From positions 1 through 64,000 of IMG/VR virus record IMGVR_UViG_3300044683_000172: a stretch of 64,000 nucleotides of DNA. One strand, given 5' to 3'. This document shows positions 1 through 64,000 of the stretch, one piece after another. Source of the stretch: a virus. The notes below the pieces were generated by a model, which did not search any database, had not been told where the DNA came from, and saw only the letters and a program-made list of their open reading frames with translations. Numbering within the stretch: the stretch's first letter is position 1; the number at the start of each line of letters is the position of its first letter. The position numbers and the translations under genes are program-made.

Positions 1-215
1 TTTACCGTGATGCTGGCAGAGAAATCAAGGTTCACAATCCAGTAGAATTCAGAAAAGGGAAGATTAGGATTCGCCTTTGCTTCTTCTTTGGAGAAGTTCA
101 GCTTGATTGTGATGGGCTGAAGTTGCAGATAGATGGAAATTGGAACGCCGCGAAAAATTCGCGGCAGCACTTGTCCATCCTTGATTTCATAAAAACCGCC
201 GACTCGTGCTGTCAT
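1..215 (-). CDS. hypothetical protein, N-terminal part (ORF runs off the window edge)
   Basis: ATG at 215-213 on the minus strand, open to position 1 (MTARVGGFYEIKDGQVLPRIF...). Starts 10 nt downstream of the stop of the 225..2051 gene, same orientation. Confidence 0.4.
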   Translation of the reverse strand, partial: MTARVGGFYEIKDGQVLPRIFRGVPISIYLQLQPITIKLNFSKEEAKANPNLPFSEFYWIVNLDFSASITV

Positions 216-224
216 TTTCGCCTC

Positions 225-2051
225 TTAATTTGATGCATCGCCAATCTTTGACTGACGAGTCAGCCATTGTTTGTTCCCGCCATCCCAGTAGAAATTCACT
301 TCATTTCCGCCCATGATGTCCAACGTCTTGACGTTCTTGTATCCGCTGACAGAGTCATAAATGATCGTTGAGTCCGACAAATTGACGGTGATTTTCGATC
401 CCGATTTCATCAGGGCTTGGATTGTGAAGTTGTATCCGTTTTCCAACGTCTGAATCGTGGATGCAGCAGGAACCGTAAATACGACATTGGAAGACCCGGC
501 CGTGAAGAACATGGATCCACTTCTGGTGTTGGTGGCAAGCGACCGGCTGCTGCCGTCCGTCTTGCTTGCCGGCATCGCGTCAACCCAAGCGGTGCCGCTC
601 CACCAACGTGGCTTTCCGATTGCCGTGTCAAACCACATGTATCCGACTTGCGTCGTGCCCATATTCGCGGGCGCCGTTGCACTGGCGCTGAACATCTTTT
701 GCGCGATAAACGGATATGACCTGAATGAACTAGAATCAACCACAAACTCGGCGCCTTCACCAAATGCCAACGTAATCGGACAATTCATGTTGGGTCCGAT
801 TCCGCCGCAGCCAGCGGTCGCATTGACCGTTACAGGCGTCGGCAGGTAATTGATCACCTTGAGTCGATAGCCGTTCTTCACCCCTGCCGAAGACATTTGT
901 GCGGTAGTCGGCAAGTTGATTGTGTTTGTTCCGGACCACGCGATATAAATGTCACCGTCATTGAAAGACGTGATGTTCCAAGTGGCGCCATTTGTGACGG
1001 TAACTTTACCGTTCAGATTTCCGCTGACTCGCTGTCCATACCATGCGCCTTGCGTGAACTTGAACTCATACGTATCACCTTGGTTCATGACGAACGTTTT
1101 TCCGGTCGGTTGTTGATCGGCCGGGTTCGGATAAATCGGGTCCGAAAAATTCAGCGTCAACGTGGTGGCAGGAAACGTGCGTTGCCAATTCGTAATTCGA
1201 ATGCTCGAACCGACAGGAGTGCCAGCGGAGATGATGGACGCAATCGACGGAATGTTGACTGTTTGTGATTGATTTGCATTGTACGCAAACCAGTCGCCGT
1301 TGTTGAACGATCCAAGCGTTGAAGTGGCCGAACTGTTGACCAGGAAGGCTCCGCGCTTTCCATAGTCTGCCAATTTTCCATCCGAGTATGACTTTGCGCT
1401 GGCGAGCGTTGCGGCGTCTTGGTCATCAGAGTATTCCTTATTGACGACATCCGCAAGTTGTTGCGGTTTGCCGGTGACCATTCCGTGCGTCACGTCGAAA
1501 CTTATGACGCTGGGCTTTCCGTTTGAATCGACGGAAAGATCGCCAGAACTCAAGATGCCGCCGATTGCATTCGATTTTGCAACGGGAATTGGTTGTGTGA
1601 TCGTTGCCGAGTTGTAGCGTGTGAAATTGACGACTGCGTTGCCGCCCGAGTCGGAGAATTCCTGGGTCAGAAGTCCGGTTTCTCCGAACGCCAGCGTGAT
1701 TGACGTGGACGTTTGTCCAGTCGATGTATCACGAATCGGAACGGAGCCCTTTACGGTTGTGATGGTCACAATCGGCTTTTTGGTCTCATCGCCGCTGTTT
1801 GTCAACCAGTAATATTCGGGAATCGTGCCGGAAATCGGGTCGACGTTTCCGCCCAGCAGAAGCTTGACTTCCAGAGCTTCTTGGAACGAAGTCAAAACAA
1901 TTGGCGCATTGTGGTACATCCGCGCCAAAGTTCCGTTGTTCCCGATGATGTCCTGTCCCGTGACCTGTTGGACATTCGGGTGCAGCTGCGCCCACGCCGT
2001 TGATGCAGATGCGATAACGAGCATCGCAACTAGTCTGAAAAATCTTTTCAT
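225..2051 (-). CDS. secreted fibre/adhesin-like protein with Sec signal peptide
   Basis: 608-aa ORF, ATG preceded by AAGAGGA. N-terminus MKRFFRLVAMLVIASASTAWA-QL is a classic signal peptide. Ser/Thr/Asn/Gly-rich composition and an MWFDTAIGKPRWWSGTAWVD motif of the kind seen in phage fibre proteins. Confidence 0.7.
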   Translation of the reverse strand: MKRFFRLVAMLVIASASTAWAQLHPNVQQVTGQDIIGNNGTLARMYHNAPIVLTSFQEALEVKLLLGGNVDPISGTIPEYYWLTNSGDETKKPIVTITTVKGSVPIRDTSTGQTSTSITLAFGETGLLTQEFSDSGGNAVVNFTRYNSATITQPIPVAKSNAIGGILSSGDLSVDSNGKPSVISFDVTHGMVTGKPQQLADVVNKEYSDDQDAATLASAKSYSDGKLADYGKRGAFLVNSSATSTLGSFNNGDWFAYNANQSQTVNIPSIASIISAGTPVGSSIRITNWQRTFPATTLTLNFSDPIYPNPADQQPTGKTFVMNQGDTYEFKFTQGAWYGQRVSGNLNGKVTVTNGATWNITSFNDGDIYIAWSGTNTINLPTTAQMSSAGVKNGYRLKVINYLPTPVTVNATAGCGGIGPNMNCPITLAFGEGAEFVVDSSSFRSYPFIAQKMFSASATAPANMGTTQVGYMWFDTAIGKPRWWSGTAWVDAMPASKTDGSSRSLATNTRSGSMFFTAGSSNVVFTVPAASTIQTLENGYNFTIQALMKSGSKITVNLSDSTIIYDSVSGYKNVKTLDIMGGNEVNFYWDGGNKQWLTRQSKIGDASN

Positions 2052-2060
2052 GTCGTCCTC

Positions 2061-2915
2061 TTAAATGACTGGAATTTTCCTGCAGCGACAATTTATTGCC
2101 CATCCTGGCGGCCCCAAATCGCCTTTCTTCAGATCGAATTCACCCCCGATTTGCCAAAGACGAGGGTCATTCAATTTGAATATGTGCCCATCCATTTTCT
2201 GGTGAGAATGGCGCGGTTCTTTTCCCGCCGATGAATGGGCCCATTCGAATTCTTCGACGCCATTTTCGGCCATTCGTTCGTCGCTCAAAGACGAATAAAG
2301 CTTACTTGTTTGGTCGCGCGCAATCAGTTTTACTTTATTCTTAGAGAAAGAGCCGATTTCCTTCAGTGCATTTTCTATCCCTGATTGGCCTTGTTCTTCA
2401 GGATTGGGCGACGTAAGAGAAAGCATCACCGCATTGAATACTTTTTCGTGAGTTTCTTTTTGTATGTTTGTGATGAGCGTGTGGTTGAACTCTTGCGCGG
2501 CTTGCAGCGTATTTGCGACATTCGAAGTATAGGCTGCGCGCGGCTGGTCGATTCCAGCCGTCTTCAGGCTCATCAGCGTCGCTGTTGTTGCGCCTTCATC
2601 GACTTTCTTGATGAATTCTGCAGCAGTCTTTTCTGCGAATGCATTGAAGATTCTTGCCCATCGCTTTTCCAATTTGGAAAGCGATGACGTGAGCTTATTT
2701 GTGGCTGCGGCATCTGTCGCAAAGAACTTGGCCACCGGACCAGACTTCAACGCTTCCTTGATTTGCGCGCGGTACTCTTCGATCATCAACTTGCAGATCG
2801 AATTGATTTCGCCCGCATACCATTCACGAATGGCAGCACTGGGGTTGATGGGGCGGCCGCGACCAACTGGTCGTTGATCGCGTCGTTTCCGCGATTTGGA
2901 TGCTGAGAAGGCCAT
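2061..2915 (-). CDS. head morphogenesis protein (SPP1 gp7 / Mu gpF family)
   Basis: C-terminal motifs WAHSSAGKEPRHSH...GPPGWAINCRCR are typical of the family. ATG at 2915 overlaps the upstream stop (TGATG). The ORF track's longer version starts at a TTG at 2942. Confidence 0.85.
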   Translation of the reverse strand: MAFSASKSRKRRDQRPVGRGRPINPSAAIREWYAGEINSICKLMIEEYRAQIKEALKSGPVAKFFATDAAATNKLTSSLSKLEKRWARIFNAFAEKTAAEFIKKVDEGATTATLMSLKTAGIDQPRAAYTSNVANTLQAAQEFNHTLITNIQKETHEKVFNAVMLSLTSPNPEEQGQSGIENALKEIGSFSKNKVKLIARDQTSKLYSSLSDERMAENGVEEFEWAHSSAGKEPRHSHQKMDGHIFKLNDPRLWQIGGEFDLKKGDLGPPGWAINCRCRKIPVI

Positions 2916-3316
2916 CAAAGTTCTTTGCCAGTCAAGACCCAACGCTTATTCTTCGGACCTTGTCCGGCTTCTTGATAGTTGACGGCTTCATATCGCTTGC
3001 CGTTCTTGTGAAACTCGCCAGTACTTCCGTTGCTATTTTTGATCGACAGGCCGCTGATCTTTTTGGTGCCGGCGATCTTTTCTGTTGCGGCTTCCAACTC
3101 TTTCGTTTTCGCTGCGCCCGGGCGCTGTGGAGTTCCAGAGGCGCTGAATTTGCCGGCCTGGTTCGGCTTTCCGTTGCCTTTCCTGGCACCGCTGGTATTT
3201 GCACCGCCGGAACCGAATTGTCCATTCGGTGCGCGCTTATGCTCGGACTCATTCCATTCGTCCATGGCCGAGTTTGCGGCCTTGAGTTTTGCGAGAATTT
3301 GCTTTGTGGTTACCAT
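2915..3316 (-). CDS. hypothetical protein (Gly/Lys-rich)
   Basis: 133-aa ORF in the head module, coupled to the downstream gene. No recognisable motif. Confidence 0.6.
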   Translation of the reverse strand: MVTTKQILAKLKAANSAMDEWNESEHKRAPNGQFGSGGANTSGARKGNGKPNQAGKFSASGTPQRPGAAKTKELEAATEKIAGTKKISGLSIKNSNGSTGEFHKNGKRYEAVNYQEAGQGPKNKRWVLTGKEL

Positions 3317-3324
3317 GATTGAAA

Positions 3325-3762
3325 TTACGCCCCGATGATTGTGAAGTCACAAGTGTCGCCACTCGTCCCGCTGCTCATGCCGTAAAGATCATTCAGCGGA
3401 CCAAATGGAAGCGTTAGTGATTCCCCGGCAGAGATGCTGAAATCCACTGCCCCAACAGGCTTATTGAATGACAAATACAGCGTGTGATTTTGACTGTCAA
3501 CATTCTTGATCGTCAACGAGTTCTTGTAGGTTCCTCCTGCCGCAACAAGATCACGGCCACTCGTGCCGACCTTCATCGGCTCATTGATCACGATCCCGTT
3601 GTTGCTGATGCCGGTCTGAGGGTTTCCAGGAGCGGCGCCCGACTCGGGTGCACCAAGCGATACCGGCTTGCCCGTCTTCGGGTCGAGAACGAATGTTCCT
3701 ATGGCGGCATATTCGCCGCCACCGCCCTTGATAGGGGTTGGGTCGCCAGGCTTAAAGTACAT
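3325..3762 (-). CDS. hypothetical protein
   Basis: 145-aa ORF with ATG, 3 nt downstream of the portal stop. No recognisable motif. Confidence 0.6.
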   Translation of the reverse strand: MYFKPGDPTPIKGGGGEYAAIGTFVLDPKTGKPVSLGAPESGAAPGNPQTGISNNGIVINEPMKVGTSGRDLVAAGGTYKNSLTIKNVDSQNHTLYLSFNKPVGAVDFSISAGESLTLPFGPLNDLYGMSSGTSGDTCDFTIIGA

Positions 3763-3765
3763 GTC

Positions 3766-6300
3766 TTATCCTTGATTATTGGATTCACCGTCCGCCATGT
3801 GCGGATTAACATCAGATTCTCGCCAGAATTCGTTTGTGTATGGGCCGCAGTGAGCTTTCTTTGAGTTCAACCAAGCCTTGAAGTCGTCCATCGACAACTC
3901 ATGAATGGAATCAAATCCGTCCCAACCTTCCGAGTAGGATTGGTCATATGCTTCTTTTGCTTCTTCGCGGCTGTCGAACCCGAGCATGCACTTGTGCTCG
4001 TCAAACTCGCCGTCTTTGCTGTTTTGATTGACGATGAACGCCTTTTGGGACTTCATGTTGGGTCCGACAAAGCAATCCATCTCATCGCCATCGGCGCCTT
4101 CGAATCCCTTGATGAAGCCATAGTGGTGCGGCATATTCACGCTCCACTCATCACCGTCCAGGGTGACGCCGCGACGAGTTGTCCCGCGCGGATTTTCGAT
4201 TGCCAGCGTCATGCCGTGAAGCTTGATCTTTGGAAGCTTCCAAGGCGCTTGCTCGGTCGCCACGGACAACGGCCCATGCGTCGATGCTCGGACGGACGAT
4301 GCGACGCCCGGCTTAACCGCGCGGTCTCGGCCGGGGACTTCGCCCGCTCGAATGTCCACACCTTCCGGACGAATCTCATCACTCAGACGCTCAATAACGT
4401 CCGTCATCCGACCCAGGATGTCCATGATTGCAGGCGATACGCCAGCAGCGGCCGGATCAAGCATCGTAGTTTGTTCTTGTTGTGCGCGCTTTTGTGCGGG
4501 CTCTTGGACTTCCGGAACGGCCGCGACCTTTGGAGGGACCTCGGTGGCCTCTGCGCTTTCGTTTGCGCCCATTCCAATCTTGCTGCCCTTGTTGACTTCT
4601 TCCTGGCGCGCACCTGCCGTCACGAGGGATGCCTTCGACTTCTCCTGTTGCGCGCCGGCCTTCTCCAACTCTGCCAGAACATCCGGCGACATGCCCGGCT
4701 CCGAATTCCCATCGTCGTTGCCCAGTCGGTTGTATCCGCTGTACTTGTCGTCCCGAATTCGATTGCGCTCCTCGTCCGGAGACAGCGCGCCGGATTCGAC
4801 CAAGGCAACGCCGGTTTGAGCCTTCGTCAAGTTCAGCTCAGCGCGTTGCTTGGCCGTCATCGAGTCAACAGGCTCCCAAACGTGCTGGATTTTCACCGTC
4901 AGCCCAAGCGACTTCTCCAGCAGCATGTAGTGCCGATCAAGGAGCGGCGACATGTCGTGCTTTTGAATCGATTCAAGTTCTTCGTGATAGTTGATCGTCT
5001 CAAACTCACCAGTAGAATTGAATCCCTTCGGGGACGTTCCCAGAAGCTTCGTTGCAGGAACCTTGCCAATCGCGGATACCAGCTGATACTGGTTCATGAT
5101 GACGGCGTCGAAGTCGGCCAGAGACGTGTCGAATTGCTCCATCGTCTCTTCTTTTCCCAAGACCTTCACTGCGTGATTGTCTCGGTACTTGACCCAGAAC
5201 TTGAGCTTGGCAATGAACTTGTCTTCGTTCAGAATTGCCTTTTCGGTATCGACGTGGATTGCCGTCGTTCGTTTGTTCGTAGCAAGCAGCGGCGCCTCAT
5301 TTGCCGTACGTTCGGCGGCATAGACGCGCTCATAGATGCGCTGGGTCAGCGGGATGCCGCCGAAAATGTACGTCGGCTTCAGAATGTCTGCCGGTTCCGG
5401 ACCGCGAACGATGATGAGGTGGCTTCGGTGATATTTCTTCCCGCTGATGATCCAGTATTCCGGTTCATAGAAGTGGATGGAGGAAGGATCGGCCGTTGCT
5501 TCAGCCGTCAGCATCGGCATCATCCAATACGGATCAACCTGTGAAATGCCCTTGTAGGAGCCCTTAGTAACGCCATCGATGTTGAATGGCTTCTCGTAAT
5601 AACGTTCATCGTCACTTTCCACCTCAAAGATGGCGACGCGGATGCCGAAGATGTTCTTGAATCGAACCAACTGTTTCAGGTTTTCCACCAACCTGAACTT
5701 GAGATCATAGCGCTCCAGCTCATCACGGGTTGCATCGTCCAACTCTTCATCTTCGCTGACCGCCTTGAGTGTCCAGCCGTTCCTCACGGCATCTTCCCCG
5801 GGCATAGAGCACGCCTTGTCCACAAGCCAATGCTGTGCGATAAGAGCGCACGCCTGATATCCGATGAACGACTGGGAAAGATACCAGTTCATCAGCTGCT
5901 CAGGGACTGCATACGGAGTTTGCATTGTTCCGGCCATGCTGGGATCGCACGTGCCGCAGGAATCATCCATTGCGTAAGTCTTCGCAATGGGCACGGCAGA
6001 GTCCATGACCAGGGAAGTGCCTGAGATCGTCTCCACTTTTGAATGGCTCTCATCTTCCAACTCGGCCATGGGGAATGAATCGACCCCTCGCAGAGTGAGG
6101 ATTCGCTCGCCGTCGGTTACGGTCCAACCTTCTTGGCGCCTGACGCGCTCCATCGGGTCCAACGGATCGGTGATCGGGACAAATTCCTGTTTGGCCTCGG
6201 GCGCGCGAGCCTTTCTTTTGCGACCAAACAGTCCGGTGATCTTATTGAGCATGGTGGATTCCGATGGGTGTACGCGCTCAGCCCGTAAGTTCACAGGCAT
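3766..6300 (-). CDS. portal protein (DUF1073-type) with C-terminal inorganic-pyrophosphatase-like domain
   Basis: 844 aa. The central region contains VPATKLLGTSPKGFNSTGE, typical of DUF1073 portals. A low-complexity linker follows. The last 150 aa contain HHYGFIKG...DGDEMDC, matching the family I PPase signature. Confidence 0.85.
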   Translation of the reverse strand: MPVNLRAERVHPSESTMLNKITGLFGRKRKARAPEAKQEFVPITDPLDPMERVRRQEGWTVTDGERILTLRGVDSFPMAELEDESHSKVETISGTSLVMDSAVPIAKTYAMDDSCGTCDPSMAGTMQTPYAVPEQLMNWYLSQSFIGYQACALIAQHWLVDKACSMPGEDAVRNGWTLKAVSEDEELDDATRDELERYDLKFRLVENLKQLVRFKNIFGIRVAIFEVESDDERYYEKPFNIDGVTKGSYKGISQVDPYWMMPMLTAEATADPSSIHFYEPEYWIISGKKYHRSHLIIVRGPEPADILKPTYIFGGIPLTQRIYERVYAAERTANEAPLLATNKRTTAIHVDTEKAILNEDKFIAKLKFWVKYRDNHAVKVLGKEETMEQFDTSLADFDAVIMNQYQLVSAIGKVPATKLLGTSPKGFNSTGEFETINYHEELESIQKHDMSPLLDRHYMLLEKSLGLTVKIQHVWEPVDSMTAKQRAELNLTKAQTGVALVESGALSPDEERNRIRDDKYSGYNRLGNDDGNSEPGMSPDVLAELEKAGAQQEKSKASLVTAGARQEEVNKGSKIGMGANESAEATEVPPKVAAVPEVQEPAQKRAQQEQTTMLDPAAAGVSPAIMDILGRMTDVIERLSDEIRPEGVDIRAGEVPGRDRAVKPGVASSVRASTHGPLSVATEQAPWKLPKIKLHGMTLAIENPRGTTRRGVTLDGDEWSVNMPHHYGFIKGFEGADGDEMDCFVGPNMKSQKAFIVNQNSKDGEFDEHKCMLGFDSREEAKEAYDQSYSEGWDGFDSIHELSMDDFKAWLNSKKAHCGPYTNEFWRESDVNPHMADGESNNQG

Positions 6301-6364
6301 CGCCCGTGAATGGTAGCGATTAATGTCAGTCAGAGATAGTGTTGACTTGCCTGTGCATCAGAAA

Positions 6365-6373
6365 TGGTATAAT
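6365..6373 (+). promoter_or_regulatory. extended -10 promoter element TGGTATAAT
   Basis: TGnTATAAT lies 36 nt upstream of the 6409 ATG, in the divergent gap between the portal and the plus-strand block. Confidence 0.45.
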
Positions 6374-6408
6374 CTTGTATCACATCAATCAGCTGCCTGG
6401 AGCTAACC

Positions 6409-7242
6409 ATGGATTTCGATGACCTGGAAGACGATATCAACGCAGTGAGGACCAAACAAGTCGCACCCAAGGCGACTTATCGTGATGTGTGCCTGCGTTG
6501 TGGTGGAACCGGACGCTATAACGGCTCGTCATCGCTCGGATATCAATGCTTCCTATGCAAAGGGAAAGGATATCGAGAATACAAACAGTCGCCGGAACAG
6601 AGGGCGCGCGCAAAGACAAATGCCGCCAATCGCAAGGCTAAGAAGCAAGCGCAGAATCTTGAGTTGTTCGAAGCGGCCAACCCGGACTTCAAGGCTTGGT
6701 GGACCAATTCCACGTTCGATTTCGCGATCAGCCTTCGTGAATATGTCATCAAACACGGCGATTTGTCTGACGCACAACGAGCATCTGCACTTCGCTGCAT
6801 CGAGAAGAACAAGGCTTATCGCGCAGCGAAGATGGCAGCAGCAGAGCAAGCCCAGGAAGTGGATTTGAGCGGTGTTCAGGCTGTCTTCGAGCGCGCCCGC
6901 AAGAATGGCTATCACAGCCCAAGGATTTCGATCCTGGTGGGCGAGGATGGGCGATTGGTGCTTTCTCGCGCGCCTGATCACGGAGCCAACGCCGGATCGA
7001 TCTATTTGAAGGTCGGCGACTCATACATGGGCAAGGTTACAGGCGGCAAGTTCTATCGTTCGCGCGATTGCAGCAATGACGAAGAGTCCGACATTGTCGC
7101 GGCACTGCGCGATCCACTCGGCGCCGCCATAAAGTTCGGTCAACGCACCGGCATTTGCTCCTGCTGCAGCCGCAAGCTCACCAACGGTGAATCAATCGAA
7201 CTCGGGATTGGCCCGATCTGCCGAGAAAAGTTCTTTGGATAA
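6409..7242 (+). CDS. zinc-ribbon protein with DUF6011-like C-terminus
   Basis: CLRCGGTGRY...CFLCKGKGY (Cys4) at the N-terminus. The C-terminus GICSCCSRKLTNGESIELGIGPICREKF resembles the DUF6011 motif. Confidence 0.65.
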   Translation: MDFDDLEDDINAVRTKQVAPKATYRDVCLRCGGTGRYNGSSSLGYQCFLCKGKGYREYKQSPEQRARAKTNAANRKAKKQAQNLELFEAANPDFKAWWTNSTFDFAISLREYVIKHGDLSDAQRASALRCIEKNKAYRAAKMAAAEQAQEVDLSGVQAVFERARKNGYHSPRISILVGEDGRLVLSRAPDHGANAGSIYLKVGDSYMGKVTGGKFYRSRDCSNDEESDIVAALRDPLGAAIKFGQRTGICSCCSRKLTNGESIELGIGPICREKFFG

Positions 7243-7251
7243 GGAGATGAT

Positions 7252-7536
7252 ATGACTCGTTTGCATATGACTAGGTCGGATGCCGTTGAACTTCTGACGA
7301 ATGCCGCGCCAAACGACGCCTTCCAGATCGCGATCAAGAATTTGACGCAGGATGCGCTTGGATATGATTTGGATGGCCAAGGCCGTTCTTTCGTCCTTCT
7401 TCACGTCTCGCGGAATCAAGCGATCCGTGTCGCAAATAACTACATCACGGAAGGGCAGGAAGCGGCCGGTGCGCGCGTTCCGGTTTTCATGAAGCGCGGC
7501 CAGAACGGAAAGTGTACTTATTGCGTTGGATTCTGA
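7252..7536 (+). CDS. hypothetical protein
   Basis: 94-aa ORF, AAGGAG SD 6 nt upstream of the ATG. Confidence 0.6.
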   Translation: MTRLHMTRSDAVELLTNAAPNDAFQIAIKNLTQDALGYDLDGQGRSFVLLHVSRNQAIRVANNYITEGQEAAGARVPVFMKRGQNGKCTYCVGF

Positions 7537-7572
7537 CGTATAATTCTGGAACAATCAGAAAGGAATAGAAAG

Positions 7573-8337
7573 ATGGAAGACTTGGAAAAGATCAAGGATC
7601 GCATTTCAAAGCTTCTGGCGATGGCCGATGACGCATCCAGCCCGGAAGAAGCCGCGATTGCTGCAGAGCGCGCTCGCAAGTTGATGGACAAATATCAACT
7701 GGAGCGATTCGATGTGGAAGGGCGCGTCAGCGAAGAGTTTGCATCGATGGCAGCCAGCCGCGCATTCGCGGCGGTTCCTCAATACATGGCCTTCTTGGCA
7801 ACATCCGTCGCCCGATACAACGACTGCCAGGCATTCTTTTCGTTCGATGAAGTCACATTCAAGAAAAAGAATGCGGCCTTCAAAAAGTTCGGCAAAGTCA
7901 TCTCGTTTCGCGGCTACAAGTCCGATGTTGAACTGGCTCATCAAATGTTCACAAAATTGATGAGCGTCGTTGACGGACTTTGCAAGGTATATCTCAAGGA
8001 CAAGGGCTACACCAAATATCCGGTGCGTATCGGCGGCCAGTTCAAGCTTGGCGCAATCATGGTCATCGGAAACCGAATCAACGAGATGGTGAAGGAGCGA
8101 GATGCCATCACATCCTCGTCGGGCAATGCGCTTGTCGTGATCAAGAAAACGGCGGTGGATGAACACTTCGGAAAATGTGAACCGAAGTACGTTAGCGTCA
8201 AACGTGCCGACCGAGACGAAGCAGAGGCCGACGCCCGACGCGCTGGCTACGTGGAGGGCTCCAAGGTCGAAATCGTTGGCTCGTTGGAGTCGGAAGAAGA
8301 GGGCGAGAGTCCGTCTTCGCTTCGACTTTCGGCTTAA
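7573..8337 (+). CDS. DUF2786-like protein
   Basis: N-terminus IKDRISKLLAMADDASSPEEAAIAAERARKLMDKYQL matches the DUF2786 pattern. AGAAAGGA leader. Confidence 0.65.
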   Translation: MEDLEKIKDRISKLLAMADDASSPEEAAIAAERARKLMDKYQLERFDVEGRVSEEFASMAASRAFAAVPQYMAFLATSVARYNDCQAFFSFDEVTFKKKNAAFKKFGKVISFRGYKSDVELAHQMFTKLMSVVDGLCKVYLKDKGYTKYPVRIGGQFKLGAIMVIGNRINEMVKERDAITSSSGNALVVIKKTAVDEHFGKCEPKYVSVKRADRDEAEADARRAGYVEGSKVEIVGSLESEEEGESPSSLRLSA

Positions 8338-8514
8338 AACGTGTACGTTCGGGAGCCGAAATTGCTCGGAATTATCAGAAAGGACTGGAGGCGGATTAAT
8401 AGCCTACTTTACTTCCACGAAAAGGTCGCTTGTGCCGTCTTCTTGGCGTTGATCTTCGGAGCGCCATTTGCGGTGAACATGTTCACCCGATAGACTTTCT
8501 GACGGGAGTCTGTC

Positions 8515-8778
8515 ATGAGAACATTCAATTTGTCTGCCGCAAAGCGCGGTGCGAAATTGACGACTCGCAGCGGAAAATCTGCTCGTTTCGTCGGTCACAC
8601 AGCGTGCGCTCCGTCATTCGCCAGGGTTCGAGTCTATGTGGATGGTCGTCCAATCATGGTCAACGAACATGGTCGATTCAGCAATGAGCCGTCGCCGTTT
8701 GACGTCTTCCTTCAAGGCGATCCGGCGCCTTGTGTCACCGATGTGGTGATGGCCGGATGCATTGCCGCGCAGGAGTAG
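8515..8778 (+). CDS. hypothetical protein
   Basis: 87-aa ORF, GGGAG SD. The overlapping Cys/Arg-rich alternative frame (8430..8687) looks spurious. Confidence 0.55.
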   Translation: MRTFNLSAAKRGAKLTTRSGKSARFVGHTACAPSFARVRVYVDGRPIMVNEHGRFSNEPSPFDVFLQGDPAPCVTDVVMAGCIAAQE

Positions 8779-8780
8779 TG

Positions 8781-8969
8781 ATGTTGTACCAACGCTACAA
8801 CGCATATACGCGTGATGGCAAGTTCCTCGGAGACTGCTTCGGTTATTCCGATGAAGGCGCCATCAAAATCGCTTCTGTCTTCTACGGCCACAATGAAATG
8901 GAAGTCGGAGTGGTTCCGCAGCACCTGGATAAGAGCGATGCAAGTGTGCGTTTGACGCTATTGCAGTAA
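8781..8969 (+). CDS. hypothetical protein
   Basis: Internal ATG of ORF 8730..8969 with AGGAG SD at 8771-8775. Abuts the stop of the upstream gene. Confidence 0.5.
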   Translation: MLYQRYNAYTRDGKFLGDCFGYSDEGAIKIASVFYGHNEMEVGVVPQHLDKSDASVRLTLLQ

Positions 8970-9023
8970 AGAAGTTCCGCAGGGCGTCTTCGGATGCCCT
9001 GAACCACCAGAAAGGATAGAACT

Positions 9024-9263
9024 ATGACCCAGAAGCGATATGGCTGCCATAATCGGCCGCAATTGAAGACGTCCATGTTTGCGCAGGTCGGCTATCGCCA
9101 TGAGAAGCACATCTTGGATAACGGATGTGCGCGAACGGTCATGGTGCCGGTGTTCCGTCAGATCAGAACCAACTGGAAAGACGGCTGCAACTATGACCAA
9201 AAGGCAATCGATCCGCGTTGCCTTAACTGCCACCACCAGGAGAAAGACCATGCACATTCGTGA
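9024..9263 (+). CDS. hypothetical Cys/His-rich protein
   Basis: 79-aa ORF with AGAAAGGA leader. Several Cys/His residues (CHN...C...C...CLNCHH). Confidence 0.5.
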   Translation: MTQKRYGCHNRPQLKTSMFAQVGYRHEKHILDNGCARTVMVPVFRQIRTNWKDGCNYDQKAIDPRCLNCHHQEKDHAHS

Positions 9264-9909
9264 CTTCAGCGCAGCAAACAAAGCGCGCTCCGACAAGGAA
9301 TTCCCATCATGCGCCGATTGGCCGTTGGTCAATTGGATGAATGCCGCGCATGGCGAATTGGGCGAGGCGTCCAATGTTCTAAAGAAGATGCTGCGCGGCG
9401 ACTACGGCCCGAACGGCGAGCGCTCGCCCGAGTTTCTTGCGGCATTCGGCAAGGAGCTTCACGACGCTCTGGCGTACATCGATCTGGCTGCGACATGCGC
9501 CGGTCTGTCGCTGGAAACGGTGACCATCCAGAAGTGGAACGAAGTCAGCGAGCGCATCGGCTCGTCGATGCGCATCGACGCAGATGGGTTGTTCAACATC
9601 GAACAGAAGAAGCATTCCGCACCCGCTCTGGCCAGCGGATCGATCTGGCCTCGCCGTCTGAATCCGGATGAGGTGCGAATCGGTATGCTGGTGCGCTATG
9701 CCAACGGAGAAACGGCCCTGGCCAAGATCGCGTCGCCGCACGCCGGTGGATGGCACGCCCATCAATGCATGGGTGGAATGCTCTTCGTGAGCGCCAATGG
9801 GTATGGCGGCTATCTCTATGAGCCGACCCAACAGGACATCGATACGTGGAACGAGTGCAAGAAGTGGCGCACCGACTTCGGACGGCACGCCGACCCTTCT
9901 GGCGTTTAA
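9250..9909 (+). CDS. MazG-like all-alpha NTP pyrophosphohydrolase domain protein with extra C-terminal domain
   Basis: Internal ATG at 9250. WPLVNWMNAAHGELGEASNVLKKMLRGD...ELHDALAYIDLAA...KWNEVSERI fits the MazG-like pattern. Its stop overlaps the terL stop (TTAA, 9906-9909). Confidence 0.65.
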   Translation: MHIRDFSAANKARSDKEFPSCADWPLVNWMNAAHGELGEASNVLKKMLRGDYGPNGERSPEFLAAFGKELHDALAYIDLAATCAGLSLETVTIQKWNEVSERIGSSMRIDADGLFNIEQKKHSAPALASGSIWPRRLNPDEVRIGMLVRYANGETALAKIASPHAGGWHAHQCMGGMLFVSANGYGGYLYEPTQQDIDTWNECKKWRTDFGRHADPSGV

Positions 9910-11306
9910 AGATCGAAGAATCCTGCCGGGGCGCGCTTCGGCTTGATCAAGGACATGATTACGGCGTCGGCGATGTTTGGCGATTTGATTCCGCGCTTTT
10001 CTTTCATGTCCTTCTTCGATTCCACTTTGAACTTGCCCATCCCATCAATGTCCTTTCGGGGTGCGGCAAGTTCTTGGCACATCTTGTTGAGGGTCTTTTC
10101 GCCTACCATGGCGACAATCGCGTCTTTGTCGATTGAAACGAGTTCGTCAAATGGGTGATCGACACCCAAGACGACTGCTTCATAAGTCTTTCGGAACATC
10201 GATGCAACGCGATCCCACATCTGCGCCTTGATGTTCGAAAAGTGCTCTCTGTTGAGAATCTTGACGTGAGGCAATTCCATGTACACGCCGTCCGGCTCAA
10301 GAACGCTGCCGCCTGCGTTGAACGGGTTGTAGCTCAGAATGAATCCATCATTGTTCGAGTCATTCAACTCAGCAAACTTCGATCCAACGTGCGCTCCTAC
10401 GCCGATGGAGTCGAAGTTCACTTCTGCGCCATACACCTTTGCGGCATTGTAGACGCGCGTCGAAGATTTCAGAATTTCGTTCTCCAGCCCATCCCATTCT
10501 TCAACGTGATCGATGATGTTTCCGGTGCAACCGACCAAGGCATTCTTGTCGTCTCCGTCGTCTGCAACGTCGAAACCCATCACGCGCTTGCCTTCCTTTT
10601 TCCAGCCAAGCTTCTTGTGGGCGTCGATTGCGGCAAGTACATATTCAAGACTGATGACGCTCTTGTCGCCGCCAGTCTTTGGAATCCCTCCATAGACGTG
10701 TTCGGCGTTCTTCCGATCCTTGCGGTATGCGTCGGCAATGACCTTTAGCATCGTGTCGCTGAGGAATGGATTCAGTTGCCAATTGAACAGCCGCTGGATC
10801 GAGTCTTCCGGTGGATCAACAACGAAGTATTGATACACAAAGTCCATCATCTCATCTGGGTTCCAGATGATCCAAATCTGGGAGCCTTTCTTACGAATTG
10901 TCGGCTCGATGACGTTCCATTGGTCTTGTGTCAAGTAGTGAGCTTCTTCTAGCCAGAGGATATCGACGCCTTCAGTGGACTTGATTTCGCTCAGGTTACG
11001 AGCGATACCGTAGAACAGAAACGATGAGCCGGTGCGCTTGTTGACAATCGAGTTCTTCAGAATTTGGAAGTCATTGCGCCATGGGCTATCTTCGATCTTG
11101 TCTTTCAGAAGAGTGTACACCGATTCATCAATGCGGTTCTGGAACTGACGTGCGCAAAGAATCTTCAGTGTGAAGTTGGCCGCGAGATACACTGCAATGC
11201 CGGCAGCGTCGTGGGACTTGCCGGACGCACGTCCGCCATACAGGACTTTGTAGCGCTTGCGTGCGCGCCAGAAGTCCTTCAGATAAGGGTTGAGACGGTA
11301 AGCCAT
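9906..11306 (-). CDS. terL: terminase large subunit
   Basis: 466 aa. Walker A YGGRASGKSH near the N-terminus, WLEEAH Walker B-like motif and a C-terminal nuclease-type region. Resembles the PBSX-type terminase family. Confidence 0.92.
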   Translation of the reverse strand: MAYRLNPYLKDFWRARKRYKVLYGGRASGKSHDAAGIAVYLAANFTLKILCARQFQNRIDESVYTLLKDKIEDSPWRNDFQILKNSIVNKRTGSSFLFYGIARNLSEIKSTEGVDILWLEEAHYLTQDQWNVIEPTIRKKGSQIWIIWNPDEMMDFVYQYFVVDPPEDSIQRLFNWQLNPFLSDTMLKVIADAYRKDRKNAEHVYGGIPKTGGDKSVISLEYVLAAIDAHKKLGWKKEGKRVMGFDVADDGDDKNALVGCTGNIIDHVEEWDGLENEILKSSTRVYNAAKVYGAEVNFDSIGVGAHVGSKFAELNDSNNDGFILSYNPFNAGGSVLEPDGVYMELPHVKILNREHFSNIKAQMWDRVASMFRKTYEAVVLGVDHPFDELVSIDKDAIVAMVGEKTLNKMCQELAAPRKDIDGMGKFKVESKKDMKEKRGIKSPNIADAVIMSLIKPKRAPAGFFDL

Positions 11307-11511
11307 GCAGTGTCCTCAGATGTCATACGGCCACTATTGTATGGACTGAGGTTCACCAAAGATACGTCGCACGCAATCGAATATCAGAATTCCCGACCAA
11401 ATCATAGGGATATCACAAATATGTTGCCTGCTCGTCAGAAATGGAGCAATATTCACTCATGCGATGAACGTTGTCAATCAAACGGACTACGCAGAAGTTG
11501 AAGAAATTTCT

Positions 11512-11539
11512 TTGACTTGTTTGTTCGGTGCCCTATAAT
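11512..11539 (+). promoter_or_regulatory. sigma70-type promoter TTGACT-N16-TATAAT
   Basis: Near-consensus hexamers 50 nt upstream of the 11589 ATG. A CCGCTG-GGATG-CAGCGG hairpin follows immediately downstream. Confidence 0.6.
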
Positions 11540-11588
11540 CACTCTACCGCTGGGATGCAGCGGCAACCTAGAAAGACGAGAATTGATC

Positions 11589-12287
11589 ATGAAAACCATT
11601 GCTGATATCAAGGCTGCGACCACTTCGGAACTGGTTGCGTTCTGGAACGAGCACGCAGAATCTCAGATCAAGAAGTTTTCCGATCGAAAGACCGCCGAGG
11701 CCCGCTGCATCAAGCTTCTCGAAGGTCTGATTGCTACCGGCGACATCGACGCTGGCAGCGAAAAGAAGACGGAAGACGAAGACCTGAAGGCCGCTGCTGA
11801 ATCGGCGACGAAGGCCGCCAAGGCAGCTGAAGCAGCAGCCGAATCCGCCAAGGCAGCAGCGAAAACGGTCGAAACCGTGGTCAAGCACCACGAAGAAATC
11901 GAAAAGCGCGATGCGGTCGGCGCGTCCTGGCTCCGCGAAGCCGAGGCGGCCGCGAACGCCAAGAAAGCCCAAGGCGGAACGCCCAAGGAAGTGTCCGAAG
12001 CGGCGCAAAAGGCTTCCCTGGCCCATCGGTCGGCCTCGAACGCCGCTGGCGTAGCGGCCAGCTGGCACGATCCAGAAGTGCGGGCGGCCCGCCAAAAGCG
12101 CGACGGCGTTACGGTGGAGGTTGACGGAAAGAAGACTTCGCATAAGAGTACGCGAGACGCCTTCCGCCACTATCGCCTGCCGGACTCGAAGCACATTCGC
12201 TTCCGCATGCGCCTGAAGGAGTCGCGCTCGGAAGTCTTCGAGCACAACGGCAAGAAGTACAAATTCACGATGGGGTCGGACGAGTAA
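11589..12287 (+). CDS. hypothetical Ala/Lys/Glu-rich protein
   Basis: Internal ATG (MKTIADIKAAT...) of ORF 11517..12287, downstream of the strong promoter. Confidence 0.65.
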   Translation: MKTIADIKAATTSELVAFWNEHAESQIKKFSDRKTAEARCIKLLEGLIATGDIDAGSEKKTEDEDLKAAAESATKAAKAAEAAAESAKAAAKTVETVVKHHEEIEKRDAVGASWLREAEAAANAKKAQGGTPKEVSEAAQKASLAHRSASNAAGVAASWHDPEVRAARQKRDGVTVEVDGKKTSHKSTRDAFRHYRLPDSKHIRFRMRLKESRSEVFEHNGKKYKFTMGSDE

Positions 12288-12314
12288 GAACAAGAGCGGG
12301 GAGAAGTCGGCTTG

Positions 12315-12343
12315 TGGGCGGTCCGAGGGTCGCCCATCTTTTT
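12315..12343 (+). terminator. rho-independent terminator
   Basis: TGGGCG-N10-CGCCCA followed by TCTTTTT. Confidence 0.55.
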
Positions 12344-12364
12344 GAATTCAACCGGACACAAGAT

Positions 12365-12505
12365 ATGCCGAACAATCGAAAGTTTGACCGTCGCGCTGCC
12401 AATCGGGATCGCTTCGAAGATCGTGGCCGAAAGGCGAAGGCTTATTCGCGGACCGAACGCCGCGACTCGAAGCGTGCTGCTCGAAATTGGGCGCTGGAGG
12501 GTTGA
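12365..12505 (+). CDS. small basic hypothetical protein
   Basis: 46 aa (MPNNRKFDRRAANRDRFEDRGRKAK...). Its stop overlaps the next start. Confidence 0.4.
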   Translation: MPNNRKFDRRAANRDRFEDRGRKAKAYSRTERRDSKRAARNWALEG

Positions 12506-12507
12506 TC

Positions 12508-12807
12508 ATGAACTATATCAAGCGCCAGTTCTGGGAAGAAGTCCGTCAACTCGCCACATTCTTTGTTACGCAGTGGTTTGAGCCGACGGAACCGCCCGTG
12601 CACATCGGATGGTATGAGACGGTGGCCATTCTGGATGAGAGTCGCCCGGCTCCTGCCGATACAGACGATGGATATATGGCCTTCTGGGACGGCAACGAAT
12701 GGAAAATCTTCGACCGCCAGGAATGGTTTGACGGTGATCGTTGGCACAAGGCTCGAATCGTTACCGCAAGGCACCAAACGCGATACTGGCGAGGCCATCA
12801 CAAATGA
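12508..12807 (+). CDS. hypothetical protein
   Basis: ATG at 12508 with GGAGGG SD. Trp-rich (YMAFWDGNEWKIFDRQEWFDGDRWHK). Confidence 0.55.
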   Translation: MNYIKRQFWEEVRQLATFFVTQWFEPTEPPVHIGWYETVAILDESRPAPADTDDGYMAFWDGNEWKIFDRQEWFDGDRWHKARIVTARHQTRYWRGHHK

Positions 12808-13016
12808 TCGAAGACCTGCAATTCAGCATGTTTCTGAACGTCGTCGAAGACACGCTGAAGCGCAATCGTTGCAAGGCCGATTTGAACGCTCTTGAGATCG
12901 GCCTTGCTCGAAAGGCGTACGCCAATGGTGAACCCGCATATATTGCGGCTTCGGTTATCGTCTCATATCGCCTTCACGAATTCCGTAAGATGCCTACATC
13001 GCCAACCATTCACTAG
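12804..13016 (+). CDS. hypothetical protein
   Basis: ATGA overlap with the upstream stop. 70 aa. Confidence 0.5.
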   Translation: MIEDLQFSMFLNVVEDTLKRNRCKADLNALEIGLARKAYANGEPAYIAASVIVSYRLHEFRKMPTSPTIH

Positions 13017-13025
13017 GAGAACAAG

Positions 13026-13247
13026 ATGAATTTCATGCCAACCCAAATCACCATCGCCGTCCGCACGCTGTCTGGCCGGATGTACCCTCCCATCTTGGAC
13101 GGGATCGCGTGCGAGCCGATTCGCGTTGCTTGCCGTCACCTTCGTGATGAGCGCGCCATCGCCGACGGCGAATTCACCAGGCTGAAGAAGTCTTTGGTGC
13201 TGTTTGACGAAGCAGTCAAGCAAAAGAATAAGTCGAAGGTTCACTGA
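13026..13247 (+). CDS. hypothetical protein
   Basis: 73-aa ORF, GGAG SD. Confidence 0.5.
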   Translation: MNFMPTQITIAVRTLSGRMYPPILDGIACEPIRVACRHLRDERAIADGEFTRLKKSLVLFDEAVKQKNKSKVH

Positions 13248-13582
13248 TGTTCGACCATATCATCCACGAACATCCGGACGACCGCGCACGGAGAATCGCC
13301 GCGAGTCTGGCGAGCAATCCGATCTTCAACCGACTGAATGGAGCACAACGGCCCATGTCCGAACTTCTTCCTTTCCTGAAGGACGTCACGCGTGCAGAAA
13401 AGGCGAGCGCCCAGGCCGTCTCAGAGGCCGTCGAAAACCTGGACGCGGTCCTGTTCACCGGTGACCTGTTTTTCGATGCGGAGCGCGTGAGCCAGCTGGA
13501 GAATCTTCTGAACCGCTGGCGGAATCAGGCCGTCATCTGTCGCAGAATCGCCAGCGATATCGCGGCCGGAGACGGCCAATGA
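13247..13582 (+). CDS. hypothetical protein
   Basis: 111 aa. Start overlaps the upstream stop (TGATG). Confidence 0.55.
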   Translation: MFDHIIHEHPDDRARRIAASLASNPIFNRLNGAQRPMSELLPFLKDVTRAEKASAQAVSEAVENLDAVLFTGDLFFDAERVSQLENLLNRWRNQAVICRRIASDIAAGDGQ

Positions 13583-13914
13583 CCTTTTACTACACAGGAC
13601 GCGATCCTGTGGCAGACCTGCTCAAGATGTTCGAAGGGACGACGAAAGTTCAGGATGTCGTCGCCATCGGATGGCTGGATTTGACAGGTCGCCAGATCGG
13701 ATACGGCCGCGCTCAGCAGATTCTCAGTCTTCTGAACAAGAACATGGGCATCAACTCGTCCGGACCGATGGAAGCGACGGCAATCGACAGCCTACGGACC
13801 ATCGGGAACCAGATCGGCCACCAAAAGGCGCAGCGAATCCTGCAACTGCTGTGGGCGGACTATCTCAGAAAATGCGGCCATCCAATGGAAGGCGCGTTGA
13901 GTGGAGACCTTTGA
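13579..13914 (+). CDS. hypothetical protein with duplicated helix-hairpin-helix-like motif
   Basis: ATGA overlap. Internal duplication GRQIGYGRAQQILSLL / GNQIGHQKAQRILQLL. Confidence 0.55.
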   Translation: MTFYYTGRDPVADLLKMFEGTTKVQDVVAIGWLDLTGRQIGYGRAQQILSLLNKNMGINSSGPMEATAIDSLRTIGNQIGHQKAQRILQLLWADYLRKCGHPMEGALSGDL

Positions 13915-14016
13915 CACGTCCAACTCCTTCGCAAAATGATCATCCGCATCCTGGCAGCATCCGTTATCCTTGCTTTCTTCCTCTTTTGCTCGCCAATCTT
14001 GGCGTAAGGAGTCGTC

Positions 14017-14229
14017 TTGAAAATCTTTCTCAAGTTGGCGTTGATTCTCGCCATGGTGATGCTGATCTCCTTCATGTTGGGAGTCGTCTCGCCGATCCTT
14101 ATCAACTCCGATTCGTGGATCGGCATTGCCGTGCTGCCATTCGTGTGGTTGGCCGTAATCGGCGCCAACATCGTCGTGATCAAGCTTACTTTCTTCTCAA
14201 CCCTCCAACAACAAAAGGAGAACAAATGA
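14017..14229 (+). CDS. small integral membrane protein
   Basis: 70 aa, TTG start after a TAAGGAG SD. Two to three hydrophobic spans. Overlaps the SPFH gene start. Confidence 0.5.
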   Translation: MKIFLKLALILAMVMLISFMLGVVSPILINSDSWIGIAVLPFVWLAVIGANIVVIKLTFFSTLQQQKENK

Positions 14230-15050
14230 AACGATTCCGTTCGCTCATCCTCGCGGCCTTCATCGGCTGCATGTCGCTTCTCGCTGGCTGCGACAACGTT
14301 CCGGCAGGCCACGTCGGCATCCAGGTCTCGCGCTACGGCGGCGACCGAGGCGTCAACATCGACGTGAAACAGCCGGGCCGATATTTCAACGGCTGGAACG
14401 TGGACATGTTCCTGTTCCCCACGTTCACCCAATCGCATGTCTGGGACAAGGCCGGTTCCGATGAATCGTTCACGTTCCAAACGGTCGAAGGCCTGAGCGT
14501 CAACACCGATGTCGGGATCAGCTATACCATCGCGCCCGAGAATGCTGCGAAGGTCTTCCAGAAATATCGGCGAGGTGTCGATGAGATCACGGCCGTGTAC
14601 CTTCGTGCCATGGTCCGCGATACGCTCAACCTTGCCGGCGCCCGTATGGCAATCGAAGACGTGTACGGCAAGGGCAAAGCTGATCTTCAGAAGAGCGTGG
14701 AAGACGACGTGAAGAAGCAAGCCGCGAGCGTCGGCATCACGGTCGAATCCGTGTACTTCGTGAATGAGATGCGATTGCCGCCTTCCGTCGTGAACTCGAT
14801 CAACGCGAAGATCGCCGCGACGCAAGTTGCCCAGCAGAAGGAAAACGAGCTACGCGCAGCCGAGGCGGATGCGGCCAAGGCGATTGCCCAGGCCAAGGGC
14901 GAAGCCGAAGCGACACGAATCCGTGGCGAGGCGCTACGATCCAGCCCGCAGGCGCTCCAGCAGTTGGCAATCGAGCGCTGGGACGGCAAGTTGCCTCAGT
15001 ACATCGGCGCCGGTCAGCCGGTCCCGTTTGTCGGCGCGACGGTGAAGTGA
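14226..15050 (+). CDS. SPFH/band-7 (prohibitin-like) domain lipoprotein
   Basis: ATG at 14226 after AAAGGAG. Lipobox MKRFRSLILAAFIGCMSLLAGC. Body and coiled-coil tail fit the SPFH family. The upstream in-frame extension (13671-) is rejected. Confidence 0.8.
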   Translation: MKRFRSLILAAFIGCMSLLAGCDNVPAGHVGIQVSRYGGDRGVNIDVKQPGRYFNGWNVDMFLFPTFTQSHVWDKAGSDESFTFQTVEGLSVNTDVGISYTIAPENAAKVFQKYRRGVDEITAVYLRAMVRDTLNLAGARMAIEDVYGKGKADLQKSVEDDVKKQAASVGITVESVYFVNEMRLPPSVVNSINAKIAATQVAQQKENELRAAEADAAKAIAQAKGEAEATRIRGEALRSSPQALQQLAIERWDGKLPQYIGAGQPVPFVGATVK

Positions 15051-15277
15051 TGGCCAAGATGATGTTGGACGGCGAGCGCCGTGTGATCAAACGCATCGGA
15101 TGCGATATCGACCAGGGCGGCCTGTCCATGGATGTCGTGGCGATTCGGATTGACAGCGAAACTCCATATGTCGCTCTGAAGCACGGCAACCAGGAGTTCG
15201 TCTTCACCGACTCTGAGGCATCCGAACTCGCCGCGCGGATCAAGAAGGCTTTGGCGATCCTTCCATCCAGCAAATAG
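15050..15277 (+). CDS. hypothetical protein
   Basis: ATG at 15050 (GTG at 15047 also possible) overlapping the SPFH stop. 75 aa. Confidence 0.5.
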   Translation: MAKMMLDGERRVIKRIGCDIDQGGLSMDVVAIRIDSETPYVALKHGNQEFVFTDSEASELAARIKKALAILPSSK

Positions 15278-15310
15278 CCCTTCACTTCAGTCGGATTTCT
15301 GATAGTTGTT

Positions 15311-15343
15311 GCCCGCGCCTCAAAACGCGGGCATAATTCTTTC
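15311..15343 (+). terminator. hairpin terminator immediately followed by an ATAAT box
   Basis: GCCCGCG-N8-CGCGGGC then ATAATTCTTTC. Confidence 0.5.
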
Positions 15344-15376
15344 TACGGTGATTGACCGTGCTAACCGAGAACTGAA

Positions 15377-15706
15377 ATGAACGCCAACCAAATTCTGCGT
15401 GGATTCCAAGCCCTCAACCAATCGGTACTCGGAGATAAGGTTACGGGCGACATTTTTGCTGATTGGGCAGCGGCGAGCGACGAACTCAAACGCGCGGCAA
15501 CGGAAGAGAAGAAGCGCCAGGACGCTCACGATCAATCGGAATTCGCCAAGGATGTGGCCGATGCTCAATACTACAAATCCGAAGACTTCCGACGGGACGT
15601 CATCGAAGCCCTTGTTGAAGAAGGCTGCACGGAACTTCAGGCCAACGGACGTACGCGCGATCAGTTCCACCTCTTCAAAGAGGCCCAACGGCTCGGTTTG
15701 ATGTGA
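15377..15706 (+). CDS. hypothetical acidic protein
   Basis: 109-aa ORF with ATG. Confidence 0.55.
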   Translation: MNANQILRGFQALNQSVLGDKVTGDIFADWAAASDELKRAATEEKKRQDAHDQSEFAKDVADAQYYKSEDFRRDVIEALVEEGCTELQANGRTRDQFHLFKEAQRLGLM

Positions 15707-15724
15707 ATATTTTTGATATTCTGC

Positions 15725-15753
15725 TTGCCGACTCTCAAAAATACATGCATAAT
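15725..15753 (+). promoter_or_regulatory. sigma70-type promoter TTGCCG-N17-CATAAT
   Basis: Hexamers with 17-nt spacing, 34 nt upstream of the small ORF at 15787. Confidence 0.45.
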
Positions 15754-15786
15754 CTCTTTACTGACTAACGCAACTAAGCGAACGAA

Positions 15787-15936
15787 ATGGGCAAGAAAGC
15801 AACTATCGAATGGGCGAAGAAGAATGGCGTTTCGCGCGTCTATCGCCACCGCGACGGTATTGGTCGCGTGTCGTTCTTTGCTACCAACGACGTTCGCGAA
15901 GAGTCGGCCTTCATCACCCTTGTTTGGAGCGCTTAA
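15787..15936 (+). CDS. small hypothetical protein (49 aa)
   Basis: Below the ORF-track size cut-off. MGKKATIEWAKKNGVSRVYRHRDG... Stop lies 2 nt before the next ATG. Confidence 0.4.
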   Translation: MGKKATIEWAKKNGVSRVYRHRDGIGRVSFFATNDVREESAFITLVWSA

Positions 15937-15938
15937 TC

Positions 15939-16142
15939 ATGATCCACATCGAATTTCAAGACGAAGACGGCGGCCAAGTCATCGCGTTCGCCGAGACGGA
16001 AGAGGAAGCCGTACGGATCGCGTGCGGCGCTCTGAAGTGCAACTCCGGCCCGCTCAGTCGCGCGCCTTGCAAACTGTTCTCCGTTCTCGCTGCGCGAGTG
16101 GACGATGCGTATGGCGGAGAAGCCGGTGTGGTGATGTACTAA
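15939..16142 (+). CDS. hypothetical protein
   Basis: Internal ATG (MIHIEFQDEDGGQVIAFAETEEEAV...) of ORF 15810..16142. Confidence 0.45.
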   Translation: MIHIEFQDEDGGQVIAFAETEEEAVRIACGALKCNSGPLSRAPCKLFSVLAARVDDAYGGEAGVVMY

Positions 16143-16155
16143 GTCTGAGAATATC

Positions 16156-16296
16156 ATGCTCACGTTCAAACTCAACGGCTATACTTACCGGACGAATGCC
16201 GACGCATCGACAGTGGAATATCTTCACGATGGCGTTTGGATTCGCACGACCTCTTTCCGCGTTATCTCAGCCGCCAGAACGGCGCTGGGTCTTTAA
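16156..16296 (+). CDS. small hypothetical protein (46 aa)
   Basis: ATG at 16156, TAA at 16294. MLTFKLNGYTYRTNADASTVEYLHDGVWIRTT... Confidence 0.35.
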   Translation: MLTFKLNGYTYRTNADASTVEYLHDGVWIRTTSFRVISAARTALGL

Positions 16297-16311
16297 CTCA
16301 GGAGATTTAAC

Positions 16312-16560
16312 ATGACTATTTCTGTCCGTCCTTCCCGCGCGAAGCCGCGAAACATGCTGGAGCAGATGTCGCCTATCGCCGTGCAGGCTGTCGCCGCCCT
16401 TCTCGGCTTTCACCACAACCTTCCGCAGGACCACATGGTTGGTCTGCGGAATCGCCTCAGCAACCTTCCGCCGTTGCTGGAAAAGGAAGGCGGCCACACC
16501 ATCGGCGACTACATGAGCGCTTATATCAAGTGCCTTGTGGTTGAATTCGAAGTCTATTGA
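16312..16560 (+). CDS. hypothetical protein
   Basis: 82-aa ORF, GGAG SD. Confidence 0.5.
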   Translation: MTISVRPSRAKPRNMLEQMSPIAVQAVAALLGFHHNLPQDHMVGLRNRLSNLPPLLEKEGGHTIGDYMSAYIKCLVVEFEVY

Positions 16561-16572
16561 CTAGGTCGGCCA

Positions 16573-16842
16573 ATGAAAATCCTGGTCAAAATCCGAGCCA
16601 ACATCGGAGACGGCATCGAGCGCAACTGGATCGATTGTCCTTGGGCCGATTCTCTTCAGTCTGCGTGGCCGGTCCTGTCTGCACTTGCATCAGCGCACGG
16701 TTTCATTCTCGATGAGATCGTGGACGAGAGCGGCAGATTTTTCTACGGCCGCAATGATGAATACAAGGCGTCTGTCTTACAGATGCGGATGCTGACGAGA
16801 CTTTCACGAAGGTCGAGTTGCGCGCAATATTTGGATTTGTGA
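16573..16842 (+). CDS. hypothetical protein
   Basis: 89-aa ORF. Confidence 0.5.
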   Translation: MKILVKIRANIGDGIERNWIDCPWADSLQSAWPVLSALASAHGFILDEIVDESGRFFYGRNDEYKASVLQMRMLTRLSRRSSCAQYLDL

Positions 16843-16847
16843 CACAA

Positions 16848-16955
16848 ATGACCATGCACTACACACGAATTCGCGGCGACTACTTCTGCAAACGTTGCGG
16901 CTATCTCAATCCTGCGTTTCTGAACGCGTGCTGGGTTTGCGGAACGAAGTCCTGA
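16848..16955 (+). CDS. small zinc-ribbon protein (35 aa)
   Basis: MTMHYTRIRGDYFCKRCGYLNPAFLNACWVCGTKS with CxxC-N12-CxxC. Stop overlaps the next ATG (TGATG). Confidence 0.45.
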   Translation: MTMHYTRIRGDYFCKRCGYLNPAFLNACWVCGTKS

Positions 16956-17146
16956 TGCCGTACATCTTCATCACAAGCCGCGATCCGCGCAGCGGCCGTA
17001 CTAACATCAAGTTTGTCCATCGTCGTCGCGCAGGCGCTTTGGGCCGTGGACCAGACACTGTCCTTCGTGAAGCAATTGGATTGACTGAACCTCAGTTGAT
17101 TCAGTTTCGCGATAAGATCAAGCGGGACTTTTCTTTGAAGGAGTGA
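16955..17146 (+). CDS. hypothetical protein
   Basis: Internal ATG (MPYIFITSRDPRSG...) of ORF 16895..17146. Confidence 0.45.
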   Translation: MPYIFITSRDPRSGRTNIKFVHRRRAGALGRGPDTVLREAIGLTEPQLIQFRDKIKRDFSLKE

Positions 17147-17149
17147 TCC

Positions 17150-17425
17150 ATGAACAACTGGATGATCGTTCTGCCGAATCCCAATGGCAATCACTCGGCC
17201 GCATTTGGCTCGACGCGCGAAGAGGCAGCCGCGAATCTCGTCGATCTCTATAAACGGAACAGGCGCGTTCTGGCCTCTGAGATCGCAGTGAATGGGCAAT
17301 ATCTCGGCGTCGAAGTCTTTCGAATCTCGGATGATCCATGCATCGAGAGCGTCATCACCAGCGGCGTGCGCGAAAACCTGTTTGATATCATGAAGACGAT
17401 CAATGGAACATCAAGCCTCAAGTGA
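17150..17425 (+). CDS. hypothetical protein
   Basis: 91-aa ORF, GGAG SD. Confidence 0.5.
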   Translation: MNNWMIVLPNPNGNHSAAFGSTREEAAANLVDLYKRNRRVLASEIAVNGQYLGVEVFRISDDPCIESVITSGVRENLFDIMKTINGTSSLK

Positions 17426-17675
17426 CGCTCTTCGTGAGCGCATCGACGAGTTTAACAGGAATCTCGTCCCAAAGATGATGCAGTCATTCATCCGCGAAAC
17501 ACGTCTTATGAAGAAGCCGAGCATTCGTCGTGTTCAGCTCAAACAGGGTAAGGATGCAGGCAAGTGGATCTGGGGCGCAAAGATCAGTGTTATTCACACG
17601 CCTGTGGAATTGGAACGGGCGGCGCTGGCCTTTTGCGATGAACTCAACCGGAAGGAATCCCAACATGGAACCTGA
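17403..17675 (+). CDS. hypothetical protein
   Basis: 90-aa ORF overlapping the previous gene by 23 nt. Confidence 0.45.
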   Translation: MEHQASSDALRERIDEFNRNLVPKMMQSFIRETRLMKKPSIRRVQLKQGKDAGKWIWGAKISVIHTPVELERAALAFCDELNRKESQHGT

Positions 17676-18072
17676 AATGAAGTTCATGATTCTGGCACTT
17701 CTGGTGTCGCTCTTGGTATTCTGCATCGCGCTTGTGCGTTGGTGGATCGTGGTTGGAAGGAAGCCACCCAAGGCCGGCACTTACTGGCCAATGCCGCCTG
17801 TTCCTCCAGCGAATTTGCGGCGCCCTAACGCGAACTACAAGCGCGCCATAGCAGCGGCTGATGCCAGGAATAAGCCGGTCATTTCCAAGATTGAAACAAT
17901 AGGTATGTTTCCTGAAAGTCATATTTGGGCAGTAGTATATCCAATGTTGTACGATCACCTTCGAAATGCAGATGAGGCTAAAGCGTGCGAACATCATGCT
18001 CGAAGACTCAATCTAAAATCCCGAATCGAGAAAAGGAGCCAAAATGAAAGTCATCGCAAAATACAACAATGA
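17665..18072 (+). CDS. membrane-anchored hypothetical protein
   Basis: ATG at 17665 after AAGGAA. N-terminal hydrophobic span MKFMILALLVSLLVFCIALVRWWIVV. Confidence 0.5.
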   Translation: MEPEMKFMILALLVSLLVFCIALVRWWIVVGRKPPKAGTYWPMPPVPPANLRRPNANYKRAIAAADARNKPVISKIETIGMFPESHIWAVVYPMLYDHLRNADEAKACEHHARRLNLKSRIEKRSQNESHRKIQQ

Positions 18073-18406
18073 GTTCAGACCGTTCGAATTGATGATTCGA
18101 GTCGAGCACCAAACTGAACTGGAAGCGCTTTTCCAGCTGTCTCGATTGGTGACTTCTGTTCCGGAGACGGTCATTCGCCAGATGGAGCAGATGCACAGCA
18201 ATCCGCAGCTGAATGCAAGCTTGAGTTCCATCGAGAGCGATCTCCGCGCAGCGCTCAATGATGTTCTGGGCGCGCTTTCGCCGATTCGGAGTTCGCTCGT
18301 TGGTGCTACCGTCGCTGCTTACCAGAACGAGCCCAAGATCAGGTCCAGCAATGGCGACGACAAACTCACAACCGCCGAGGCAAAAGGGCTCAGCAGTCAC
18401 GGTTAA
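18044..18406 (+). CDS. hypothetical protein
   Basis: 120-aa ORF, AAAGGAG SD. Confidence 0.5.
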   Translation: MKVIAKYNNEFRPFELMIRVEHQTELEALFQLSRLVTSVPETVIRQMEQMHSNPQLNASLSSIESDLRAALNDVLGALSPIRSSLVGATVAAYQNEPKIRSSNGDDKLTTAEAKGLSSHG

Positions 18407-18419
18407 CAAGGAGAAGAAC

Positions 18420-18782
18420 ATGGAATACATGGCAAAACGCAAGCCGGAAGAGTTCCGGCCCATCGATGTGACGTTCCGCATCCAGTCGCAAGCGGAGTTG
18501 GACAACTTACAGCGATTCCTAGCGTTTGATGGTACGGTGCCGTCCGCTGTGCGCGAATACGATGTGACGACTGGGGATGATGCTGCTCTGCGCATCCACA
18601 ATAAACGGCACGGCGGACGGCATTCGTCTGACTACGCCGTCTTCGAATACGATGATGATCTGGCTGGGTTCGTTTTTCGATTCATGGGCGGTCTGCGCAA
18701 TGCAGTGGTGGGTGCATTGGTCGATGATTGCGAACAGAACGGAGCGAGTGCCCAAATCGACGGTGCCGGCTTGCTGAAGTGA
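18420..18782 (+). CDS. hypothetical protein
   Basis: Internal ATG (MEYMAKRKPEEF...) with AAGGAGAAG SD. Last gene before the 1.07-kb non-coding gap. Confidence 0.5.
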   Translation: MEYMAKRKPEEFRPIDVTFRIQSQAELDNLQRFLAFDGTVPSAVREYDVTTGDDAALRIHNKRHGGRHSSDYAVFEYDDDLAGFVFRFMGGLRNAVVGALVDDCEQNGASAQIDGAGLLK

Positions 18783-18785
18783 ACG

Positions 18786-18814
18786 TTGATTCGTTCATCT
18801 GCGCCAACTAAGAT
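18786..18814 (+). promoter_or_regulatory. candidate sigma70 promoter TTGATT-N17-TAAGAT for the non-coding unit
   Basis: Hexamers at 18786-18791 and 18809-18814, 4 nt after the upstream stop codon. Confidence 0.4.
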
Positions 18815-18820
18815 TCGTCC

Positions 18821-19605
18821 TGTGCTGCGTTGATACCGGAGTTTGCCGCGCGACGGCTTTGAAGGTGAACCAAACGGCACGGCGCTTGTAGACCGCTTAA
18901 AGTCTACAGCCATTTATGGGCGAGTCCTTTATTGGACATCACTTGGAGACATCTAAGTGCCCATAAATGGCGGTCCCGGAAAAACGTATAGTCTGCTGCG
19001 TAGGCGTGCGCTGGTGGACGGCAGTACGGCCGTACGGGATCGCCAACCAGTTCCCAGCGTGGAGCGAACGATAACAGACCGAAAGGCGTCTATGCGCTTC
19101 TGGCGCGGTCTCAAGTCTGGTGCGCTTCATAGGCGAGGGTAGCGATGGCAGGCCGCGAGATAGTCTCCCCGTTTGGCGTCTTACGCACTTTGTGAGTGGC
19201 GCCCTTCGGTGTTCGTCTTTGAGGCGCCTTGCAGTGGCGTAACCCATTCCTCAAGGATGAACACCGAAGTCCTGTACGTCTCAGTGGTAGAGCGCGGTGC
19301 GGTATCCAATCCGTGCTGTGTGTCGTCGGTTCGATTCCGATCATGGACTTCAGCAAGCATATTCCGCTCAATCCCAGAACATCGACGGCGTGCGAGCAGG
19401 TGGCCTAGTCAGCCGCCACAACTGTTTCTCGCGGAAGCGCGTCTAAGGGGTTTGAACTACCGGACGCGGCAGAGAATCGACATGGGAAACCGCCTGAACC
19501 TGTCGGACAAGCCGGTACGTCCCGAGTGGCCGCGGTGAACGGTCAAGCAGCCGGTGAACTCACCCGAAGCCCGCGACACGTTGTGAAACGCTCGCGGGCT
19601 TCGTC
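18821..19605 (+). ncRNA. candidate large (~0.8 kb) structured non-coding RNA, class unknown
   Basis: No credible ORF on either strand. 13-bp helix 18909-18921/18959-18971. 21-bp helix 19204-19224/19248-19268 with two G-U pairs valid only for plus-strand RNA. Further helices, an embedded tRNA-like module and a terminator at the 3' end. Confidence 0.45.
19266..19351 (+). ncRNA. tRNA-like element (non-canonical cloverleaf; possibly a degenerate tRNA)
   Basis: T arm GTCGG-TTCGATT-CCGAT, D loop AGTGGTA flanked by CTC/GAG. Acceptor-like stem GAAGTCCTG/CA(T)GGACTTC. 7-bp anticodon-like stem with 8-nt loop TATCCAAT. No encoded CCA. Confidence 0.5.
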
Positions 19606-19610
19606 ATTTC
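19566..19610 (+). terminator. rho-independent-like terminator closing the non-coding unit
   Basis: GAAGCCCGCGA (19566-19576) pairs with TCGCGGGCTTC (19592-19602), followed by GTCATTTC. Confidence 0.5.
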
Positions 19611-19854
19611 TACGCCAGAAACAATCCCATCGTGAGGCGAGCGTATCGACCAAGAAAATGGCGTTCAAATTCGCGTAATACCCATTACGTTAAATTGCCG
19701 TTCGCTTATCGCACGCCAGAATAGCCTCATTGTTTGAGGTTGCGAAACAATCTCTCATCTCACTTCGGCCCTCAACCATTTGGATGAGTTGCCAATGTGC
19801 ATCTCGTCAGGCATGATTGAGTCACCTAAACGAATCTCATACGGAGATACCGAA

Positions 19855-20370
19855 ATGCGCTACTTCAAGATCGACGGCCACTTCAACGTTGTTGCAATCG
19901 CCGAGTCGATGGACGAAGTCAAGGCCGATCTGGACAACGGCGGCCAATGGGCATTCAGCTGGCAAGGTCAGAAGATGGAGATTCGCAATCTGAAGCCGGA
20001 AGGTGGATGGATGTGCCGTAACGACATCGAATCTTGGGAAGAAGCCCAGGCCATCGCAAGTGCGGCAAACGCCTTCTGCGGATCGCCGGATGCCTGGATT
20101 GCCACCGACGCCGGTGAATGGGTCAGCCCGCGCTACGATGTGATCGAAGCGCCTAAAGTCGGTCAGTTCGTCTCGAAGGGCTTCAATGGCGATTACTACC
20201 CGCTGGGCACGATTACGAAGATCAGCCACGACTTCAAGCGCGTTACGGTCGAAAATGAGAACGGCACCAAATACGTCTTCTATCGCAAGAAGATGAGCGG
20301 TGTTTGGTTGCTGAATCGTATGTGGGGACTGGTATGCGGTAGCGTCAACGAGCGCAACCCGCATCTCTAA
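19855..20370 (+). CDS. hypothetical protein
   Basis: Internal ATG (MRYFKIDGHFNV...) with GGAGA SD, in ORF 19780..20370. Confidence 0.6.
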   Translation: MRYFKIDGHFNVVAIAESMDEVKADLDNGGQWAFSWQGQKMEIRNLKPEGGWMCRNDIESWEEAQAIASAANAFCGSPDAWIATDAGEWVSPRYDVIEAPKVGQFVSKGFNGDYYPLGTITKISHDFKRVTVENENGTKYVFYRKKMSGVWLLNRMWGLVCGSVNERNPHL

Positions 20371-20390
20371 TTTCTGACCGATTTAAACAA

Positions 20391-20430
20391 AACGCCCGGC
20401 TCCTGAGTGGAGTTCCGGGCGTTTTCAATT
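20391..20430 (+). terminator. rho-independent terminator (A-tract upstream, so possibly bidirectional)
   Basis: AACGCCCGG-N15-CCGGGCGTT followed by TTCAATTTC. Confidence 0.65.
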
Positions 20431-20448
20431 TCGGTGTTCTAGCCAATC

Positions 20449-20486
20449 AATAAGGCCGACCTAGGCAACGGGTCATCGGCCTTATT
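20449..20486. terminator. hairpin at the end of the convergent minus-strand gene
   Basis: AATAAGGCCGA-N16-TCGGCCTTATT. One arm overlaps the stop codon of 20482..21063. Confidence 0.4.
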
Positions 20487-21063
20487 TCTTTGTGTTCTTG
20501 GCACCATCGGACACATATTCGGGCGCGTCTTCGGTCGATTCCTCGTCGCCTTCCGCGATACCGGCAGCCTGCAACGCATCAGAACGGGCCGCTGCCGTCT
20601 CTTCGTCCATCTCAGGGATGGATTCATAGAATGCGTTGAGGTTCTTCACGGCACGTGTTTTTCCGTTCTCATCCACAAAAGTGATGTTAGCCAGAACATT
20701 CAACTCCTTGATAGCCGCGAGTTGAGTGGAGCACTTGACAAATGGATTGTGCACCATTTGCAGAAGCGAATTGATGGACTTCTTTTGGTTCCACAGCTTA
20801 TCCATCGGCATTTCTGCGAGTCGCTGTTGGAATGTGTTTTGGAACCACGGATTCTGCTCGATCTGCTCGGCGTACATCGAAACGTCTTCAGCACGGTAGC
20901 CAGGGCCAAATGCGCGTCGGAATGCGGTGTACGGCGTAAAGCCATCGATGCGATTCTTCACGTATGACTCATATTGAGGCAAGTTTGCGAGAGCCATACG
21001 CTCTTCAGCAAACATCCTCGGGTCATACGGATCGTGCTCGAATTCGCCTGTCGCTTTGCTCAT
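20482..21063 (-). CDS. possible terminase small subunit (otherwise hypothetical, acidic C-terminal tail)
   Basis: 193 aa. HTH-like FTPYTAFRRAFGPGYRAEDV, then a QLAAIKELNVLANI segment and an acidic tail, loosely like Terminase_2-type small subunits. Weak call. Confidence 0.35.
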   Translation of the reverse strand: MSKATGEFEHDPYDPRMFAEERMALANLPQYESYVKNRIDGFTPYTAFRRAFGPGYRAEDVSMYAEQIEQNPWFQNTFQQRLAEMPMDKLWNQKKSINSLLQMVHNPFVKCSTQLAAIKELNVLANITFVDENGKTRAVKNLNAFYESIPEMDEETAAARSDALQAAGIAEGDEESTEDAPEYVSDGAKNTKK

Positions 21064-21198
21064 GATTTTGGTGATGCCGCGTGTTCGGTTGATGCTCGCG
21101 ATTGTATGTGAACGTGTTCGTCAGAGATAGGAGGTGCTTTGGCTGTCTGTTTTGTGTTAGTTGGGATGCTGTGTACGTGCCGATTGTGGTAGTGCTTG

Positions 21199-21501
21199 GG
21201 TTTGCCGCCCGATAAATCAGAACCACTTGCCTTAATTGTCGGACGGTTTGCCGCGCCCAACTATTGGTCGTTCATTGCAACGCCGCGCGGGCATTGGGTT
21301 TGCCGCGAGTCTGTTTCTTCTTAGTTGTATTAATTGTAATAGTTGTATAAGAAAGAAATACGTATAGGCCCGTACATGTACGATCCCGTAAGAGTCTGAC
21401 GACCCACCCAATTATCCAACTTTCGCAACTATTGGACCTAAGTCCTTGATTCGAAAGAAGAAAGATAGTTGGGCGCGGCACAACTATTAGTTGCAACTAT
21501 C
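21199..21501. repeat. iteron cluster with AT-rich core (candidate origin of replication or pac/regulatory region)
   Basis: GGTTTGCCGC at 21199, 21245 and 21297. CAACTAT(T/C) in both orientations at 21258, 21338(-), 21426, 21464(-), 21481 and 21494. Palindromes CGTACATGTACG (21371) and TAGTTGCAACTA (21488). AT-rich 21313-21362. Confidence 0.6.
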
Positions 21502-21552
21502 TCGCGGCAAGTGTCCGCCACAACAATACATACCGCATCGCGAAACGCACAA

Positions 21553-21578
21553 CAACCAAGAAAAGCGCCCGAAGGCGC
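21553..21578 (-). terminator. rho-independent terminator after the helicase gene
   Basis: Minus strand reads GCGCC-TTCG-GGCGC followed by TTTTCTTGG, 10 nt after the stop at 21588. Confidence 0.7.
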
Positions 21579-21587
21579 ATTCTTCAC

Positions 21588-23348
21588 TCAAAACCCGCCA
21601 TTGGCAGACGATTTATCATCCTCAGCGGCTTCACCCTTGGCATCAGAATAATCACCTTCCTCATCAGCATCACCAATCTTGGACAAAATCCCCTTGTGCG
21701 GGTCTTCAAATTCCTCAACCGACGACCAATCATAAAAGCGATAAATCTTTCGAGCACCAGTGCCGATCACCGATTTCGCCCCCAAAGAAGCGAAGAAAGA
21801 ATCAACGTGGGACGGAATTGCATCTCGCTTTGATATGGCCAAAAGTCTTTGGTGGAACTCAACAGGCTTAATATCGACCGCAAACCGACCATGATTTTCC
21901 TTGCGGCCGCGCCACAAGTGCTTCTGGCACTTCAACAATGCCGTCACACCATAGGTCGCCAGCATCGAATCTTCCACCGCGCCAGACCCTCGATCCATCT
22001 CGTTCTGAGAGAATTTTTGCACCTCATTCGCCACCTGTCCGACCTCGTGATCGAACGCAGCAACGCCATTTTCCTCAATCCAACGAGCGGCCTCGGCCAA
22101 GCACAGCCACATGTACTCTTCGAAGCGACGATCTTGCGAAACAATCATCTCGCATTGATAAGGCGCTGGCTTCCAAGTTTTCTTGCCGTTCTTATCCGGC
22201 AACTGGCCGCAAAACACAGGATAAAAACGTCGGTTGCCCGTGTCATCTCGCTGAAGCCCCTCATACTTATTACCGTCCATCAAGATGATCCAACGCCGCA
22301 GCATCGTCTGCGATCCTTCGAACTTGAAATCAAAGGTATCTGACGAGTTGGTAACGAACGCCTTGACTCGATTCAAGTCGGCGCGCGTAAAGCCTGTCAT
22401 TTCTGGAATTGCCGCGACTACGCTATTGCCGGTGATCGTTCGAAGAAAGTCGATTCGCCCACCGCTCAGGTCCAGCGGCGTGGGAAACATCTTCTCGTCA
22501 CCCATAATCTCGCGCGTGATTCGAGTTCCGAAATGCGACTTCCCGCAGTTCTGGGCGCCAAATAACGACAAGACGATCCCAGCATTGTGGCCGCCATACA
22601 TCACACGCACGTAAAGCGATGTCCAAAAGTACCATCCCATTCGGCGATTCAGCGGCGTATCGAAGCACTCGAACAAATCCATCATGGACGTTTCGAGACG
22701 ATTCTTGCCGTCCCACTCCGGCAGCAACTTCGATAAACGCTCCTTCAATGGGTCGCGCCGAACGCTAAGCGCCCATTCAGCGAACGCATTTCGAACCGTC
22801 TCAGCGTTCTGTCCAAGCAAGTTCAATTCGCCCATCGCTTGGACTAAAGGCTCAATCGAATATTGCTTGTTGATTGTTTCGCCGTTCTCGTCGTTTCGAT
22901 AGCCGGTGAACTCATTATAGAAAGGTCGATGAGGCGAATCCTTATCCTCACCGAACAATAGCTCAAACGCTTTCCACCGATTGCGGTCGCTGGACATGTT
23001 TATCGTCGTCGGCTTTCCAGCGACGATCTTTTCGGTGTACTCTGGGAACTCGTTCAACCCGCTTTGTCGAATGGCTTTGGCGCGGGCAACCAAGTCCGGA
23101 ATCTCACGGATTTCAGCGAGACGACGTTTTGCTTCATCGCTGGAACGAGCCAACGTAATAACATTTAGCCGCGCTGCGTGTCGCGCTTTTTCTTCTCCGT
23201 CGGCGTCGGCGATTGAATCTGGCGCATCTGTCCAATCATCCGGCGAACTTCTTTCACCATCAGCCAGATCGCTTGGCTCCCAAGGCAGATCAGGAGTATC
23301 GTCACCAGGACTGTCAGGAATGTTGTCATTTTGCTTCTTCTTGGTCAT
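21588..23348 (-). CDS. VirE-family / SF3-type replicative helicase
   Basis: 586 aa. Walker A LFGAQNCGKSH, then DDTGNRRFYPV and PEWDGKNRLE motifs characteristic of virulence-associated protein E / D5-like helicases. Confidence 0.85.
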   Translation of the reverse strand: MTKKKQNDNIPDSPGDDTPDLPWEPSDLADGERSSPDDWTDAPDSIADADGEEKARHAARLNVITLARSSDEAKRRLAEIREIPDLVARAKAIRQSGLNEFPEYTEKIVAGKPTTINMSSDRNRWKAFELLFGEDKDSPHRPFYNEFTGYRNDENGETINKQYSIEPLVQAMGELNLLGQNAETVRNAFAEWALSVRRDPLKERLSKLLPEWDGKNRLETSMMDLFECFDTPLNRRMGWYFWTSLYVRVMYGGHNAGIVLSLFGAQNCGKSHFGTRITREIMGDEKMFPTPLDLSGGRIDFLRTITGNSVVAAIPEMTGFTRADLNRVKAFVTNSSDTFDFKFEGSQTMLRRWIILMDGNKYEGLQRDDTGNRRFYPVFCGQLPDKNGKKTWKPAPYQCEMIVSQDRRFEEYMWLCLAEAARWIEENGVAAFDHEVGQVANEVQKFSQNEMDRGSGAVEDSMLATYGVTALLKCQKHLWRGRKENHGRFAVDIKPVEFHQRLLAISKRDAIPSHVDSFFASLGAKSVIGTGARKIYRFYDWSSVEEFEDPHKGILSKIGDADEEGDYSDAKGEAAEDDKSSANGGF

Positions 23349-23375
23349 TGCGATACCTGCTAAGTGATTCGATTA

Positions 23376-23879
23376 TCAAACTTTCGACATGAAGGCGACG
23401 TATTCCACCACCTCATTGGTCAGTTGATCGAAATCACGGAGCAGATGCCCTTTACTGCCAGCGCCCGATTCCAAGACGCTCCGGCGTTGGGCTGCGGCTT
23501 CTCGGTAGAGTTCCGCTTCAATCTTCTCGCGGAAGTACTGAGGATGGGCGCGAAGGATTCCTACTGTGCAAAGATAAGTCAAGCAAGCGAGCGCGACCAT
23601 TGCCTTGAGTTCCTTCGGAAGCTTCACTTTGGGCATCGCGACGCCATTCAGGCCCGTTCCCATGTCGCCCGATCCGTCGAACAGGATGCACACCAGCAAC
23701 TTCGCTCGATATTCATCGGCGAATTCGATGGTGATGTGTGAGATGTTGACGCCGGAATTCCTGCCGACGTGCACGCGTATGGATCCTGCGATTTTGTCCG
23801 GATCGAATGAGAAATTCGGATCGAGATCAGCGCCTGTGGCGATGCGGAATAGTTGGCCATACAATACAGCTGCATTCAT
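23376..23879 (-). CDS. hypothetical protein
   Basis: 167-aa ORF between the primase and helicase genes. Confidence 0.6.
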   Translation of the reverse strand: MNAAVLYGQLFRIATGADLDPNFSFDPDKIAGSIRVHVGRNSGVNISHITIEFADEYRAKLLVCILFDGSGDMGTGLNGVAMPKVKLPKELKAMVALACLTYLCTVGILRAHPQYFREKIEAELYREAAAQRRSVLESGAGSKGHLLRDFDQLTNEVVEYVAFMSKV

Positions 23880-23903
23880 TGCTTATTCTCCTTGTGAGAA
23901 TGG

Positions 23904-25007
23904 TTATGGTTTGATGAATGGCGGAACGCCGCGTGATGCGTAAAACTCATTGATCTTTTTCAAGTCATCCTCCACGACTGGCAAGACAATCTCGTCCACG
24001 AAGTGGCCCCAAGTCTTCTTGTTGGTCTTCCGGTGGACATCGTGCGCGCAGCCGAAGACGAATTCGATTTCTGCGCCAGGGATGGGACCTCGGAAGTAAG
24101 CGCCGCTCGGATCGCCGTTTCCGTGCTCGTGACCCCAGGGACAAATGATGCGGACCTTCCCAGAACCGTTCTCGCGCACTTCGCCGCCGTTCTCGCCCAT
24201 AGATGCACCAGACAGAATCTTCACCGCCATGTTGTATTGAACTTTCTCGGCGATGTACGAATCCTCGTCGATTGCTCGTTGGACGATGGGCGGAACTGTG
24301 AACGAAAATCCGAACGCGCGGCAGATGCGGTCGATGCTGTAGCGTCGTTCGTAGTCGTGGTCCCGCAACGTAACGCTCCAGGGCTTTCCTGTGTGTTCGT
24401 CCGGGTACTTCAGCGCCGCGCCCGGCTCCGACGATACGCGCTTATTGTTGAAGCCGATGGGCATGCGGCCGAAGCGGCTCACGTCCTTAATCGTGTTGTC
24501 GCCGCCCGCTTTCAGGACGCTGTTGACGAAGGCTTGTAAGAAGTATTTGAACCGGCGCATATCGGGCTCGGGCGCATCGAGAAAGTACCAAGCCTGATAG
24601 TTGCGCGGCGAAGTCTCCACGACTGCGGTGGGAACCAATCTTTCATAGAGCCATCGAAGGCTGAGGCCGCCTTTGGAGCCTTTGCCGTCTCCGATGTCGT
24701 CCACCATGAGCGCCATGCCGTGGCCGAAGGACGATTCGCCGCGCCAGTAGCGCATGACGCCGGATTTGGGGTGAGGGGTTTTAATGCTGGATGAGATGCA
24801 AACGTATGCGTTCGCATTCACATTGATGTACTTGCCGGGCTTGTAGGGTACGGGCCACCATCCGGCGTGCTTAACTTGGCCATTTTCGTCGCGTTGCAGC
24901 GTTGCTTCTTCTGCGTAACCGACCATGACCCGTTCATCTTCTGGAATTCCTCTTTGCAATTGAGTCAGGAATTCCTCTGCGATGTTATATCGCTCTTTCG
25001 GTGTCAT
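23904..25007 (-). CDS. DNA primase, archaeo-eukaryotic primase superfamily (RepB'-like) with C-terminal zinc-binding region
   Basis: MALMVDDIGDG (acidic motif), VVETSPRNYQAWYFL (RepB'-type motif), then CPWGHEHGNGDPSGAYF...FGCAHDVH. Lies upstream of the VirE helicase. Confidence 0.6.
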   Translation of the reverse strand: MTPKERYNIAEEFLTQLQRGIPEDERVMVGYAEEATLQRDENGQVKHAGWWPVPYKPGKYINVNANAYVCISSSIKTPHPKSGVMRYWRGESSFGHGMALMVDDIGDGKGSKGGLSLRWLYERLVPTAVVETSPRNYQAWYFLDAPEPDMRRFKYFLQAFVNSVLKAGGDNTIKDVSRFGRMPIGFNNKRVSSEPGAALKYPDEHTGKPWSVTLRDHDYERRYSIDRICRAFGFSFTVPPIVQRAIDEDSYIAEKVQYNMAVKILSGASMGENGGEVRENGSGKVRIICPWGHEHGNGDPSGAYFRGPIPGAEIEFVFGCAHDVHRKTNKKTWGHFVDEIVLPVVEDDLKKINEFYASRGVPPFIKP

Positions 25008-25106
25008 CGCTGTGATGCTCCTGGTGCTGATTGTGGTTGAAACGGGCCGCTAGTATAAGTGGCGCCAGGTGTATCGGGCAATTGGACTAGTCCATGCACG
25101 AGATGT

Positions 25107-25135
25107 TTGATGTGCGTTTGATAGACGCTTATACT
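25107..25135 (+). promoter_or_regulatory. sigma70-type promoter TTGATG-N17-TATACT
   Basis: In the divergent gap between the primase (-) and the 25166 (+) gene. Confidence 0.5.
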
Positions 25136-25165
25136 ACGCAGACCGATTGACCCAGAAAGGACAGA

Positions 25166-26305
25166 ATGATGAGCGAAGAATATTGCAGCAAGTGTGGCGG
25201 TGAAGGCGTGCCGCCGCCAAAGTACGTCTATAGCGCTGACGGAAAGATTGTCGCTCTGACGAATCCTCTAGACCGCCTGAAATATGAGGCCGATCAGAAA
25301 CAGAACGAGCAAACTGAATCTTCTGGTCTGTCATTCAACGACGCGATTAAGTGGATTGAGAAGCGCGCTGGCGAATATCTCGTTCAGCACTCCTATATTG
25401 ACCCAGACACAGGAGCCGTCGAGTTCGGGACAGGGCGTCATGCCCAAGCCAAACGTGAATACGTTAGCGAGCTGGAAGAGATCATCGAAGGTTTGCGCGC
25501 GCTTGCTCGCACCCATGCTGCGGATGGCAAGAAGATGGGCAATCGGAGTTGCCAAGGTACCGCAGACACGTGCCCGAACGAATGCTCGTCACCGTGCCAA
25601 CCGCAAGCCGCCCAACAGCAAGCCGAGCCGACCACGGGCGAAGAAATCCAAGTCAACGTGTCTGGTGGCGACGTTTACACACTACCGCTTCAGGCGAGTG
25701 GCATGGACAAGCCTCGATTTGTGGTGCATGTGCCGCGCCAACAGCAGGACGAGCCGAAGTGCAAATCCTGCGGCGGTAACAATGCCGACATGCCATGCGC
25801 GTATCCGGAAGGCGGCCAGCCGCATTGCTTGAAGCAGGCCGAGCCGGTTGCGGAAATTCGCCACAGAAACGGCCATCCCTATGCGGCCATGCGCAAAGCC
25901 TATGATGCCAACGGCAACACTCTGGCAGAAGGAACATTGCTTTATCCGGGTGCCCAGCAGGACGAGCCGGGGGCGGATGAGCGCGCGGCGTTTGAGCACG
26001 CAGCGCAGCGCTGGGGCTTCGACTTGTCAGTCTGTAATGGCGTCTACACGGAAAGCAAAACGCACCATGCTTGGTGCATGTGGCAAGTTGCCGCCCAGTC
26101 CGATCACAAAAACGCCCAGAACAACGCCGTCCTTGATCGAATCGCCGGAGCCATCCAAGACGCATTCAAGCGTACCGTCGCCGGCCAGAAGCCTCGTCTT
26201 GCGGACATTTGCTTCAACGACGGCCTCAAATTGGCGCTCAATATCGTTCGCGCCGAATTCAAATCGCAGGAAATCAACGACGCCATGTGCAAGGAGAAGA
26301 AATGA
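25166..26305 (+). CDS. hypothetical protein with Cys clusters
   Basis: 379 aa. CSKCGGEG and KCKSCGG motifs, repeated QQDEP segments. Confidence 0.65.
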   Translation: MMSEEYCSKCGGEGVPPPKYVYSADGKIVALTNPLDRLKYEADQKQNEQTESSGLSFNDAIKWIEKRAGEYLVQHSYIDPDTGAVEFGTGRHAQAKREYVSELEEIIEGLRALARTHAADGKKMGNRSCQGTADTCPNECSSPCQPQAAQQQAEPTTGEEIQVNVSGGDVYTLPLQASGMDKPRFVVHVPRQQQDEPKCKSCGGNNADMPCAYPEGGQPHCLKQAEPVAEIRHRNGHPYAAMRKAYDANGNTLAEGTLLYPGAQQDEPGADERAAFEHAAQRWGFDLSVCNGVYTESKTHHAWCMWQVAAQSDHKNAQNNAVLDRIAGAIQDAFKRTVAGQKPRLADICFNDGLKLALNIVRAEFKSQEINDAMCKEKK

Positions 26306-26607
26306 TCAGCCACAAGCAGCCTCGGACGAAGGAAGTCGGTCCGTTTCCTCCAGAGATCAAGCCCGTTCACGTCGGCGTCTATCGAATCTCCAAAGTTGTG
26401 ACATCATCGTCCACGGTGATCCATAAGAAGAATAAACCGGCATTCCGTTGGTGGGACGGCAAAAACTGGGGATGGTCGGCAGCCACTCCGTATGACGCGA
26501 TGCAAAGGTCCGGAAGCGCATCCCATTACCAAGCCGTCGAATGGTACGGTCTCGCGCAAGCACGCGGCGAAGTCAAGAAAATTGCAAAAGGAGCAACAAC
26601 GCTGTGA
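26302..26607 (+). CDS. hypothetical protein
   Basis: ATGA overlap with the upstream stop. MISHKQPRTKEVGPFPPEIKPVHVGVYR... Confidence 0.55.
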   Translation: MISHKQPRTKEVGPFPPEIKPVHVGVYRISKVVTSSSTVIHKKNKPAFRWWDGKNWGWSAATPYDAMQRSGSASHYQAVEWYGLAQARGEVKKIAKGATTL

Positions 26608-26870
26608 CCTATTCTCTCGCTTACACCATCGCCATCTTCCTGATTCTCTTCGTGGCCTTCGCGGTCTATTCATTCGAAGACGAGTGGACGGACGCAAAAT
26701 TCTGGCGACAAGTCGATCCTGATCTCAGTTACTTCAGAGCGCTCATCAACGCTGCCTGCAAGTCGTCTGCCAGCGCGGCAATTGTGTCGACATGCATTTG
26801 CGCGGTAGGGTGGATTGCTATCGGGGCTTTCTTTCTGGTTTTGGCAGCAATTCGAACAATTTGGAGTTGA
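26604..26870 (+). CDS. small membrane protein
   Basis: GTG at 26604 overlapping the upstream stop. Two hydrophobic spans (VTYSLAYTIAIFLILFVAFAVY...; WIAIGAFFLVLAAI). The alternative ATG at 26541 would overlap by 66 nt. Confidence 0.45.
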   Translation: MTYSLAYTIAIFLILFVAFAVYSFEDEWTDAKFWRQVDPDLSYFRALINAACKSSASAAIVSTCICAVGWIAIGAFFLVLAAIRTIWS

Positions 26871-26872
26871 TT

Positions 26873-27010
26873 ATGATCAAAAGAAATGGCACATCGATCA
26901 TCTTTGCTTTCTTCGCGCTGATGTCGATCTTTGGTGGTGAAAAGGGCGCTGCGCTCGCATTCTTCTTCTTTTGCGGATTGACTTTGGATTTGAAGAGAGG
27001 GTGTGAGTGA
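26873..27010 (+). CDS. small membrane protein (45 aa)
   Basis: ATG at 26873 after GGAG. MIKRNGTSIIFAFFALMSIFGGEKGAALAFFFFCGL. Confidence 0.4.
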   Translation: MIKRNGTSIIFAFFALMSIFGGEKGAALAFFFFCGLTLDLKRGCE

Positions 27011-27852
27011 AACGAGAAGAGAATGAAATGTTGGACCAAATCAAATTCACTTCCGAGCACGAATTGCCTGTGCAATCCCTAAAGAGATCAGGGATTTACC
27101 GCATCGTATCGCCAAGCGGAAATTTCTATGTAGGAAGTGCTGTTGAAATTCGAAAACGATGGCGCAATCACAAGCGTCAACTTATCTCTGGCGTTCACCA
27201 CAACAAACCGCTGCAAGCTGCTGCCAAAAAGTACGGTTTGGAAAGCCTGCGATTCGAGATCATCGAGCACTGCGATTCTGATGTGCTCATTAACAGGGAA
27301 CAGTTTTACATCGACGCGCTGCGCCCTAAGTACAACACGTGTTTGGTGGCCGGAAGCCCACGCGGCGTGAAGCGTTCCGAAGAGACGAAGGCGAAGGTGC
27401 GCGCCGCGAATGTCGGCAGGAAGCACTCCGAAGAGACGAAGGCAAAACTGAGTGCCGCGAAGATCGGTAAGAGGCTTTCTGAGGACCACAAAGCGAAGTT
27501 GAGCGCGGCACGAATCGGCAAGATCGGCAAGAAGCATTCCGAAGAGACAAAGGCGAAGATGAGTGCGGCACACACCGGTAAGAAGTTTTCTGAGGAGCAC
27601 AAGGCGAAGATGAGCGCCGCGAATATCGGCAAGAAGCATTCCGAAGAGGCAAAGGCAAAAATGAGCGCGACACGAACCGGTAAGAGGCTTTCTGAGGAGC
27701 ACAAGGCAAATATGAGCGCCGCGCTTACCGGCAGGAAGCTTTCTGAGGAGCACAAGGCGAAGCTGCGCGCAGCGCGTCTGGCCTATTTGTCAAGGCGCAA
27801 CGGCGAGATTGGCACTTCGCTCGGATTTTCTTTCCCTGCTGATTCACTTTGA
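27007..27852 (+). CDS. free-standing GIY-YIG homing endonuclease with eight NUMOD3 repeats
   Basis: GIYRIVSPSGNFYVGSAVEIRKRWRNH (GIY-YIG), then 8 tandem SEE(T/H)KAK(L/M)SAAxxGKK units. GTG at 27007 or ATG at 27028. Confidence 0.9.
   Translation: MKREENEMLDQIKFTSEHELPVQSLKRSGIYRIVSPSGNFYVGSAVEIRKRWRNHKRQLISGVHHNKPLQAAAKKYGLESLRFEIIEHCDSDVLINREQFYIDALRPKYNTCLVAGSPRGVKRSEETKAKVRAANVGRKHSEETKAKLSAAKIGKRLSEDHKAKLSAARIGKIGKKHSEETKAKMSAAHTGKKFSEEHKAKMSAANIGKKHSEEAKAKMSATRTGKRLSEEHKANMSAALTGRKLSEEHKAKLRAARLAYLSRRNGEIGTSLGFSFPADSL
27376..27792 (+). repeat. 51-nt tandem coding repeats (NUMOD3 units)
   Basis: Eight 17-aa units (one of 20 aa) inside the endonuclease gene. These generate the spurious antisense ORFs 27088..27755. 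Confidence 0.85.
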
Positions 27853-27891
27853 AGCGCTAATATCAACTCTTTCTAACCTGGAGCCGTCTAC

Positions 27892-29040
27892 ATGACCGAC
27901 ATCCATTTCGAGCAATTCAACCCCCAACAAAAACGTGCCGTGGAATTGGCCGTCAGTTGGTACAAAGGCTGGGCTGACCGCAGCCATCGCAAGCAAATCT
28001 TTCGCCTCGGCGGTTATGCGGGCACTGGCAAAACGACCGTCGCACGAGTGATCGCTGAGTTGTGCGGCGGACAGCGCAAGGTCGTGTTCATTGCGCCGAC
28101 CGGAAAGGCCGCGAGTCGCCTGCGCCAAAAGGGTTGTGCCTACGCAAAGACCATGCACAGTTTCATCTACAACGTGCGCGGCGAAGACGAAGAAGGCGAA
28201 CCCATATTCAGCGCAAAAGGCGCGTTGGATGAGCGCCCGGTGCTTGTGATCATGGACGAGGCATCGATGGTCGGCGAGTATGACCGAAAGAACTTGCTGA
28301 TGCACGGCATCCCAATCCTGGAAATCGGCGACCCTGGCCAAATTCCACCGGTGAAAGACAAGCAAGTATTCACGCTCGATTCGCTGGACTTCGTTCTGGA
28401 AGACATCGAGCGCAACGCCGGCAATATCGTCAAGGCATCCATGTTTATTCGCCAAGGCAAGCGCCTTCCTGTCCGCGAGTATGACGATGCGCGCGTTCGC
28501 GAAGGGAAGCCGGACGATGCGACGATGCGCGAACATCTGGGCGAGGATGCCGTAATTCTGTGCGCATTCAACTCCAGCCGCGAGTGGATGAACGAACGGG
28601 CGCGACGACTGCTTGGCTTCTCCGGAGACATCCCGCAAGTTGGCGAGAAGGTTGTATGCACCTTCAACCAGCACGGCTATGGCTGGATGAACGGAGAACA
28701 GGGAATCATCATCAATTACTATGACATTCCTGACGAAGAGAAGGACGACGAAAACGAAGACTGCATGTTTGCAACGATCAAGTCCCTGACGGACGGAAAA
28801 GAGCGTCGCATCATGTTTAATCCGCTTTCGTTCTCGCCGGACGGCGAACAGAAGAAAGCCGCACAGCGCTCGATTGGCGGCGTGGACTACGGCTACTGCC
28901 TCACTGTCCACAAGTCGCAGGGGAGTGAGTGGCCGCGCGTGATGATTATCGAAGAAACATTGCGCGGTGTCCCATACGAGCAAATGATGTATACTGCTGT
29001 GACGCGCGCCATCGACCAATTCACGCTGTACCGACAATAG
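27892..29040 (+). CDS. RecD/Dda-like SF1 DNA helicase
   Basis: GGYAGTGKTT Walker A, VIMDEASMV, IGDPGQIPPV, and YGYCLTVHKSQGSEW at the C-terminus. Confidence 0.9.
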   Translation: MTDIHFEQFNPQQKRAVELAVSWYKGWADRSHRKQIFRLGGYAGTGKTTVARVIAELCGGQRKVVFIAPTGKAASRLRQKGCAYAKTMHSFIYNVRGEDEEGEPIFSAKGALDERPVLVIMDEASMVGEYDRKNLLMHGIPILEIGDPGQIPPVKDKQVFTLDSLDFVLEDIERNAGNIVKASMFIRQGKRLPVREYDDARVREGKPDDATMREHLGEDAVILCAFNSSREWMNERARRLLGFSGDIPQVGEKVVCTFNQHGYGWMNGEQGIIINYYDIPDEEKDDENEDCMFATIKSLTDGKERRIMFNPLSFSPDGEQKKAAQRSIGGVDYGYCLTVHKSQGSEWPRVMIIEETLRGVPYEQMMYTAVTRAIDQFTLYRQ

Positions 29041-29088
29041 TGAATGTTTTAAAGTTCCGATAGGACACTGATTTAAAGTGTACTTTAA

Positions 29089-29142
29089 AGGAAGCGGAGC
29101 CCATATGAAATTTATTTGGGAGTCGCTTCCTTTTTCGTTTTT
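29089..29142 (+). terminator. rho-independent terminator
   Basis: AGGAAGCG...CGCTTCCT stem followed by TTTTTCGTTTTT. Confidence 0.6.
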
Positions 29143-29210
29143 CTGGAGGCATAATAACTACACCTCAGCGGAAACGCTTAATTCGATCTAACCAAATTTC
29201 GGAGAACATT

Positions 29211-29975
29211 ATGTCGCAAAACGAAGAACAAGCCAAGGCAGCACGGGACGAAGCAAAGGCCGCCAAGAAGGCCCAGCGCGAAGCCGAGAAGCAGCGCAAG
29301 GCCGAGGAAAAGGCCGCGAAGGACGCCGAGAAGCAAGCGCAGCGCGAAGCCGAACTGAAGAAGAAGGAAGAAGAGCGCGCCGCCAAGGCTGCCGAAAAGC
29401 AGGCCGAACGCGAAGCGAAGAACCGCGAAATGGCCGAGAAGCGCGAACAGGAAAAGGCCGCCAAGGCTGCTGAACGCGAAGCCGCGAAGGCCGAGGCCGC
29501 TGCGAAGAAGGAAGCCGACAAGGCCGCGAAGAAGGAAGCGCGCGAAGCCGAGAAGGCTGCTGCGAAGGCCCAGAAGGAAGCCGACAAGGAAGCGAAGAAG
29601 GCTGCCCGTCTGGCCGAAATCGAAGAGCGCAAGCAGGCTCGCAAGGCGGAAGCCAAGGCGCGTGCCGAGGCTGTGGCGGCCCGCAAGGCCGAAACCAAGG
29701 GCGACGGTCGGCGCGCGAAGGCAACGCACATCGTGTACAACGGCCATGGCCTGAGCAACCCGCAAGCAATGTCGGTGCGCGGCAATGTGCTGGCGAAGAT
29801 CAAGGAAAACTGCCCGGTCGGCGAACAAGTCAGCATCGAGCAAGTGGCCGCGTTCTGCAAGCCCGTTCTGTACGGCGCGAACGTTCGAAGCTTCCTGGCC
29901 AAACTCGAAGAGATGGGCCATCTGGATTTCGTGACCGTGTCCAGCGAGCCGGCTGCGGAACCTGAAGCCGCGTGA
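29211..29975 (+). CDS. Lys/Ala/Glu-rich coiled-coil protein with globular C-terminal domain
   Basis: About 160 aa of AKKAQREAEKQRKAEEKAAK-type low complexity, then about 90 aa of ordinary sequence (HIVYNGHGLSNPQAMSVRGNVLAKIKENCP...). Confidence 0.7.
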   Translation: MSQNEEQAKAARDEAKAAKKAQREAEKQRKAEEKAAKDAEKQAQREAELKKKEEERAAKAAEKQAEREAKNREMAEKREQEKAAKAAEREAAKAEAAAKKEADKAAKKEAREAEKAAAKAQKEADKEAKKAARLAEIEERKQARKAEAKARAEAVAARKAETKGDGRRAKATHIVYNGHGLSNPQAMSVRGNVLAKIKENCPVGEQVSIEQVAAFCKPVLYGANVRSFLAKLEEMGHLDFVTVSSEPAAEPEAA

Positions 29976-30034
29976 CGCTCTCTAAGTAACTCCCCCACTC
30001 ACTGGTTACACCCACGGCCAGTGATTTTGTGCAG

Positions 30035-30095
30035 ACCCGCTTAGATGTCAGAGACTCCCCGGAATCTGACGTATAATCTAAGCGGGTTCTTTTTC
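30035..30095 (+). terminator. 12-bp hairpin plus T-run that encloses a promoter -10 box
   Basis: ACCCGCTTAGAT (30035-30046) pairs with ATCTAAGCGGGT (30076-30087), then TCTTTTTCG. The loop carries GGAATCTGACGTATAAT. Confidence 0.55.
30065..30077 (+). promoter_or_regulatory. conserved promoter-like box TCTGACGTATAAT (second copy at 7532-7544)
   Basis: Identical 13-mer (17-mer GGAWTCTGACGTATAAT) at two sites, each 30-45 nt upstream of an AGAAAGGA-led gene. No good -35. Confidence 0.4.
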
Positions 30096-30123
30096 GTCTA
30101 AAGAATGAACAGAAAGGATAATC

Positions 30124-31107
30124 ATGGCTAAATACAATCGCATTATCGGCGCAGGCTTGGCTGGTCTGATCGCGGCGTGTCACTTCAAGGATGCCGAGAT
30201 TTACGAGGCCGGTCCACGGCAAGACAACCACAAGGCTCTTTTGCGATTTCGCGACGAGTCGGTGTCCAATCTGACTGGCATCCCGTTCAAACCGGTCACC
30301 GTCGATAAGGCGATCTACTTGGATGGCTGTTCGCCGGGATCGCGTGAGCGCGGCCTGTATGGCGCCTGTACCATCCAGATGGCCAATTGGTATGCCACGA
30401 AGACGACCGGACACGTTGCCGGCCGCAGCATCTGGAACCTGGAGCGGGCGACTCGCTATATCGCGCCGGAAGATTTCCATCAACGTCTCGTGGACAAGGC
30501 TGGATTCCTGGTCAACTACGAAAAGCCGATTGATACGATCCACTCGTGGGACAAACATCATTACAACACCATCAGCACCGCACCTTTGCCGGTCATGTTG
30601 AAGGCAGCTGGAATCGAGTTGCCGCATCTTCAAACGGAAAAGGCGCCGATCAAGGTTCAGCGTTTCCGCATTCCGAAGTGCGATGTTTACCAAACGATTT
30701 ATTTCCCTGAGATGGAATTGCGAGTGTTCCGAGCTTCCATAACCGGAGATATGTTGATCATCGAATCGGTGATGGAAAAGCACAATTCGGTGTTCGATTG
30801 GTGGTACATGCCAGATGCCGAATTGGATGTGGTTCTCACCGCGTTTGGTCTGAACCATCTACTGATGGACATCGAGCACCTGGAAGATGTTGAGCAGAAG
30901 TATGGCAAGATCGTGCCGATATCTTCCGAGCAGCGTCACGCGGTTCTCTATGAGCTCACCGAGCGATTCGGCGTCTATTCGCTGGGGCGATTCGCGACGT
31001 GGCGGAACATCCTTCTGGACGATGTGGTGAAGGACATCGCCGTGATCGACCGACTCATCAAGGCGTCCGACTATGGGCGCCTCCACATGACTTCGGAGAT
31101 GGTATGA
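30124..31107 (+). CDS. FAD/NAD(P)-binding Rossmann protein, UDP-galactopyranose mutase / amine-oxidase-like
   Basis: N-terminal IIGAGLAGLIAACHF dinucleotide-binding motif, ISTAPLPVM, and C-terminal SLGRFATWRNILLDDVV resembling the GRxxxYxYxxMD end of Glf-type flavoenzymes. Confidence 0.65.
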   Translation: MAKYNRIIGAGLAGLIAACHFKDAEIYEAGPRQDNHKALLRFRDESVSNLTGIPFKPVTVDKAIYLDGCSPGSRERGLYGACTIQMANWYATKTTGHVAGRSIWNLERATRYIAPEDFHQRLVDKAGFLVNYEKPIDTIHSWDKHHYNTISTAPLPVMLKAAGIELPHLQTEKAPIKVQRFRIPKCDVYQTIYFPEMELRVFRASITGDMLIIESVMEKHNSVFDWWYMPDAELDVVLTAFGLNHLLMDIEHLEDVEQKYGKIVPISSEQRHAVLYELTERFGVYSLGRFATWRNILLDDVVKDIAVIDRLIKASDYGRLHMTSEMV

Positions 31108-31463
31108 TCAGCAAGCTTGATAAGGCTCAAATGGCTGAATACGGCAACGCCAGCGTCGTGTGCACCGCTCCTGGTCCGTTGAACGGAAAGATGGCGTTGG
31201 CGCGGCCGCATCCGACTCAGCCGGACATGTTCTTGGTCCAGTTCAACGATCTGAATTCGCGTTGGCCTAACACTACGTTTGATGATTTCAACTACGAGTG
31301 GCAGCCGCGCAACTGCCTTGGCTTCGGGTGGACGGTCTTCCAATCCAAATTCTTCAAGTCGATGACGAAAGAGGATTTGGACAAGCGCGTGAAATTCCGA
31401 TGCTTGCCGTCTGGGTTGCCCGTTGGGCGACTCATATCTGTGACCACCAAATTCCCAGATTGA
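31104..31463 (+). CDS. hypothetical protein
   Basis: ATGA overlap with the upstream stop. 119 aa. Confidence 0.55.
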   Translation: MISKLDKAQMAEYGNASVVCTAPGPLNGKMALARPHPTQPDMFLVQFNDLNSRWPNTTFDDFNYEWQPRNCLGFGWTVFQSKFFKSMTKEDLDKRVKFRCLPSGLPVGRLISVTTKFPD

Positions 31464-31510
31464 CGTGAACATCAGCGATGAGGCATAATAACCTCATCGC
31501 TTTTGCGTTT
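31460..31510 (+). promoter_or_regulatory. promoter TTGACG-N18-CATAAT nested in a terminator hairpin
   Basis: AGCGATGAGG (31474-31483) pairs with CCTCATCGCT (31492-31501), then TTTTGCGTTTC. The 8-nt loop is CATAATAA, i.e. the -10 box. Confidence 0.5.
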
Positions 31511-31529
31511 CTCAGAAAGGAATAGAACT

Positions 31530-31715
31530 ATGAAGGCCGTACTTGCTTCCATCCGACAGTTGGCTTCCATCGCCGTTCAAGAGGCCGTCGCTCGCATCAA
31601 GGATCGTTCTGTCAGCGAGCCGCCGACGTTCTACTGCCAGGAGTTGGATTCGTTTACCGGAGATGACGGCCTTCAGTATGTTGTTGAAATCACTGTACGT
31701 CTGAAGGAGGATTGA
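31530..31715 (+). CDS. hypothetical protein (61 aa)
   Basis: ATG after a TCAGAAAGGAATAGAACT leader. Confidence 0.45.
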   Translation: MKAVLASIRQLASIAVQEAVARIKDRSVSEPPTFYCQELDSFTGDDGLQYVVEITVRLKED

Positions 31716-31889
31716 ATGTACAAGGTTCTGGTCACGACGATTTATATCGGTTGCGGCTCGGGAGCAGCCGTCCATACGTCTACTATCGAATTCGATAGCC
31801 ACGCGCTCGCTACCGCTGCCGTTCGTATCATCAACGAAAACCACTGCGACAATAACTACAGCCAGAAAGCCCTGGCCCTCTTCCAATGA
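31716..31889 (+). CDS. hypothetical protein (57 aa)
   Basis: GAAGGAGG SD. MYKVLVTTIYIGCGSGAAVHTS... Stop overlaps the thyX start (ATGA). Confidence 0.4.
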   Translation: MYKVLVTTIYIGCGSGAAVHTSTIEFDSHALATAAVRIINENHCDNNYSQKALALFQ

Positions 31890-32716
31890 AAGTCACCCTC
31901 ATATCCCACACCCAAAACGCTCTGGAGCTTCTGGTTGATACGAAGCACACGCGTATGCGCGGCAAGACGGCCGATCAGATGACTGAAGCCGAACGATATG
32001 AGCACTTCCAGTACATGCTTGATACGATCCGCTCGCCGTTCGAGTTCGTTGATTACATCTTCCAGATCGAAGGCGTGTCCAAGAACTTCACGCATCAACT
32101 GGTTCGCACACGTACGGGCGCGTATCAGCAGGAAACCAGTCGCGCGCTGGAAATATCGGCCTTCGATACGATCAAGCCGAAGGCATTCGATGGAAACGGA
32201 CAGATAGATACGCCCTTGAATGAAGTTTGGGCGGACGCAATCGCCGATGCAGACGCCAACTACAAACAGTTGATTGCAATGGGCGCCGACCTTCAAGACG
32301 CCCGCGCCATCCTTCCGTCCAACATGGCCACCAAGATCATGGCCAAGTTTAATCTCCGGACGCTTTCTGATATGGCCAAGAACCGCCTGTGCGCACGTAC
32401 ACAAGGTGAGTATCAGGAAGTCTTTCGGGCAATGCGCGCGGCGGTGTTGGAAGTTCATCCCTGGTCCGACCCGCTCTTGCAGGTGGCGTGCGTTGCGACA
32501 GGGCAATGCGCCTTTCCGCGTTGGGGATCGAAGGTTATCGAGACGACGGCAAACGTACTGGGCCGCGATACCGTCATCGGTCAGAAGTATCAGTGTCCGC
32601 ACTATCGGCCTTGGATGGACCTGTCCGCTCAGAAGGAAGCATTGCGCGTATCCTTCTGGTCCAAGGAAGAAATCGCGCAAGCCAACCCCGTCGCCAAGAA
32701 TGGCGTTTCCATGTAA
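31886..32716 (+). CDS. thyX: ThyX-family (flavin-dependent thymidylate synthase-like) protein with variant signature motif
   Basis: FQIEGVSKNFTHQLVRTRTGAYQQETSRAL aligns with the ThyX RHRxxxxxxxS motif but reads RTR. Downstream ARAILPSNMATKIMAKFNLRTL...RLCARTQGEYQ fits the family. Confidence 0.8.
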   Translation: MKVTLISHTQNALELLVDTKHTRMRGKTADQMTEAERYEHFQYMLDTIRSPFEFVDYIFQIEGVSKNFTHQLVRTRTGAYQQETSRALEISAFDTIKPKAFDGNGQIDTPLNEVWADAIADADANYKQLIAMGADLQDARAILPSNMATKIMAKFNLRTLSDMAKNRLCARTQGEYQEVFRAMRAAVLEVHPWSDPLLQVACVATGQCAFPRWGSKVIETTANVLGRDTVIGQKYQCPHYRPWMDLSAQKEALRVSFWSKEEIAQANPVAKNGVSM

Positions 32717-32724
32717 GGAACTTC

Positions 32725-33858
32725 ATGAACATCATCAACGAAACTCCCAAGCGACCGCTCTACATCTTCGACCTGGATGGCACCGTTTCATCGGACGGCT
32801 GGCGCAAGCATCTTCTGCCGAAACACCCGGACGGCCAGCCGCGTGCGGAGAATGATGGAACGATTCCCCACGATGCGTACGACAAGTACCATTCCCTGCT
32901 GGGCGGCGATATGCCCATGTACGCTGGATTCAAGTGCCTGAAGCGTGCCATTGCTTTGGGCGCCTTCATCGTTTTCTTCACGGCACGGCCGACGTCTTAT
33001 CACGAAAAGACTGTTGAATGGCTGGAAAAGTTTCTCGGCAACTTCGATTACTGGCTTTACATGCGTGACGATGATGATCTTCGCGGCTCCGTTGAGCTCA
33101 AGTTGGATATGTTGAGCCGTCTCAAAGAAACGCTGAAGTTGAGCGCCCATTGGCACTTGGAAACCATCGCCATCTACGATGACCGAGCCGATGTTCTTGG
33201 AGCAATCGGCAGCACCGGCATCAACGCCTTCCGTATCACCGAGAACAATGAAGTTGTGATGGTCTCGTATCACAACGGACATAAATTCCCGAAGGAGATG
33301 TCTGCTCTTCACGAACAGATCAACGCCGGAGCCGCCGGGAATTGCGACCCCAACAAAAAACAAGACGCGAACGTCAAGGCCATCGAAGAAACGAAAACCA
33401 TTGGCGATATCTCGATCAAGACGCGAACCGAATTCGTCGCGCCTGCCAATCACGTCAGCGGATTCGTTGATAAACCCGAATCCCTGGCCAAAGCCATTGG
33501 AAATGCATGGGAGGCTGTGATGGGCCTTACCGGGAAGCCCGTTCGAGAAACGAGCGCGGCCGACCTGCTGGACGAAATGGCCGCGACGTTCCGAGAGCGC
33601 AACAAGGTGTACGGCAACAACGAGAAGCTGGTTGGCGACGTGATGTCCGCGATGTTTCCGAATGGCGTGACGCTCCGGACGGCAGCAGACTTTCGCATGT
33701 GGCACCTGTTTGAATTGAAGGTGGTGAAGTTGACACGTTTCGCTGTCTCCGGCCTGCAGCACCAAGACTCCATCCACGACGACGGCGTTTATAGCGCCAT
33801 GTGTGAACGTCTGGTTGGTACCCACAACATTCAAATCAACCAGGACGAATCGGAGTGA
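32725..33858 (+). CDS. fusion of a HAD-superfamily phosphatase (T4 Pnk-phosphatase-like) and a C-terminal all-alpha NTP-pyrophosphohydrolase-like domain
   Basis: LYIFDLDGTV (motif I), FFTARP (II), IYDDRADV (IV). The C-terminal FRERNKVYGNNE...WHLFELKVVKLTRF...HQDSIHDDGVYSAM resembles DUF1599/DUF6378-type domains. Confidence 0.7.
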   Translation: MNIINETPKRPLYIFDLDGTVSSDGWRKHLLPKHPDGQPRAENDGTIPHDAYDKYHSLLGGDMPMYAGFKCLKRAIALGAFIVFFTARPTSYHEKTVEWLEKFLGNFDYWLYMRDDDDLRGSVELKLDMLSRLKETLKLSAHWHLETIAIYDDRADVLGAIGSTGINAFRITENNEVVMVSYHNGHKFPKEMSALHEQINAGAAGNCDPNKKQDANVKAIEETKTIGDISIKTRTEFVAPANHVSGFVDKPESLAKAIGNAWEAVMGLTGKPVRETSAADLLDEMAATFRERNKVYGNNEKLVGDVMSAMFPNGVTLRTAADFRMWHLFELKVVKLTRFAVSGLQHQDSIHDDGVYSAMCERLVGTHNIQINQDESE

Positions 33859-33860
33859 CC

Positions 33861-34268
33861 ATGGAAGACAAATTCTCTGAAGACAATCCGAAATACGGAA
33901 TGCCACCGTTGAATGATTATGACCGCCGAAAGGAGTTGCAGGAAGCCGATTTGTTGCCTGCTTACAGTCACTTCTCCCAGCTGAATCCGGCCGAGCAAGA
34001 GCGGCTGACGCTTTTGTACGAAGAGGCCAGCGAAGTCATCAAGGAAGTGGCCAAGATTCAGCGACACGGCTTTGAGTCGCGCAATCCGGATAATCCGATG
34101 GCGAACACCAACCGGCAGAATTTGGCCATCGAAATCGGTCAACTTCAGTTTATCATCAACGTTCTGAAAGAGCGCGGCGATGTGGACGGAAAATTGGTTG
34201 ATCACGTCGCCAAGGAGCGCCATCTTTCCATCAACCGTTACCTCCACCACAACAAATTTCGAGCATGA
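33861..34268 (+). CDS. MazG-like NTP pyrophosphohydrolase
   Basis: LTLLYEEASEVIKEVAKIQRHG...NLAIEIGQLQFIINVL fits the EExxE/ExxD all-alpha NTP-PPase pattern. GTG at 33855 is an alternative start. Confidence 0.7.
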   Translation: MEDKFSEDNPKYGMPPLNDYDRRKELQEADLLPAYSHFSQLNPAEQERLTLLYEEASEVIKEVAKIQRHGFESRNPDNPMANTNRQNLAIEIGQLQFIINVLKERGDVDGKLVDHVAKERHLSINRYLHHNKFRA

Positions 34269-34984
34269 ACTCCTTTGTGAACAAAACGTCTGACAACCGA
34301 CTCGCCGGCAAATCCTTCATCGTCACCGGCGCTGGCGCTGGTCTGGGCGCGGCGATCTGCCGACGCCTGAATGAATCCGGAGCGCGTACGTACGGCATCG
34401 ACATCAAGTGGGGAAGCGATGTGCGTGACCCGGCCATCTGGGATGCTTACAAGGGATGGGATATCGACGGCCTGATCAACTGCGCTGGCATCAACGCCAA
34501 CGACTGGTTTGAGGATGTTAGCCCTTTCCAGTTGCAGAACGTTATGGAAGTGAACGCATTCTCGATGGTGTACGCCGTGCAAGGTTTGCTGCCGCAGCTG
34601 CACAAATCGTCGGGCGTCGTCGTCAACATCGTATCCAACGCCGCTAGTATGCCGATGACCTCGTCTCTGGCCTACAACATGTCCAAGGCGGCAGCGCTGA
34701 TGGCCACGAAGCAGATGGCGCACGAGCTTACGAAGAAATACGGGATCACCGTCTTCAGCGTCTCGCCGAACAAGCTGAAAGGCACCGAGATGTCCAAGCA
34801 GATCGAGGCCGACGTGCAACGCGTTCGCGGCTGGACGCCCGAATTCGCCGCCGACTATCAGGCCAAGTCGCTTATGCACGGGCTGGAGACGCCGCCGGAA
34901 ATGGTCGCTGAGGTCATCGTCAATGCTCTAGAAACCGGCGCGTGGAAGTATATGAGCGGGACTGACATTCCGGTCGGCAAGTAA
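34265..34984 (+). CDS. short-chain dehydrogenase/reductase (SDR)
   Basis: TGAGAGLGAAI cofactor motif, NCAG, and catalytic YNMSKAA. Confidence 0.9.
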   Translation: MNSFVNKTSDNRLAGKSFIVTGAGAGLGAAICRRLNESGARTYGIDIKWGSDVRDPAIWDAYKGWDIDGLINCAGINANDWFEDVSPFQLQNVMEVNAFSMVYAVQGLLPQLHKSSGVVVNIVSNAASMPMTSSLAYNMSKAAALMATKQMAHELTKKYGITVFSVSPNKLKGTEMSKQIEADVQRVRGWTPEFAADYQAKSLMHGLETPPEMVAEVIVNALETGAWKYMSGTDIPVGK

Positions 34985-35022
34985 GCGCGTATCATCAACT
35001 TTCTCAACTTCAAGGATTCACC

Positions 35023-35691
35023 ATGACCCAACTGAAATTCCGCATCGAACAAATCGCCCTGGCTCCTGCCAACACCGGCCGCGCCATCAAGCTTCTTTCC
35101 GACCTCGGCCTCACCGACTGGTTCAAGGACAACGTGGTGGCCAGCGGGCATGTGTACGGCGTTCCTGGCCAGAACAGCGCCCTTTTGCAGTTCAACTACC
35201 AAGCCGGCAACGGCAACGATCCGGCCGGCAAGCCGTTGGAGTTGGAAGTGCTGAAGTACGTGGACGGCAACAACTGGCTGAACTATCGCCCGGACAACAC
35301 CACGTCGCATCTGGGCATGCACGTCACGAGCGAAGAACTGTACGCCTTCCAGAAGTATTTCGAGCGCGAAGGCATCCCCGTTGCCCAGGCCGTTTGGACG
35401 GATGCGCACACAAATCCCGCCATCGCCGGCAAGCGTTTCTACAACTACGTCATCTTCGATACACACCAGATCATCGGCGTCGATCTGAAGTTCATCGTGC
35501 GCCATGACGTCACGCAAGTGGAGCAGAAAGAATCGCGCTTGCATCGCAATGGCGAAATCACGAGCAATGTCAAGGTCGAAATCGATACGAAGGACATCGA
35601 CCGTGCCGTCAAGCGCGCTCTGTCCGCCAAGAAGACTGTCGCCAAGCCTGCCAAGCCGGTCGGGCGCAAAACCGCTGTGCGCTCGAAATAA
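35023..35691 (+). CDS. VOC (glyoxalase/dioxygenase-fold)-like protein with basic tail
   Basis: IEQIALAPANTGRAIKLLSDLG..., LELEVLKY, SHLGMHVTSEEL are typical paired beta-alpha-beta-beta-beta module strings. Lys-rich C-terminus. Confidence 0.5.
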   Translation: MTQLKFRIEQIALAPANTGRAIKLLSDLGLTDWFKDNVVASGHVYGVPGQNSALLQFNYQAGNGNDPAGKPLELEVLKYVDGNNWLNYRPDNTTSHLGMHVTSEELYAFQKYFEREGIPVAQAVWTDAHTNPAIAGKRFYNYVIFDTHQIIGVDLKFIVRHDVTQVEQKESRLHRNGEITSNVKVEIDTKDIDRAVKRALSAKKTVAKPAKPVGRKTAVRSK

Positions 35692-35718
35692 GACGCCGAC
35701 CTTATAATCGGCCCGCAA

Positions 35719-35754
35719 GGCCGGGAAGCTGCAAGGCTTTCCGGCCTTTTACTT
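35719..35754 (+). terminator. rho-independent terminator
   Basis: GGCCGGGAAGC-TGCAAG-GCTTTCCGGCC (one G-U pair) followed by TTTTACTT. Confidence 0.7.
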
Positions 35755-35778
35755 AGAGCCAATAGAAAGGAGAATTTC

Positions 35779-36342
35779 ATGATATTCGCAGTAGCGGATA
35801 CGGAAACTACTGGCCTGCCATTCCATCGCGCGGCGCGACTCGATCAGCAGCCGCGCATCATCGAAATCGCAGGCGTCATAACGGACGGTGTTGATGTTCT
35901 GGACAAGTTCGAGTGCATCGTCAACCCCGGCGTGGCAATCGAACAGATCATCACCGACATCACCGGGTTGACGAATGCCGATTTGGCCGATAAGCCGGCA
36001 TTCAAGGACGTCATTCCGCAGGTTGCCGAGTTCTTCGGTAAAGCAGACGCCTGCATCTTCCACAACGCATCATTCGACCGATCCATGTTTGCCTATGATC
36101 TCCAACGCATCGGCTTGGAGTTGGACGCGATCAACTGGCCTGAGCTCACCATCTGTACCGTTGAAGAGACGATGCCGCGATATGGGCGCCGCATGAAGCT
36201 GGAAGAGCTTTACAACCTTCACTGCGGCGAATATGTCCAGAAGCACAGAGCATTGGACGACGTTTTGCTGCTTCATCAGGTCTGCATCAGGACAGGCGTT
36301 TACAGCGCATACAAGCAAACAGAAGAGATGAGGGCGCTATGA
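35779..36342 (+). CDS. dnaQ: DnaQ-like (DEDDh) 3'-5' exonuclease
   Basis: ExoI FAVADTETTGL, ExoII HNASFDRSMF, ExoIII HRALDDVLLL. Confidence 0.9.
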   Translation: MIFAVADTETTGLPFHRAARLDQQPRIIEIAGVITDGVDVLDKFECIVNPGVAIEQIITDITGLTNADLADKPAFKDVIPQVAEFFGKADACIFHNASFDRSMFAYDLQRIGLELDAINWPELTICTVEETMPRYGRRMKLEELYNLHCGEYVQKHRALDDVLLLHQVCIRTGVYSAYKQTEEMRAL

Positions 36343-36500
36343 ATTGTGACATCTGCAAAAAGCCGTTGAGCGAAGACCCGAAGAAGGACAATTACAACTG
36401 CGGCGGTACATGCATGCGCTGCATGGCGTCGTTTGATGATCCTGAGTGCAAGAAGGCCATCGCTGAAATCGACGGTATTGAGTTGGAGGATGAGCAATGA
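36339..36500 (+). CDS. small zinc-ribbon protein (53 aa) coupled between dnaQ and dnaE
   Basis: MNCDICKKPL...CGGTCMRCMASFDDPEC. ATGA overlaps at both ends. Confidence 0.45.
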   Translation: MNCDICKKPLSEDPKKDNYNCGGTCMRCMASFDDPECKKAIAEIDGIELEDEQ

Positions 36501-39349
36501 ATCTACCACAACTGCGAGTCCGCACCGGCTATTCTTTCCGCAATGCCTATGGGAGAATGGAAGAAGTCTTCGCGCGACTGAAAGAAATCGAATCTCCGTC
36601 AGCCGCTATCGTTGACTGGGGCACATGGGGGCATGTACGTTTCGAGAAGGAAGCGAAAAAGACCGGCATTAAGCCTATGTTTGGGATGGAAGTTCCGATC
36701 ATCCAAACCATGGAAGACGGCGAGAAATCTAAGTTCAAACCTGTCGCATGGATGCTGGCTGCCGATACGCGCGCCTTCTATCGCGGAACGACGAAGGCCT
36801 GGGCCGAACGAGGGTTGTCGCCGGCCGAGTTCGCAGCGCTGCCCGGTGTCGTACGCTTCGCGGGCGCAGCATCCCGGGTCTTGACCCCAGACCAGTACGA
36901 TTTCATCGACGTCAACCCGGCATCGATTTCCGAAGCGGCACGAGGCGTGTGGATCGCGCGCGAAACTGGCAAGCCTCTGGTCATCACCTGTTACAACGAC
37001 ATGCCGAAGCCGGATCACATGGACTTCGCGTATGCGTGGGAAGTTCGGGATTCGGTCGGCCATCGCTTCTTGGACGGCATCGATGAGCTTTGGAAGCGAC
37101 TTCAGCGCGTGATGTCGTGGAGCGAATTCCAAGCCGCAATCGACAACACCGTGGAAATTGCCGACAAGCTTGCTGGCAAGGAACTGCCCAAGGCACCTCT
37201 GATTCACCTGGAAGGCGATCTGGTTGCCCTGATCCGAGAAGGGCAGCAATCGCGCTTGCAGCGAGGTCACATCGCGGAATGGACCCAGGAATATGAGGAT
37301 CGTGTTCAAGAAGAGATCAAGCAAATTCAGCTGAAGAACTTCGACAGCTACTTTCTTGTTGTTGCTGATCTCGTCCGATTTGCAAAACAGCACATGCTGG
37401 TCGGACCCGCTCGCGGCTCGGCGGCAGGTTCATTGGTCTGCTATCTTCTCGGCATCACAGAAGTCGATCCTATTCCCCACGACCTTCTGTTCCAGCGGTT
37501 CATCGACATCAGCCGCGCTGACCTTCCGGATATCGACATCGACTTTGCCGACAACAAGCGTCATATGGTGTTCACGTACTTGCAAGAAAAGTACGGAACG
37601 CAGAACGTCGCCAAGCTTGGGAATATCAACACGCTGAAGGCCAACTCTGTGATGGCGCAAGTCGGCAAGCGTTTCGGCATTTCTTTCGGCGAAACTTCCC
37701 AAGTCAAAAATGCGCTCATTGAATACTCTTCTGGCGATGCTCGATACGGAAAAGGTTTGGAAGATACCTTCTCCACCACCGGACCCGGACAGGAATTCAC
37801 CCAGAAGCATCCGGACGCCGCGCGATGCATGGGCGACCTCGAAATCCATCCAAGTCATACAGGCGTACACGCTGCGGGCATCCTCGTCTGTAATGATCCA
37901 ATCAGCGATTACTGCACGGTCACCGAAGAAGGCGTGGCACAAATCGATAAGCCGGATTCTGAGTATCTGAACCTGCTGAAGATCGACGCGCTTGGCTTGC
38001 GTACTCTGGGCATCATCGATGATACGGGCGTCGTCACGGCCGAAGAACTCTACAGTCTGCGACTTGACGATCCCGCCGTGTTCGAAATCCTCAATGAGGA
38101 CAAGGTGAGTGGCATCTTCCAGTTTGAAGGGGATGCCGTTCGATCTGTGACGCGCTCTGTTAACGTGGATCGGTTCTCGAAAATCGACAACTTGACAGCT
38201 CTGGCGCGGCCCGGCCCGCTCGCGTCCGGTATGGCCCAAAAGTACATCGCCCGCGCCAACGGATCGGAGCCTGTTACGTACGATGTTCCGCAGCTGGAGA
38301 AGTACCTAAAGGACACGTACGGCGTTTTCCTTTACCAAGAGCAGATCATGTCCGTGGTGAAGGAAATTGGCTTGTTCGACTGGGTGAAGACTTCTGCTGT
38401 CCGAAAGGCCATGTCTGGTCGAAAGGGCGAAGAATACTTCAACCAGATGGGTGCCGACTTTGTTGCAGGCGCGACTTCGCAAGGAGTGCCGGAAGATCAG
38501 GCCAAGAAGATTTGGAACGAGATGGTGACGTTCGGCTCTTGGGGCTTCAATAAATCGCACTCGGTCTCATATGCCGTCGTGACGTATTGGACTTGCTGGC
38601 TCAAGCGTTATCATCCACTGGAGTTTGCCGCAGCCTGTCTGCGCGCGGCGAAAGACGATGATCAAGTAATCGCAATTCTTCGAGAATTGGCCAAGGAAGG
38701 AATCCATTACACGCCAATCGATCCGTCGTTCAGCGATATGAATTGGAAGGTGGCCGATGGCCGACTGATCGGCGGCATCATGAATGCCAAGGGTTTTGGA
38801 CCGGCCAAGGCGATGAAGTACATCCAGGATCGCGAGAAATGGAAGAGGCTTCGCGACTTGGGGCCGCTGACGAAGAAGGATACGGCGCTGTACCTGAAGC
38901 ACGTCGAATCGCTCGCCAAGGCTGAGGTCCAATACTCCGACTTGAATGAAGCGCACACCAAGTGGGGCCACTTCTATCGGAACCCGGAACTGGCCGGCGT
39001 TACGTCCGGCAACCCTATCGTCAACATGAAGTCGGTGAAGGACAAAGACGATGGTCTGATCATCGCCAAGCTGACCAAGAAGGTTTTGGCCGACGAGAAC
39101 GAAGCCATTCGGATCAAAAAGCGCGGCGGGAAAGTCATGACCGGCCAGACGCAGTTCATCGACTTGATGATGGTGGACGATTCCGCCGACTCGCCGATGC
39201 GTTTCCGTATCCGCCCTAACAAGTTCCTTGACCTAGGCAAGCCCATCGCGGAAACCGCTCCGATCAATTCTTGGTTTCTGATCAAAGCATGGAAGATCGA
39301 AGGAATTGATATGTTCATCGTTAAGAACATAAAGAGGATCGACCAATGA
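36497..39349 (+). CDS. dnaE: DNA polymerase III alpha subunit (DnaE-type replicative polymerase)
   Basis: 950 aa. GPARGSAAGSLVCYLLGITEVDP, PDIDIDF, and fingers/beta-binding region FNKSHSVSYA. The N-terminal PHP motif is degenerate (LRVRTGYS). Confidence 0.95.
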   Translation: MNLPQLRVRTGYSFRNAYGRMEEVFARLKEIESPSAAIVDWGTWGHVRFEKEAKKTGIKPMFGMEVPIIQTMEDGEKSKFKPVAWMLAADTRAFYRGTTKAWAERGLSPAEFAALPGVVRFAGAASRVLTPDQYDFIDVNPASISEAARGVWIARETGKPLVITCYNDMPKPDHMDFAYAWEVRDSVGHRFLDGIDELWKRLQRVMSWSEFQAAIDNTVEIADKLAGKELPKAPLIHLEGDLVALIREGQQSRLQRGHIAEWTQEYEDRVQEEIKQIQLKNFDSYFLVVADLVRFAKQHMLVGPARGSAAGSLVCYLLGITEVDPIPHDLLFQRFIDISRADLPDIDIDFADNKRHMVFTYLQEKYGTQNVAKLGNINTLKANSVMAQVGKRFGISFGETSQVKNALIEYSSGDARYGKGLEDTFSTTGPGQEFTQKHPDAARCMGDLEIHPSHTGVHAAGILVCNDPISDYCTVTEEGVAQIDKPDSEYLNLLKIDALGLRTLGIIDDTGVVTAEELYSLRLDDPAVFEILNEDKVSGIFQFEGDAVRSVTRSVNVDRFSKIDNLTALARPGPLASGMAQKYIARANGSEPVTYDVPQLEKYLKDTYGVFLYQEQIMSVVKEIGLFDWVKTSAVRKAMSGRKGEEYFNQMGADFVAGATSQGVPEDQAKKIWNEMVTFGSWGFNKSHSVSYAVVTYWTCWLKRYHPLEFAAACLRAAKDDDQVIAILRELAKEGIHYTPIDPSFSDMNWKVADGRLIGGIMNAKGFGPAKAMKYIQDREKWKRLRDLGPLTKKDTALYLKHVESLAKAEVQYSDLNEAHTKWGHFYRNPELAGVTSGNPIVNMKSVKDKDDGLIIAKLTKKVLADENEAIRIKKRGGKVMTGQTQFIDLMMVDDSADSPMRFRIRPNKFLDLGKPIAETAPINSWFLIKAWKIEGIDMFIVKNIKRIDQ

Positions 39350-39438
39350 AGTTCATTGATTTCATCATGTTGTGCGTGGCTCTTCTGTTGGCCGCGCACG
39401 TCGCCATTCAACAAAGCCTAGGAGTTATGTGGGCATGA
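39346..39438 (+). CDS. possible 30-aa hydrophobic peptide
   Basis: MKFIDFIMLCVALLLAAHVAIQQSLGVMWA. ATGA overlaps with the dnaE stop and the next start. Confidence 0.3.
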   Translation: MKFIDFIMLCVALLLAAHVAIQQSLGVMWA

Positions 39439-39878
39439 GCCGACTGAAAGAGCAACGCGAATGGGATGTCTTCAGCAAGCATGCTGCAGGCCGTCTTCTT
39501 TTGCATCGGGTGGAAAACTCGGTGCGCGAATCGATGCCGGATGTGATCGGCGAAAACCGCGATGGGAAGGCATTCTGGCTGGAACTCAAGGCACTATATG
39601 AATGGCCGAAGCGCGCGACTACGAAGCCATTGCGCGGCGCATTCGAAAAGGGCCAGATTCCATTCGGCAAAGAGTGGATCATGTGGGGCGGCAATGCGTA
39701 CGTGCTGTTGCGAGTCGGACAAGATGAATGGTTTTTGCTCTCTTGCAAGCCGCGAATCATCGGAATGACTTGGCCGGAGAACAGCATCGATCTGGCAGAT
39801 ATGACGCGAGATCAAATCAACTCATCGGCCGTTGCAATCGGACTTGAACCAATCATCGAATTCTTGGAGCAACTATGA
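39435..39878 (+). CDS. VRR-NUC / PD-(D/E)xK nuclease
   Basis: Internal ATG. MPDVIGENRDGKAFWLELK gives the D...ExK motif. Confidence 0.65.
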   Translation: MSRLKEQREWDVFSKHAAGRLLLHRVENSVRESMPDVIGENRDGKAFWLELKALYEWPKRATTKPLRGAFEKGQIPFGKEWIMWGGNAYVLLRVGQDEWFLLSCKPRIIGMTWPENSIDLADMTRDQINSSAVAIGLEPIIEFLEQL

Positions 39879-41341
39879 AGACAAAAGGAATGATCCACCA
39901 GTTGATCGGCCTCAATCGAATGGAAGGAAAGCGCAACTTCGCGCTTCTGATGGAGCAGGGGACAGGCAAGACGTGGGTCAGCATGGCTGATGCCGAGCGC
40001 TGCTTCATCGCCGACAAGATCGATGCGCTGCTGGTCTTCGCTCCGAATGGCGTGCACATCAACTGGACGCGCCGCGAGATTCCGACGCACATGGAAGTCC
40101 CGACGGTCACGTATGCATGGAAAGGCAAACCGACCAGCAAGCGTGCGATTGCCGCTCACGAAAAGCTGTATGCCACTCATTTCGCGCAGCCGACTCTTCG
40201 CGTGTTCACAATCAACTTCGAAGCCGTCAACACCGCTGCTGGCTATGAAGCCGTGGAGCGGTTCCTTGGCACGTTCCGAGTCATGTGCGTGGTCGATGAA
40301 TCGACGCGCATCAAGAATCCGTCGGCGAAGCGGACAAAGAAGATCGTGAAGCTGGGGCGAATGGCGACTGCTCGACGAATCCTCAGCGGCACGCCTCTGA
40401 CCAAAGCACCAACGGACCTTTACAGTCAATTCGACTTCCTGAAGTCAGGGTTGCTCGGGACCACATCTTATCGCGCTTTCGTTGCGGAGCACGCAGTGCT
40501 GCTCACTGAAGACGATCCGAAGATGAAGGCCATCATGCGCAAGCTTGCTGGAAAGACTTTCGGCATGCCTCAAGTTGTCGCAGAGGACGAGAACGGAAAC
40601 AAGCAGTGGCGAAATCTTGAACGTCTTCGCGACATGATTGCGCCCCATTCGTATCGTGTCAGAAAAGAGGATTGCTTGGACCTTCCGCCGAAGGTCTACA
40701 AGCGCGTTTACTTTGAGTTGGACGCAAAGCAGCGCCGAGTCTATGATTTGCTGAAGGAAGACTACCACTACGTCCACTTGGATTCGGAAGATATGTCATT
40801 CCAGGCAATCGCCGCGCGGACAAAGTTGAAGCAAGTGGTGTCTGGATTCATCAACATCCACGGCGAGCCGTTCCTGATCGACCCGAAGGAAAACCCGCGA
40901 ATGTCGGTGTTCAAGGAGTTGATCGAAGGGATCGAAGGACAGTTCATCGTCTGGGCGATGTTTGAAGAAGAAATCAAACAGATCATGGACGCCCTTTCAG
41001 ATGCCGGGATCAGCGCGGCTGCATACTATGGAGCCACGCCGAAAGAAGAGCGCGAACAGATCATCGACGACTTCCAGAGCGGTCGGTTGACCGTATTTGT
41101 CGGCCACGCTGCAGCGGCAGGGATCGGCATTACGCTGACGGCCGCGCAGACTGCCATTTATTATTCGTGCTCATTCGACAATGAGCTTCGGCTCCAGTCG
41201 GAAGATCGATGCCACCGGATCGGGACGAAGGGCACCGTGGTCTATTACGACATCATCGCAGAAGACACGATTGATGAAGATGTCGTGCGGTCTTTGGCCA
41301 TCAAATCGCATCTGGCCGATGTGGTGATCGACGGTAAGTGA
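39875..41341 (+). CDS. SNF2-family helicase/ATPase
   Basis: MEQGTGKT (motif I), VVDESTRIKN (II), LSGTPLTKAP (III), and C-terminal QSEDRCHRIG. Confidence 0.9.
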   Translation: MKTKGMIHQLIGLNRMEGKRNFALLMEQGTGKTWVSMADAERCFIADKIDALLVFAPNGVHINWTRREIPTHMEVPTVTYAWKGKPTSKRAIAAHEKLYATHFAQPTLRVFTINFEAVNTAAGYEAVERFLGTFRVMCVVDESTRIKNPSAKRTKKIVKLGRMATARRILSGTPLTKAPTDLYSQFDFLKSGLLGTTSYRAFVAEHAVLLTEDDPKMKAIMRKLAGKTFGMPQVVAEDENGNKQWRNLERLRDMIAPHSYRVRKEDCLDLPPKVYKRVYFELDAKQRRVYDLLKEDYHYVHLDSEDMSFQAIAARTKLKQVVSGFINIHGEPFLIDPKENPRMSVFKELIEGIEGQFIVWAMFEEEIKQIMDALSDAGISAAAYYGATPKEEREQIIDDFQSGRLTVFVGHAAAAGIGITLTAAQTAIYYSCSFDNELRLQSEDRCHRIGTKGTVVYYDIIAEDTIDEDVVRSLAIKSHLADVVIDGK

Positions 41342-41405
41342 TGGTTGCCGGGGCCATGCGACTCCGGCAAAATAGCGCCAACTAGAACCACGAGAAAGGA
41401 ACCAA

Positions 41406-41738
41406 ATGGCACGAGTATTCATCCCACAGGTAGTCACGCGATTCAATCCCGTCTCGAAGACAAAAGAGCCGGTTTTTGACTTCAGCGCCGCCGCGCAGCA
41501 TGGGACTCTGATCAACGTGCTGAGTGAAGAGGACAATCCCCTGTTTCTGGCCCATCTTGCTCCAAAGATTCGAAAGGCTTTGGATGATTTCAAGGAAGAG
41601 GATCGGTTGCTGGCCGTTGGCGACCCCTCTGTGATCGCCATTTGCAGCGGCATCATCCTGCGGCGACAACGAGTCCTCAACATGCTTAAGTGGGATCGCA
41701 AGCTGCAAGTTTACATCAATGTGGAGGTAAGACCATGA
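41406..41738 (+). CDS. hypothetical protein
   Basis: 110-aa ORF, GAAAGGAA SD. Confidence 0.55.
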   Translation: MARVFIPQVVTRFNPVSKTKEPVFDFSAAAQHGTLINVLSEEDNPLFLAHLAPKIRKALDDFKEEDRLLAVGDPSVIAICSGIILRRQRVLNMLKWDRKLQVYINVEVRP

Positions 41739-42376
41739 GTGACGAACCGATTCAACAGAATCTTGTTACAGACGGATTTGACGATCCGGAAAGCAACGGC
41801 AGCATTCCGACATCCGCCTACTTCGAAGACACAGGTCCGGTCAGCAATGAAGAGCCTGCGACTTTGGAGGCTCTGAGCTTGATGGCCCGGAAGAGTGGCG
41901 AGTTGGAGGCCGAAATCATGGCGCTGGAAGTTCAACTGGCCGAGAAGACGGACCAACTGAACATCATCAAGCGCAAGAGCATGCCCGACATCATGGAGCG
42001 TCTGGGCTTTGAATCGTTCAAGATGGAAGATGGCCGAACCATTGAGATCGAGAAGAAGATCAATGCATCCATCAGCGCCGAGAACAAGCCGCTGGCATTC
42101 GCTTGGCTCCGCGAGCACAACTGTGACGGCATCATCAAGATGAAGGTCGGCACCGACTTCGGCAAGGGCGAAAGCGACTTGGCTGAAAAGGCAATCAAAG
42201 CGCTGCGCGAAGCCGGTTTCGATCCGAACGTTGACGAGAACGTTCACCCGGCCACGCTCAAGGCATTCGTCCGCGAGCAACTGGAAGAAGGCACCGATAT
42301 TCCAATCGATGTCTTCGGCATCTTCGAATTCAAAGAGGCAAAAATCAAATTGCCTCGGACATCGAAGCGCAAGTAA
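41735..42376 (+). CDS. hypothetical protein (coiled-coil; possibly Gp157-like)
   Basis: ATGA overlap. Acidic N-terminus, coiled coil, AFAWLREHNCDGIIKMKV segment. Weak family resemblance only. Confidence 0.55.
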   Translation: MSDEPIQQNLVTDGFDDPESNGSIPTSAYFEDTGPVSNEEPATLEALSLMARKSGELEAEIMALEVQLAEKTDQLNIIKRKSMPDIMERLGFESFKMEDGRTIEIEKKINASISAENKPLAFAWLREHNCDGIIKMKVGTDFGKGESDLAEKAIKALREAGFDPNVDENVHPATLKAFVREQLEEGTDIPIDVFGIFEFKEAKIKLPRTSKRK

Positions 42377-42432
42377 TCTAGCGCTTCCTCAACCGAGTAG
42401 TTTCAATTCAGTTTCAACAAGGAGCATCAAAT

Positions 42433-43287
42433 ATGGCAAAGAAAGAAGAGAATGCAGTGGTGGAAGTGAAGGCTGGCGCGCTGGCCACGGTTCCGGAATT
42501 CATGGACGTCGCCGACTTCGGCGCGGGCTTCGAAGGCACCGACAAGGACTCCTATGCGATCCCGTTCCTTCAAGTCCTGCAGAAGATGTCGCCGCTGGTC
42601 GATGAAGACAGTCCCAAGTACATCGAAGGCGCCAAGGCCGGCATGTTCTTCAATACCGTCACTGGTCGCCTGTACGATGGCAAAAACGGCCTGACCGTCA
42701 TCCCGTGCGCCTACAAGCGTTCCTTCATCCAGTGGGGTGCACGCGAGGCTGGCGGCGGCTTCAAGGGCGAGTTCACGCCTGAGCACGCCGAGCAGATGGT
42801 GGCTGAAGGCAAGTGGCTGCAGATCGAGAACCGCATCTACGTTCCGGACGAAAACGGCAAGGTCGATCCGAAGAAGCAGGACTACGTTGCCGACACGCGA
42901 TCCCACTTCATCGTCGGCATCGATCCCGAAACCAACGAAACGTTCCGCGCGATCCTCTCGCTGGCTTCCTCGCAGATCAAGGCCAGCCGCAACCTGATGA
43001 CGTCGCTGAGCCAGAAGAAAGTCACGCTGCCGGACGGCTCGAAGCGCACGCCGCCGACGTTTGCCAACCTGGTCCAACTGACGACCGTCGGCCAGACGAA
43101 CGATCAGGGCTCCTGGTCCGGCGTCGTCTTCAAACTGGACGGCACGATCACTGACAAGGCGCTGTTCGAAGAGGCCAAGGACTTCCACAAGTCCATCGCG
43201 GCCGGCGAAGTGAAGGTGGACTACAGCAAGGCGGCAGACGATGGCACCAGCGCCAGCGACAAGCCGCAAGAAGCCGAAGGGTTCTAA
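42433..43287 (+). CDS. hypothetical protein; possible ssDNA-binding/recombination protein
   Basis: 284 aa. Acidic C-terminal tail ending EAEGF, like SSB-type interaction tails. Lies in the replication/recombination neighbourhood. Function not established. Confidence 0.5.
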   Translation: MAKKEENAVVEVKAGALATVPEFMDVADFGAGFEGTDKDSYAIPFLQVLQKMSPLVDEDSPKYIEGAKAGMFFNTVTGRLYDGKNGLTVIPCAYKRSFIQWGAREAGGGFKGEFTPEHAEQMVAEGKWLQIENRIYVPDENGKVDPKKQDYVADTRSHFIVGIDPETNETFRAILSLASSQIKASRNLMTSLSQKKVTLPDGSKRTPPTFANLVQLTTVGQTNDQGSWSGVVFKLDGTITDKALFEEAKDFHKSIAAGEVKVDYSKAADDGTSASDKPQEAEGF

Positions 43288-43311
43288 GCAGAGCCAGCAC
43301 AAAAGGGTAAG

Positions 43312-43345
43312 ATAAGGGCCGGGCGATCCGGCCCTTATTCTACTC
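43312..43345 (+). terminator. hairpin terminator (weak T-run)
   Basis: ATAAGGGCCGG-GCGAT-CCGGCCCTTAT. Confidence 0.45.
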
Positions 43346-43356
43346 AGGAGCAAATC

Positions 43357-43680
43357 ATGTTTAACAAAGGCATCTTGGCGGCAATTGGCGCTGCACTTCT
43401 GGCTGTTTTGTACGCAATCAAGCGGCTGTTCGATTCGAAGCAGGAAAAGGATCAACGCGCGGAAGTTGCGAATGCCGCCAATTCGGTTGCAGAAAAGGCA
43501 AATGGCAATGCAAAAACGGCATCCGAAATCGCCAATATGACGGCCGAAGATATGGCCAAGGAGTTGTCCAATGTACAAGTCCAAACTGATGCTGATCGTG
43601 GCGCCGTTGCTTCTGGCGGCCTGCGCGACGGTTCCGACGCCCTCAACGCCGCAATTGATCGCGCCAACGGTCGCGTGTAA
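43357..43680 (+). CDS. i-spanin (Rz-like)
   Basis: N-terminal TM MFNKGILAAIGAALLAVLYAI plus a charged helical periplasmic part. Its 3' end contains the start of an out-of-frame lipoprotein gene. Confidence 0.55.
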   Translation: MFNKGILAAIGAALLAVLYAIKRLFDSKQEKDQRAEVANAANSVAEKANGNAKTASEIANMTAEDMAKELSNVQVQTDADRGAVASGGLRDGSDALNAAIDRANGRV

Positions 43681-43879
43681 CGAGAACGCGGCGCCCGCTC
43701 TGCTCCCCAAGTATCCGACCGCCCCCGAGGTCGAAGACGCCATTTCGCTGAAGGCTTACAGCAAGCAACAGCAGGCGTGGGCAGTGGAAGCAATCGGCGC
43801 CTATTCGCAGGAGCGTGCAAAGCGTCGCGCAACTGCGGAATGCCTCAACAAACTCCGCCAACGAGGAATTATCAACTAA
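43571..43879 (+). CDS. o-spanin (Rz1-like outer-membrane lipoprotein)
   Basis: Lipobox LLLAAC, Pro-rich mature N-terminus. Starts inside the i-spanin gene in another frame (overlapped architecture). AGGAG SD. Confidence 0.6.
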   Translation: MYKSKLMLIVAPLLLAACATVPTPSTPQLIAPTVACNENAAPALLPKYPTAPEVEDAISLKAYSKQQQAWAVEAIGAYSQERAKRRATAECLNKLRQRGIIN

Positions 43880-43889
43880 GGAGAAGTGA

Positions 43890-44453
43890 ATGACTGAATA
43901 CAACATTTCCATCCAAGACCTTTTCGCTGCCGTCGTTGCCTGGGCGAAAGCGCGCAATCTCATCGCAGGCAGCGATCCGAAGACGCAAACGCTCAAGACC
44001 GTCAGCGAATTCGCCGAGATCGGCGCTGGCATCTTCAAAGAAGACATCGACGAAATCAAGGACGGATTGGGCGACACCCTTGTCACCGTGATCATCGTCG
44101 CGGCGCAGCTTGGCAAGGACGCATATGATGCATTCGAAACGAAAATCAGCCTGGAAAGCGAGCTTGGCGAAGATTTCGAAATGTACAACTACGAACTGGC
44201 AAGCGCAACGCTGGGGCTGATGGCCGACAACGTCATCAAGGGGCAAGTCAACGACTACATGATCAATCTCGCCGTGTTCATCCAGCTGCTTGCCGATATC
44301 GCCGAATCCCGCAGTTGCAGCCTTCACGACTGTCTGGCCGCTGCCTACGATGAGATCAAGGACCGCAAGGGCGTGATGTACCACGGCGCCTTCATCAAGG
44401 ATTCGGACCCGCGCTATGCAGGCGCCTGCGCCGAACTTGGCCTGGAGGCTTAA
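43890..44453 (+). CDS. MazG-like NTP pyrophosphohydrolase
   Basis: TQTLKTVSEFAEIGAGIFKEDIDEIKDGLGDTLVTVIIVAAQLG and C-terminal AYDEIKDRKG fit the MazG/dimeric dUTPase-like pattern. Confidence 0.7.
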   Translation: MTEYNISIQDLFAAVVAWAKARNLIAGSDPKTQTLKTVSEFAEIGAGIFKEDIDEIKDGLGDTLVTVIIVAAQLGKDAYDAFETKISLESELGEDFEMYNYELASATLGLMADNVIKGQVNDYMINLAVFIQLLADIAESRSCSLHDCLAAAYDEIKDRKGVMYHGAFIKDSDPRYAGACAELGLEA

Positions 44454-44454
44454 C

Positions 44455-44664
44455 ATGCCGCGACGCCCTGGCCAATCCATCTGGTACATCGACGCCCACG
44501 GCAACGTCCAAGTCGGGTCATTCATCAACGAGCGCGACGGCAACGTGACGCTCGGTGTGGCCGGCGCTGGAACGATTACGGTGCGAGACATCAACACGTT
44601 CAACACCGAAGTCGCGGCGAACCGCGCCCAGGTCAATCGATGGTCGGCCAAATCTGGCCATTGA
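44455..44664 (+). CDS. hypothetical protein
   Basis: ATG 1 nt after the upstream stop. 69 aa. Confidence 0.5.
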   Translation: MPRRPGQSIWYIDAHGNVQVGSFINERDGNVTLGVAGAGTITVRDINTFNTEVAANRAQVNRWSAKSGH

Positions 44665-44744
44665 TGGACTGCTGATCTAGACCTATCATAAAGGCTCTGA
44701 CGATTCAGGGCCTTTATCACATTCAACAAGAAAGGAAAGAACTC

Positions 44745-45668
44745 ATGACCGACATCAAGAAGCCGATGCTTGCCCCGAATGATGAATTCGATGCTGACAC
44801 CTGCAAATTCCCCAAGCAGTGCTCGCCCAAGATCGATGGATTCCGCGCCTTCAACCAAGACGGCGTGATGTACACCCGCAGCGGCAAGCCGATTGCCAAT
44901 GAATTCACGCAGTCGCTGTTTTCACGAATCGAGTTCAGCGGCCTGGATGGTGAACTGGTTGTTGGCGAGCCGAACCATCCTGATGTCTTCAATAACAGCC
45001 AAGGTCCGCTGCGTCGGAAAGAAGGTGATCCTGGCGCTCGATGGTTTATCTTCGATGATCGAACTGATCCGACGCTGCCGTTTGAAGAGCGCATCCAGAT
45101 CGCCCATGCGCGCGTCTTTCAAATGCAACGGGAAGGAGTTCCGGGCTGCGATCGACTTGTGGCGCTGCCGCACATCATGATCCACGACAAGGATCATCTT
45201 GATCAATGCAAGTCCGACAACCTCAAAGACGGCTACGAAGGGACCATGCTGCGCGACCCGCAGGGCGTCTACAAGTTCGGCCGAGCCACGTACAAAGAGC
45301 AATTGCTGCTGAAGGTTAAGGACTTGGTTCACGAAGAAGGAACTATTCTCTATCTGGAAGAACAGATGATCAATGAGAATGAAGCTTTCAAGGACGAACT
45401 CGGTCGCACGAAGCGCTCTCAGCACTCCGAAAACATGGTTCCATCCGGCATGGCTGGCGCAGTGTGGATGAAGAACGATAAGTGGCCCGAACCTTTCAAG
45501 ATTTCCCTGGGCTCTGTGACGCACGAAGAGAAGAAGCGGATGTGGGCCTGCCGCGACCACTTCGTCGGGTGCATCGGAGCCTACAAGTACTTCGGCTACG
45601 GCTCAATCAACGCGCCGCGCCAAGGCGTTTGGAAGGGGTTGCGCTCGCCGGACGATATGGGCGAATAA
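44745..45668 (+). CDS. ATP-dependent DNA ligase
   Basis: Adenylation motif SPKIDGFRAF (KxDG), EGTMLRD, FGRATYKEQLLLKVK. Confidence 0.9.
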   Translation: MTDIKKPMLAPNDEFDADTCKFPKQCSPKIDGFRAFNQDGVMYTRSGKPIANEFTQSLFSRIEFSGLDGELVVGEPNHPDVFNNSQGPLRRKEGDPGARWFIFDDRTDPTLPFEERIQIAHARVFQMQREGVPGCDRLVALPHIMIHDKDHLDQCKSDNLKDGYEGTMLRDPQGVYKFGRATYKEQLLLKVKDLVHEEGTILYLEEQMINENEAFKDELGRTKRSQHSENMVPSGMAGAVWMKNDKWPEPFKISLGSVTHEEKKRMWACRDHFVGCIGAYKYFGYGSINAPRQGVWKGLRSPDDMGE

Positions 45669-45836
45669 TCGCCGTTTTCGTGGGCCGAAAGTCGCGGCCA
45701 GACGGTCGCGACGACCTAAACTTTCGCCTTATTTTGTGTACGTTCGGGAGCCAATTTTAAGTCAGAATCGAGTAGTAACGTTCATTTGTATCATATATGC
45801 TTTAATCATCACAGAAAGATTAGAAAGGATCAAAAC

Positions 45837-46220
45837 ATGGACCATACTATCACGCTCAACCGAAACGGCGCAACAAGGACGATTCCGGTTGGCTTCAGCT
45901 GGACAACGCTTTTCTTTGCCATCGCGCCTTCGATCATCCGCAATCACTGGTCGTTCGTTTGGTATTGGTGCTTTGCGAACTTTCTGTCCATTCTTGCGGT
46001 CTTAGCCTGTGTCAATCTCGCTGAGGCGTATCCGGAAGCCGCGAGCAACTTCAGCATTCTCAGCGTCTTCGCCCTGTTCTTCGGGCACGTTTGGTGCGCC
46101 GTCTACCGAAACGAAATGCTGCTGAAGCACCTGATCAAGGATGGCTGGCAACTCGGATTCATTCAGCCGGTTAAAGTGAAGGCGGCTGTAGAGCTAAACG
46201 GCGAATCGGCCAATCAATAA
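45837..46220 (+). CDS. multi-pass membrane protein (DUF2628-like; holin candidate)
   Basis: ATG after an AGAAAGGATCAAAAC leader. Hydrophobic spans FSWTTLFFAIAP..., FVWYWCFANFLSILAVLACV, ILSVFALFFGHVWCAV. Confidence 0.55.
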   Translation: MDHTITLNRNGATRTIPVGFSWTTLFFAIAPSIIRNHWSFVWYWCFANFLSILAVLACVNLAEAYPEAASNFSILSVFALFFGHVWCAVYRNEMLLKHLIKDGWQLGFIQPVKVKAAVELNGESANQ

Positions 46221-46230
46221 GGAGGGCATC

Positions 46231-46926
46231 ATGCTCAAGCGTATTTCCAAGTTCAAACTCAATGGATGGTTCGTTCTCGGCCTGTTCATCGCGGCCATCC
46301 TCTTGGCCAACGTCGCAGCCCAGCGCGGCAAAGACGCCCAAAAATCGGCCGGCAATATCATTGCTTCTCTGCCCGTTTCGGATGCAAAGATTGTTGACGG
46401 AACGATCCAAAAGAAGCTCAAGGTGACCGTCGATCCCAAGAATGGCCAGCAGATGTATGGATCGACAAACTATCTGGCTTGGCGTGACGAAATCACAGGC
46501 GGCAAATATTGGAATTTGATGACGTTCAGTTCCGATCAAACGCAGGCCATTTCCATCGTCCAGAACCCCAGCGGGCGCGGCGCGGTTTTCGTGTTTCCGA
46601 GGTGGCTCGCCGCCGACATGGATGGCAACGTCATCGTTCAAGCGCGCTTCACAATGCGCGATGGAACGGCCGTCGTTCGGGAGTACCGGGCGCGCCTGTC
46701 TGTCGTCCGCGAGACGATGAATCAGGCCGTGTTGCTGACGAAAGAAGCGTCCAATGACCTGGCAGCCCTCATGACGACATCCGTCCACGTCGCGGCCCGA
46801 GCGCCAGCCGCCAATGGCGAAGACACATTCATCCGGCTGCAGATCGACCCGGTTGATTGGATGGCGTCGATTCGAAATGAGCGGATTGTGCCGCTGGATG
46901 AAACGATAAACGGGAAGCAATCATGA
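46231..46926 (+). CDS. membrane-anchored hypothetical protein
   Basis: 231 aa with N-terminal anchor WFVLGLFIAAILLANVAA. Confidence 0.6.
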   Translation: MLKRISKFKLNGWFVLGLFIAAILLANVAAQRGKDAQKSAGNIIASLPVSDAKIVDGTIQKKLKVTVDPKNGQQMYGSTNYLAWRDEITGGKYWNLMTFSSDQTQAISIVQNPSGRGAVFVFPRWLAADMDGNVIVQARFTMRDGTAVVREYRARLSVVRETMNQAVLLTKEASNDLAALMTTSVHVAARAPAANGEDTFIRLQIDPVDWMASIRNERIVPLDETINGKQS

Positions 46927-47090
46927 GGATTGCCCTGGTTTTTGTTCTTCTAGTGTTAACGGGATGTAGTACAATTCAGGAGCGCTATTCTCGCGCCTAT
47001 GAACGCCATCCCTGCGGCAACATCTGGGACTACTGCCCAGGAGATAACGAGTTCATTGACCAACTCAATAAGATTCTCCAGGGGAAATAG
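46923..47090 (+). CDS. small lipoprotein (55 aa)
   Basis: MRIALVFVLLVLTGCS lipobox. ATGA overlap with the upstream stop. Confidence 0.5.
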   Translation: MRIALVFVLLVLTGCSTIQERYSRAYERHPCGNIWDYCPGDNEFIDQLNKILQGK

Positions 47091-47092
47091 TG

Positions 47093-47329
47093 ATGTTCCG
47101 TCGATTCAGAAAGCCGCGCGCAGTTGAAGGGTCGGTATTCTCGCCAGCCAGCAAGGAAACTACCGACCAATTGACCATCGTCTTGATCAAGTTGATCGGC
47201 GAGACGGTCCACGGGAAGCTTCTGAGGGCGGCCCTGGTCGGCGCGGTTTCGGCGGGAACGTACTATGCCACGGACACAGGGCAAACGCCCAATCCAACGC
47301 ATCAAGTCGCCGTCAAACCGGCGCAATAA
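47093..47329 (+). CDS. hypothetical protein
   Basis: ATG at 47093 (GTG at 47090). 78 aa. Confidence 0.45.
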   Translation: MFRRFRKPRAVEGSVFSPASKETTDQLTIVLIKLIGETVHGKLLRAALVGAVSAGTYYATDTGQTPNPTHQVAVKPAQ

Positions 47330-47356
47330 AAAGGGCTCCAATCGGAGCCCTTTTCT
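47329..47356. terminator. bidirectional rho-independent terminator between convergent genes
   Basis: AAAAGGGCTCC-AATC-GGAGCCCTTTT lies exactly between stop codons at 47327 and 47357. Confidence 0.75.
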
Positions 47357-47809
47357 TTACTTGATCCATCCCGGCATATAACCCGTGCCGGTCTTGATGG
47401 TCAGAAGTTGCCGTCGTGGCTTCTGGCCTGCAGGAGCAAGACCGATGTGGACCCAACGACCGAATTCATGGATGAGTTGATCAAACTCGATTCCGGCGCG
47501 TTGGATTGCGAGTCCGAATTCATACGGCGTCATGCCCGGCTGGTTGATGTCCGCAGCGAGACCTAGAACATGGGCGCTGTTCGCGGCGCCGCCAACGGCC
47601 TTGTTGAGCTCAGGGCAACGGTAGCCGCTGGTGACGATGATCGGCTTGTTGCCGGCTGCCTTGGAGCGTACTTCTTCCAGCGTCTGCGCCGTCCGAAGAA
47701 GATTGGCCAGGGCGAAGTCCGACGGCGTGTTGTCGATTCCGCGACGCGCGGCTGTATCGCTGGCCGTGAGCTCTGCCAGGGTGAAGTGCGTAGTCAGTTG
47801 ATTGTTCAT
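47357..47809 (-). CDS. endolysin, peptidase M15 family
   Basis: HFTLAELTASDTAARRGIDNTP and VTSGYRCPELNKAVGGAANSAHVLGLAADI. ATG at 47809 has a GGAG SD and an ATGA overlap with the upstream gene. The ORF track start is 47827. Confidence 0.9.
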   Translation of the reverse strand: MNNQLTTHFTLAELTASDTAARRGIDNTPSDFALANLLRTAQTLEEVRSKAAGNKPIIVTSGYRCPELNKAVGGAANSAHVLGLAADINQPGMTPYEFGLAIQRAGIEFDQLIHEFGRWVHIGLAPAGQKPRRQLLTIKTGTGYMPGWIK

Positions 47810-48216
47810 TTCGGCATCTCCGGCCATTGGATGTTTTGCGGGAAACCTTCTTGCAACGGAAGATCGCGAAGGGCCTGTCTCACGGCGCCAATTTCCTTCA
47901 TGGCTTCCTGGTCGCCAGATTCCAGGGCCTTCATGAATGGGCCGTCCGTCTTGGCCAATAGAGTGTCGCGCTGGGCGCGCGCGATATAGGACGCCACCGC
48001 GCTTTTCGCCTCGTCACCGTATTTTTGGACAAGTTCCTTCAACTCGTCTTCGCTCGGTTGAGGAATGTCTTCCCGGAACCAGAAATAGATCGCGGCTTCC
48101 TTCCCCTGCTGGTTCGTTTCTGGGTCGATCTCAGCGCCAACAAGGAAGTCAACGCCCTGCTTCAGATTCGGATACTTCTTCTGAATACAATAAGTCAATT
48201 CGTCATGAGTTACCAT
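47806..48216 (-). CDS. tail fibre assembly protein / chaperone
   Basis: 136 aa directly downstream of the fibre gene. C-terminal RQALRDLPLQEGFPQNIQWPEMP is typical of tail fibre assembly proteins. Confidence 0.7.
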   Translation of the reverse strand: MVTHDELTYCIQKKYPNLKQGVDFLVGAEIDPETNQQGKEAAIYFWFREDIPQPSEDELKELVQKYGDEAKSAVASYIARAQRDTLLAKTDGPFMKALESGDQEAMKEIGAVRQALRDLPLQEGFPQNIQWPEMPK

Positions 48217-48225
48217 TTGAACCTC

Positions 48226-49944
48226 TTATGATTGAATCACCACTGCGCCGCGAAGCCAAACGATGGTGGTGTTTCCCTGGTTGCGCATGCCGCACATGAA
48301 GTACGGAGTCGGGATATCATACGTTTGGTCGCCGCCTGCCGAGATGTTGATTGCGCCGAATTCCACGACGCCGCCTCGTGCTGCGGTCGCGCCATTGATT
48401 GCAACGGCGCCAACTCCGCTGACTTGCGGCCTCTGCTCGAAAGTGGCGATCCCTGTAGCGCGAGAAATCAGGAGCGCGTTATTCAGATAGGTGCCATTGT
48501 CCGAGTATCTTGCCAGAACAAAGCTGCTGCCTGCATTGCCACCGGTTTCACCATCACCAGCACCGCCCATGAACCAACGTTGGATATTGTTGGTCAATGC
48601 GAACATTCCTCTGAGCGTGCCTGCTCCGGAGCTGACGTTCACTTGGCTGTTGTTTCCAAGCGCTCCGTTTGTGACGCTCAAGATGCCGTCAAAAGATATC
48701 GTCCCGAGTCGTCTGTTTATGATCATCGGAACATTGATGATCGATCCATCGTCTGCGTATCGCTCAATTCTGAAGTTGCTTCCGTTGTTGCTGCCGCTCT
48801 CGCCGTCCGCAGAGGATGCAATAACCCACCTAGCATTGTTGTTCGTTGAGAACAGAACGTACTTAGGTTGATTCAAAATCCCGTTGACGACCAAAGTCGC
48901 AGCCCCATTCAGCGGTGAAATCCCCAGATTGCCAGTCAGCGTTCCGCCAGTAAGAGGGAGATATTTACTGGGATCAAAATTGCCGCTATCCCACGGAGTC
49001 TTACCGGCCCACTTTGGCTGATATTTGAAATTGAATACACCATCAGCCCGACCGACAACGACAACATCATCAATATAACTTCCATTGTCTGCGTACCGGC
49101 TGATGGCATAGCTGGACCCTGCATTGGCCCCAGTCTCTGCATCCGATCCACGGCCGACTTGCCAACGCATCGACCCGTTCGTCAGGTATTTGTTGAATGC
49201 GCCGTTGGCTGCTGCAGTGCTGATGCTGATGTTGCCGCTGAACGTATCGCCTGCCAAATTCGCCGCGACAATCCAGTTGGACCATGCACCATTGGTCGCG
49301 CCGCGAACCATGATTCGACCGGTTCTCGCCGAGTATCGCTGGATGACGTTCGTGTTGGAGCCATCCTTCCAGGTCTTGACTTCGAGCATGCCGCTGACGA
49401 CAGTGCCCAAGTTGGCGCAGCCTGCGGCGACGGCGTCATTCTGGATTTCGTAAGTCGCATTCGCCGTGAGCGTGTTGAGATCGACAGGAGCGCCGATGAC
49501 TTCCGCTGACGGCGTGCCGGCGCCAGAAGGCATCGGGACATACGGAATGATGTCACTGACCTGCTGCACATAGGACCACTTGTCAGGGTTGCCAGTCGGG
49601 TCCGAAACGTTGTTTTGGACCAAGGACCGGTAGGGGCGCCACACGCCGTCTGCGCCTTGACGCATCACGAATGCGTTTTGGGCGTAGCCGTTAGGCATGT
49701 TGGAGAACCATGGCGAAAAACCGAACTGCTGCCAAACTTGGACGTTCGAAGTCAGCAAGTTGAACAGATAGTTCTGAACGCCGCGCTCCACCGCCTTGGC
49801 CTGCGGGTCGCCACTCGAAAGGCTGATTTCATAATACTTCGTATAGCCTTCGGTATTGTTGACGAATCCGTTCGGATCGGTATCCGGAGTGGCAGTTTTG
49901 TCGCCTTGGTCGGCAAACGGAATTTTGATCAGATCAGCGGACAT
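48226..49944 (-). CDS. tail fibre protein
   Basis: 572 aa. N-terminus KIPFADQGDKTATPDTDPNGFVNNTEGYTKYYE is typical of the baseplate-attachment region. Repetitive Gly/Asn/Ser-rich shaft. Confidence 0.8.
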   Translation of the reverse strand: MSADLIKIPFADQGDKTATPDTDPNGFVNNTEGYTKYYEISLSSGDPQAKAVERGVQNYLFNLLTSNVQVWQQFGFSPWFSNMPNGYAQNAFVMRQGADGVWRPYRSLVQNNVSDPTGNPDKWSYVQQVSDIIPYVPMPSGAGTPSAEVIGAPVDLNTLTANATYEIQNDAVAAGCANLGTVVSGMLEVKTWKDGSNTNVIQRYSARTGRIMVRGATNGAWSNWIVAANLAGDTFSGNISISTAAANGAFNKYLTNGSMRWQVGRGSDAETGANAGSSYAISRYADNGSYIDDVVVVGRADGVFNFKYQPKWAGKTPWDSGNFDPSKYLPLTGGTLTGNLGISPLNGAATLVVNGILNQPKYVLFSTNNNARWVIASSADGESGSNNGSNFRIERYADDGSIINVPMIINRRLGTISFDGILSVTNGALGNNSQVNVSSGAGTLRGMFALTNNIQRWFMGGAGDGETGGNAGSSFVLARYSDNGTYLNNALLISRATGIATFEQRPQVSGVGAVAINGATAARGGVVEFGAINISAGGDQTYDIPTPYFMCGMRNQGNTTIVWLRGAVVIQS

Positions 49945-50624
49945 TATGGCACCAAAGTGACTGTGATTTTACTTCCTGCAAATTGCGGCAGGATTCCGTA
50001 TTCAGTTTCTTGCAGAAGGTTCGTGAATTGCGCCGAAAGATTCAAGCCCGAGCCGAAGAGATATTCAATTTGGAACGGCCCTTGAGCGCCAGACACGTGA
50101 GTTACATCACGAACCACGGCAAACTTTTTCGCCGTGTAGTCATATGCAGCGTCTGGAGAAAAAATGTTCTTCAACATCCGGTTGACGAATTCGATTCGAC
50201 CATTGCTCACCAGCGCGGCATATCGCAGAAGTAGGGCATATCTGACTTCCGTAAGACTCGTCAAGGTCGTTCGGCCACCACCATAGAAGTTACCGCCAAT
50301 GGTATTTGGATTCTGCAACCCAGGGCTCAGGCTCGGGTCCCATTTGAAGTTTTGACGGTTCTTTCCGTATGCCCATGCATTGGAAGTTCCTTGAAGGCCG
50401 AACAGCTGAGAAGGAACCCCAAGAATCACACACCACACCATCAGGCCGAAAGTGTTGGCCGTCTTCAAGTTGAAGACGTTCGTTTGCCATGCATCCCAGA
50501 ATGCTTTGTTATTCAGATCGTACCATTTGGCCTTTGCCTGAATGATAGATTGAATTCTGGGAGCGTTCGACTGGAGCCACTTCAGCGCTTGCTGAATGTC
50601 TCCATTCCAAATGGGCATGCTCAT
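49944..50624 (-). CDS. baseplate wedge protein (DUF2612-like)
   Basis: MPIWNGDIQQALKWLQSNAPRIQSII...FGLMVWCVILGVP fits the DUF2612 pattern. Lies between the baseplate J and fibre genes. Confidence 0.65.
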   Translation of the reverse strand: MSMPIWNGDIQQALKWLQSNAPRIQSIIQAKAKWYDLNNKAFWDAWQTNVFNLKTANTFGLMVWCVILGVPSQLFGLQGTSNAWAYGKNRQNFKWDPSLSPGLQNPNTIGGNFYGGGRTTLTSLTEVRYALLLRYAALVSNGRIEFVNRMLKNIFSPDAAYDYTAKKFAVVRDVTHVSGAQGPFQIEYLFGSGLNLSAQFTNLLQETEYGILPQFAGSKITVTLVP

Positions 50625-51877
50625 TGGACCACCACGATGATTCGGCCGCGATCTGCGATGCCTTGTTCGAAGGGCTTCAGCGGATACTCATACACATAGT
50701 CGGCCGGATAGCTCGGCGGCGACGCGCCGTGGGGAACGACCGCCACGCGGCACTCCTTCACGTACATCCCAGGAAGCTCTCGGCTTACAGCGCCTGCAAT
50801 CTCCCAAGACGACACCGAGGTGCCAACGGTCAGACCGTCTTCGCCAGCCAGCTGGCCGGTTGCATAATCCATGACGGCGTTGCGAATGGCCGGCTCGGGA
50901 TCGGCCACCGATTGGGTCTGCGACACAATGAAGTGCACATATACGTCATACAGAACCGGGGTTGTGAACTGGACGTAATATTGCTGCTGCGTGCTTTGGT
51001 CCACAACGGTGATGCCATTGGGAGGGCTGACTGCCACGCCAGAATTCGATCCGTAGTCCCATGGGCATCCGCCTTGGTGCGCGGCATACAGCGCATTGGC
51101 CACATCCTGAAGGTTGGGAGTTCCGGCGACGCAAACCCACATGGCATTCGGCTTTGTGAAGGTCACGCCATTCACGACGCCGGCCGTGCCTGTGTTGTTT
51201 TCGACGACTTGGCACGACGTAACGTTGGCTACGTCCAAGACCGCCGCGCGGATTGCAGCGGACGAGCCGAGTCCTTGAGCAGCCAATCTCTGGTTCCGAA
51301 GGTTCTTCAACTTCGGATCGTTTACTGCGGTTGTTCCGGGCGTGACAGTCGTCGTCGGCAGCACTTGAATGGAGCCCCATCCGATAATACCATCAAGGAT
51401 CGTCATCGATCCAACAGGAAGATCAACGCTGCCATACTGTTGAGAAGCGACGACTGCCGTATCGATGGTTCCGGCCGCAGGAATGGTGATGTCTCCGACC
51501 GTCACAAATACATCGCCAGCGCCCGTTTGGACGCGCGATCCGTCAGGAACAACCGTGTTGAGGTTGCCTGTGACACGAAGGTTCCGGCCGACGGTGGATT
51601 GGTTCTTGCCGCGATCAACACCGAGAAGCGCGGCCAGCGCGTCCAGGAAAACGCCATAGGCTTCGTTCGGATTGATCTGATTTGCCAGCTCTGCGTTGTT
51701 CCGCATCACAGCGGAACGGGCGATGACTTCCGCCGCGATGATCGTGCCTTGGGGCGTTGAAGCATCCAGATCGAGATTGTTTCCGAATGCATCTTTCCAT
51801 TCGTTTTGGACCTCGGTCAGGATGTCTTGCGTATCGGCGACGATTACGCCGGTATCCATCAAATATTGATATGGCAT
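50621..51877 (-). CDS. baseplate J-like protein
   Basis: 418 aa. N-terminus DTQDILTEVQNEWKDAFGNNLDLDASTPQGTIIAAE is typical of the Baseplate_J family. Confidence 0.8.
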   Translation of the reverse strand: MPYQYLMDTGVIVADTQDILTEVQNEWKDAFGNNLDLDASTPQGTIIAAEVIARSAVMRNNAELANQINPNEAYGVFLDALAALLGVDRGKNQSTVGRNLRVTGNLNTVVPDGSRVQTGAGDVFVTVGDITIPAAGTIDTAVVASQQYGSVDLPVGSMTILDGIIGWGSIQVLPTTTVTPGTTAVNDPKLKNLRNQRLAAQGLGSSAAIRAAVLDVANVTSCQVVENNTGTAGVVNGVTFTKPNAMWVCVAGTPNLQDVANALYAAHQGGCPWDYGSNSGVAVSPPNGITVVDQSTQQQYYVQFTTPVLYDVYVHFIVSQTQSVADPEPAIRNAVMDYATGQLAGEDGLTVGTSVSSWEIAGAVSRELPGMYVKECRVAVVPHGASPPSYPADYVYEYPLKPFEQGIADRGRIIVVVQ

Positions 51878-51879
51878 GA

Positions 51880-52641
51880 TCAGAATTGATTCGTGTTGGC
51901 GTTGCCGGGCTGAACGCCGCCGTGGACGTGGTGGTCAACTCGTTTGCCGGCCACCGTCGTTTCCGTCGGAAGATCGCAAGGCTTCCCAGAGGCCGCGCCA
52001 AATCCGCCGTTCGCAGCCGTAGGCCCTTGCAGAGTCGTCGATTGCTCAACAGTAAGGTTGCCGTCGATTTTCACATCCTTTGAGAACTCTGCCAAAGGAA
52101 CGTCCACAAGCACTTTCGAAGGTGCTGTGATTTTTATGTTGTCTGACCGAATGGAAATTCGAGTCGCGCCGTCTGTCGATTGAATGACCATGGCGTCCGA
52201 ATCTTCGGCGTTCATCACGTACTTACTAAACACATCTGGAACAAACAGGCCGTCCGCGAATTTGTGGAATCGATCAGTCGGCGGGTATTGCTCAGTTAGA
52301 GTTTGCTTCCACAGAGAAATATCTCTGTCGGATGCATAAATCCAACCATTAGACCCTGGCTTGAGCGGAAAGGAGATGTGGTAGCCGCCGCCGCCCAACG
52401 ACAATACGCAGATGTCAATCAGTTCATTTCTTGGAATTAGCTGATCGCGCTGACCAACAAACATGATCTGCGGCTTGACCCTGGCGACATTTCTCGTTCG
52501 GTCGAAGGAGACGACCACGGCCGGGATCATGACTTCAAAATCGATTGCGAATCGCTCAAGGATGTACCTGAACGCCGCAGTATCACTCGTGGTGTCTGAC
52601 GGCTTTTGCGCTAAAATCGGATTTTGCTGACTTTCGGCCAT
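51880..52641 (-). CDS. baseplate central spike / gpV-Gp138-like protein
   Basis: PAVVVSFDRTRNVARVKPQI OB-fold N-terminal pattern. Position upstream of baseplate J. Confidence 0.6.
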   Translation of the reverse strand: MAESQQNPILAQKPSDTTSDTAAFRYILERFAIDFEVMIPAVVVSFDRTRNVARVKPQIMFVGQRDQLIPRNELIDICVLSLGGGGYHISFPLKPGSNGWIYASDRDISLWKQTLTEQYPPTDRFHKFADGLFVPDVFSKYVMNAEDSDAMVIQSTDGATRISIRSDNIKITAPSKVLVDVPLAEFSKDVKIDGNLTVEQSTTLQGPTAANGGFGAASGKPCDLPTETTVAGKRVDHHVHGGVQPGNANTNQF

Positions 52642-52694
52642 TGAGCATCCTTTTTGTCGCCATATTATAGGATGTACTCATGGCCATGTAAATC

Positions 52695-53261
52695 TCATCG
52701 CTTCTTGGTTTTGGCTTCCTTTTCGGCTGCTTCATAAGCGAGTGCTTTATTGATGCCTTGAACGACAAGAACATCGAACATCTTGAAGGCATCCTCAAGC
52801 GAGTAATACTCTTCCAATTCTTTAAGGGTCGCCGCGCCCTCTTGAATGAGATGGGAAAGCATCGGGTCCAAAGCTTCGCTGCGAACAGCGTCAACTCCGC
52901 TGACAAATCGAGCAGGAACTTTGGCGCTTTTCCAATTCTTCAGGAATCCGAATGAGTGATCCGAAACCAATGCGCAGACGCCATTCAAAGCAAGCTTGGG
53001 CATCATCATTCCGGTGATATCGCCAACTTTCTTGTTTATGACGTCTCGATCATTGAGCTTCAGCCAATTGTCTCCGTCCAGGAGTTCAGTGTCGCAAAGA
53101 ATTTCCAAGGGACTCATATCTGTGGCTCTGTTCAGATATTCCATCGCCTTGGTTGCGGAGAACTGTTTCGTTCGATACTTCTTTCCGAATGCATCGAACA
53201 CAAGAATCTGTCTCATTGAATCTCTCTGCTGATGGTTCCTGCGGGCGGCGATCCAAGGCAC
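52695..53261 (-). CDS. hypothetical tail-module protein
   Basis: 188-aa ORF overlapping the upstream gene by 49 nt. Confidence 0.55.
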   Translation of the reverse strand: MPWIAARRNHQQRDSMRQILVFDAFGKKYRTKQFSATKAMEYLNRATDMSPLEILCDTELLDGDNWLKLNDRDVINKKVGDITGMMMPKLALNGVCALVSDHSFGFLKNWKSAKVPARFVSGVDAVRSEALDPMLSHLIQEGAATLKELEEYYSLEDAFKMFDVLVVQGINKALAYEAAEKEAKTKKR

Positions 53262-54133
53262 TGCATGTAGAACGCGGTATCCCGGCTGCTGAGATCGTAT
53301 TGTATCGCGTAGATCAAATAATCGATGTTGTTGACCAGCGGATTCATCTTGGACTGCAAACGCGCGGCATTGGTCAGACGCATGTTCGGATCAAACATTG
53401 TCTTGAAAGTGACGCCCCAATCTTGCCAAACCGGAGTTCCGATGAATTCCGACAGCGTCATTTTTGCATCGGGATTCACCAGTTTATCTCGGTCTTTCAC
53501 GTATAGGAAATCATCATCAATGAATGCTGAGACATCCGCAGAGTAATAACCCTGGATTTCGATCAAAAGCGCGGATACAACCGCAACGCCGCGCATGGCG
53601 TTCGGTATGATCTCATCATTGTGGCTTGTGTCACAAACGAATCTATCGTCAAACTGCATTTGTTTCGCGGCCCACGCGACCAATTCTTTGAATGTGGCAT
53701 TCTCAGGCGGCGCTCCTGAGATGTTCTTGGTCTTGTCAGACTGCCGCGTGAAGCATTGAATCGTCATCACCAAGTTTGGTGGCGGAGAAGATATATCCAC
53801 CGTCACGATCTGGCCTTGGTACACCACAGATTTGGTCTCAACGCCATTGGACGAATATCCGGCTTCAATTTGAATATTCGCCCAATATTGAACATCGCCG
53901 CCGCGATCAATCTTTCTCTTGTCCCACGCCGTGAAGTTGGACAGCAGAAGTTCTCGCAGAGAAGTAGACATCCCGCCGATATCGATGGTGGCCATGTTCT
54001 GGATGGCCAAAGCCGCCTTGTTTATTCGGGCTCTGAGCATCAATGATTCATCCAGGACGACACGAGTCATCGTGCCGTCCGTTCCCACAGGGATGTCAAT
54101 TGTGAATCGAAGGATTCTCTTTTTCAGAGGCAT
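53213..54133 (-). CDS. probable baseplate hub / tail protein
   Basis: 306 aa, start overlapping the tape-measure stop. Call is by position only. Confidence 0.45.
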   Translation of the reverse strand: MPLKKRILRFTIDIPVGTDGTMTRVVLDESLMLRARINKAALAIQNMATIDIGGMSTSLRELLLSNFTAWDKRKIDRGGDVQYWANIQIEAGYSSNGVETKSVVYQGQIVTVDISSPPPNLVMTIQCFTRQSDKTKNISGAPPENATFKELVAWAAKQMQFDDRFVCDTSHNDEIIPNAMRGVAVVSALLIEIQGYYSADVSAFIDDDFLYVKDRDKLVNPDAKMTLSEFIGTPVWQDWGVTFKTMFDPNMRLTNAARLQSKMNPLVNNIDYLIYAIQYDLSSRDTAFYMQCLGSPPAGTISREIQ

Positions 54134-56385
54134 TATCGTTTGATCGAATTCGATTGTTGGTTGACCAATGCGGTGTTTTCGGTCTTCTTGTAGAATTCTT
54201 CTTTGACCGCGCGAGCCGTGGCGAATGGGTTATCGGAGCCGTTGACGCTGATGATCACGGAATTCGCGCCAAACGTGATGTTTCTGCCTCCTTCAGCGCC
54301 CAGGCCGACGACTTCGCCGCCAACCTTCTTCATCGTCTCCAAGTTCTTCTGGGCGTCTTGCAATTCCCGTTTCAACTTGGCCACTTCCGTCGCAGGAAGG
54401 CCAATGCCTTCCAACCGCGTCTTAATGGAGTTGATGTGGTTGATTTGACCGTTGTACATCTCGCCCATGACCTTGGACATATCGCCCTTGGACAGGCCGC
54501 CCTGCTTGATCTGAGCGAAAGGCACTCCAGTGGCGGCTTCGATGTTCCTGATCACGTCGTCGCGCGCCATCGTTGACGGGGAAGGCGCCTCGAATCGTGC
54601 GCCCTTGTAGAACGGTCGAGCAGGAGCGACTTCAGCGCTTGCGGCTTGTCCGATGTTCTGCCCAAGAATGTACGAAGGGTAAGCATTCGTGTATCGTCCC
54701 CATTTCGCCTGATTCGGGCCGCCATGGTACATCTTGAGAGCCATCTCAACATTACCGCCAGTCGCCTTGAGGTTTTCGGCGAGAAGGCGCGTACCGCCCA
54801 TGATGTTGGATGCAGGATCATAAGCGTTCGCAATCCCGTACGCCTTTTGAATTTCCGGCATCAACTGCATCAACCCCATCGCGCCCTTTGGACTGGTGAT
54901 ATTAGGATCGAATTTGCTTTCGCCAGAAATGACCTTTTTGATGAGATCGAACGGGACGCCGTATTTTTTTGATGCCTCTGCAATCAAAGAGTCATAATTG
55001 TTGTTGATGCCGTTCGGAGCAAGCTTGATGCCCGCAACGATATCGCCAGGAGATGCGGCCGCGCCACGAGACAGGCCAGCGCCGGCCACCGGCGTTTCTC
55101 CGAAGCGAGGATGGGGTGGAGCGATGTTCCCCGATGGGCCTTGGTCGTTCCGAAGGCCCGAGGCTGCCCCGGCCAGTCCGGCCCAAGCGGCCCACGCCTC
55201 GCGCTCGTCGATGGCGTTGGCGAAGGACATCACGGCATTCGAGAACAAATTGGCGGCGCGCTCATATTGAATGATGTTCTGTCGCTCCAACTCTGCGCCC
55301 TTATTCGCCTCTTTGACCACTTTCTCTGTGGCCTTTTGCTGCCTTTCATCCGATTGGCCAATTGTGTCCTCGAAGGTCTTCGAGACTGCAGAACCCAGCG
55401 CGCCTGCGATCCCTTCTTCACCCGGATTCAAAAGCGCATTCTTCAAATTCTTCCAAAGATTAACGTGGAAGTCCTTGAATATATTCCATCCCTCAACGGC
55501 GCCCTTGGCACCTTCTTTCAGGCCCTTTGTAACAGTTTCTGCAACTTGTCCGAACGCCTCCAAAGCCGGAGTCAAGGAATCGGCCAGGGTCTGACGCGCT
55601 TCTCGAAGTTGCTCATCCGCCGCGCCCATAGAACGGCGGAAGGCTTCCATTGATGCGTTTGCTTTTTGACGCGCTTGGAATTCACCATTCGTGAGAGTTG
55701 ACGAGCGGCCTTGTTCGATGGCATATTCGCGAAGCGCCTTAGCTTGATCGATGGTAAGCCCGTTGACGGTGCCCATTGCAACTGCAACTTGCTCGGACGA
55801 AACCGCCATCTTGTCCATCATCTGCTTGATGGCTTCGGTTGTGCTTGTCAACTCGCCTTGCGGACCACGAACCGAAACACCGGCCATGCGCAAGGCGATG
55901 GACGCACGATTGTTCATGTTCGGATCGGTCTGAGCGGCCCGCAATTTGTCCGCGATTGTCTCGATGGCGTTTCGCGCGGCTTCGGGACCCACTCGGCCGC
56001 CAGAGCCTCTTGCGAATTGCCGTTGGAAATCTTCGACTTGAATCGGACTCATCCCAGCGCGCTGCGCCGTCGCTCTCTGTGCATCGTACTCGCGCATGTT
56101 GTAGGTGATGAGTTTAATGGCGCCCGCCACGGCCAGAAGCGCCGCGACTGCGCCATAGGCGGCTGGAGGAATCTTGGACAAGAGAACGCCCATGCGCTCA
56201 ATGCCGCCCAGCTTCGCGCCAATTTCGGGCATGACTCTGTTGGTCAACTCCTTGAACTTGTCGATGACCTTATCCTGCTCTGACGCGGTCTTTCGGACTT
56301 TGTCTTGCAGCTGCTCCAGACGCTTGATTGAGTCCTTTAGCTCAACCGTGTACTGGAGAACGAATTTGTCCAAAGAGTCGGCCAT
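54133..56385 (-). CDS. tape measure protein with lytic transglycosylase (SLT) domain
   Basis: 750 aa, helical N-terminal half. SLT motif ESKFDPNITSPKGAMGLMQLMP with catalytic Glu. Confidence 0.85.
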   Translation of the reverse strand: MADSLDKFVLQYTVELKDSIKRLEQLQDKVRKTASEQDKVIDKFKELTNRVMPEIGAKLGGIERMGVLLSKIPPAAYGAVAALLAVAGAIKLITYNMREYDAQRATAQRAGMSPIQVEDFQRQFARGSGGRVGPEAARNAIETIADKLRAAQTDPNMNNRASIALRMAGVSVRGPQGELTSTTEAIKQMMDKMAVSSEQVAVAMGTVNGLTIDQAKALREYAIEQGRSSTLTNGEFQARQKANASMEAFRRSMGAADEQLREARQTLADSLTPALEAFGQVAETVTKGLKEGAKGAVEGWNIFKDFHVNLWKNLKNALLNPGEEGIAGALGSAVSKTFEDTIGQSDERQQKATEKVVKEANKGAELERQNIIQYERAANLFSNAVMSFANAIDEREAWAAWAGLAGAASGLRNDQGPSGNIAPPHPRFGETPVAGAGLSRGAAASPGDIVAGIKLAPNGINNNYDSLIAEASKKYGVPFDLIKKVISGESKFDPNITSPKGAMGLMQLMPEIQKAYGIANAYDPASNIMGGTRLLAENLKATGGNVEMALKMYHGGPNQAKWGRYTNAYPSYILGQNIGQAASAEVAPARPFYKGARFEAPSPSTMARDDVIRNIEAATGVPFAQIKQGGLSKGDMSKVMGEMYNGQINHINSIKTRLEGIGLPATEVAKLKRELQDAQKNLETMKKVGGEVVGLGAEGGRNITFGANSVIISVNGSDNPFATARAVKEEFYKKTENTALVNQQSNSIKR

Positions 56386-56391
56386 GGATTA

Positions 56392-56832
56392 TTACCCTTG
56401 AGATTCTTGATCTTTGATCGTTTGCTCCATCGCCGGCCCCATCAACTTGACCACATTGGTGATGAATGCGACGGCCATGTCGCCGCCAACTTGCTCCCAG
56501 TAGCCAGGGCGATCAGCGTGCGTGTCCGGGTTGATGCCGTTGCGCTCCAGGATAGTCCGGAACACGATGTTGATCGCTTCCCACGAGCGAAGATGGTTCT
56601 CGACCACGGCGACGGTGTTGATTGGAATGCGGGTATCGTTGACGATGATTGCCGCATGGCTGAGAACTTCCAGCGTGTAAGCGCGTCGCAGGTCTTTGTC
56701 CGAGGTCGATACAAATTCGAGATAGCGGTGCTGGATGTCCCAGCCGTCCATGGCAGGGAATTTCCCGATGGCGATTGCTCGCGATTCACCATTCTCCAAT
56801 TCGATTGTCAGGATGTGATCGATTTCATTCAT
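56392..56832 (-). CDS. probable tail assembly chaperone
   Basis: 146-aa acidic protein immediately upstream of the tape measure gene. Confidence 0.5.
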   Translation of the reverse strand: MNEIDHILTIELENGESRAIAIGKFPAMDGWDIQHRYLEFVSTSDKDLRRAYTLEVLSHAAIIVNDTRIPINTVAVVENHLRSWEAINIVFRTILERNGINPDTHADRPGYWEQVGGDMAVAFITNVVKLMGPAMEQTIKDQESQG

Positions 56833-57404
56833 GGTAAGATTCCGATGGTTTTGGCCACCTTATTATACAGGTCACCGACTTGTTTTGTGATGCTCACCGG
56901 AGATTGGAGACGAACGCCGCGAGTCGGTTGGTCAGCAGGTTGCGCGGCGACGAAGTTGTCCGGCTTCGCAGAGCCAATTGCTTGCTCCAATTCCATGGTG
57001 AGCAATGATGCCGTGATATTCTCGGGCGTCTGCTCAATCTCAAGGGAAATGATCACCATCGAATCGGATATCATCGATTTGGAAGTGACTTGCAACGTCG
57101 CTTCCTGATCAAGAAAGGACTGAATCACAGAATTCGTTGTCGATATATCGGGCGACCAAAATGCGACTTTAATTCGATGAGGCCGAATTATCTTGCCTGT
57201 TTGCAGGTCTGCTTCAAGAAGCTTTTTATATTCGCCTTGCGCGTTGATCTGAATCGCGGACAAGGGCATGTAAGTGTTCTCTGATTCCGCTGCAATTTCA
57301 ACCGAGCGCACCTTTATGTTTTGCCAACGAATGGTATTGGTCCGTTCATCGATAATTTTGATGGACGGCTTGCTTAGAAGAGATGTGACCAAAGAGGCGG
57401 GCAT
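56829..57404 (-). CDS. tail-module protein, paralogue of 57407..57946
   Basis: MPASLVTSLLSKPSIKII...EQTPENITASL parallels MPVSFVSSLLSPTPLKVM...SQTPENLSSI. Confidence 0.6.
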   Translation of the reverse strand: MPASLVTSLLSKPSIKIIDERTNTIRWQNIKVRSVEIAAESENTYMPLSAIQINAQGEYKKLLEADLQTGKIIRPHRIKVAFWSPDISTTNSVIQSFLDQEATLQVTSKSMISDSMVIISLEIEQTPENITASLLTMELEQAIGSAKPDNFVAAQPADQPTRGVRLQSPVSITKQVGDLYNKVAKTIGILP

Positions 57405-57406
57405 GC

Positions 57407-57946
57407 TTATACCCCCAAGACCTTTCCGACCTGTTCTCTGGCGCGGCTGAACAAATCCTGTGCGGTCTGCGCGGCATTATTCAGCGCCGCGATGCCGCGA
57501 TCTACAATCGATGCATCCCCTGGTTGTGCCGTGATCTTTTGCTGCGTTCCTTCCAGGAGGATTTGTTGGAACATGATCCTTGTTGGAATAGACGAAAGAT
57601 TCTCAGGCGTCTGACTGATGCCATCGTGCATGAGCATCATGTTATCGAAAATCAGCCCTTTGCTAGTGATCTGATATAGCGAAGAGCGATCTTCAAAGAC
57701 GCCCATGACTTGCCCTGCGACATTTAAATCCGGGCAGATGAATTCAATCTCAAGACTGCAGGGAAGTATGATTCTGGTGTCTATGATCGAATTGCCGTCT
57801 TCCAGCATATGTCGCATGGCAGCGGCCGACAGATACGCCTTGGTGCGCAGCACCTTTACTTGGCGCATCACCTGAAAGCCGCGCGTGACATTCATCACCT
57901 TCAGAGGCGTCGGGCTCAGAAGGCTGGATACAAAGGAAACGGGCAT
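57407..57946 (-). CDS. tail-module protein, paralogue of 56829..57404
   Basis: See paralogue. 179 aa. Confidence 0.6.
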   Translation of the reverse strand: MPVSFVSSLLSPTPLKVMNVTRGFQVMRQVKVLRTKAYLSAAAMRHMLEDGNSIIDTRIILPCSLEIEFICPDLNVAGQVMGVFEDRSSLYQITSKGLIFDNMMLMHDGISQTPENLSSIPTRIMFQQILLEGTQQKITAQPGDASIVDRGIAALNNAAQTAQDLFSRAREQVGKVLGV

Positions 57947-58443
57947 TACAATAGCCCCAGGAGATTCTGACCAATCGTCGCCGCGACTTGAAGACCGCTT
58001 TGGAGGCCGGCGAACGATCCGAAGGCAAATGTGTACGTGTTGGCCTTCTTTCGGCCCGTTTGGATGATGCTGTCTGCGAGTGGCCCTTTGACAATCGTTC
58101 CATTCGTCAACATCACCATCCCATTGTTTGGATACTGAATGGACATCGATGTCACATCTTCAATCGGCAAAATCGATGGACCGCTCTTTTTATTGGAAAG
58201 CAGAATGCGAAGATTCATGTCATCTTCGCTTCCTGGAATCACGGATACGTGCGCCAATACAGGAGCCGCACTTTCGAAGGAGTACAATCCGCCATCGTAC
58301 ATCATTTCATACCCGACGGGTTGGACTTCTTCGAAAATGATAGGGTCAACATCATCAGCGAATTCGGACAAGGTGAATCCCATAGGGAAGGTCTGGAGGG
58401 CCAGAACCGTAACCTTGGCTCCAAATCCGCTGATGTTTTGCAT
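57946..58443 (-). CDS. tail tube-like protein (second paralogue)
   Basis: MQNISGFGAKVTVLALQTFPMGFTLSEFADDVDP parallels the tube protein at 59359..59823. Confidence 0.6.
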   Translation of the reverse strand: MQNISGFGAKVTVLALQTFPMGFTLSEFADDVDPIIFEEVQPVGYEMMYDGGLYSFESAAPVLAHVSVIPGSEDDMNLRILLSNKKSGPSILPIEDVTSMSIQYPNNGMVMLTNGTIVKGPLADSIIQTGRKKANTYTFAFGSFAGLQSGLQVAATIGQNLLGLL

Positions 58444-58466
58444 GTCCTATTTCCTGGTAAGTCGCC

Positions 58467-58676
58467 TTACTTGGCCGTCGTCGTCTTGGCGTCGGACGGC
58501 TTGGCTTGCTCGGCCTTCTTGGTGGCAGGCGCTTGCTCCGACTCGCCGTTGGCCGAGCTTGCGTCTTCGGAGGCTTGCTTTGCCGAGTCGGCCTTGACGT
58601 CTTGGTTGGGCGTGAAGGTGTTGTCGCCGGTCGCGTGATCGATGCGGAGAACGCCGTTGCTGAATTGGATGGTCAT
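58467..58676 (-). CDS. hypothetical protein
   Basis: 69 aa with a Lys/Ala/Ser-rich tail. Confidence 0.5.
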   Translation of the reverse strand: MTIQFSNGVLRIDHATGDNTFTPNQDVKADSAKQASEDASSANGESEQAPATKKAEQAKPSDAKTTTAK

Positions 58677-59029
58677 GATTGGTTGCTCACAGTCAATTGG
58701 CCGTAGATCGTTAGGATTTGGGCCGTGAAAAAGAAACCATCGCCACGGATATCAATGCTGAGTGACTCAACGCTCAAAACGTCAGGCACGCTCAGTATCG
58801 CATCCGTCAGCGACTTCCGCGCGGCGTCCACATCTCTATGTGCCGTGAAGATGGTTCCGAGGTAATCGACACCATTTAGCACGTTGTAGATGTCTTCAGT
58901 TGTGCGCATCAAAGTCTTATGCAGCACGTTCTGGGCGCACGCCGCAGCGCCGGTGATGATTGCCAGGTTCCGTCCGTCGGGCAAGAACAGATCATTGTTG
59001 GAGTCAGTCTGGATGGTCGCTGTGGCCAT
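58673..59029 (-). CDS. hypothetical tail-module protein
   Basis: 118-aa ORF with overlapping start/stop couplings. Confidence 0.6.
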   Translation of the reverse strand: MATATIQTDSNNDLFLPDGRNLAIITGAAACAQNVLHKTLMRTTEDIYNVLNGVDYLGTIFTAHRDVDAARKSLTDAILSVPDVLSVESLSIDIRGDGFFFTAQILTIYGQLTVSNQS

Positions 59030-59358
59030 TACACACTTCCTCGCTTCAACATCGCTGAATATGCCGCGAATTCGGTCTTGTTCAAATACATCAGCGAAAC
59101 TGCTTGGTCAAAGTTGGTCCAGTCAGGTTCGCCATCAAAAACGAAGTTCCCGAAATCCGGAGCGTACATATAACTGTACGGCATCAGAGGTTCGCCGCTT
59201 ACGCAGCGAATGCCCCGGATTATGTCCTGGCCATTTCGTCGGATATCAGCGCACATATGCGTGATCGCCTGGAAGATTCGAACTTGCCAGAAGGCGCCGT
59301 CAACGTTGAAGGAGACGGCTTGGTTCGGGATCGCGGCCAGCGGAACCTGATACATCAC
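59029..59358 (-). CDS. hypothetical tail-module protein
   Basis: 109-aa ORF adjacent to the tube gene. Confidence 0.6.
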   Translation of the reverse strand: MMYQVPLAAIPNQAVSFNVDGAFWQVRIFQAITHMCADIRRNGQDIIRGIRCVSGEPLMPYSYMYAPDFGNFVFDGEPDWTNFDQAVSLMYLNKTEFAAYSAMLKRGSV

Positions 59359-59823
59359 TTACGCCTGTTGCGCGTTCGGGTTGGTGCGCGAGATGTTTTC
59401 AAAACGGAAGCGGTATGCATTCGTTTTGAACCGACCCGAGCTTGCAACTCGATTGATGAACGGACCGGTGACGACGGCGCCGGAGTTCAGGTTTGCGATT
59501 TCACCCGTCGGATAGTTGATCGTCATGTCAACCACGTCACGAGCGCCGCGCTTCTTGAAACCGACGCGGTTCGCTTCCACAAGCGCTTTCAGGTTCACGT
59601 CCGCGTCGCTGTTCGGAATCACCGCGATGGTGATTTCCAGACCTTGCGGCCGCGACCAGATGACCATGTTGCCGTTGAGACCAAAGGCGGTGTCTGCCAG
59701 GTCCAGGTCCGGGCTGTCCAGCGGGTCGGCGTCGTCAGCGAATTCGGTGATGGAGAAGCCGGTCGGGAAGCTGTTGGAGGCCACCAGGCTCGCGCTCAAG
59801 CCGTAGCCGGAAATGTTTTGCAT
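59359..59823 (-). CDS. tail tube protein
   Basis: 154 aa directly downstream of the sheath gene. MQNISGYGLSASLVASNSFPTGFSITEFADDADP (DUF3277-like pattern). Confidence 0.7.
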   Translation of the reverse strand: MQNISGYGLSASLVASNSFPTGFSITEFADDADPLDSPDLDLADTAFGLNGNMVIWSRPQGLEITIAVIPNSDADVNLKALVEANRVGFKKRGARDVVDMTINYPTGEIANLNSGAVVTGPFINRVASSGRFKTNAYRFRFENISRTNPNAQQA

Positions 59824-59895
59824 GTCTAACTCCTGTTGCTCGGGATTATACGAGGCAGCGCCCTATCAGAACTACTGAAAGGGCGCTGGTCACGT

Positions 59896-61413
59896 TTAGA
59901 TCAGAACGTCGCTGCCTTCCACGTAACGGATAACGTCATCCTTGGAGTAGATCAGCTGGTAGACCGCTTTGTACTCCTTCAACTTGGTGTTGTTGTTCAC
60001 ATAATCGGTGAACGTGAGGTCGATCCAGTAGCCGATGTTTTGGACTTGCCGCCAAGCCATCGCATCGCCGCTGACGCGCGTGATGTACTGCTTCTGGAGT
60101 TCGGTCAGCGTCTTCCCGGCGCTGATGACGCCGTTGTTGCGGGCCTTGGTGATGATCGATTGGATGATTGCCAGGAGCATGGCTTGGCCGATTTCGTTGG
60201 CCGGCACTTCAGGCGAATTCAAGAACAGCGCCAGAACTTGTGCCGAGATTGCCGACTTCAGCCACATCTCGTTGGCGTACGTGTTCATGTCCAGCGCAGC
60301 CTGAGAGCCGCCCATCAGCAAGCCGCGCTGATAGAAGGAGAACAGTTGGCCGGCCGATTGCGTCACGCCGATATAGTTCGCGCGCAGGGCGTCCATCTGG
60401 TCGGCCATCGCATCGGTGGAGACCGTTGCAGGACGCGCCGGGAACTGGTAGAACATGTAGTTCTGGGTTGCATTCACCGTGTTGTAGTTGGTCGCCGCGA
60501 GAATTTCGCAGGGCGATTGCTCAATGAACTCGTTCGCGGTGCCGGCCATGATGTTGAGTGCGCAACCGCTGTACGGCAGAAGCAACGGCGACAGCGTAGT
60601 GGCATCCGCAGGCAGCGCGGCCAGGGAGTACATGTACATGTTGTTCTGCGCGTCGTTCCATGCGGCAATGGCGACGATTTCATCGTTCGTCAGAGCGACG
60701 GACGGCGTGCAGAAGATGAACGAGCCGAAGTTGTTGCTGATGTCCGACGACTTTGCAACGGCCTGATCCGGGGTATCAGCGGCTTGGCCGGAGACGGCGA
60801 CCGCGTTGCCGGTGGACCAACCCAGCGCCACGGACATGTCCTGGGGATCGTTCGTTGCAATGCACTTGATGGAGCCGCTGCCCGTGACGCTGCCGGTGAG
60901 CACAAATTGATTCGTGTTGCTGTTGTACGTCACCGTCGCGTTGGTAAGCTGAGCTTCGGTGCTGGTGCGAATCTTCGCTTGCACTGCCGCAGCAACCTGC
61001 GTGAGATCGGTCGATCCGCTGGTGTTGATGGCGTCGATGGAGACCGGCGAATTGCCGACCATCAAGCTGAGCTTGCCAGCGTTGAATTGGGCGAAAGTCG
61101 AAATGTCCTTCGGCAAGGAATCGCCGACGATCATCGGAGCAATGGCGGCATTGACCCAGCGCGCGAAACTGATCAGCGTCGGCGATTGGATCGACTTGCT
61201 GACAAAGGTGAAGTATGCGAGAGCGCGCCGGTACTCTTCCGAGTTCGTGCCAAAGTATGCACCGACTGCATCGGAAGTGCCGAATTCAGCGACGATGCCA
61301 GGCGGCAGAACGCTGTTTTGAGTCATCGCCCGCATGATGAGTTGGCGTTCGGCAACCGCCACGCCAGCTCCCACACCGGAAACGATACGGATATAACGCC
61401 GTTGATTGATCAT
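59896..61413 (-). CDS. tail sheath protein (DUF3383-type)
   Basis: 505 aa. N-terminus MINQRRYIRIVSGVGAGVAVAERQLIMR is typical of DUF3383. Followed by the tube gene. Confidence 0.8.
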   Translation of the reverse strand: MINQRRYIRIVSGVGAGVAVAERQLIMRAMTQNSVLPPGIVAEFGTSDAVGAYFGTNSEEYRRALAYFTFVSKSIQSPTLISFARWVNAAIAPMIVGDSLPKDISTFAQFNAGKLSLMVGNSPVSIDAINTSGSTDLTQVAAAVQAKIRTSTEAQLTNATVTYNSNTNQFVLTGSVTGSGSIKCIATNDPQDMSVALGWSTGNAVAVSGQAADTPDQAVAKSSDISNNFGSFIFCTPSVALTNDEIVAIAAWNDAQNNMYMYSLAALPADATTLSPLLLPYSGCALNIMAGTANEFIEQSPCEILAATNYNTVNATQNYMFYQFPARPATVSTDAMADQMDALRANYIGVTQSAGQLFSFYQRGLLMGGSQAALDMNTYANEMWLKSAISAQVLALFLNSPEVPANEIGQAMLLAIIQSIITKARNNGVISAGKTLTELQKQYITRVSGDAMAWRQVQNIGYWIDLTFTDYVNNNTKLKEYKAVYQLIYSKDDVIRYVEGSDVLI

Positions 61414-61421
61414 TGCTTACC

Positions 61422-61898
61422 TCAAACGATTTTGCTGTTGACGGTTTTCCACATGTGGGCCGAATCAATCAGCGGTTTATCAAAGCCCTTCTTTTTCACC
61501 GTGGATGGTGCATTCTTCTCCCATCCGCCATTTCTGATGCTACGTACAATAGTAGCCACCAAAAAATCTCCAATTTGCGCCAAAGCTTGTTCTTGTGTTA
61601 TTTCGCCTGCAACAACCTTCTTCGCCAATTTAACTTGCACTTCAACCCGACGTTGGTTAAAGTCGCTCCAAGCCTTTCGCATAAACGGACGAGCCGGGAT
61701 AACTATCTTGTGTCCGTCTCGCTCGATAGTCGCTCCAAACTCTTGGATTCGCGCGACCGCCGCGACTGGTATGCCGACACTCTTGCCTTTCGCTGCTGGA
61801 TACCGGTCTGATTCGAACCATCCCGCTTCAACGGTCTTGTGTTCGATTCCTTTGAGAGCCTTCAAATGCCTCTCGATAAGTTCAGACTTGGCTTTCAC
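61422..61898 (-). CDS. HK97 gp10-like neck/tail completion protein
   Basis: VAAVARIQEFGATIERDGHKIVIPARPFMRKAW matches the gp10-family core. Confidence 0.6.
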   Translation of the reverse strand: MKAKSELIERHLKALKGIEHKTVEAGWFESDRYPAAKGKSVGIPVAAVARIQEFGATIERDGHKIVIPARPFMRKAWSDFNQRRVEVQVKLAKKVVAGEITQEQALAQIGDFLVATIVRSIRNGGWEKNAPSTVKKKGFDKPLIDSAHMWKTVNSKIV

Positions 61899-62488
61899 GG
61901 AACAGGATAAACTTCAATTTCAGCACTTCGAACAACTCCGATGTCATTTTCAATCGATCTGATGTGAGTCAGAACAATATCAAAACTCGGATAAGCCTCA
62001 AATCGAAGCTTATCATCTTCAAAGTACGGGTTTCGAACTTCCGTGACCCGATACATGCCAACATTCGCGATCTTCAATTTCCGAACGGTTGCGCGACTGC
62101 CAATCAGCATTCGAAGTCTCTCGGTGATGTCTGCGGCAGTCGGAAGCGTTATGTCTTTTGGATCTTCCTGAATGAAAGAACTGATTTGGAAAGTCGTTTG
62201 AAACCATTGACTTTCCTTTTCTTTGAAAACATCTTCGGCAGGAACGTACGAATAATCTGATTTTGCAAATCCGTACTGAGTGCTGAAAAGTTTTTCAAAA
62301 AAGACTGATGGACCTTCCGGCATGCCTTCTTGATGCGGCTGGTTTTTCTGGATGACCGGATATGTCCACCCTGATGCCGCGACTGCTTCTTCAAGCAGAC
62401 CGGCCACCAGGATTTTCAGTTCATTGTCAGTCACTTGGATCGCCTTTGAATACGCCAACATCAACGGCCAAGCAACTTGCCCAGCCAT
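61895..62488 (-). CDS. hypothetical head-tail joining protein
   Basis: 197-aa ORF. The start may lie downstream of 62488, because it overlaps the upstream gene by 62 nt. Confidence 0.55.
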   Translation of the reverse strand: MAGQVAWPLMLAYSKAIQVTDNELKILVAGLLEEAVAASGWTYPVIQKNQPHQEGMPEGPSVFFEKLFSTQYGFAKSDYSYVPAEDVFKEKESQWFQTTFQISSFIQEDPKDITLPTAADITERLRMLIGSRATVRKLKIANVGMYRVTEVRNPYFEDDKLRFEAYPSFDIVLTHIRSIENDIGVVRSAEIEVYPVP

Positions 62489-62816
62489 CTTGAATAAACC
62501 AATCAGTTTGGCTATTCAGTTGATACAAATGTCCATTCCAAACAAATTTGTCTCCTGACGTATCCCTTGAAAGATCGAAGAAATCGACAGGAGCAAAGAT
62601 TTTGATATACTGCTTTTGAAGGTCCAGACCAAGTTGTTGGTAGACGTTTCGAGAAACTGCCTGGACGGAAGCTTTAATCACAATCGGATCGGCATATGCC
62701 GAAATCCATTGCTTAACTGGATTAAGCGTTCGTCCAAGCCACTTGTAATAAGTGATATTCGTTGGCTTGATTAGTCGGATTGCCTGTTTAAACAGGTTGG
62801 AGCCGGGAGTACTCAC
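62427..62816 (-). CDS. probable head-tail adaptor / head closure protein
   Basis: 129 aa. Call is by position within the connector block only. Confidence 0.45.
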   Translation of the reverse strand: MSTPGSNLFKQAIRLIKPTNITYYKWLGRTLNPVKQWISAYADPIVIKASVQAVSRNVYQQLGLDLQKQYIKIFAPVDFFDLSRDTSGDKFVWNGHLYQLNSQTDWFIQDGWASCLAVDVGVFKGDPSD

Positions 62817-63280
62817 AGGAATACGCCCCCAATTTTACGGAAGCCTGTACGCTCGGGCAAGCCGCCGATGGCCAATCCGCCAACGGCCAGCAACGATACA
62901 AGCGCCCAAATTTGTTGGCCATATGGCGTTTGAGCGAGCCAGAATTGCCATCCATCAGCGGCTGGCGGCGTCATACGCGCGACGCTGATTTCACCAATGT
63001 GCGACGATGTTTCATATCCGCCTGCGGCCGGGATCGAAGCGCCACCGGCTTGGCCGGACGTGTCACCGTCGGCCTGAGAAGACAGCGCCAAAAGATGCGC
63101 CGTCATGAGGTTCAGAATTGCGGTCCTCTGTTTGCCGCTGATCGATCCGCAAGGACATCCTTGCGTACCAATGAAGGCCGTCGCCAAATCCCAGTACATC
63201 TCCAGCATTGCATCTGGATATTTCTGGGTGTCTTTGAATTCCGGGAACATCTCCCGGAATTTTGCCGGATCGAATTCCAT
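62813..63280 (-). CDS. DUF4054-like head-tail connector protein
   Basis: MEFDPAKFREMFPEFKDTQKYPDAMLEMYWDLATAFI matches the DUF4054 N-terminal pattern. Confidence 0.65.
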   Translation of the reverse strand: MEFDPAKFREMFPEFKDTQKYPDAMLEMYWDLATAFIGTQGCPCGSISGKQRTAILNLMTAHLLALSSQADGDTSGQAGGASIPAAGGYETSSHIGEISVARMTPPAADGWQFWLAQTPYGQQIWALVSLLAVGGLAIGGLPERTGFRKIGGVFL

Positions 63281-63296
63281 GGCGACGGCCTTTTGG

Positions 63297-63734
63297 TTAA
63301 ATGCGGAACTGGGTTTCTTGTTCGAGTTCCAGAGGCGTCTTGACCTTCACTTTGGTCTTGAACGTCTCAGGCGTCAGCTGCGCAAAGTCGTCGCGCTGAT
63401 TCATGTCTCGGACGATTTCTTTCACAGCCTTGTGATTGCCGGAGATGTCGCTGTTGAGGACTTTGACCCAGCCGCCTTCGAGATGTTGCTTGAAAAGCCA
63501 GTGGTCTTTGAGCCTGTCATATTGCTCTTCGGTGATGCTTGTGACGATGCCCTTGGCCGTCCAAATCGGCATTCCTTCTTTGTCCTGTGTCTGGTCCCCG
63601 AAGCCAGATCGAATCGACGGAAGGCCCGCGCCGCCGTGGATCAGAACGCCGTGCTTCTTGCGCGGAAGGTCGCCAATCGTCTCATACCAGTTGTATGAAA
63701 TCGAATTGGTCATGGTGCTGAGGATATATTTCAT
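63297..63734 (-). CDS. hypothetical head-module protein
   Basis: 145-aa ORF just downstream of the capsid-gene terminator. Confidence 0.6.
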   Translation of the reverse strand: MKYILSTMTNSISYNWYETIGDLPRKKHGVLIHGGAGLPSIRSGFGDQTQDKEGMPIWTAKGIVTSITEEQYDRLKDHWLFKQHLEGGWVKVLNSDISGNHKAVKEIVRDMNQRDDFAQLTPETFKTKVKVKTPLELEQETQFRI

Positions 63735-63793
63735 GATGCGTAGTCCTTGTAGTTACGCCGATTTCAGCCCCTACAGCCTCATCGGTCGGGTGA

Positions 63794-63823
63794 AAGTAAG
63801 GCCGCGCGATGGCGGCCTTACTT
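63794..63823 (-). terminator. 12-bp hairpin after the capsid gene
   Basis: AAGTAAGGCCGC-N6-GCGGCCTTACTT, 20 nt beyond the stop at 63844. Weak T-run on the minus strand. Confidence 0.45.
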
Positions 63824-63843
63824 GTGTTCAGGCCGAAGCCCGA

Positions 63844-64000
63844 TTAGATGCCGGCCATACGGACGACTGCCCACGGACGCTTGCAGAGGACACCGGCCGT
63901 TGCGTTGGCGTAGTCTTCCACGTAGGACTTGGCGCGCTTCTCCACGCCCAGCGTCATGAACTTGGTCTGCACCAGCTGTGCGAACGTTTCGCCGCCATCG
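63844..64000 (-). CDS. probable major capsid protein, C-terminal fragment (runs off the window)
   Basis: Open frame ...[51 protein letters not shown]. Lies upstream of the connector genes and is followed by a hairpin. Confidence 0.45.

Follow-up and report, generated by a model that had tools for sequence, protein, structure and literature searches.

The InPase domain (PF18823) was defined by Iyer et al. (2017; PMC5512222), who described it as specific to phage-type polyvalent proteins, noted that it lacks a beta-hairpin found in all solved pyrophosphatases (PPases), and cited a fusion of a portal protein to InPase in the Burkholderia phage BcepF1. They proposed that InPase is injected, and clearance of pyrophosphate (PPi) was among the roles that they considered possible. 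In the literature that we searched, there is no measured enzymatic activity for any member of PF18823, no experimental work on PF18823, portal-linked pyrophosphatase domains, or Pbunavirus pyrophosphatase, and no report on the activity, the substrate, or the release mechanism of a portal InPase. (We dismissed papers on QatABCD and on ONT-cappable-seq as evidence: they are irrelevant and use the word in an unrelated way.)

Pbunavirus phages are used in therapy, and near-atomic structures of their virions are available. The portals of E217 and Pa193 are dodecameric. In the cryo-EM structure of E217, residues 97-528 of 765 were modelled, and the barrel points into the head and unfolds after ejection; in Pa193, residues 529-765 lack density. 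No ordered density was reported in the C12 maps of either phage for the region beyond the barrel, and neither structure paper mentions the InPase domain. We note that in the solved Pbunavirus virions, about 240 residues of each portal subunit have no model, and a conserved enzyme-like domain is among them. The Pa193 portal was detected in virions by LC-MS, as was the orthologous ORF20 of SCUT-S1 by virion mass spectrometry (84.5 kDa, 44 peptides, 59% coverage).

A portal gene with a C-terminal InPase domain

We analyzed a 64,000-nucleotide stretch of DNA (positions 1 to 64,000 of the IMG/VR virus record IMGVR_UViG_3300044683_000172), which we will call the window, and which encodes a portal-InPase fusion. 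The fusion is already known: it is represented by PF18823, Iyer et al. 2017, phrog_4660, and automatic names in UniProt and NCBI. The initial annotation was aware of no function that had been assigned to a fusion of this kind, but a paper from 2017 (PMC5512222) had already described the fusion and predicted a role for it. The discovery value is small, and the remaining interest lies in the biological role of a portal-tethered enzyme-like domain. The gene and its parts are:

3766..6300, minus strand: portal-InPase gene (Pfam; PHROG; end-to-end alignment with Pa193 gp19, 9b41_L, E = 2e-265)
4615..5904, minus strand: ordered portal body, aa 133-562 (matches 8fvh_O residues 1-428, the portion of the E217 portal that was modelled)
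4627..4686, minus strand: C-terminal barrel helix, aa 539-558 (predicted, full-length model)
4435..4626, minus strand: predicted disordered spacer, about aa 559-622, rich in Ala/Val/Glu/Gly/Pro (pLDDT and column identity)
4372..4434, minus strand: predicted amphipathic helix, aa 623-643, AIMDILGRMTDVIERLSDEIR (full-length model, pLDDT 83-93)
4255..4371, minus strand: extended pre-domain segment with a PEGVD...KPGV motif, aa 644-682 (moderate conservation)
3865..4254, minus strand: InPase domain (PF18823), aa 683-812 (Pfam, E = 1.2e-48; predicted model; PDB fold matches)
4072..4092, minus strand: DGDEMDC, aa 737-743, a DxDxxD metal-binding signature (codons read directly)
3769..3864, minus strand: low-confidence C-terminal tail, aa 813-844 (column identity and pLDDT)

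The ORF has 844 amino acid codons and a stop. The true start is probably M17 (ATG at 6252), which would give a protein of 828 amino acids, because the alignment to Pa193 gp19 begins there, as does an identical 828-aa protein that is already in public metagenome databases (P0036). The DUF1073-type portal body that had been recognized initially is supported by a Pfam match of the 844-aa ORF to PF06381 (Phage_portal_3, formerly DUF1073) at aa 148-496 (E = 2.9e-90, 303 bits), which corresponds to 4813-5859, inside the ordered portal body. The entire architecture is spanned by phrog_4660 (profile positions 9-764 of 765), and the alignment to the E217 portal (8fvh_O) has E = 2.7e-200. Judging by its sequence, the protein is an ordinary portal of a PB1-like myophage, with kin in Pbunavirus, Bcepfunavirus, and Xanthomonas phage Carpasina.

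The chain is laid out as portal body, barrel helix, about 65 disordered residues, conserved helix, and then InPase. In the full-length model, pLDDT is mostly above 80 across the ordered portal body, and the helix that corresponds to our barrel helix projects into the capsid in E217 and Pa193. The initial annotation described a low-complexity linker of about 170 aa before the PPase-like domain; there is a linker, but neither this length nor low complexity throughout is right, as the ordered portal continues to about aa 562, and the helix at aa 623-643, which is conserved, lies within the supposed linker. The spacer between them is predicted to be disordered (pLDDT below 50 over aa 555-614) and is poorly conserved (column identity of 0.09-0.15 in 111 homologs). 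The pre-domain segment is kept in Pa193 gp19 and in the fragments P0001, P0003, P0004, and P0007, and its P664 is at least 90% conserved. Beyond the InPase domain, column identity drops from 0.36 to 0.01 (it is below 0.1 past aa 820) and pLDDT falls to 42-51 in the full-length model.

In the solved homologs, the chain exits via the head-pointing barrel and residues 529-765 lack density, so by analogy, twelve copies of InPase most likely hang on flexible tethers within the capsid, directly above the DNA channel, where symmetric cryo-EM would not see them. The earlier estimate of about 12 copies per virion would likewise follow from the dodecameric portals of E217 and Pa193.

The domain is related to family I pyrophosphatases

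PF18823 matches aa 683-812 with 164.8 bits (cut-off 26.8) and over profile positions 5-135 of 135; an HMM that is specific to this domain finds just one copy in the window. When we compared a profile of the homologs to sequences from PDB, we obtained 33 family I PPases and the Pa193 portal. Similarly, the top 50 Foldseek matches of the domain are PPases (50/50), and its fold matches in PDB are PPases exclusively. The model of the domain by itself has a pLDDT of 84.9, with a core above 90. As far as profiles and predicted structures can tell, the domain is a trimmed and divergent relative of the family I soluble inorganic pyrophosphatases, with an OB fold. The classical PPase profile (PF00719) scores below its threshold (14.2 vs. 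23.5 bits) and covers just 29 residues around the motif. The C-terminal PPase-like domain of the initial annotation is nevertheless upheld, as profile and structure searches return the PPase fold only.

The motif was also located correctly: 3769-4218 encodes the last 150 aa, and on the minus strand, the codons gat ggc gat gag atg gat tgc encode DGDEMDC at 4092..4072, with HHYGFIKGFEGA immediately before. The PROSITE-type pattern D-[SGDN]-D-[PE]-[LIVMF]-D-[LIVMGAC] has a single occurrence in the six frames of the 64-kb window, as compared to a mean of 0.01 occurrences in 100 shuffles. DGDEMDC aligns to D65-G-D67-P-V-D70-V of E. coli PPase. Could the motif be a coincidence in an unrelated tail that is not a PPase? 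The poor match to PF00719 is what this would lead us to expect, but the match to PF18823 over its full length, the rarity of the pattern by chance, the PDB fold matches to PPases alone, and the invariance of the motif in homologs already refute it, and we give it practically no weight.

We examined conservation across 120 portal-fused homologs (49-100% identity). E702, N703, R709, Y727, G728, D737, D742, Q759, D767, E768, K770, and Y785 are 100% conserved. Conservation of the putative metal-binding aspartates had been raised as a check on the PPase assignment, and D737, D742, and D767 are among these residues, with D739 at 91%. In 32 InPase proteins that are not portals, these columns are likewise either invariant or conserved to at least 90%. 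The conserved acidic, basic, and aromatic residues appear to be those expected of a Mg2+-dependent diphosphate hydrolase.

The classical active-site set in E. coli has about 14 residues (E20, K29, E31, R43, Y51, Y55, D65, D67, D70, D97, D102, K104, Y141, and K142). The local hhalign alignment to E. coli PPase has 22 columns, and since the Y55-D70 block alone aligns confidently, we can only infer that the PPi chemistry is fully retained. (A forced global alignment had a probability of about 30% and mis-paired the FDEHK segment, so we set it aside.) Going by position in the predicted secondary structure, it is plausible that E702, R709, D767/E768, K770, and Y785 correspond to E20, K29 or R43, D102, K104, and Y141, respectively.

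Homologs and variants of the fusion

In a survey of portal architectures, which had been suggested for related phages, PF06381 and PF18823 occurred together in 120/120 of the best homologs. Identity is 50-58% to named phages and 66-67% to the nearest metagenomic relatives. As the ORF is unbroken and all of the best 120 homologs have the fusion, we ruled out that InPase is a separate gene that was mis-assembled or frameshifted.

In five close portal homologs, the tail is extended by a C-terminal ADP-ribosyltransferase (ART) exoenzyme domain. A distant relative has a split form, in which the portal (542 aa) and InPase (142 aa) are encoded by adjacent genes with a 4-nt overlap, and this InPase gene is located in the head module. 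InPase is also found in DarB-like, "internal head protein", helicase, and ParB-type giant proteins, and in giant polyvalent PHROGs. The ART-extended relatives and the stand-alone InPase gene are compatible with a role as effector cargo.

Genome neighborhood

The portal-InPase gene has terminase and MuF-like genes as its neighbors in a module for head morphogenesis:

9906..11306, minus strand, upstream: large terminase subunit (phrog_3717, 2.1e-69; PF04466)
2061..2942, minus strand, same operon: MuF-like head-morphogenesis protein (PF04233, 5.9e-12; phrog_324, 1.3e-76)
2915..3316, minus strand: 133-aa ORF between portal and MuF (blastp)

Genes were called by codon-usage scoring, as calling the longest ORFs had picked antisense ORFs. 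The MuF-like protein has 284 aa in the gene caller's version, and its location next to the portal is syntenic with phage Maja. In the 133-aa ORF, the motif EHKRAPNGQF resembles a segment that follows InPase in longer relatives (by blastp, 64% identity over 36 aa to P0050 801-836, and 61% over 23 aa to P0023 171-193). The same module of phage Maja encodes, according to its annotation, a putative capsid maturation protease; scaffold/protease and capsid genes are absent from our window, and an identical Logan contig stops just past a 608-aa ORF.

The genome also encodes a replication module. It had been said to encode four or more NTP pyrophosphohydrolase-like domains; we found profile support for two of these, at 43890-44453 (MazG-like, phrog_1992, 1.1e-52) and 33855-34268 (phrog_4856, 1.3e-14). 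The other two lack profile support: the C-terminus of 32488-33858 gave only a sub-threshold hint of DUF6378, and 9079-9909, which is MazG-like by eye, had no match in Pfam or PHROGs.

Proposed role

We propose, with a probability of roughly 55%, that the portal-tethered InPase is an active phosphoanhydride hydrolase that is carried as virion cargo, is cut loose, and is delivered early to act on a target other than bulk PPi. By the logic of polyvalent proteins, the enzyme, which we infer to be active, would be stored in the virion; it would be released from the portal by cleavage, probably as the head matures, and would enter the cell with the DNA, so as to act at the very start of infection. 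Cleavage from the portal would be required because the spacer, even if fully extended (at most about 450 Å), cannot bridge a tail of about 1500 Å. Pfam found no peptidase domain in the 844-aa protein, including between portal and InPase, and there is no demonstrated cleavage site there. A capsid maturation protease that acts in trans is a possible releaser, given the annotation in phage Maja. Portals remain with the capsid, which counts against delivery.

As for the substrate, E. coli contains millimolar PPi and abundant PPase. Relative to these, twelve molecules are negligible, so we disfavor bulk clearance of PPi; a low-abundance nucleotide or signal that contains a diphosphate, or very local removal of PPi, would be a better fit. 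A bolder version of this proposal is that the tail is a cargo-loading arm, from which InPase (and ART in some relatives) is clipped during head maturation to exit with the DNA and, in the new host, to hydrolyze a low-abundance diphosphate-containing nucleotide instead of bulk PPi. We consider this version quite doubtful. If it is true, then candidate substrates are an alarmone, an ADP-ribose-derived signal, or another immune signal, and the phage would have a pre-packaged anti-defense enzyme that is in place before any phage gene is expressed.

An alternative, which takes up the remark of the initial annotation on domains that generate PPi, is that the domain is a sink for PPi in the producer cell: late in infection, free portal subunits or procapsids that are permeable to small molecules would remove the PPi that arises from DNA replication and from the phage's MazG-type NTP pyrophosphohydrolases, and the fusion would merely secure co-expression. 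The genome does encode a replication module as well as MazG-like NTP pyrophosphohydrolases (at least two), the residues for catalysis are conserved, and PPi clearance is among the possibilities of Iyer et al. (PMC5512222). However, this leaves unexplained why InPase is regularly found in proteins that are polyvalent or lie inside the virion, and why ART is on the same tail in relatives, and even in the split variant, the InPase gene is still in the head module. Also, hosts have an abundant and essential PPase, so a minor structural protein would add little. Overall, we think that a PPi sink is unlikely.

It seems a little less probable still that the domain has a structural or ligand-binding role inside the capsid, with a site that binds metal and phosphate without turnover. 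Twelve domains, perhaps as PPase-like trimers or hexamers, might hold or organize the DNA end, nucleate the procapsid, or plug the portal. The domain's probable location, right where the DNA channel opens into the head, would suit these tasks, it has no obvious exit path from the capsid, and there is a conserved helix (aa 623-643) upstream of it. Furthermore, the family I PPases of bacteria assemble as hexamers, into which twelve copies would divide evenly. On the other hand, none of the acidic, basic, and Tyr residues in the full set varies, which is more typical of catalysis; InPase also occurs in many proteins other than portals and as a gene of its own; and a structural role would have to be reconciled with C12 maps for which no ordered density was reported. 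We prefer the proposal of an active enzyme that is carried as cargo.

Comparison to known systems

The same two-domain layout is found throughout the PB1-like portals (E217 and Pa193 gp19, PDB 8fvh and 9b41; BcepF1 gp124; Maja gp4; Carpasina; and phrog_4660). Our portal differs from those of the named PB1-like phages in its spacer, whose sequence is unrelated. Relative to the gene order of phage Maja, portal and MuF are separated by two added small ORFs (of 145 aa and 133 aa), and the 608-aa ORF comes after MuF.

As compared to the classical family I PPases (E. coli Ppa and M. tuberculosis Rv3628; PF00719), the domain is shorter (about 125 aa instead of 170-175 aa) and is fused to a structural protein, and the active-site set of 14 residues is mapped in part only. 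As with the T4 Alt ADP-ribosyltransferase and the MuF-toxin fusions, the putative enzyme would be stored in the head, at the portal vertex or close to it, and the ART on the same tail in portal relatives adds to this likeness; Iyer et al. also drew the analogy (PMC5512222). Whereas T4 Alt and the MuF-toxins are free or released polypeptides, the enzyme here is covalently part of the portal, with no known release step.

Unlike in the large polyvalent proteins, InPase is the sole effector-type domain in our protein, which has no zincin-like processing peptidase. Still, it shares with the InPase of polyvalent proteins (PF18823; PMC5512222) a full-length match to the profile, a virion-associated context, and the same acidic residues.

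The portal gene and its C-terminal domain

The C-terminus of the portal protein is a pyrophosphatase-like domain, as the initial annotation had claimed. The 844-aa ORF (3766..6300, minus strand) matches PF06381 (Phage_portal_3, formerly DUF1073) at residues 148-496 (E = 2.9e-90) and the full length of PF18823 ("InPase, Inorganic Pyrophosphatase") at residues 683-812 (E = 1.2e-48). The classical pyrophosphatase (PPase) profile in Pfam, PF00719, was under its cut-off in this ORF (14.2 bits vs. 23.5). Positions 3769-4218 encode the final 150 residues. Read directly from the minus strand, the codons gat-ggc-gat-gag-atg-gat-tgc at 4092..4072 encode DGDEMDC, which is preceded by MPHHYGFIKGFEGA; motif and position are both as originally described. 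Over all six frames, the window has just this one match to the signature D-[SGDN]-D-[PE]-[LIVMF]-D-[LIVMGAC], compared with a mean of 0.01 after shuffling, and the InPase HMM also finds a single copy in the window. The motif is not a chance match.

The longest ORF begins at 6300, and its M17 is the ATG at 6252 (minus strand). This ATG is probably the real start, because an identical 828-aa database protein (P0036) and the alignment to the portal of Pseudomonas phage Pa193 both begin at M17. (P0036 comes from a 68.9-kb JGI contig; a Logan assembly also contains this protein.) Residue numbers here are those of the 844-aa ORF, and are 16 higher than in the probable real protein.

The protein aligns end to end, including the InPase region, with the Pa193 portal (gp19, PDB 9b41, 765 aa; E = 2e-265), and also with the modelled part of the portal of phage E217 (8fvh; E = 2.7e-200). 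Because the DNA of the portal gene is only 73-79% identical to named phages (Xanthomonas phage Carpasina, Burkholderia phage Maja, and Pbunavirus phages, over portions of the portal body), we take the window to be from a new, distant PB1-like myophage. The portal gene is the first in a minus-strand head operon and is followed by a 145-aa ORF and three of the genes below:

3766..6300, minus: portal-InPase ORF
2915-3316, minus: 133-aa ORF between the portal and MuF genes
head operon, minus: MuF-like protein (PF04233, phrog_324)
225-2051, minus: 608-aa ORF directly downstream of the MuF-like gene
9906-11306: large terminase, further upstream of the portal gene

The N-terminus of the 608-aa ORF, MKRFFRLVAMLVIASASTAWAQ, resembles a signal peptide. 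This ORF has no Pfam match, its PHROG match covers just 28 residues, and phage Maja has no counterpart at the same operon position.

Fold and conserved residues

An AlphaFold2 model of residues 660-844, built with 33 sequences, has a mean pLDDT of 84.9 (above 90 in the core). When this model was searched against the PDB with Foldseek, family I inorganic pyrophosphatases took all of the top 50 places (best E = 1.6e-3, TM 0.40-0.45). Among PDB sequences, the domain's profile matches only 33 PPases and the Pa193 portal; the PPase matches all fall on the YGxI...DGDxxD block. With hhalign, PHHYGFIKGFEGADGDEMDCFV pairs with a 22-residue stretch of E. coli PPase.

Across 32 diverse InPase proteins that are not portals, Y727, G728, D737, D739, D742, Q759, F766, D767, E768, K770, A781, and Y785 are invariant, with conservation of 90% or more at E702, R709, W719, and H769. 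Among 120 portal-fused homologues (49-100% identity), E702, N703, R709, Y727, G728, D737, D742, Q759, D767, E768, K770, and Y785 are 100% conserved and D739 is 91% conserved, so the putative metal-binding aspartates (D737, D739, D742, and D767) are maintained. E702, D737/D739/D742, D767/E768, K770, and Y785 look like the counterparts of E. coli E20, D65/D67/D70, D102, K104, and Y141; beyond D65-D70 we infer this from position in the predicted strands. A forced global alignment to E. coli PPase is unreliable. Fold matches and conservation together support the PPase-like interpretation of the portal's tail, and neither of the two outcomes that the initial annotation named as refuting it (no PPase-fold match, variable aspartates) was observed.

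Architecture of the tail

The domain had been described as following a low-complexity linker of about 170 residues. Instead, alignment with the solved portals shows that the ordered portal reaches about residue 562, and a helix is predicted inside the claimed linker. A full-length model from 111 sequences, together with column conservation, defines these segments:

539-558: barrel helix
about 559-622: disordered, unconserved spacer rich in A, V, E, G, and P (pLDDT <50, column identity 0.09-0.15)
623-643 (window 4372-4434, minus): confidently predicted amphipathic helix (pLDDT 83-93)
between this helix and InPase: extended, moderately conserved segment with PEGVD...KPGV
690-812: InPase domain
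after InPase: unconserved C-terminal tail

Oligomerisation and docking on InPase are possible roles for the predicted helix.

Related proteins vary in this region. Five close portal-InPase homologues (P0050, P0058, P0060, P0103, and P0104) also have an ADP-ribosyltransferase (ART) exoenzyme domain, PF03496. In the two whose ART positions we examined, InPase is followed by a spacer of 280-375 residues and then by ART at the far C-terminus:

P0050: portal 132-482, InPase 652-775, ART 1151-1318
P0103: portal 177-525, InPase 704-828, ART 1105-1255

There is also a split form, in a distant PB1-like metagenomic phage (locus L003, 6376-8429; also L004), with a 542-aa portal, a 4-nt overlap, and a stand-alone 142-aa InPase gene (P0029) that is followed by Pa193_gp24-like, major capsid, and E217_gp27-like genes. 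Further stand-alone InPase genes sit in structural modules. In the window, the 133-aa ORF two genes past the portal has a WNESEHKRAPNGQF-type motif that is common to the post-InPase segments of P0050 and of another related protein, P0023; its version, WNESEHKRAPNGQFGSGG, matches both segments (64% over 36 aa for P0050). This ORF could be a fragment split off from a longer portal tail. We also saw weak matches between it and C-terminal parts of other portal PHROGs. The ART-bearing tails, the split form, the stand-alone genes, and the shared motif fit a modular effector tail.

Location in the virion and proposed role

The E217 portal was built for residues 97-528 of 765 (PMC10329688) and the Pa193 portal for residues 94-528, with no discernible density for 529-765 (PMC11456595). 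By homology, InPase would be present as twelve flexibly tethered copies within the capsid, above the channel. In the PB1-like phage SCUT-S1, the orthologue (ORF20, 84.5 kDa) was detected in virions by 44 peptides with 59% coverage (PMC6521218), a result compatible with either retention or loss of the tail. The word pyrophosphatase is absent from both cryo-EM papers (PMC10329688, PMC11456595). Structural work on these therapeutic phages seems not to have linked the missing portal density to the InPase domain that was published in 2017.

At its capsid-interior end, the portal is fused to a domain of PPase fold whose metal and phosphate site looks intact. We propose that the head stores this domain as an active Mg2+-dependent phosphoanhydride hydrolase. 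The spacer of 65-130 residues can reach at most about 450 Å, while the E217 tail is about 1500 Å long (PMC10329688), so a tethered domain cannot reach the cell, and delivery would need cleavage from the portal. Pfam searches found no peptidase domain in the portal-InPase protein. A putative capsid maturation protease is annotated in the matching module of phage Maja, and InPase might be released by processing in trans.

A rival explanation is that InPase is a sink for pyrophosphate (PPi) late in infection, alongside phage MazG-like enzymes. The initial annotation had counted at least four NTP pyrophosphohydrolase-like domains in this genome, and profiles support the first two of these:

43890-44453, plus: MazG-like (phrog_1992, 1.1e-52; Pfam MazG sub-threshold at 4.3e-4)
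33855-34268, plus: NTP pyrophosphohydrolase-like (phrog_4856, "nucleoside triphosphate pyrophosphohydrolase", 1.3e-14)
32488-33858, plus: HAD/polynucleotide-kinase-like protein (phrog_4889), with only a DUF6378 hint at its C-terminus (E = 0.02)
9079-9909, plus: 276-aa protein, MazG-like by eye, with no profile match

The other two are unconfirmed. PPi in E. coli is sub-millimolar to millimolar and PPase is abundant; twelve added enzyme molecules would have no effect on bulk PPi, but they could quickly destroy a signal at micromolar levels. For this reason we think it more likely that the substrate is a diphosphate-containing compound of low abundance, or that the domain acts only locally. Another rival is that the domain has a non-catalytic role inside the capsid.

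Two other plus-strand genes in the window are of note. For 13671-15050, the gene caller's 274-aa version (L006, 1203-2027) has a PF01145 Band_7 (SPFH) domain, a membrane-scaffold type that is uncommon in the early region of lytic phages. In 27007-27852, reading the translation suggests a GIY-YIG-like N-terminus, GIYRIVSPSGNFYVGS, and then about eight GKKHSEETKAKMSAA-type repeats in tandem; the product could be a homing endonuclease whose DNA-binding motifs are repeated.

Distribution and previous description

A search of 5.8 billion proteins gave 3109 homologues at E ≤ 1e-10. PF06381 and PF18823 occur together in all of the best 120, which include proteins from BcepF1, Maja, Carpasina, Serratia phage Hera, and Luteibacter phage Pluto (named "inorganic pyrophosphatase" at NCBI). 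The whole architecture is spanned by phrog_4660 ("minor head protein", 765 positions). With tblastn, the InPase domain was found in 474 of the 50,697 phage records searched. The nearest sequences, at 72-74% amino acid identity, are in Escherichia phages vB_Eco4M-7, RCIP0319, and vB_EcoM_WFC and Shigella phage CWP003. The domain also lies within proteins that carry the annotations internal head protein, Snf2 helicase, ParB-like, or tail protein. The contexts of InPase in BFVD agree with this picture.

Iyer et al. 2017 defined the InPase domain, reported that it lacks a beta-hairpin seen in solved PPases, and proposed that it is injected, either to clear PPi and so aid early transcription and replication or to degrade a nucleotide signal (PMC5512222). 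They also cited a portal fusion, BcepF1.124 (PMC5512222). The portal-InPase architecture has therefore been described before; it is also catalogued, and its function is a predicted one.

Follow-up and report, generated by a model that had tools for sequence, protein, structure and literature searches.

The 33-nt element that occurs twice on the plus strand of the window (the whole 64-kb stretch of viral DNA analysed here) is best explained as the conserved core of a 60-80-nt intercistronic module that heads plus-strand gene cassettes in a phage clade. With a probability of roughly 0.5, judged from sequence, this module is a unit of transcriptional punctuation, in which a terminator is coupled to a restart, made up of a promoter that lacks a -35 box and of a short leader, and in which the heptamer GTGTACG would be read by a factor. 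The two copies and the genes around them are arranged as follows.

7573..8337, plus strand: DUF2786/DUF7168 gene; its C-terminal extension (..SLRLSA, then stop) crosses the left part of copy 1
8304..8310, plus strand: possible 5' arm CGAGAGT, pairing with ACTTTCG at 8325-8331 (7 bp, one G.U, 14-nt loop)
8325..8349, plus strand: copy 1 core, ACTTTCG-GCT-TA-AAAC-GTGTACGTT, from the pattern match and found at the homologous place in relatives
8341-8347, plus strand: invariant heptamer GTGTACG of copy 1
8350..8357, plus strand: copy 1 tail CGGGAGCC, a Shine-Dalgarno region (GGGAG at 8351-8355) 6 nt 5' of the TTG at 8362
8362..8493, plus strand: 43-codon ORF with a TTG start and a hydrophobic C-terminal segment (membrane peptide), from Shine-Dalgarno spacing and translation
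8515..9909, plus strand: cassette 3' of copy 1, with genes for 87-aa, 62-aa, Cys-rich 79-aa (9024-9263) and 219-aa (9250-9909) proteins
44745..45668, plus strand: ATP-dependent DNA ligase gene, upstream of copy 2
45682..45728, plus strand: hairpin region of copy 2, with outer stem CGAAAGT (45686-45692) / ACTTTCG (45720-45726) and inner stem GTCGCG...CGCGAC
45720..45744, plus strand: copy 2 core, ACTTTCG-CCT-TA-TTTT-GTGTACGTT, wholly non-coding
45736-45742, plus strand: heptamer GTGTACG of copy 2
45745..45752, plus strand: copy 2 tail CGGGAGCC, Shine-Dalgarno-like
45837..47329, plus strand: lysis-type (holin/spanin-like) cassette 3' of copy 2
45837-46220, plus strand: 127-aa multi-TM holin-like protein
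46231-46926, plus strand: 231-aa protein with an N-terminal TM anchor
46923-47090, plus strand: 55-aa lipoprotein with an LVLTGC lipobox
to 47329, plus strand: small ORF, the last of the copy 2 cassette
47357..47809, minus strand: M15-peptidase endolysin, converging on the copy 2 cassette

The repeat is real and exceeds chance. A pattern search returned the identical 17-mer GTGTACGTTCGGGAGCC on the plus strand at 8341-8357 and 45736-45752, where a previous sequence-only reading had placed it, and no further match with up to three mismatches occurs anywhere in the window (0.07 expected). With the full 33-nt pattern the only matches are 8325-8357 and 45720-45752, also on the plus strand (0.00 expected), with identity at 28 of 33 positions and the CGGGAGCC tail common to both copies. 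The limits given earlier for copy 1 are thus correct, and the start of copy 2 moves from 45719 to 45720. Both copies had also been described as beginning at or just after a stop codon. The stop positions are right, but the TAA of the DUF2786 gene (8335-8337) falls within the copy 1 core and copy 2 starts 52 nt after the ligase stop (45666-45668). Nor is the leader that follows each copy part of the element: AGAAAGGA (8377-8384 and 45822-45829) is generic ribosome-binding context of this phage, and CAGAAAGGA has six occurrences, all intergenic and five of them directly 5' of a start codon. This context, together with shared ancestry, partly explains TCAGAA, a second box 34-35 nt 3' of the heptamer, which was not retained as a separate conserved box. 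Four features had been overlooked in that reading: the GTGTACG core, the nature of CGGGAGCC as a Shine-Dalgarno sequence, the lysis cassette behind copy 2, and the terminator-like hairpin with its T-tract.

At site 1, behind the DUF2786 gene, the frame of the 43-codon ORF is still open beyond the TAA stop, with high GC3, and copy 1 probably serves this ORF as its first gene. The notion that an element was inserted and the DUF2786 ORF simply runs on into it was discarded, as one relative (L185) has a homologous C-terminal extension without the element and the event is possible in either direction. The cassette ends converging on TerL (9906-11306, minus strand), and its size and content differ among relatives. 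At site 2, the cassette behind the element is lysis-type in its predicted content. The start codon of copy 1 is missing here, with AATTTTA in place of GAAATTG, and a small terminator-like hairpin (45660-45673) lies at the end of the ligase gene. BLASTP ruled out that the two downstream cassettes are paralogues derived from a segmental duplication.

Conservation was assessed over 12 sites in about 10 related metagenomic phages. Scans of IMG/VR, JGI metagenomes and GTDB genomes with the exact 17-mer and the core pattern gave five genuine phage loci. All other matches were due to chance and lay in coding DNA of unrelated organisms, including the exact 17-mer matches in IMG/VR (L001-L005) and core-pattern matches in bacterial contigs (L014-16, L018, L182-183). 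No near relative was found among the deposited phages searched, and single-protein searches of IMG/VR with the flanking genes returned nothing. The pattern search of the genome and of related phages that the sequence-only reading had proposed thus yields no third copy in the window, and places the element in relatives at the same two syntenic intergenic sites, one behind the DUF2786 gene, the other in the gap from the DNA ligase gene to the lysis cassette. The full core is present at site 1 in L008/L009/L019, L013 and L184 and at site 2 in L017 and L189, and only the heptamer is present at site 2 in L187, L188, L196 and L197. All 18 specified core positions are kept at site 1 of L008, L013 and L184 and at site 2 of L017 and L189, and the flanking proteins of the core-bearing relatives are 41-79% identical. 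In distant relatives GTGTACG alone persists, with one variant, GTGTTCG, and the invariant part over the 12 sites is this heptamer. Three distant relatives (L193, L194 and L203) carry GTGTATAAATA at the lysis-cassette junction. Neither 1.5 Mb of related loci nor the bacterial genomes searched yielded further copies. The ligase/lysis-cassette synteny is kept in L017, L187-L189, XcP1 and Pluto; in the last two the motif is absent and the junction has a different -10-like box and hairpin. The lysis-type cassette, and the box and hairpin of XcP1 and Pluto at the same place, suggest that this junction has a regulatory role throughout the family.

Tabulation of the sites reveals a recurring order: a predicted hairpin, an AT-rich hexamer (often TAnnnT), GTGTACG, 2-4 nt, a Shine-Dalgarno sequence and a start codon. 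The Shine-Dalgarno sequence stands 2-4 nt behind the heptamer at 8 of the 12 sites, and a start codon is present at seven, usually 13-18 nt after the heptamer. The genes opened in this way are unrelated (a membrane peptide, a Cys-rich protein, mini-ORFs and a lipoprotein), and a conserved unit coupled to translation signals before unrelated genes is as expected of a portable expression signal. In every site 2 example there are 0-3 nt between the end of a stable hairpin and the hexamer, which reads TATTTT, TATAGT, TAGAAT, TATATT (twice), ATTAAT, TTATAA or CGTTTT and conforms to TAnnnT in five of eight cases; at most sites GTGT follows the hairpin after 4-9 nt. The site 1 hexamers, TAAAAC and TAGGGC, do not have the key -7 T, and CGTTTT is the hexamer of L188, so that a -10 function is not universal.

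The sigma-70 consensus (TTGACA-like and TATAAT-like boxes 16-18 bp apart) was found by the scanner neither in the two window gaps nor in those of L187, L189, L195 and L197. Most other plus-strand gaps of the window contain clear TTGAC../TATAAT-type boxes. In L187 and L189 the ATG of the first cassette gene is preceded, at 6 nt, by an extra TATAAT/TAGAAT box, and this gene may therefore not depend on the element. ECF-sigma, sigma-54, sigma-28, sigma-32 and MotA-box signals, compared by eye with their consensus sequences, were rejected for misfits in spacing or sequence. None of 30 non-structural proteins was recognised as a sigma factor, an RNA polymerase, an obvious DNA-binding regulator or a gp55-like or gp12-like factor. 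Even so, the syntenic conservation and the layout before unrelated genes bear out the earlier proposal of a non-sigma-70 promoter or regulator site as the best class of explanation.

The conservation appears to lie in the sequence and not in a fold, as had been supposed. RNAalifold gave no shared structure across the site 2 sequences (consensus -1.9 kcal/mol, with an unfavourable covariation term), Rfam gave no match at the gathering threshold or at E<=1, and a tRNA search was negative. The hairpin arms were not alignable by MAFFT, and a loose structure-aware scan of 1.5 Mb returned only noise. The sequence-only reading had denied a conserved hairpin, and was right that the TTTCGGCT/AGCCGAAA pairing is present at copy 1 and absent at copy 2; however, ACTTTCG has another upstream partner at both copies (CGAGAGT at 8304-8310 and CGAAAGT at 45686-45692), although pairing is weak. 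At copy 1, where the arm lies inside the DUF2786 coding sequence (P=0.13), minimum-free-energy folding favours folds other than this stem, and at copy 2 the outer stem has P=0.07. The homologue in L017 forms an 11-bp outer stem (P=0.0002), and the long-range stem is significant only there and in L013. A universal hairpin with ACTTTCG as its 3' arm was thus not upheld: it fails in L184 and L189, is weak in the window copies, and receives nothing from the alignment-based consensus.

Termination signals are clearer in some relatives. The hairpin and hexamer are scored as an intrinsic terminator in L197 and L195, with a T-tract that includes the hexamer and GTG, and folding of L188 gives a strong hairpin followed by UUUUGUGU; downstream genes would then need a restart. 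Copy 2 has a T-rich tail (TTATTTTGTGT, 8 of 11), but its hairpin loop is 27 nt and the terminator scanner makes no call. Copy 1 lacks a T-tract and its hairpin is weak, so poor termination is expected there.

Under the punctuation reading, the hairpin, with ACTTTCG(SC) as its 3' arm in the sub-clade of the window phage, and the A/T-rich hexamer (TAnnnn) that follows would end or attenuate transcription of the upstream operon, that is, of the DUF2786 block or the ligase block. Transcription would begin again at the heptamer or within it, from a promoter that has no -35 box, with the hexamer as -10 element and GTGTACG as discriminator and +1 region. Because the heptamer is invariant while all its surroundings drift, it is probably read by a specific factor, which may be phage-encoded or a phage-modified RNA polymerase. 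In this way copy 2 would control when, or how strongly, the holin/spanin cassette is expressed, and copy 1 would do likewise for the small membrane peptide and the accessory cassette. Two copies that are far beyond chance and gaps with no sigma-70 consensus favour this reading, in which promoter activity is purely an inference from sequence. Against it, the element has only two members, where a phage-specific promoter class normally has more, and no copy lies 5' of the minus-strand late operons.

The main rival, a tentative possibility, dispenses with the promoter: the element would be a leaky terminator joined to a translation-initiation region. The hairpin and a U-rich tract ending in GUGU would attenuate read-through, the downstream genes would be translated from read-through mRNA via the adjacent Shine-Dalgarno sequence, and GUGUACG would be constrained as RNA, for instance because it is a 3'-end or processing site, a standby site for ribosomes, or a target of an RNA-binding protein or sRNA. 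The terminator calls in L197 and L195, the hairpin of L188, the T-rich stretch of copy 2 and the close Shine-Dalgarno spacing all suit this rival. So do the A->G changes in the 5' arm, which keep pairing (as G.U) on the sense strand only, and the sense orientation of both copies. However, neither copy 1 nor the other site 1 examples have a U-tract, the site 2 sequences have no common RNA structure or Rfam match, and a terminator needs no invariant heptamer.

A more ambitious version of the promoter reading is rather doubtful. Here GTGTACG would be the recognition element of a clade-specific transcription system that controls when holin and spanin are made, and with them the time of lysis. A phage protein, either a gp55-like substitute for sigma or a modifier of RNA polymerase akin to the factor proposed for 14-1, would direct the host polymerase to promoters that lack a -35 box and overlap the terminators of the preceding operons. 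Such a system would span a large family of uncultured E217/PB1-related myoviruses.

It is less probable that the element is an operator, at which a phage repressor or activator binds double-stranded GTGTACG (with ACTTTCG in the sub-clade) and times the lysis and accessory cassettes independently of transcription start. A short invariant sequence with drifting flanks at the head of a lysis cassette would fit an operator, as would the excess of the 8-mer GTGTACGT, which occurs five times in the window (0.46 expected) and once inside the putative iteron origin. The motif, however, is without dyad symmetry, the search for a candidate DNA-binding protein was negative, and three extra GTGTACGTG sites, two of them inside genes, occur without the rest of the element.

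Two further explanations are very unlikely. The first is a single-strand initiation (ssi) signal for a RepB'-type primase, with a hairpin followed by a GTG priming start on the displaced plus strand. In RSF1010 the ssiA and ssiB sites are next to the iterons, one on each strand. Their parts are CCTTTC as 5' tail, a hairpin that contains a wobble pair, and GTG, at whose T32 priming starts (PMC8567376, PMC4434180); the sequences of these sites were verified. In favour, a protein with a PF16793 RepB_primase match (E=6e-34) is encoded by the phage at 23904-25007 on the minus strand, CTTTC and GTGT are found in the blocks, and at most sites the heptamer has a hairpin before it; a wobble pair in the hairpin ahead of GTG(T) is a further likeness. 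However, the primase is a core gene family-wide, with homologues (55-78% identity) also in the element-free Pbunavirus, Carpasina, Pluto, WTB and a 69,844-nt contig, and does not co-occur with the element. Both copies are on the same strand (8.3 and 45.7 kb), about 13 and 24 kb from the putative iterons (21.2-21.5 kb). CTTTC belongs to the hairpin 3' arm and not to a 5' tail, so the arrangement relative to the hairpin differs. Sequence search gives no link of the phage protein to RepB' structures, and the tight coupling to Shine-Dalgarno sequence and start codon is left unexplained. An ssi site was thus rejected on co-occurrence, strand and location.

The second is a recognition or recombination site, for the GIY-YIG/NUMOD3 homing endonuclease encoded at 27007-27852, as the sequence-only reading had proposed, or for another site-specific enzyme able to mobilise the cassettes that follow. 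Like homing sites, the element is long and lacks symmetry, and it borders regions of variable gene content among relatives; in L184, an L013-like gene end is joined across it to an L008-like downstream block. Free-standing homing endonucleases cut near their own insertion site, but this gene lies about 18 kb from either copy, and no integrase or recombinase was found beside them. Mosaicism at conserved intergenic blocks is expected from ordinary homologous recombination, and such a site would not explain the coupling to Shine-Dalgarno sequence and start codon. Least likely of all is that the repeat arose by recent duplication or gene conversion within the genome and has no function itself, since, although the CT of N3 and CGGGAGCC are common to the two window copies and not to the two sites of relatives, which suggests copy-to-copy homogenisation, core and heptamer are kept at both sites where proteins and flanking intergenic DNA have diverged, and L184 and L008 differ by 1 base in 56 nt of the element block as against ~77% identity of the adjacent genes.

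The punctuation reading has parallels in other phages. T4 PeSLs are repeated promoter/stem-loop modules in phage intergenic regions, T4 late promoters (TATAAATA) have no -35 box and number dozens in T4, and the lambda pR'-qut-tR' late control region lies upstream of the lysis genes S-R-Rz. Terminator-promoter coupling is described as widespread in bacteria in a preprint (10.64898/2026.08.19.745784). Like PeSLs and bacterial terminator-promoter units, the present element combines, in a short intergenic repeat, a stem-loop with promoter-like A/T-rich sequence, and like PeSLs it sits at the borders of variable cassettes and doubles as a homology block for cassette exchange. Unlike PeSLs, it has two copies per genome, no sigma-70 -35/-10 consensus, and GTGTACG 3' of the A/T-rich box. 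Pbunavirus 14-1, of the same broad phage family, has 11 phage-specific promoters with a CTGGG motif about 5 bp from the transcription start, which are inactive without infection (PMC10914365). The element shares with these and with T4 late promoters a short motif near the presumed start, the lack of a -35 box and, presumably, the need for a phage factor, and GTGTATAAATA at the junction in L193, L194 and L203 is a further likeness. However, the motif is different, neither copy contains CTGGG and hence neither belongs to the 14-1 class, and two sites compare with 11 in 14-1 and dozens in T4. As an analogy only, the element resembles the lambda region in being a compact putative promoter/terminator directly before a holin/spanin cassette; unlike in lambda, no Q-like protein, sigma-70 promoter or conserved pause element was identified, and the structural genes of the window phage are on the other strand and not downstream.

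Overall, the element is of a useful and fairly ordinary regulatory kind, found in a small group of uncultured phages, and as similar punctuation modules are known in other phages, no current view is overturned. It would also be a compact terminator/promoter/ribosome-binding-site part and a cassette-border marker for annotating related metagenomic phages. If the punctuation reading is true, the module would mark the end of replication-gene transcripts and the switch-on of lysis genes, GTGTACG would be a bait for finding the factor that reads it, and a mutable 7-bp handle on lysis timing would be available in a widespread uncultured relative of the therapeutic PB1/E217 phages.

The 17-mer GTGTACGTTCGGGAGCC, on which the sequence-only reading was built, was confirmed at 8341-8357 and 45736-45752, both on the plus strand. 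It occurs only twice in the window at up to three mismatches (0.07 expected), and a window scan with the 33-nt pattern matched only 8325-8357 and 45720-45752 (0.00 expected). The copies are identical at 28 of 33 positions, and allowing up to five mismatches over the 18 specified positions added chance-level matches only. The repeat is thus real, and it is conserved in other phages. Exact 17-mer matches in IMG/VR lie in coding DNA and are unrelated. One detail of that reading did not survive: AGAAAGGA, taken there as a shared leader, is the generic RBS context of this phage. The CGGGAGCC tail is common to this phage's two copies only.

The 64,000-nt window belongs to a metagenomic phage contig of 68,892 nt, to which a Logan contig is 100% identical, and its codon-usage gene map is consistent with the Logan gene calls. 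The phage (54% G+C) is one of the E217/PB1-related myoviruses. Even the closest cultured phages, Xanthomonas XcP1/Carpasina, Luteibacter Pluto and Burkholderia WTB, share only ~30-60% protein identity with it. The two copies are placed as follows.

7573-8337: DUF2786/DUF7168 gene, with copy 1 at its end (site 1)
8325-8357, plus: copy 1
3' of copy 1 up to TerL, plus: small genes, converging on TerL
9906-11306, minus: TerL, converging on the copy-1 cassette
44745-45668: DNA ligase gene, upstream of copy 2 (site 2)
45720-45752, plus: copy 2
3' of copy 2, plus: three to four small genes, converging on the M15 endolysin
47357-47809, minus: M15 endolysin, converging on the copy-2 cassette

The copy-2 cassette encodes a 127-aa protein with several TM segments, a 231-aa protein anchored at its N terminus by a TM segment and a 55-aa lipoprotein (lipobox LVLTGC), features that suggest a holin/i-spanin/o-spanin-type lysis cassette. 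The two downstream cassettes are not paralogous. The copy-1 cassette overlaps TerL by 4 nt (9906-9909) and the copy-2 cassette ends 27 nt from the endolysin (47330-47356), neither with an intervening terminator, so that convergent transcription into late genes is possible. Among the DUF2786/DUF7168 protein and its homologues P0001-P0107, a subfamily bears a C-terminal extension that is acidic and rich in Ser and ends ..(R/K)LS[AQ], whereas most homologues end ..VEIVKSVEE. One related locus, L185, has the extension (..GTLRLN*) and lacks the DNA element, so either may have come first.

Several other features of the window were recorded. The 590-nt gap at 20998-21587, immediately upstream of the genes for a VapE-helicase (21588-23348, minus) and a RepB-primase (23904-25007, minus), looks like a replication origin: it has three direct repeats of GGTTTGCCGC(G) at 46-52-nt spacing (21199, 21245, 21297), inverted copies at 21465-21480 and 21498-21510, three CAACTATTGG/TAG, and an AT-rich stretch at ~21309-21360. 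Beyond the two elements, GTGTACGTG occurs at 21171-21179 (plus), 32394-32402 (minus) and 58031-58039 (plus), once in this putative origin and twice antisense within ThyX and a minus-strand structural gene; the remainder of the element is absent from all three. The 10-mer TCAGAAATGG, which may be a shared regulatory box, lies in two divergent promoter regions, 6340-6375 (portal/DUF6011) and 11420-11455 (TerL/early genes), each time directly 5' of a -10-like hexamer (TATAAT, AGCAAT). A 1.07-kb stretch without a convincing ORF (18783-19854) carries GGTTCGATTCCGATC, which resembles the T-arm of a tRNA, together with an inverted repeat of 21 nt (19204-19224/19249-19269), and gave no match in ARAGORN or Rfam (E<=1). 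The GIY-YIG homing-endonuclease-like gene at 27007-27852 contains six 51-nt tandem repeats (27318-27787), corresponding to five NUMOD3 motifs, and the product of gene 29211-29975 is a Lys/Ala/Glu-rich, highly repetitive protein without a Pfam match (33-66-nt imperfect repeats at 29244-29600).

Searches with the core pattern ACTTTCG-N3-TA-N4-GTGTACGTT found genuine copies in related metagenomic phages at the DUF2786 site (L008, identical to L009 and L019, and L013) and at the ligase site (L017). Other matches, including both among 185,579 bacterial genomes, were due to chance. A further site-1 copy, L184, was reached through the C-termini of DUF2786 homologues, and additional site-2 examples through ligase homologues. 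Among the latter, L189 keeps the entire core but ends in GTGTACGAA; L187 and L188 have other hairpins in place of ACTTTCG and retain GTGTACG, as do L196 and L197 (ligase ~43% identical), while L195 has GTGTTCG. Since more distant site-2 relatives keep only GTGTACG, this heptamer is the invariant unit, and the 33-mer is the version of a narrow sub-clade. In L193, L194 and L203, GAGTGTATAAATAC or GAGTGTATTAAAT replaces the heptamer ~45-60 nt past the ligase stop (both resemble the T4 late-promoter box TATAAATA), and XcP1 and Pluto, with the same synteny, have a TATACT box within a hairpin instead. The DUF2786-TerL interval ranges from ~0.15 to 1.8 kb among relatives. L184 is a mosaic of an L013-like gene end and an L008-like downstream block; it differs from L008 by one base over 56 nt from ACTTTCG on, versus ~77% identity in flanking genes, and the block is therefore either strongly constrained or recently exchanged.

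The layout was tabulated for 12 sites of both types. Site-2 hairpins are stable (-11 to -24 kcal/mol) and end 0-3 nt before an A/T-rich hexamer (TATTTT, TATAGT, TAGAAT, TATATT twice, ATTAAT, TTATAA, CGTTTT; at site 1, TAAAAC and TAGGGC, twice each). The heptamer follows directly, with an SD-like sequence 2-4 nt further in 8 of the 12 and a start codon 13-18 nt past the heptamer in seven. The genes opened are unrelated: at copy 1 the product is a 43-codon membrane peptide, in L013 a Cys-rich 79-aa protein, and in L195 and L197 a 42-aa lipoprotein, while L187 and L189 have mini-ORFs. At copy 1, GGGAG (8351-8355) precedes TTG 8362, whose ORF (8362-8493) lies in the frame where GC3 stays high past the TAA stop of the DUF2786 gene; copy 2 shares this SD and lacks a start codon. 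Within ORF 8362-8493, the orphan RBS context CAGAAAGGA (8376-8400), with no canonical start codon in range and only ATT 8395 in the open frame, appears to be what is left of a gene start that was lost or shifted. About 50 nt downstream of the heptamer, in the same gap, L187 (6010-6071) has its exact reverse complement CGTACAC and L189 (5994-6050) has CGTACAT (7 bp with one G.U). Both also have TATAAT/TAGAAT boxes 6 nt 5' of an ATG without SD, a leaderless-type arrangement.

Five instances have an upstream CGARRGT that could base-pair with ACTTTCG, and A->G changes in the CGARRGT arm preserve pairing on the sense strand only. In a shuffling test, this stem reached significance in L017 (P=0.0002) and L013 (P=0.007) alone; support is weak for the two window copies (P=0.13 and 0.07), and L184 has lost the stem. 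RNAalifold found no shared structure among five site-2 sequences, and Rfam no match to the element even at E<=1. The predicted hairpin is thus a recurrent feature without common sequence, lineage-specific as terminators would be. In L197 and L195, hairpin plus TTATATTGTG scored as an intrinsic terminator; in L188 a 10-bp stem leads into UUUUGUGU, and in copy 2 a stem leads into TTATTTTGTGT. Copy 1 lacks a T-run.

The unit behaves as a putative portable expression signal at cassette borders, because the downstream genes are unrelated, an SD and start codon are coupled to it, a terminator-like hairpin precedes it, and both element gaps lack the sigma-70-type boxes that most of this phage's other plus-strand gaps contain. 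The promoter or regulator proposed from sequence alone is to this extent supported. We favor a terminator-plus-restart module, at a probability of about 0.5: the hexamer would serve both as T-tract and as -10-like box, GTGTACG would be a discriminator/+1 region that a specific factor recognizes, and copy 2 would control the lysis cassette. Two precedents exist: in Pbunavirus 14-1, phage-specific promoters defined by a short motif ~5 bp from the TSS show no activity unless the cell is infected (PMC10914365), and terminator-promoter coupling is reported in bacteria (preprint 10.64898/2026.08.19.745784). Several points speak against such a module: site 1 and L188 have poor hexamers, there are only two copies, none 5' of the minus-strand late operons, L187 and L189 carry extra TATAAT/TAGAAT boxes directly 5' of the first cassette gene, and a scan of 30 proteins found no sigma-like or DNA-binding candidate.

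A leaky terminator plus translation-initiation region, with no promoter, is possible and accounts well for site 2, but explains neither the heptamer invariance nor site 1. An operator for a sequence-specific regulator is unlikely, although GTGTACGT is over-represented (5 copies versus 0.46 expected, one in the putative origin). RSF1010 ssiA/ssiB have a hairpin and then a GTG start (PMC8567376, PMC4434180), and the phage encodes a PF16793 primase; however, a RepB'-type ssi site is very improbable, as the primase is a core gene family-wide, also in phages lacking the element, the two copies share a strand and lie far from the iterons, and the SD/start-codon tie is left unexplained. The suggested homing-endonuclease or recombination target is just as hard to credit: the GIY-YIG gene lies at a distance of ~18 kb, and any conserved block would be expected to show mosaicism. 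Duplication without function is contradicted by conservation across phages and is likewise very improbable.

A heptamer-directed, phage-specific transcription switch that would time lysis is possible but less likely. The element is best filed as a lineage-specific addition to the known class of phage intergenic punctuation/expression modules.

Follow-up and report, generated by a model that had tools for sequence, protein, structure and literature searches.

The window is a 64,000-nucleotide stretch of the IMG/VR virus record IMGVR_UViG_3300044683_000172 and belongs to a myophage of the PB1/BcepF1/Carpasina/Pluto supergroup. Four of its open reading frames (c1–c4) had each been credited by a previous sequence-only reading with a MazG-like, all-alpha NTP pyrophosphohydrolase domain, and the portal protein with a pyrophosphatase-like domain. 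All four ORFs are present at the coordinates in Table 1, are preceded by plausible ribosome-binding sites and have GC3 values of 0.63–0.75. Profile evidence upholds the MazG assignment at three of these sites, c1, c2 and c3, but not at the C-terminus of c4; thus one site in four, rather than most of them, moves to an unrelated helical family.

Table 1. Genes and domains in the window (nucleotide positions)
Feature	Position	Strand	Remarks
Portal protein with C-terminal type I inorganic pyrophosphatase (InPase)	3766..6300	-	InPase at nt 3865-4254, aa 683-812
c1 fusion protein, 219 aa	9250..9909	+	ORF identical to JGI gene call (P0001)
c1 N-terminal MazG-type (DCTPP1/RS21-C6-like) domain	9250..9579	+	E36, E39, E69, D72 invariant
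c1 C-terminal domain, no assigned fold	9598..9906	+	tblastn to Carpasina-like locus
Large terminase gene	9906-11306	-	Convergent with c1
ThyX (flavin-dependent thymidylate synthase)	31886..32716	+	First gene of cassette; Pfam Thy1 E=3.5e-31
c4 HAD phosphatase + linker + helical domain, 377 aa	32725..33858	+	PHROG 4889 E=5e-55, full length
c4 HAD phosphatase domain (PNKP phosphatase type, FDLDGTV)	32743..33270	+	Pfam HAD_PNKP E=4.9e-5; PHROG 415 E=9e-22
c4 C-terminal four-helix domain	33541..33855	+	DUF6378/Nmad1-like; signature ERNxxYG ... FPxG ... HLFEL..VKLxRF ... HxDSIHD..VY
c2 small MazG-type protein, 135 aa	33861..34268	+	Between c4 and SDR gene; motif EE..E ... E..Q
Short-chain dehydrogenase/reductase (SDR)	34265..34984	+	Last cassette gene; Pfam adh_short E=1.5e-30
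c3 MazG-like pyrophosphatase, 187 aa	43890..44453	+	Between spanin-like ORFs and DNA ligase

Three divergent MazG-type proteins

Residues ~16-100 of c1 match the PDB profile of RS21-C6/DCTPP1 (2oie/7mu5; E=2.6e-6) with the ExxE and ExxD motifs in register, and this N-terminal domain is 45% identical to annotated standalone MazG proteins of Planktothrix/Synechococcus phages (tblastn) and matches PHROG 229 (E=8e-4). The C-terminal domain has no match in Pfam or PHROG and is modelled by AF2 with pLDDT < 50; residues 117-219 are 38% identical to Carpasina 1810-2106 (tblastn), which makes the domain homologous to the start of a hypothetical gene that Carpasina-like phages have at this locus. Only 3 homologues of c1 were found among 5.8e9 proteins. 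A syntenic homologue, P0002 (41% identity), adjoins a terminase in L004. Fusion of the MazG-type domain onto a gene that is specific to the lineage and adjoins the terminase is rare, and c1 is the sole rare member of the set.

The stop codon of c2 overlaps the start of the SDR gene (ATGA). c2 matches PHROG 4856 'NTP pyrophosphohydrolase' (E=1.3e-14). Its family of ~100-aa proteins is widespread, with 1848 representative relatives, and 36 of 70 members match Pfam MazG and 9 of 70 match PRA-PH; the family also matches PDB 5ie9 (E=0.008). Position 94 is D, H or Q family-wide, with the metal-ligand Asp in half of the family and Gln a recurrent state; because c2 has Gln in place of this Asp, its activity could be altered. 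No c2 occupies the cassette position in Carpasina, E217, Pluto or L005-L010, and since the c2-like NTP pyrophosphohydrolase gene of Pluto lies outside the ThyX cassette, the linkage between c2 and ThyX is not conserved and the placement of the family varies among relatives.

In c3, residues E40, E43, D58 and D62 and a KDRKG motif are invariant. The protein matches PHROG 1992 strongly (E=1.1e-52), falls just below the Pfam MazG threshold (E=4.3e-4; 20.9 bits, cutoff 22) and aligns with the MazG-related PDB entries 2yxh (E=0.0057) and 1vmg (E=0.014). It is 42-45% identical to E217 gp51 and to the MazG-like protein of Karil-Mokiny-1, with the same synteny; its orthologues are the MazG-like genes found in Carpasina, E217 (PB1-like) and Pluto.

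Of the two options raised for these proteins, paralogous or analogous copies, the first does not hold. Pairwise BLASTP among c1, c2 and c3 gave a best E of 0.26, cross-HMM searches among their families returned no match, and hhalign across the family pairs yielded 43%, 2% and 0.4%, with weak profile similarity confined to the c1/c2 pair. Rather, the three represent divergent, non-paralogous subfamilies, of which c1 and c3 keep the acidic metal-binding residues, while c2 carries Gln at the last position.

The ThyX cassette and the portal pyrophosphatase

The ThyX that opens the cassette scores 82.7 bits against TIGR02170 (cutoff 87.9) and, in alignment with its relatives, shares the altered signature of its clade, R(T/S)R..(A/S)....T.R. 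The order ThyX-HAD-helical-SDR-DnaQ-PolIIIalpha is conserved in relatives, with the HAD and helical parts fused or split, and in L005-L010, Carpasina and Pluto the SDR comes immediately after the helical domain. Among relatives, the helical domain is 59-67% identical and the HAD domain ~30%. c4 itself is covered to at least 80% by 312 phage records and has orthologues in Carpasina gp48, E217 gp59 and Pluto_00800. Relatives carry the annotation 'polynucleotide kinase/phosphorylase'; the c4 sequence contains no kinase domain and no Walker A motif. Its HAD domain reaches 23.9 bits against Pfam HAD_PNKP (cutoff 27.6) and has a weak PDB match to Pnkp1.

The C-terminal domain of c4 was rejected as a MazG, with no Pfam or PDB MazG match, no acidic motif, no MazG fold match and an hhalign probability of at most 0.2% to all three MazG families. 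Its 75 homologues are mostly standalone proteins of ~100 aa, weak DUF6378 matches occur in 32 of 46 members of the family, and its AF2 model (pLDDT 90.8) has as BFVD neighbours the same domain in other HAD fusions, followed by DUF6378 and Nmad1 proteins. We suggest that it may act as an obligate partner of the HAD phosphatase within the ThyX cassette, and probably not as a pyrophosphohydrolase. That it is instead an extremely diverged MazG-superfamily member, which would restore a count of four, would be very surprising, although its four-helix bundle is comparable in size to MazG, helices 1, 3 and 4 bear conserved charged residues, and the domain is associated with nucleotide-metabolism genes.

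The pyrophosphatase domain seen on the portal is indeed present (Pfam Phage_portal_3 E=2.9e-90; InPase E=1.2e-48). Type I pyrophosphatases of this kind have an OB fold, not an all-alpha one (PMC5512222), and the domain loses its status as an oddity, the same fusion having been described previously in Burkholderia phage BcepF1 (Iyer et al. 2017, PMC5512222).

The collection had been called unusual, a view that survives for the rare c1 fusion but is weakened for c3 and c4, which are syntenic, vertically inherited core genes of the supergroup shared with Carpasina, E217 and Pluto. Pluto already combines c2-like, c3-like and c4-like genes with a portal-InPase. The finding of three MazG-type genes is thus only mildly unusual, because the domain counted as a fourth copy is helical but unrelated, and inheritance from known relatives accounts for most of the set.

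Predicted role in nucleotide metabolism

On balance, we regard as probable a joint explanation in which the phage encodes three independently derived all-alpha (MazG-type) NTP pyrophosphohydrolases, c1, c2 and c3, a HAD phosphatase/non-MazG helical fusion (c4) and a portal-borne virion inorganic pyrophosphatase. The most likely role of the MazG-type set is shaping of the dNTP pool, and several nucleotide specificities among these putative enzymes are plausible. Each would act on its own subset of (d)NTPs, cutting between the alpha and beta phosphates to yield (d)NMP and PPi. c2, probably translationally coupled within the ThyX-HAD-helical-SDR cassette, most likely turns dUTP (and/or dCTP) into the monophosphate, and the resulting dUMP probably feeds ThyX, with uracil kept out of the phage DNA. 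As c1 is DCTPP1-like, its most likely substrates are dCTP or non-canonical dNTPs, and c3 may carry out generic house-cleaning for the replication/ligase module. We infer the dUTP and dCTP assignments of c1 and c2 from context and nearest relatives; the sequences themselves do not reveal substrate specificity. Regex motifs and partial family scans, covering 64 of 68.9 kb, detected no dUTPase (including trimeric), dCMP-deaminase or Nudix motif. A pyrophosphatase, for example the portal InPase, could dispose of the PPi released by the MazG-type enzymes and by the polymerase; PPi clearance has been proposed as a role of InPase (PMC5512222).

Two other roles can be envisaged. At least one MazG-type enzyme, together with the injected portal InPase, might be directed against host alarmones or the nucleotides of immune signalling, and break these down instead of dNTPs. 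A lowering of (p)ppGpp is reported for E. coli MazG, c1 sits outside the replication module, and both c1 and c2 are accessory and patchily distributed, as is often the case for anti-defence genes. However, MazG-type chemistry acts on linear triphosphates and not on cyclic phosphodiesters, and c2 lies within a thymidylate cassette. We consider counter-defence unlikely, even though infection-response nucleotides have been proposed as targets of phage InPase domains (Iyer et al., PMC5512222).

Quite improbable, too, is a role in non-canonical DNA, in which the MazG enzymes would exclude a canonical dNTP, as do T4 gp56 dCTPase or S-2L MazZ/DatZ, and the ThyX-HAD-helical-SDR cassette would make a modified pyrimidine nucleotide. 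The altered ThyX signature, the tight conservation of the cassette (above all of its helical domain), the presence of 'Nucleotide modification associated domain 1' among the structural neighbours of that domain and the precedent of MazZ feeding PurZ are consistent with such a scheme. Yet the ORFs scanned revealed no ThyA-type hydroxymethylase, no glycosyl- or aminotransferase and neither PurZ nor DatZ, c1 and c2 are not conserved together with the cassette, and PB1-like phages, with DNA that ordinary restriction enzymes digest, have the cassette too. We therefore retain dNTP pool shaping as the preferred reading.

Comparison with known systems

The N-terminal half of c1 aligns over ~80 residues with the dCTP pyrophosphatase DCTPP1/RS21-C6 (XTP3TPA), GExGE and ExxD being in register, but the likeness is at profile level only and c1 bears an additional C-terminal domain of ~100 aa. 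The c2 family aligns over both acidic motifs with small bacterial MazG-like proteins (YpjD type; PDB 5ie9, 2gta), whereas it has a signature of its own, KxxRHG ... TNR ... YLHHQ, and c2 a 35-aa N-terminal extension. T4 gp56 is a MazG-superfamily enzyme that converts dNTP to dNMP for a neighbouring nucleotide-converting enzyme, and S-2L MazZ does likewise; both are functional analogies only, and the window gives no evidence of modified DNA. MazZ lies upstream of PurZ and illustrates how a MazG-type enzyme supplies dNMP to its neighbour (PMC8342488).

The c4 helical domain shows weak profile and BFVD structural kinship to DUF6378 (PF19905) and Nmad1/DUF1599 (PF07659) phage proteins, but lies below the DUF6378 Pfam threshold (13 bits versus 27) and constitutes a tightly conserved subfamily in its own right, which without exception lies next to a HAD_PNKP phosphatase or is fused with it. 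Association with ThyX is shared with the dUTPase-ThyX-Nmad1 operon of Asgard viruses (bioRxiv 10.1101/2021.07.29.453957), which, like MazZ-PurZ, offers a precedent for passing a dNMP to the enzyme encoded next to its producer. In BcepF1, of a related phage lineage, the portal is followed by the type I inorganic pyrophosphatase as here, with no difference detected.

The genome plan is the same as in Luteibacter phage vB_LflM-Pluto (ON529861), Xanthomonas phage Carpasina (NC_047962) and Pseudomonas phage E217/PB1-like Pbunavirus, namely ThyX - HAD/helical 'polynucleotide kinase' - (SDR) - DnaQ - PolIII alpha - helicases - MazG-like - ligase. None of these phages has c2 inserted in the ThyX cassette or carries the c1 MazG fusion, Carpasina having the C-terminal part alone at that locus, and nucleotide identity is confined to ~75% across part of the polymerase gene. 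Their orthologues are 32-42% (c3) and 25-35% (c4) identical to the proteins of the window, and Pluto shares in addition the c2-like NTP pyrophosphohydrolase and a portal annotated 'inorganic pyrophosphatase'.

Relatives of the phage and the portal pyrophosphatase

A megablast search with positions 32000-45000 matched no more than a portion of the gene for DNA polymerase III alpha (73-75% identity); the phages matched are Carpasina and FoX6/7 of Xanthomonas, MATE2 of Xylella and MyoSmar of Serratia. Two identical proteins, P0001 and P0079, are encoded on a metagenomic contig of 68,892 bp. The gene order of the window is that of Carpasina, Pseudomonas phage E217 (PB1-like), Burkholderia phage Karil-Mokiny-1 and Luteibacter phage Pluto, on the basis of which we assign it, as an uncultured member, to the PB1/BcepF1/Carpasina/Pluto myophage supergroup. 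The four genes considered here, namely c1, c2, c3 and the HAD phosphatase gene c4, are each real ORFs with a Shine-Dalgarno-like sequence. Their GC3 lies at 0.63-0.75, compared with a window GC of 0.54, and recent horizontal acquisition was set aside on compositional grounds, with neither GC nor GC3 of the four genes deviating clearly.

The pyrophosphatase-like domain noted previously on the portal is real and already known, but it is not all-alpha. It is an OB-fold type I inorganic pyrophosphatase (InPase); Iyer et al. (PMC5512222) cite the same portal fusion in BcepF1 and propose that the domain either clears PPi or attacks nucleotides induced by infection. The portal counterpart in Pluto is annotated 'inorganic pyrophosphatase'. 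Between the portal gene and c1, on the strand opposite the structural genes, lie two ORFs with DUF domains, the second of which is syntenic in L004, a contig of a relative. Two primase/helicase-type genes are on the minus strand amid an otherwise plus-strand region, and a homing-endonuclease-like ORF stands directly upstream of a Dda-like helicase gene.

Coordinates of the genes, domains and neighbouring ORFs discussed in the text
Feature	Position	Strand	Remarks
Portal with C-terminal type I inorganic pyrophosphatase domain	3766-6300	-	Phage_portal_3, E=2.9e-90, 303 bits (cutoff 33.8)
Portal InPase domain (PF18823)	3865-4254 (aa 683-812)	-	Pfam, E=1.2e-48, 164.8 bits (cutoff 26.8)
ORF between portal and c1	6409-7242	+	C-terminal DUF6011
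ORF between portal and c1	7573-8337	+	DUF2786 and DUF7168
c1	9250-9909	+	predicted MazG-type fusion
Primase/helicase-type gene	21588-23348	-	phrog_4630
Primase/helicase-type gene	23904-25007	-	phrog_4861
Replication-region ORF	25166-26305	+	379 aa; no PHROG or Pfam match
Homing-endonuclease-like ORF	27007-27852	+	phrog_314, E=1.6e-48
Dda-like helicase gene	27892-29040
ThyX - kinase-less HAD_PNKP - DUF6378/Nmad1-like domain - SDR cassette	31886-34984		also L001 39410-41963; L002 1817-3946; L013 21068-23930; L005-L010
ThyX	31886-32716		variant motif at aa ~70-86
c4	32725-33858	+	HAD and C-terminal helical domain
c2	33861-34268	+	predicted small MazG-type protein
c2 N-terminal extension	33861-33965 (aa 1-35)	+
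Replication-region ORF	35023-35691	+	222 aa; no PHROG or Pfam match
c3	43890-44453	+	predicted MazG-like gene
Replication-region ORF	46231-46926	+	231 aa; no match in PHROG scan (PHROGs alone)

MazG-type domains of c1, c2 and c3

The N-terminal ~110 residues of c1 constitute a predicted MazG-type domain. A Pfam scan of c1 gave no match; phmmer matched human DCTPP1 (E=0.002), and a three-sequence profile matched RS21-C6/DCTPP1 (E=2.6e-6) and the MazG-related 2q73 (E=0.003) in the PDB, with GExGE and ExxD in register in the alignment with DCTPP1. The acidic metal-binding motifs ExxE ... ExxD are present as E36, E39, E69 and D72, which do not vary among the three homologues and line up with the DCTPP1 motifs. 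In addition, tblastn retrieved the annotated standalone MazG of Planktothrix/Synechococcus phages (45% identity, E=5e-14). Residues 117-219 form a separate module that matches the start of a same-locus hypothetical gene in Carpasina, XcP1, FoX6/7 and MATE2, where that gene is convergent with the terminase gene. The fusion as a whole has three homologues in total among 5.8 billion proteins, and one of these, P0002 of contig L004 (41% identity), occupies the same locus and adjoins the terminase. A full-length AF2 model built from three sequences was poor (mean pLDDT 50), with four helices predicted in the N-terminal half and an unusable C-terminal half (pLDDT below 50).

The small protein c2 matches PHROG 4856 'nucleoside triphosphate pyrophosphohydrolase' (E=1.3e-14) and, taken alone, scores 13.2 bits against Pfam MazG, under the threshold of 22. 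An exhaustive HMMER search yielded 1848 representative relatives, and 55 phage records contain relatives of c2. Within a 70-sequence alignment of the family, Pfam MazG matches 36 members (best 2.3e-6) and PRA-PH, likewise of the all-alpha NTP pyrophosphohydrolase superfamily, matches nine. The corresponding profile matched the solved MazG-like structure 5ie9 (E=0.008) across both acidic motifs, a match that needed the 70-sequence alignment, whereas a two-sequence alignment gave chance matches alone in the PDB profile search. Of the acidic motif EExxE ... ExxD, c2 has the conserved E54, E55, E58 and E91, with Gln94 in place of the final Asp. This Gln appears to be characteristic of the family and not a defect, since the residue at this position is D in 35, H in 20, Q in 10, N in three and E in two of the 70 members; in view of the repeated occurrence of Q and H, the idea that Gln94 inactivates c2 was set aside. 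We note that c2 bears an N-terminal extension of ~35 residues that is missing from most of its ~100-aa family.

The assignment of c3 is supported by PHROG 1992 'MazG-like pyrophosphatase' (E=1.1e-52), by five other PHROG families whose labels name MazG or nucleotide pyrophosphohydrolase, and by a Pfam MazG match just below the cutoff of 22 (20.9 bits, E=4.3e-4); an NCBIfam scan of the candidates added nothing except weak MazG matches for c3. Over the ExxE...D(G)xGD core, a profile of four orthologues matched two MazG-related proteins, 2yxh (E=0.0057) and 1vmg (E=0.014). The motifs E40-x-x-E43 and D58-G-x-G-D62, invariant in the four orthologues, correspond in the alignments to ExxE / E(E)xGD in 2yxh, 1vmg and the MazG of E. 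coli, in a variant form with Asp in place of the first Glu. Syntenic orthologues are Carpasina gp36, E217 gp51, the Karil-Mokiny-1 MazG-like protein and Pluto_00920, always immediately upstream of the ligase gene or in the equivalent slot. Relatives of c3 occur in 1423 phage records; a related-locus search with c3 among viral contigs returned none.

The sequence-only reading had counted four MazG-like domains and considered them possible paralogues. The profile and PDB matches uphold the N-terminal half of c1, c2 and c3, but not the C-terminal domain of c4, and the suggested paralogy is contradicted by pairwise comparison. An all-against-all BLASTP among the candidates gave nothing better than E=0.26, and the HMM of each family matches its own gene alone among all 694 window ORFs, which argues that the three MazG-type domains are not paralogues but belong to three different subfamilies, acquired separately. 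With hhalign, the c2 and c1 families align in register at 43% probability. The set had also been called unusual, and gauged solely against the relatives inspected, this holds for the rare c1 fusion only: c3 and c4 are ordinary core genes, and Pluto already holds three of the four elements (c2-, c3- and c4-like).

The helical domain of c4 and the ThyX cassette

In c4, the N-terminal 180 residues make up a HAD phosphatase domain of PNKP phosphatase type, with the DxDxT nucleophile motif present as FDLDGTV at aa 14-20. This domain matches PHROG 415 (E=9e-22), Pfam HAD_PNKP slightly under the cutoff of 27.6 (23.9 bits, E=4.9e-5) and, weakly, Pnkp1 in the PDB. Neither a kinase family match nor a Walker A motif indicative of a P-loop 5'-kinase domain (T4 Pnk type) was found in c4, and thus the label 'polynucleotide kinase' given to relatives overstates the case.

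Close homologues of the C-terminal ~95-residue domain number 75; most are standalone hypothetical proteins of ~100 aa, and some are fused to HAD_PNKP. In the homologue alignment, R20, N21, Y24, F39, P40, G42, H55, K63, R66, H74, D76, S77, H79, D80 and Y84 are fully or almost fully conserved, and an ExxE/ExxD acidic pair is absent from the conserved signature. A MazG-like identity is not supported: neither profile nor fold searches gave a significant match to the MazG family, a PDB profile search gave chance matches, and hhalign against the c1, c2 and c3 families gave 0.2% or less. Against DUF6378 (PF19905), the domain itself scores 13.2 bits (E=0.11, cutoff 27.1), and 32 of 46 family members give weak matches with E no higher than 1, the best being 3.9e-5. 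Foldseek searches of viral models (BFVD) first brought up HAD fusions that contain this very domain (E 1e-11 to 1e-5), followed by DUF6378 and 'Nucleotide modification associated domain 1' (Nmad1) proteins (E 0.01-0.4, probability 0.85-1.0). For DUF6378/DUF1599 no functional study was found in the literature, a remark on a ThyX-Nmad1 operon being the sole lead.

Every relative examined keeps one gene order, ThyX - HAD_PNKP - helical domain - SDR - small ORF - DnaQ - PolIII alpha, with DnaQ and PolIII alpha always downstream of the cassette. In the window, Carpasina, E217 and Pluto the helical domain forms one protein with HAD, and in contigs L005-L010 it has a gene of its own; across contigs it is 59-67% identical, whereas the HAD domain is about 30% identical. 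Where the canonical ThyX motif reads RHR..S....S.R, the window ThyX reads THQLVRTRTGAYQQETSR, that is R(T/S)R..(A/S)....T.R, a variant conserved in Carpasina, E217, Pluto and the metagenomic relatives. In the window, c2 starts 3 nt past the stop of c4 and ends in a stop codon that overlaps the start of the SDR gene. No gene occupies this position in the relatives inspected (Carpasina, E217, Pluto, L005-L010); Pluto carries a 40%-identical c2 copy in its early region. Motifs of trimeric dUTPase, dCMP deaminase and Nudix were found in no window ORF of at least 50 aa, and family scans of about 40 further window ORFs likewise returned none of the three.

The conserved ThyX-HAD-helical-SDR cassette is the more interesting matter. 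Correcting the 'fourth copy' reveals a strongly conserved, uncharacterised helical domain that is always paired with a kinase-less PNKP-type phosphatase beside ThyX. The pairing is found in hundreds of PB1-like therapeutic phages, in which the gene is routinely mis-annotated as polynucleotide kinase.

Predicted roles and known parallels

MazG-type enzymes are among the commonest phage auxiliary genes, and to our knowledge few of them have known substrates; three mutually unrelated subfamilies in a single 69-kb genome offer a handy natural panel for possible differences in subfamily specificity. We predict that c1, c2 and c3 cleave (d)NTPs between the alpha and beta phosphates, each acting on different ones. 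The DCTPP1-like c1 carries a fusion partner that suggests lineage-specific localisation or regulation, and c3 is predicted to be the ancestral house-cleaning enzyme. Coupled into the thymidylate cassette, c2 would most plausibly supply dUMP from dUTP, or dCMP from dCTP, and keep dUTP low.

Action of the MazG enzymes on alarmones, for which c1 is still a candidate, is a weakened reading, because a MazG from a cyanophage showed no hydrolysis of magic-spot nucleotides (PMC6850273). A role of the MazG genes and the cassette in making modified DNA is possible but improbable, no positive evidence having emerged. We offer as a long shot that the ThyX of altered signature, HAD, helical domain and SDR, expanded by the in-frame-coupled c2, form an uncharacterised pyrimidine-nucleotide pathway of the entire PB1/Carpasina/Pluto supergroup; its product may be, for example, a non-standard thymidylate-related nucleotide, obtained by synthesis or salvage. 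If so, the helical domain would not be inert but would serve as a new subunit for catalysis or specificity, and the extra MazG enzymes c1 and c2 would adjust the choice of dNTPs that go into the pathway or stay out of DNA.

The portal-InPase fusion of the window is the same as that published for BcepF1. For the proposed supply of a dNMP by c2 to the thymidylate cassette, an analogy is provided by phage S-2L, where MazZ feeds PurZ (PMC8342488). The dUTPase-ThyX-Nmad1 operon noted in Asgard viruses (bioRxiv 10.1101/2021.07.29.453957) parallels the ThyX-(helical domain)-MazG arrangement of the window, its dUTPase being analogous to the role proposed for c2.
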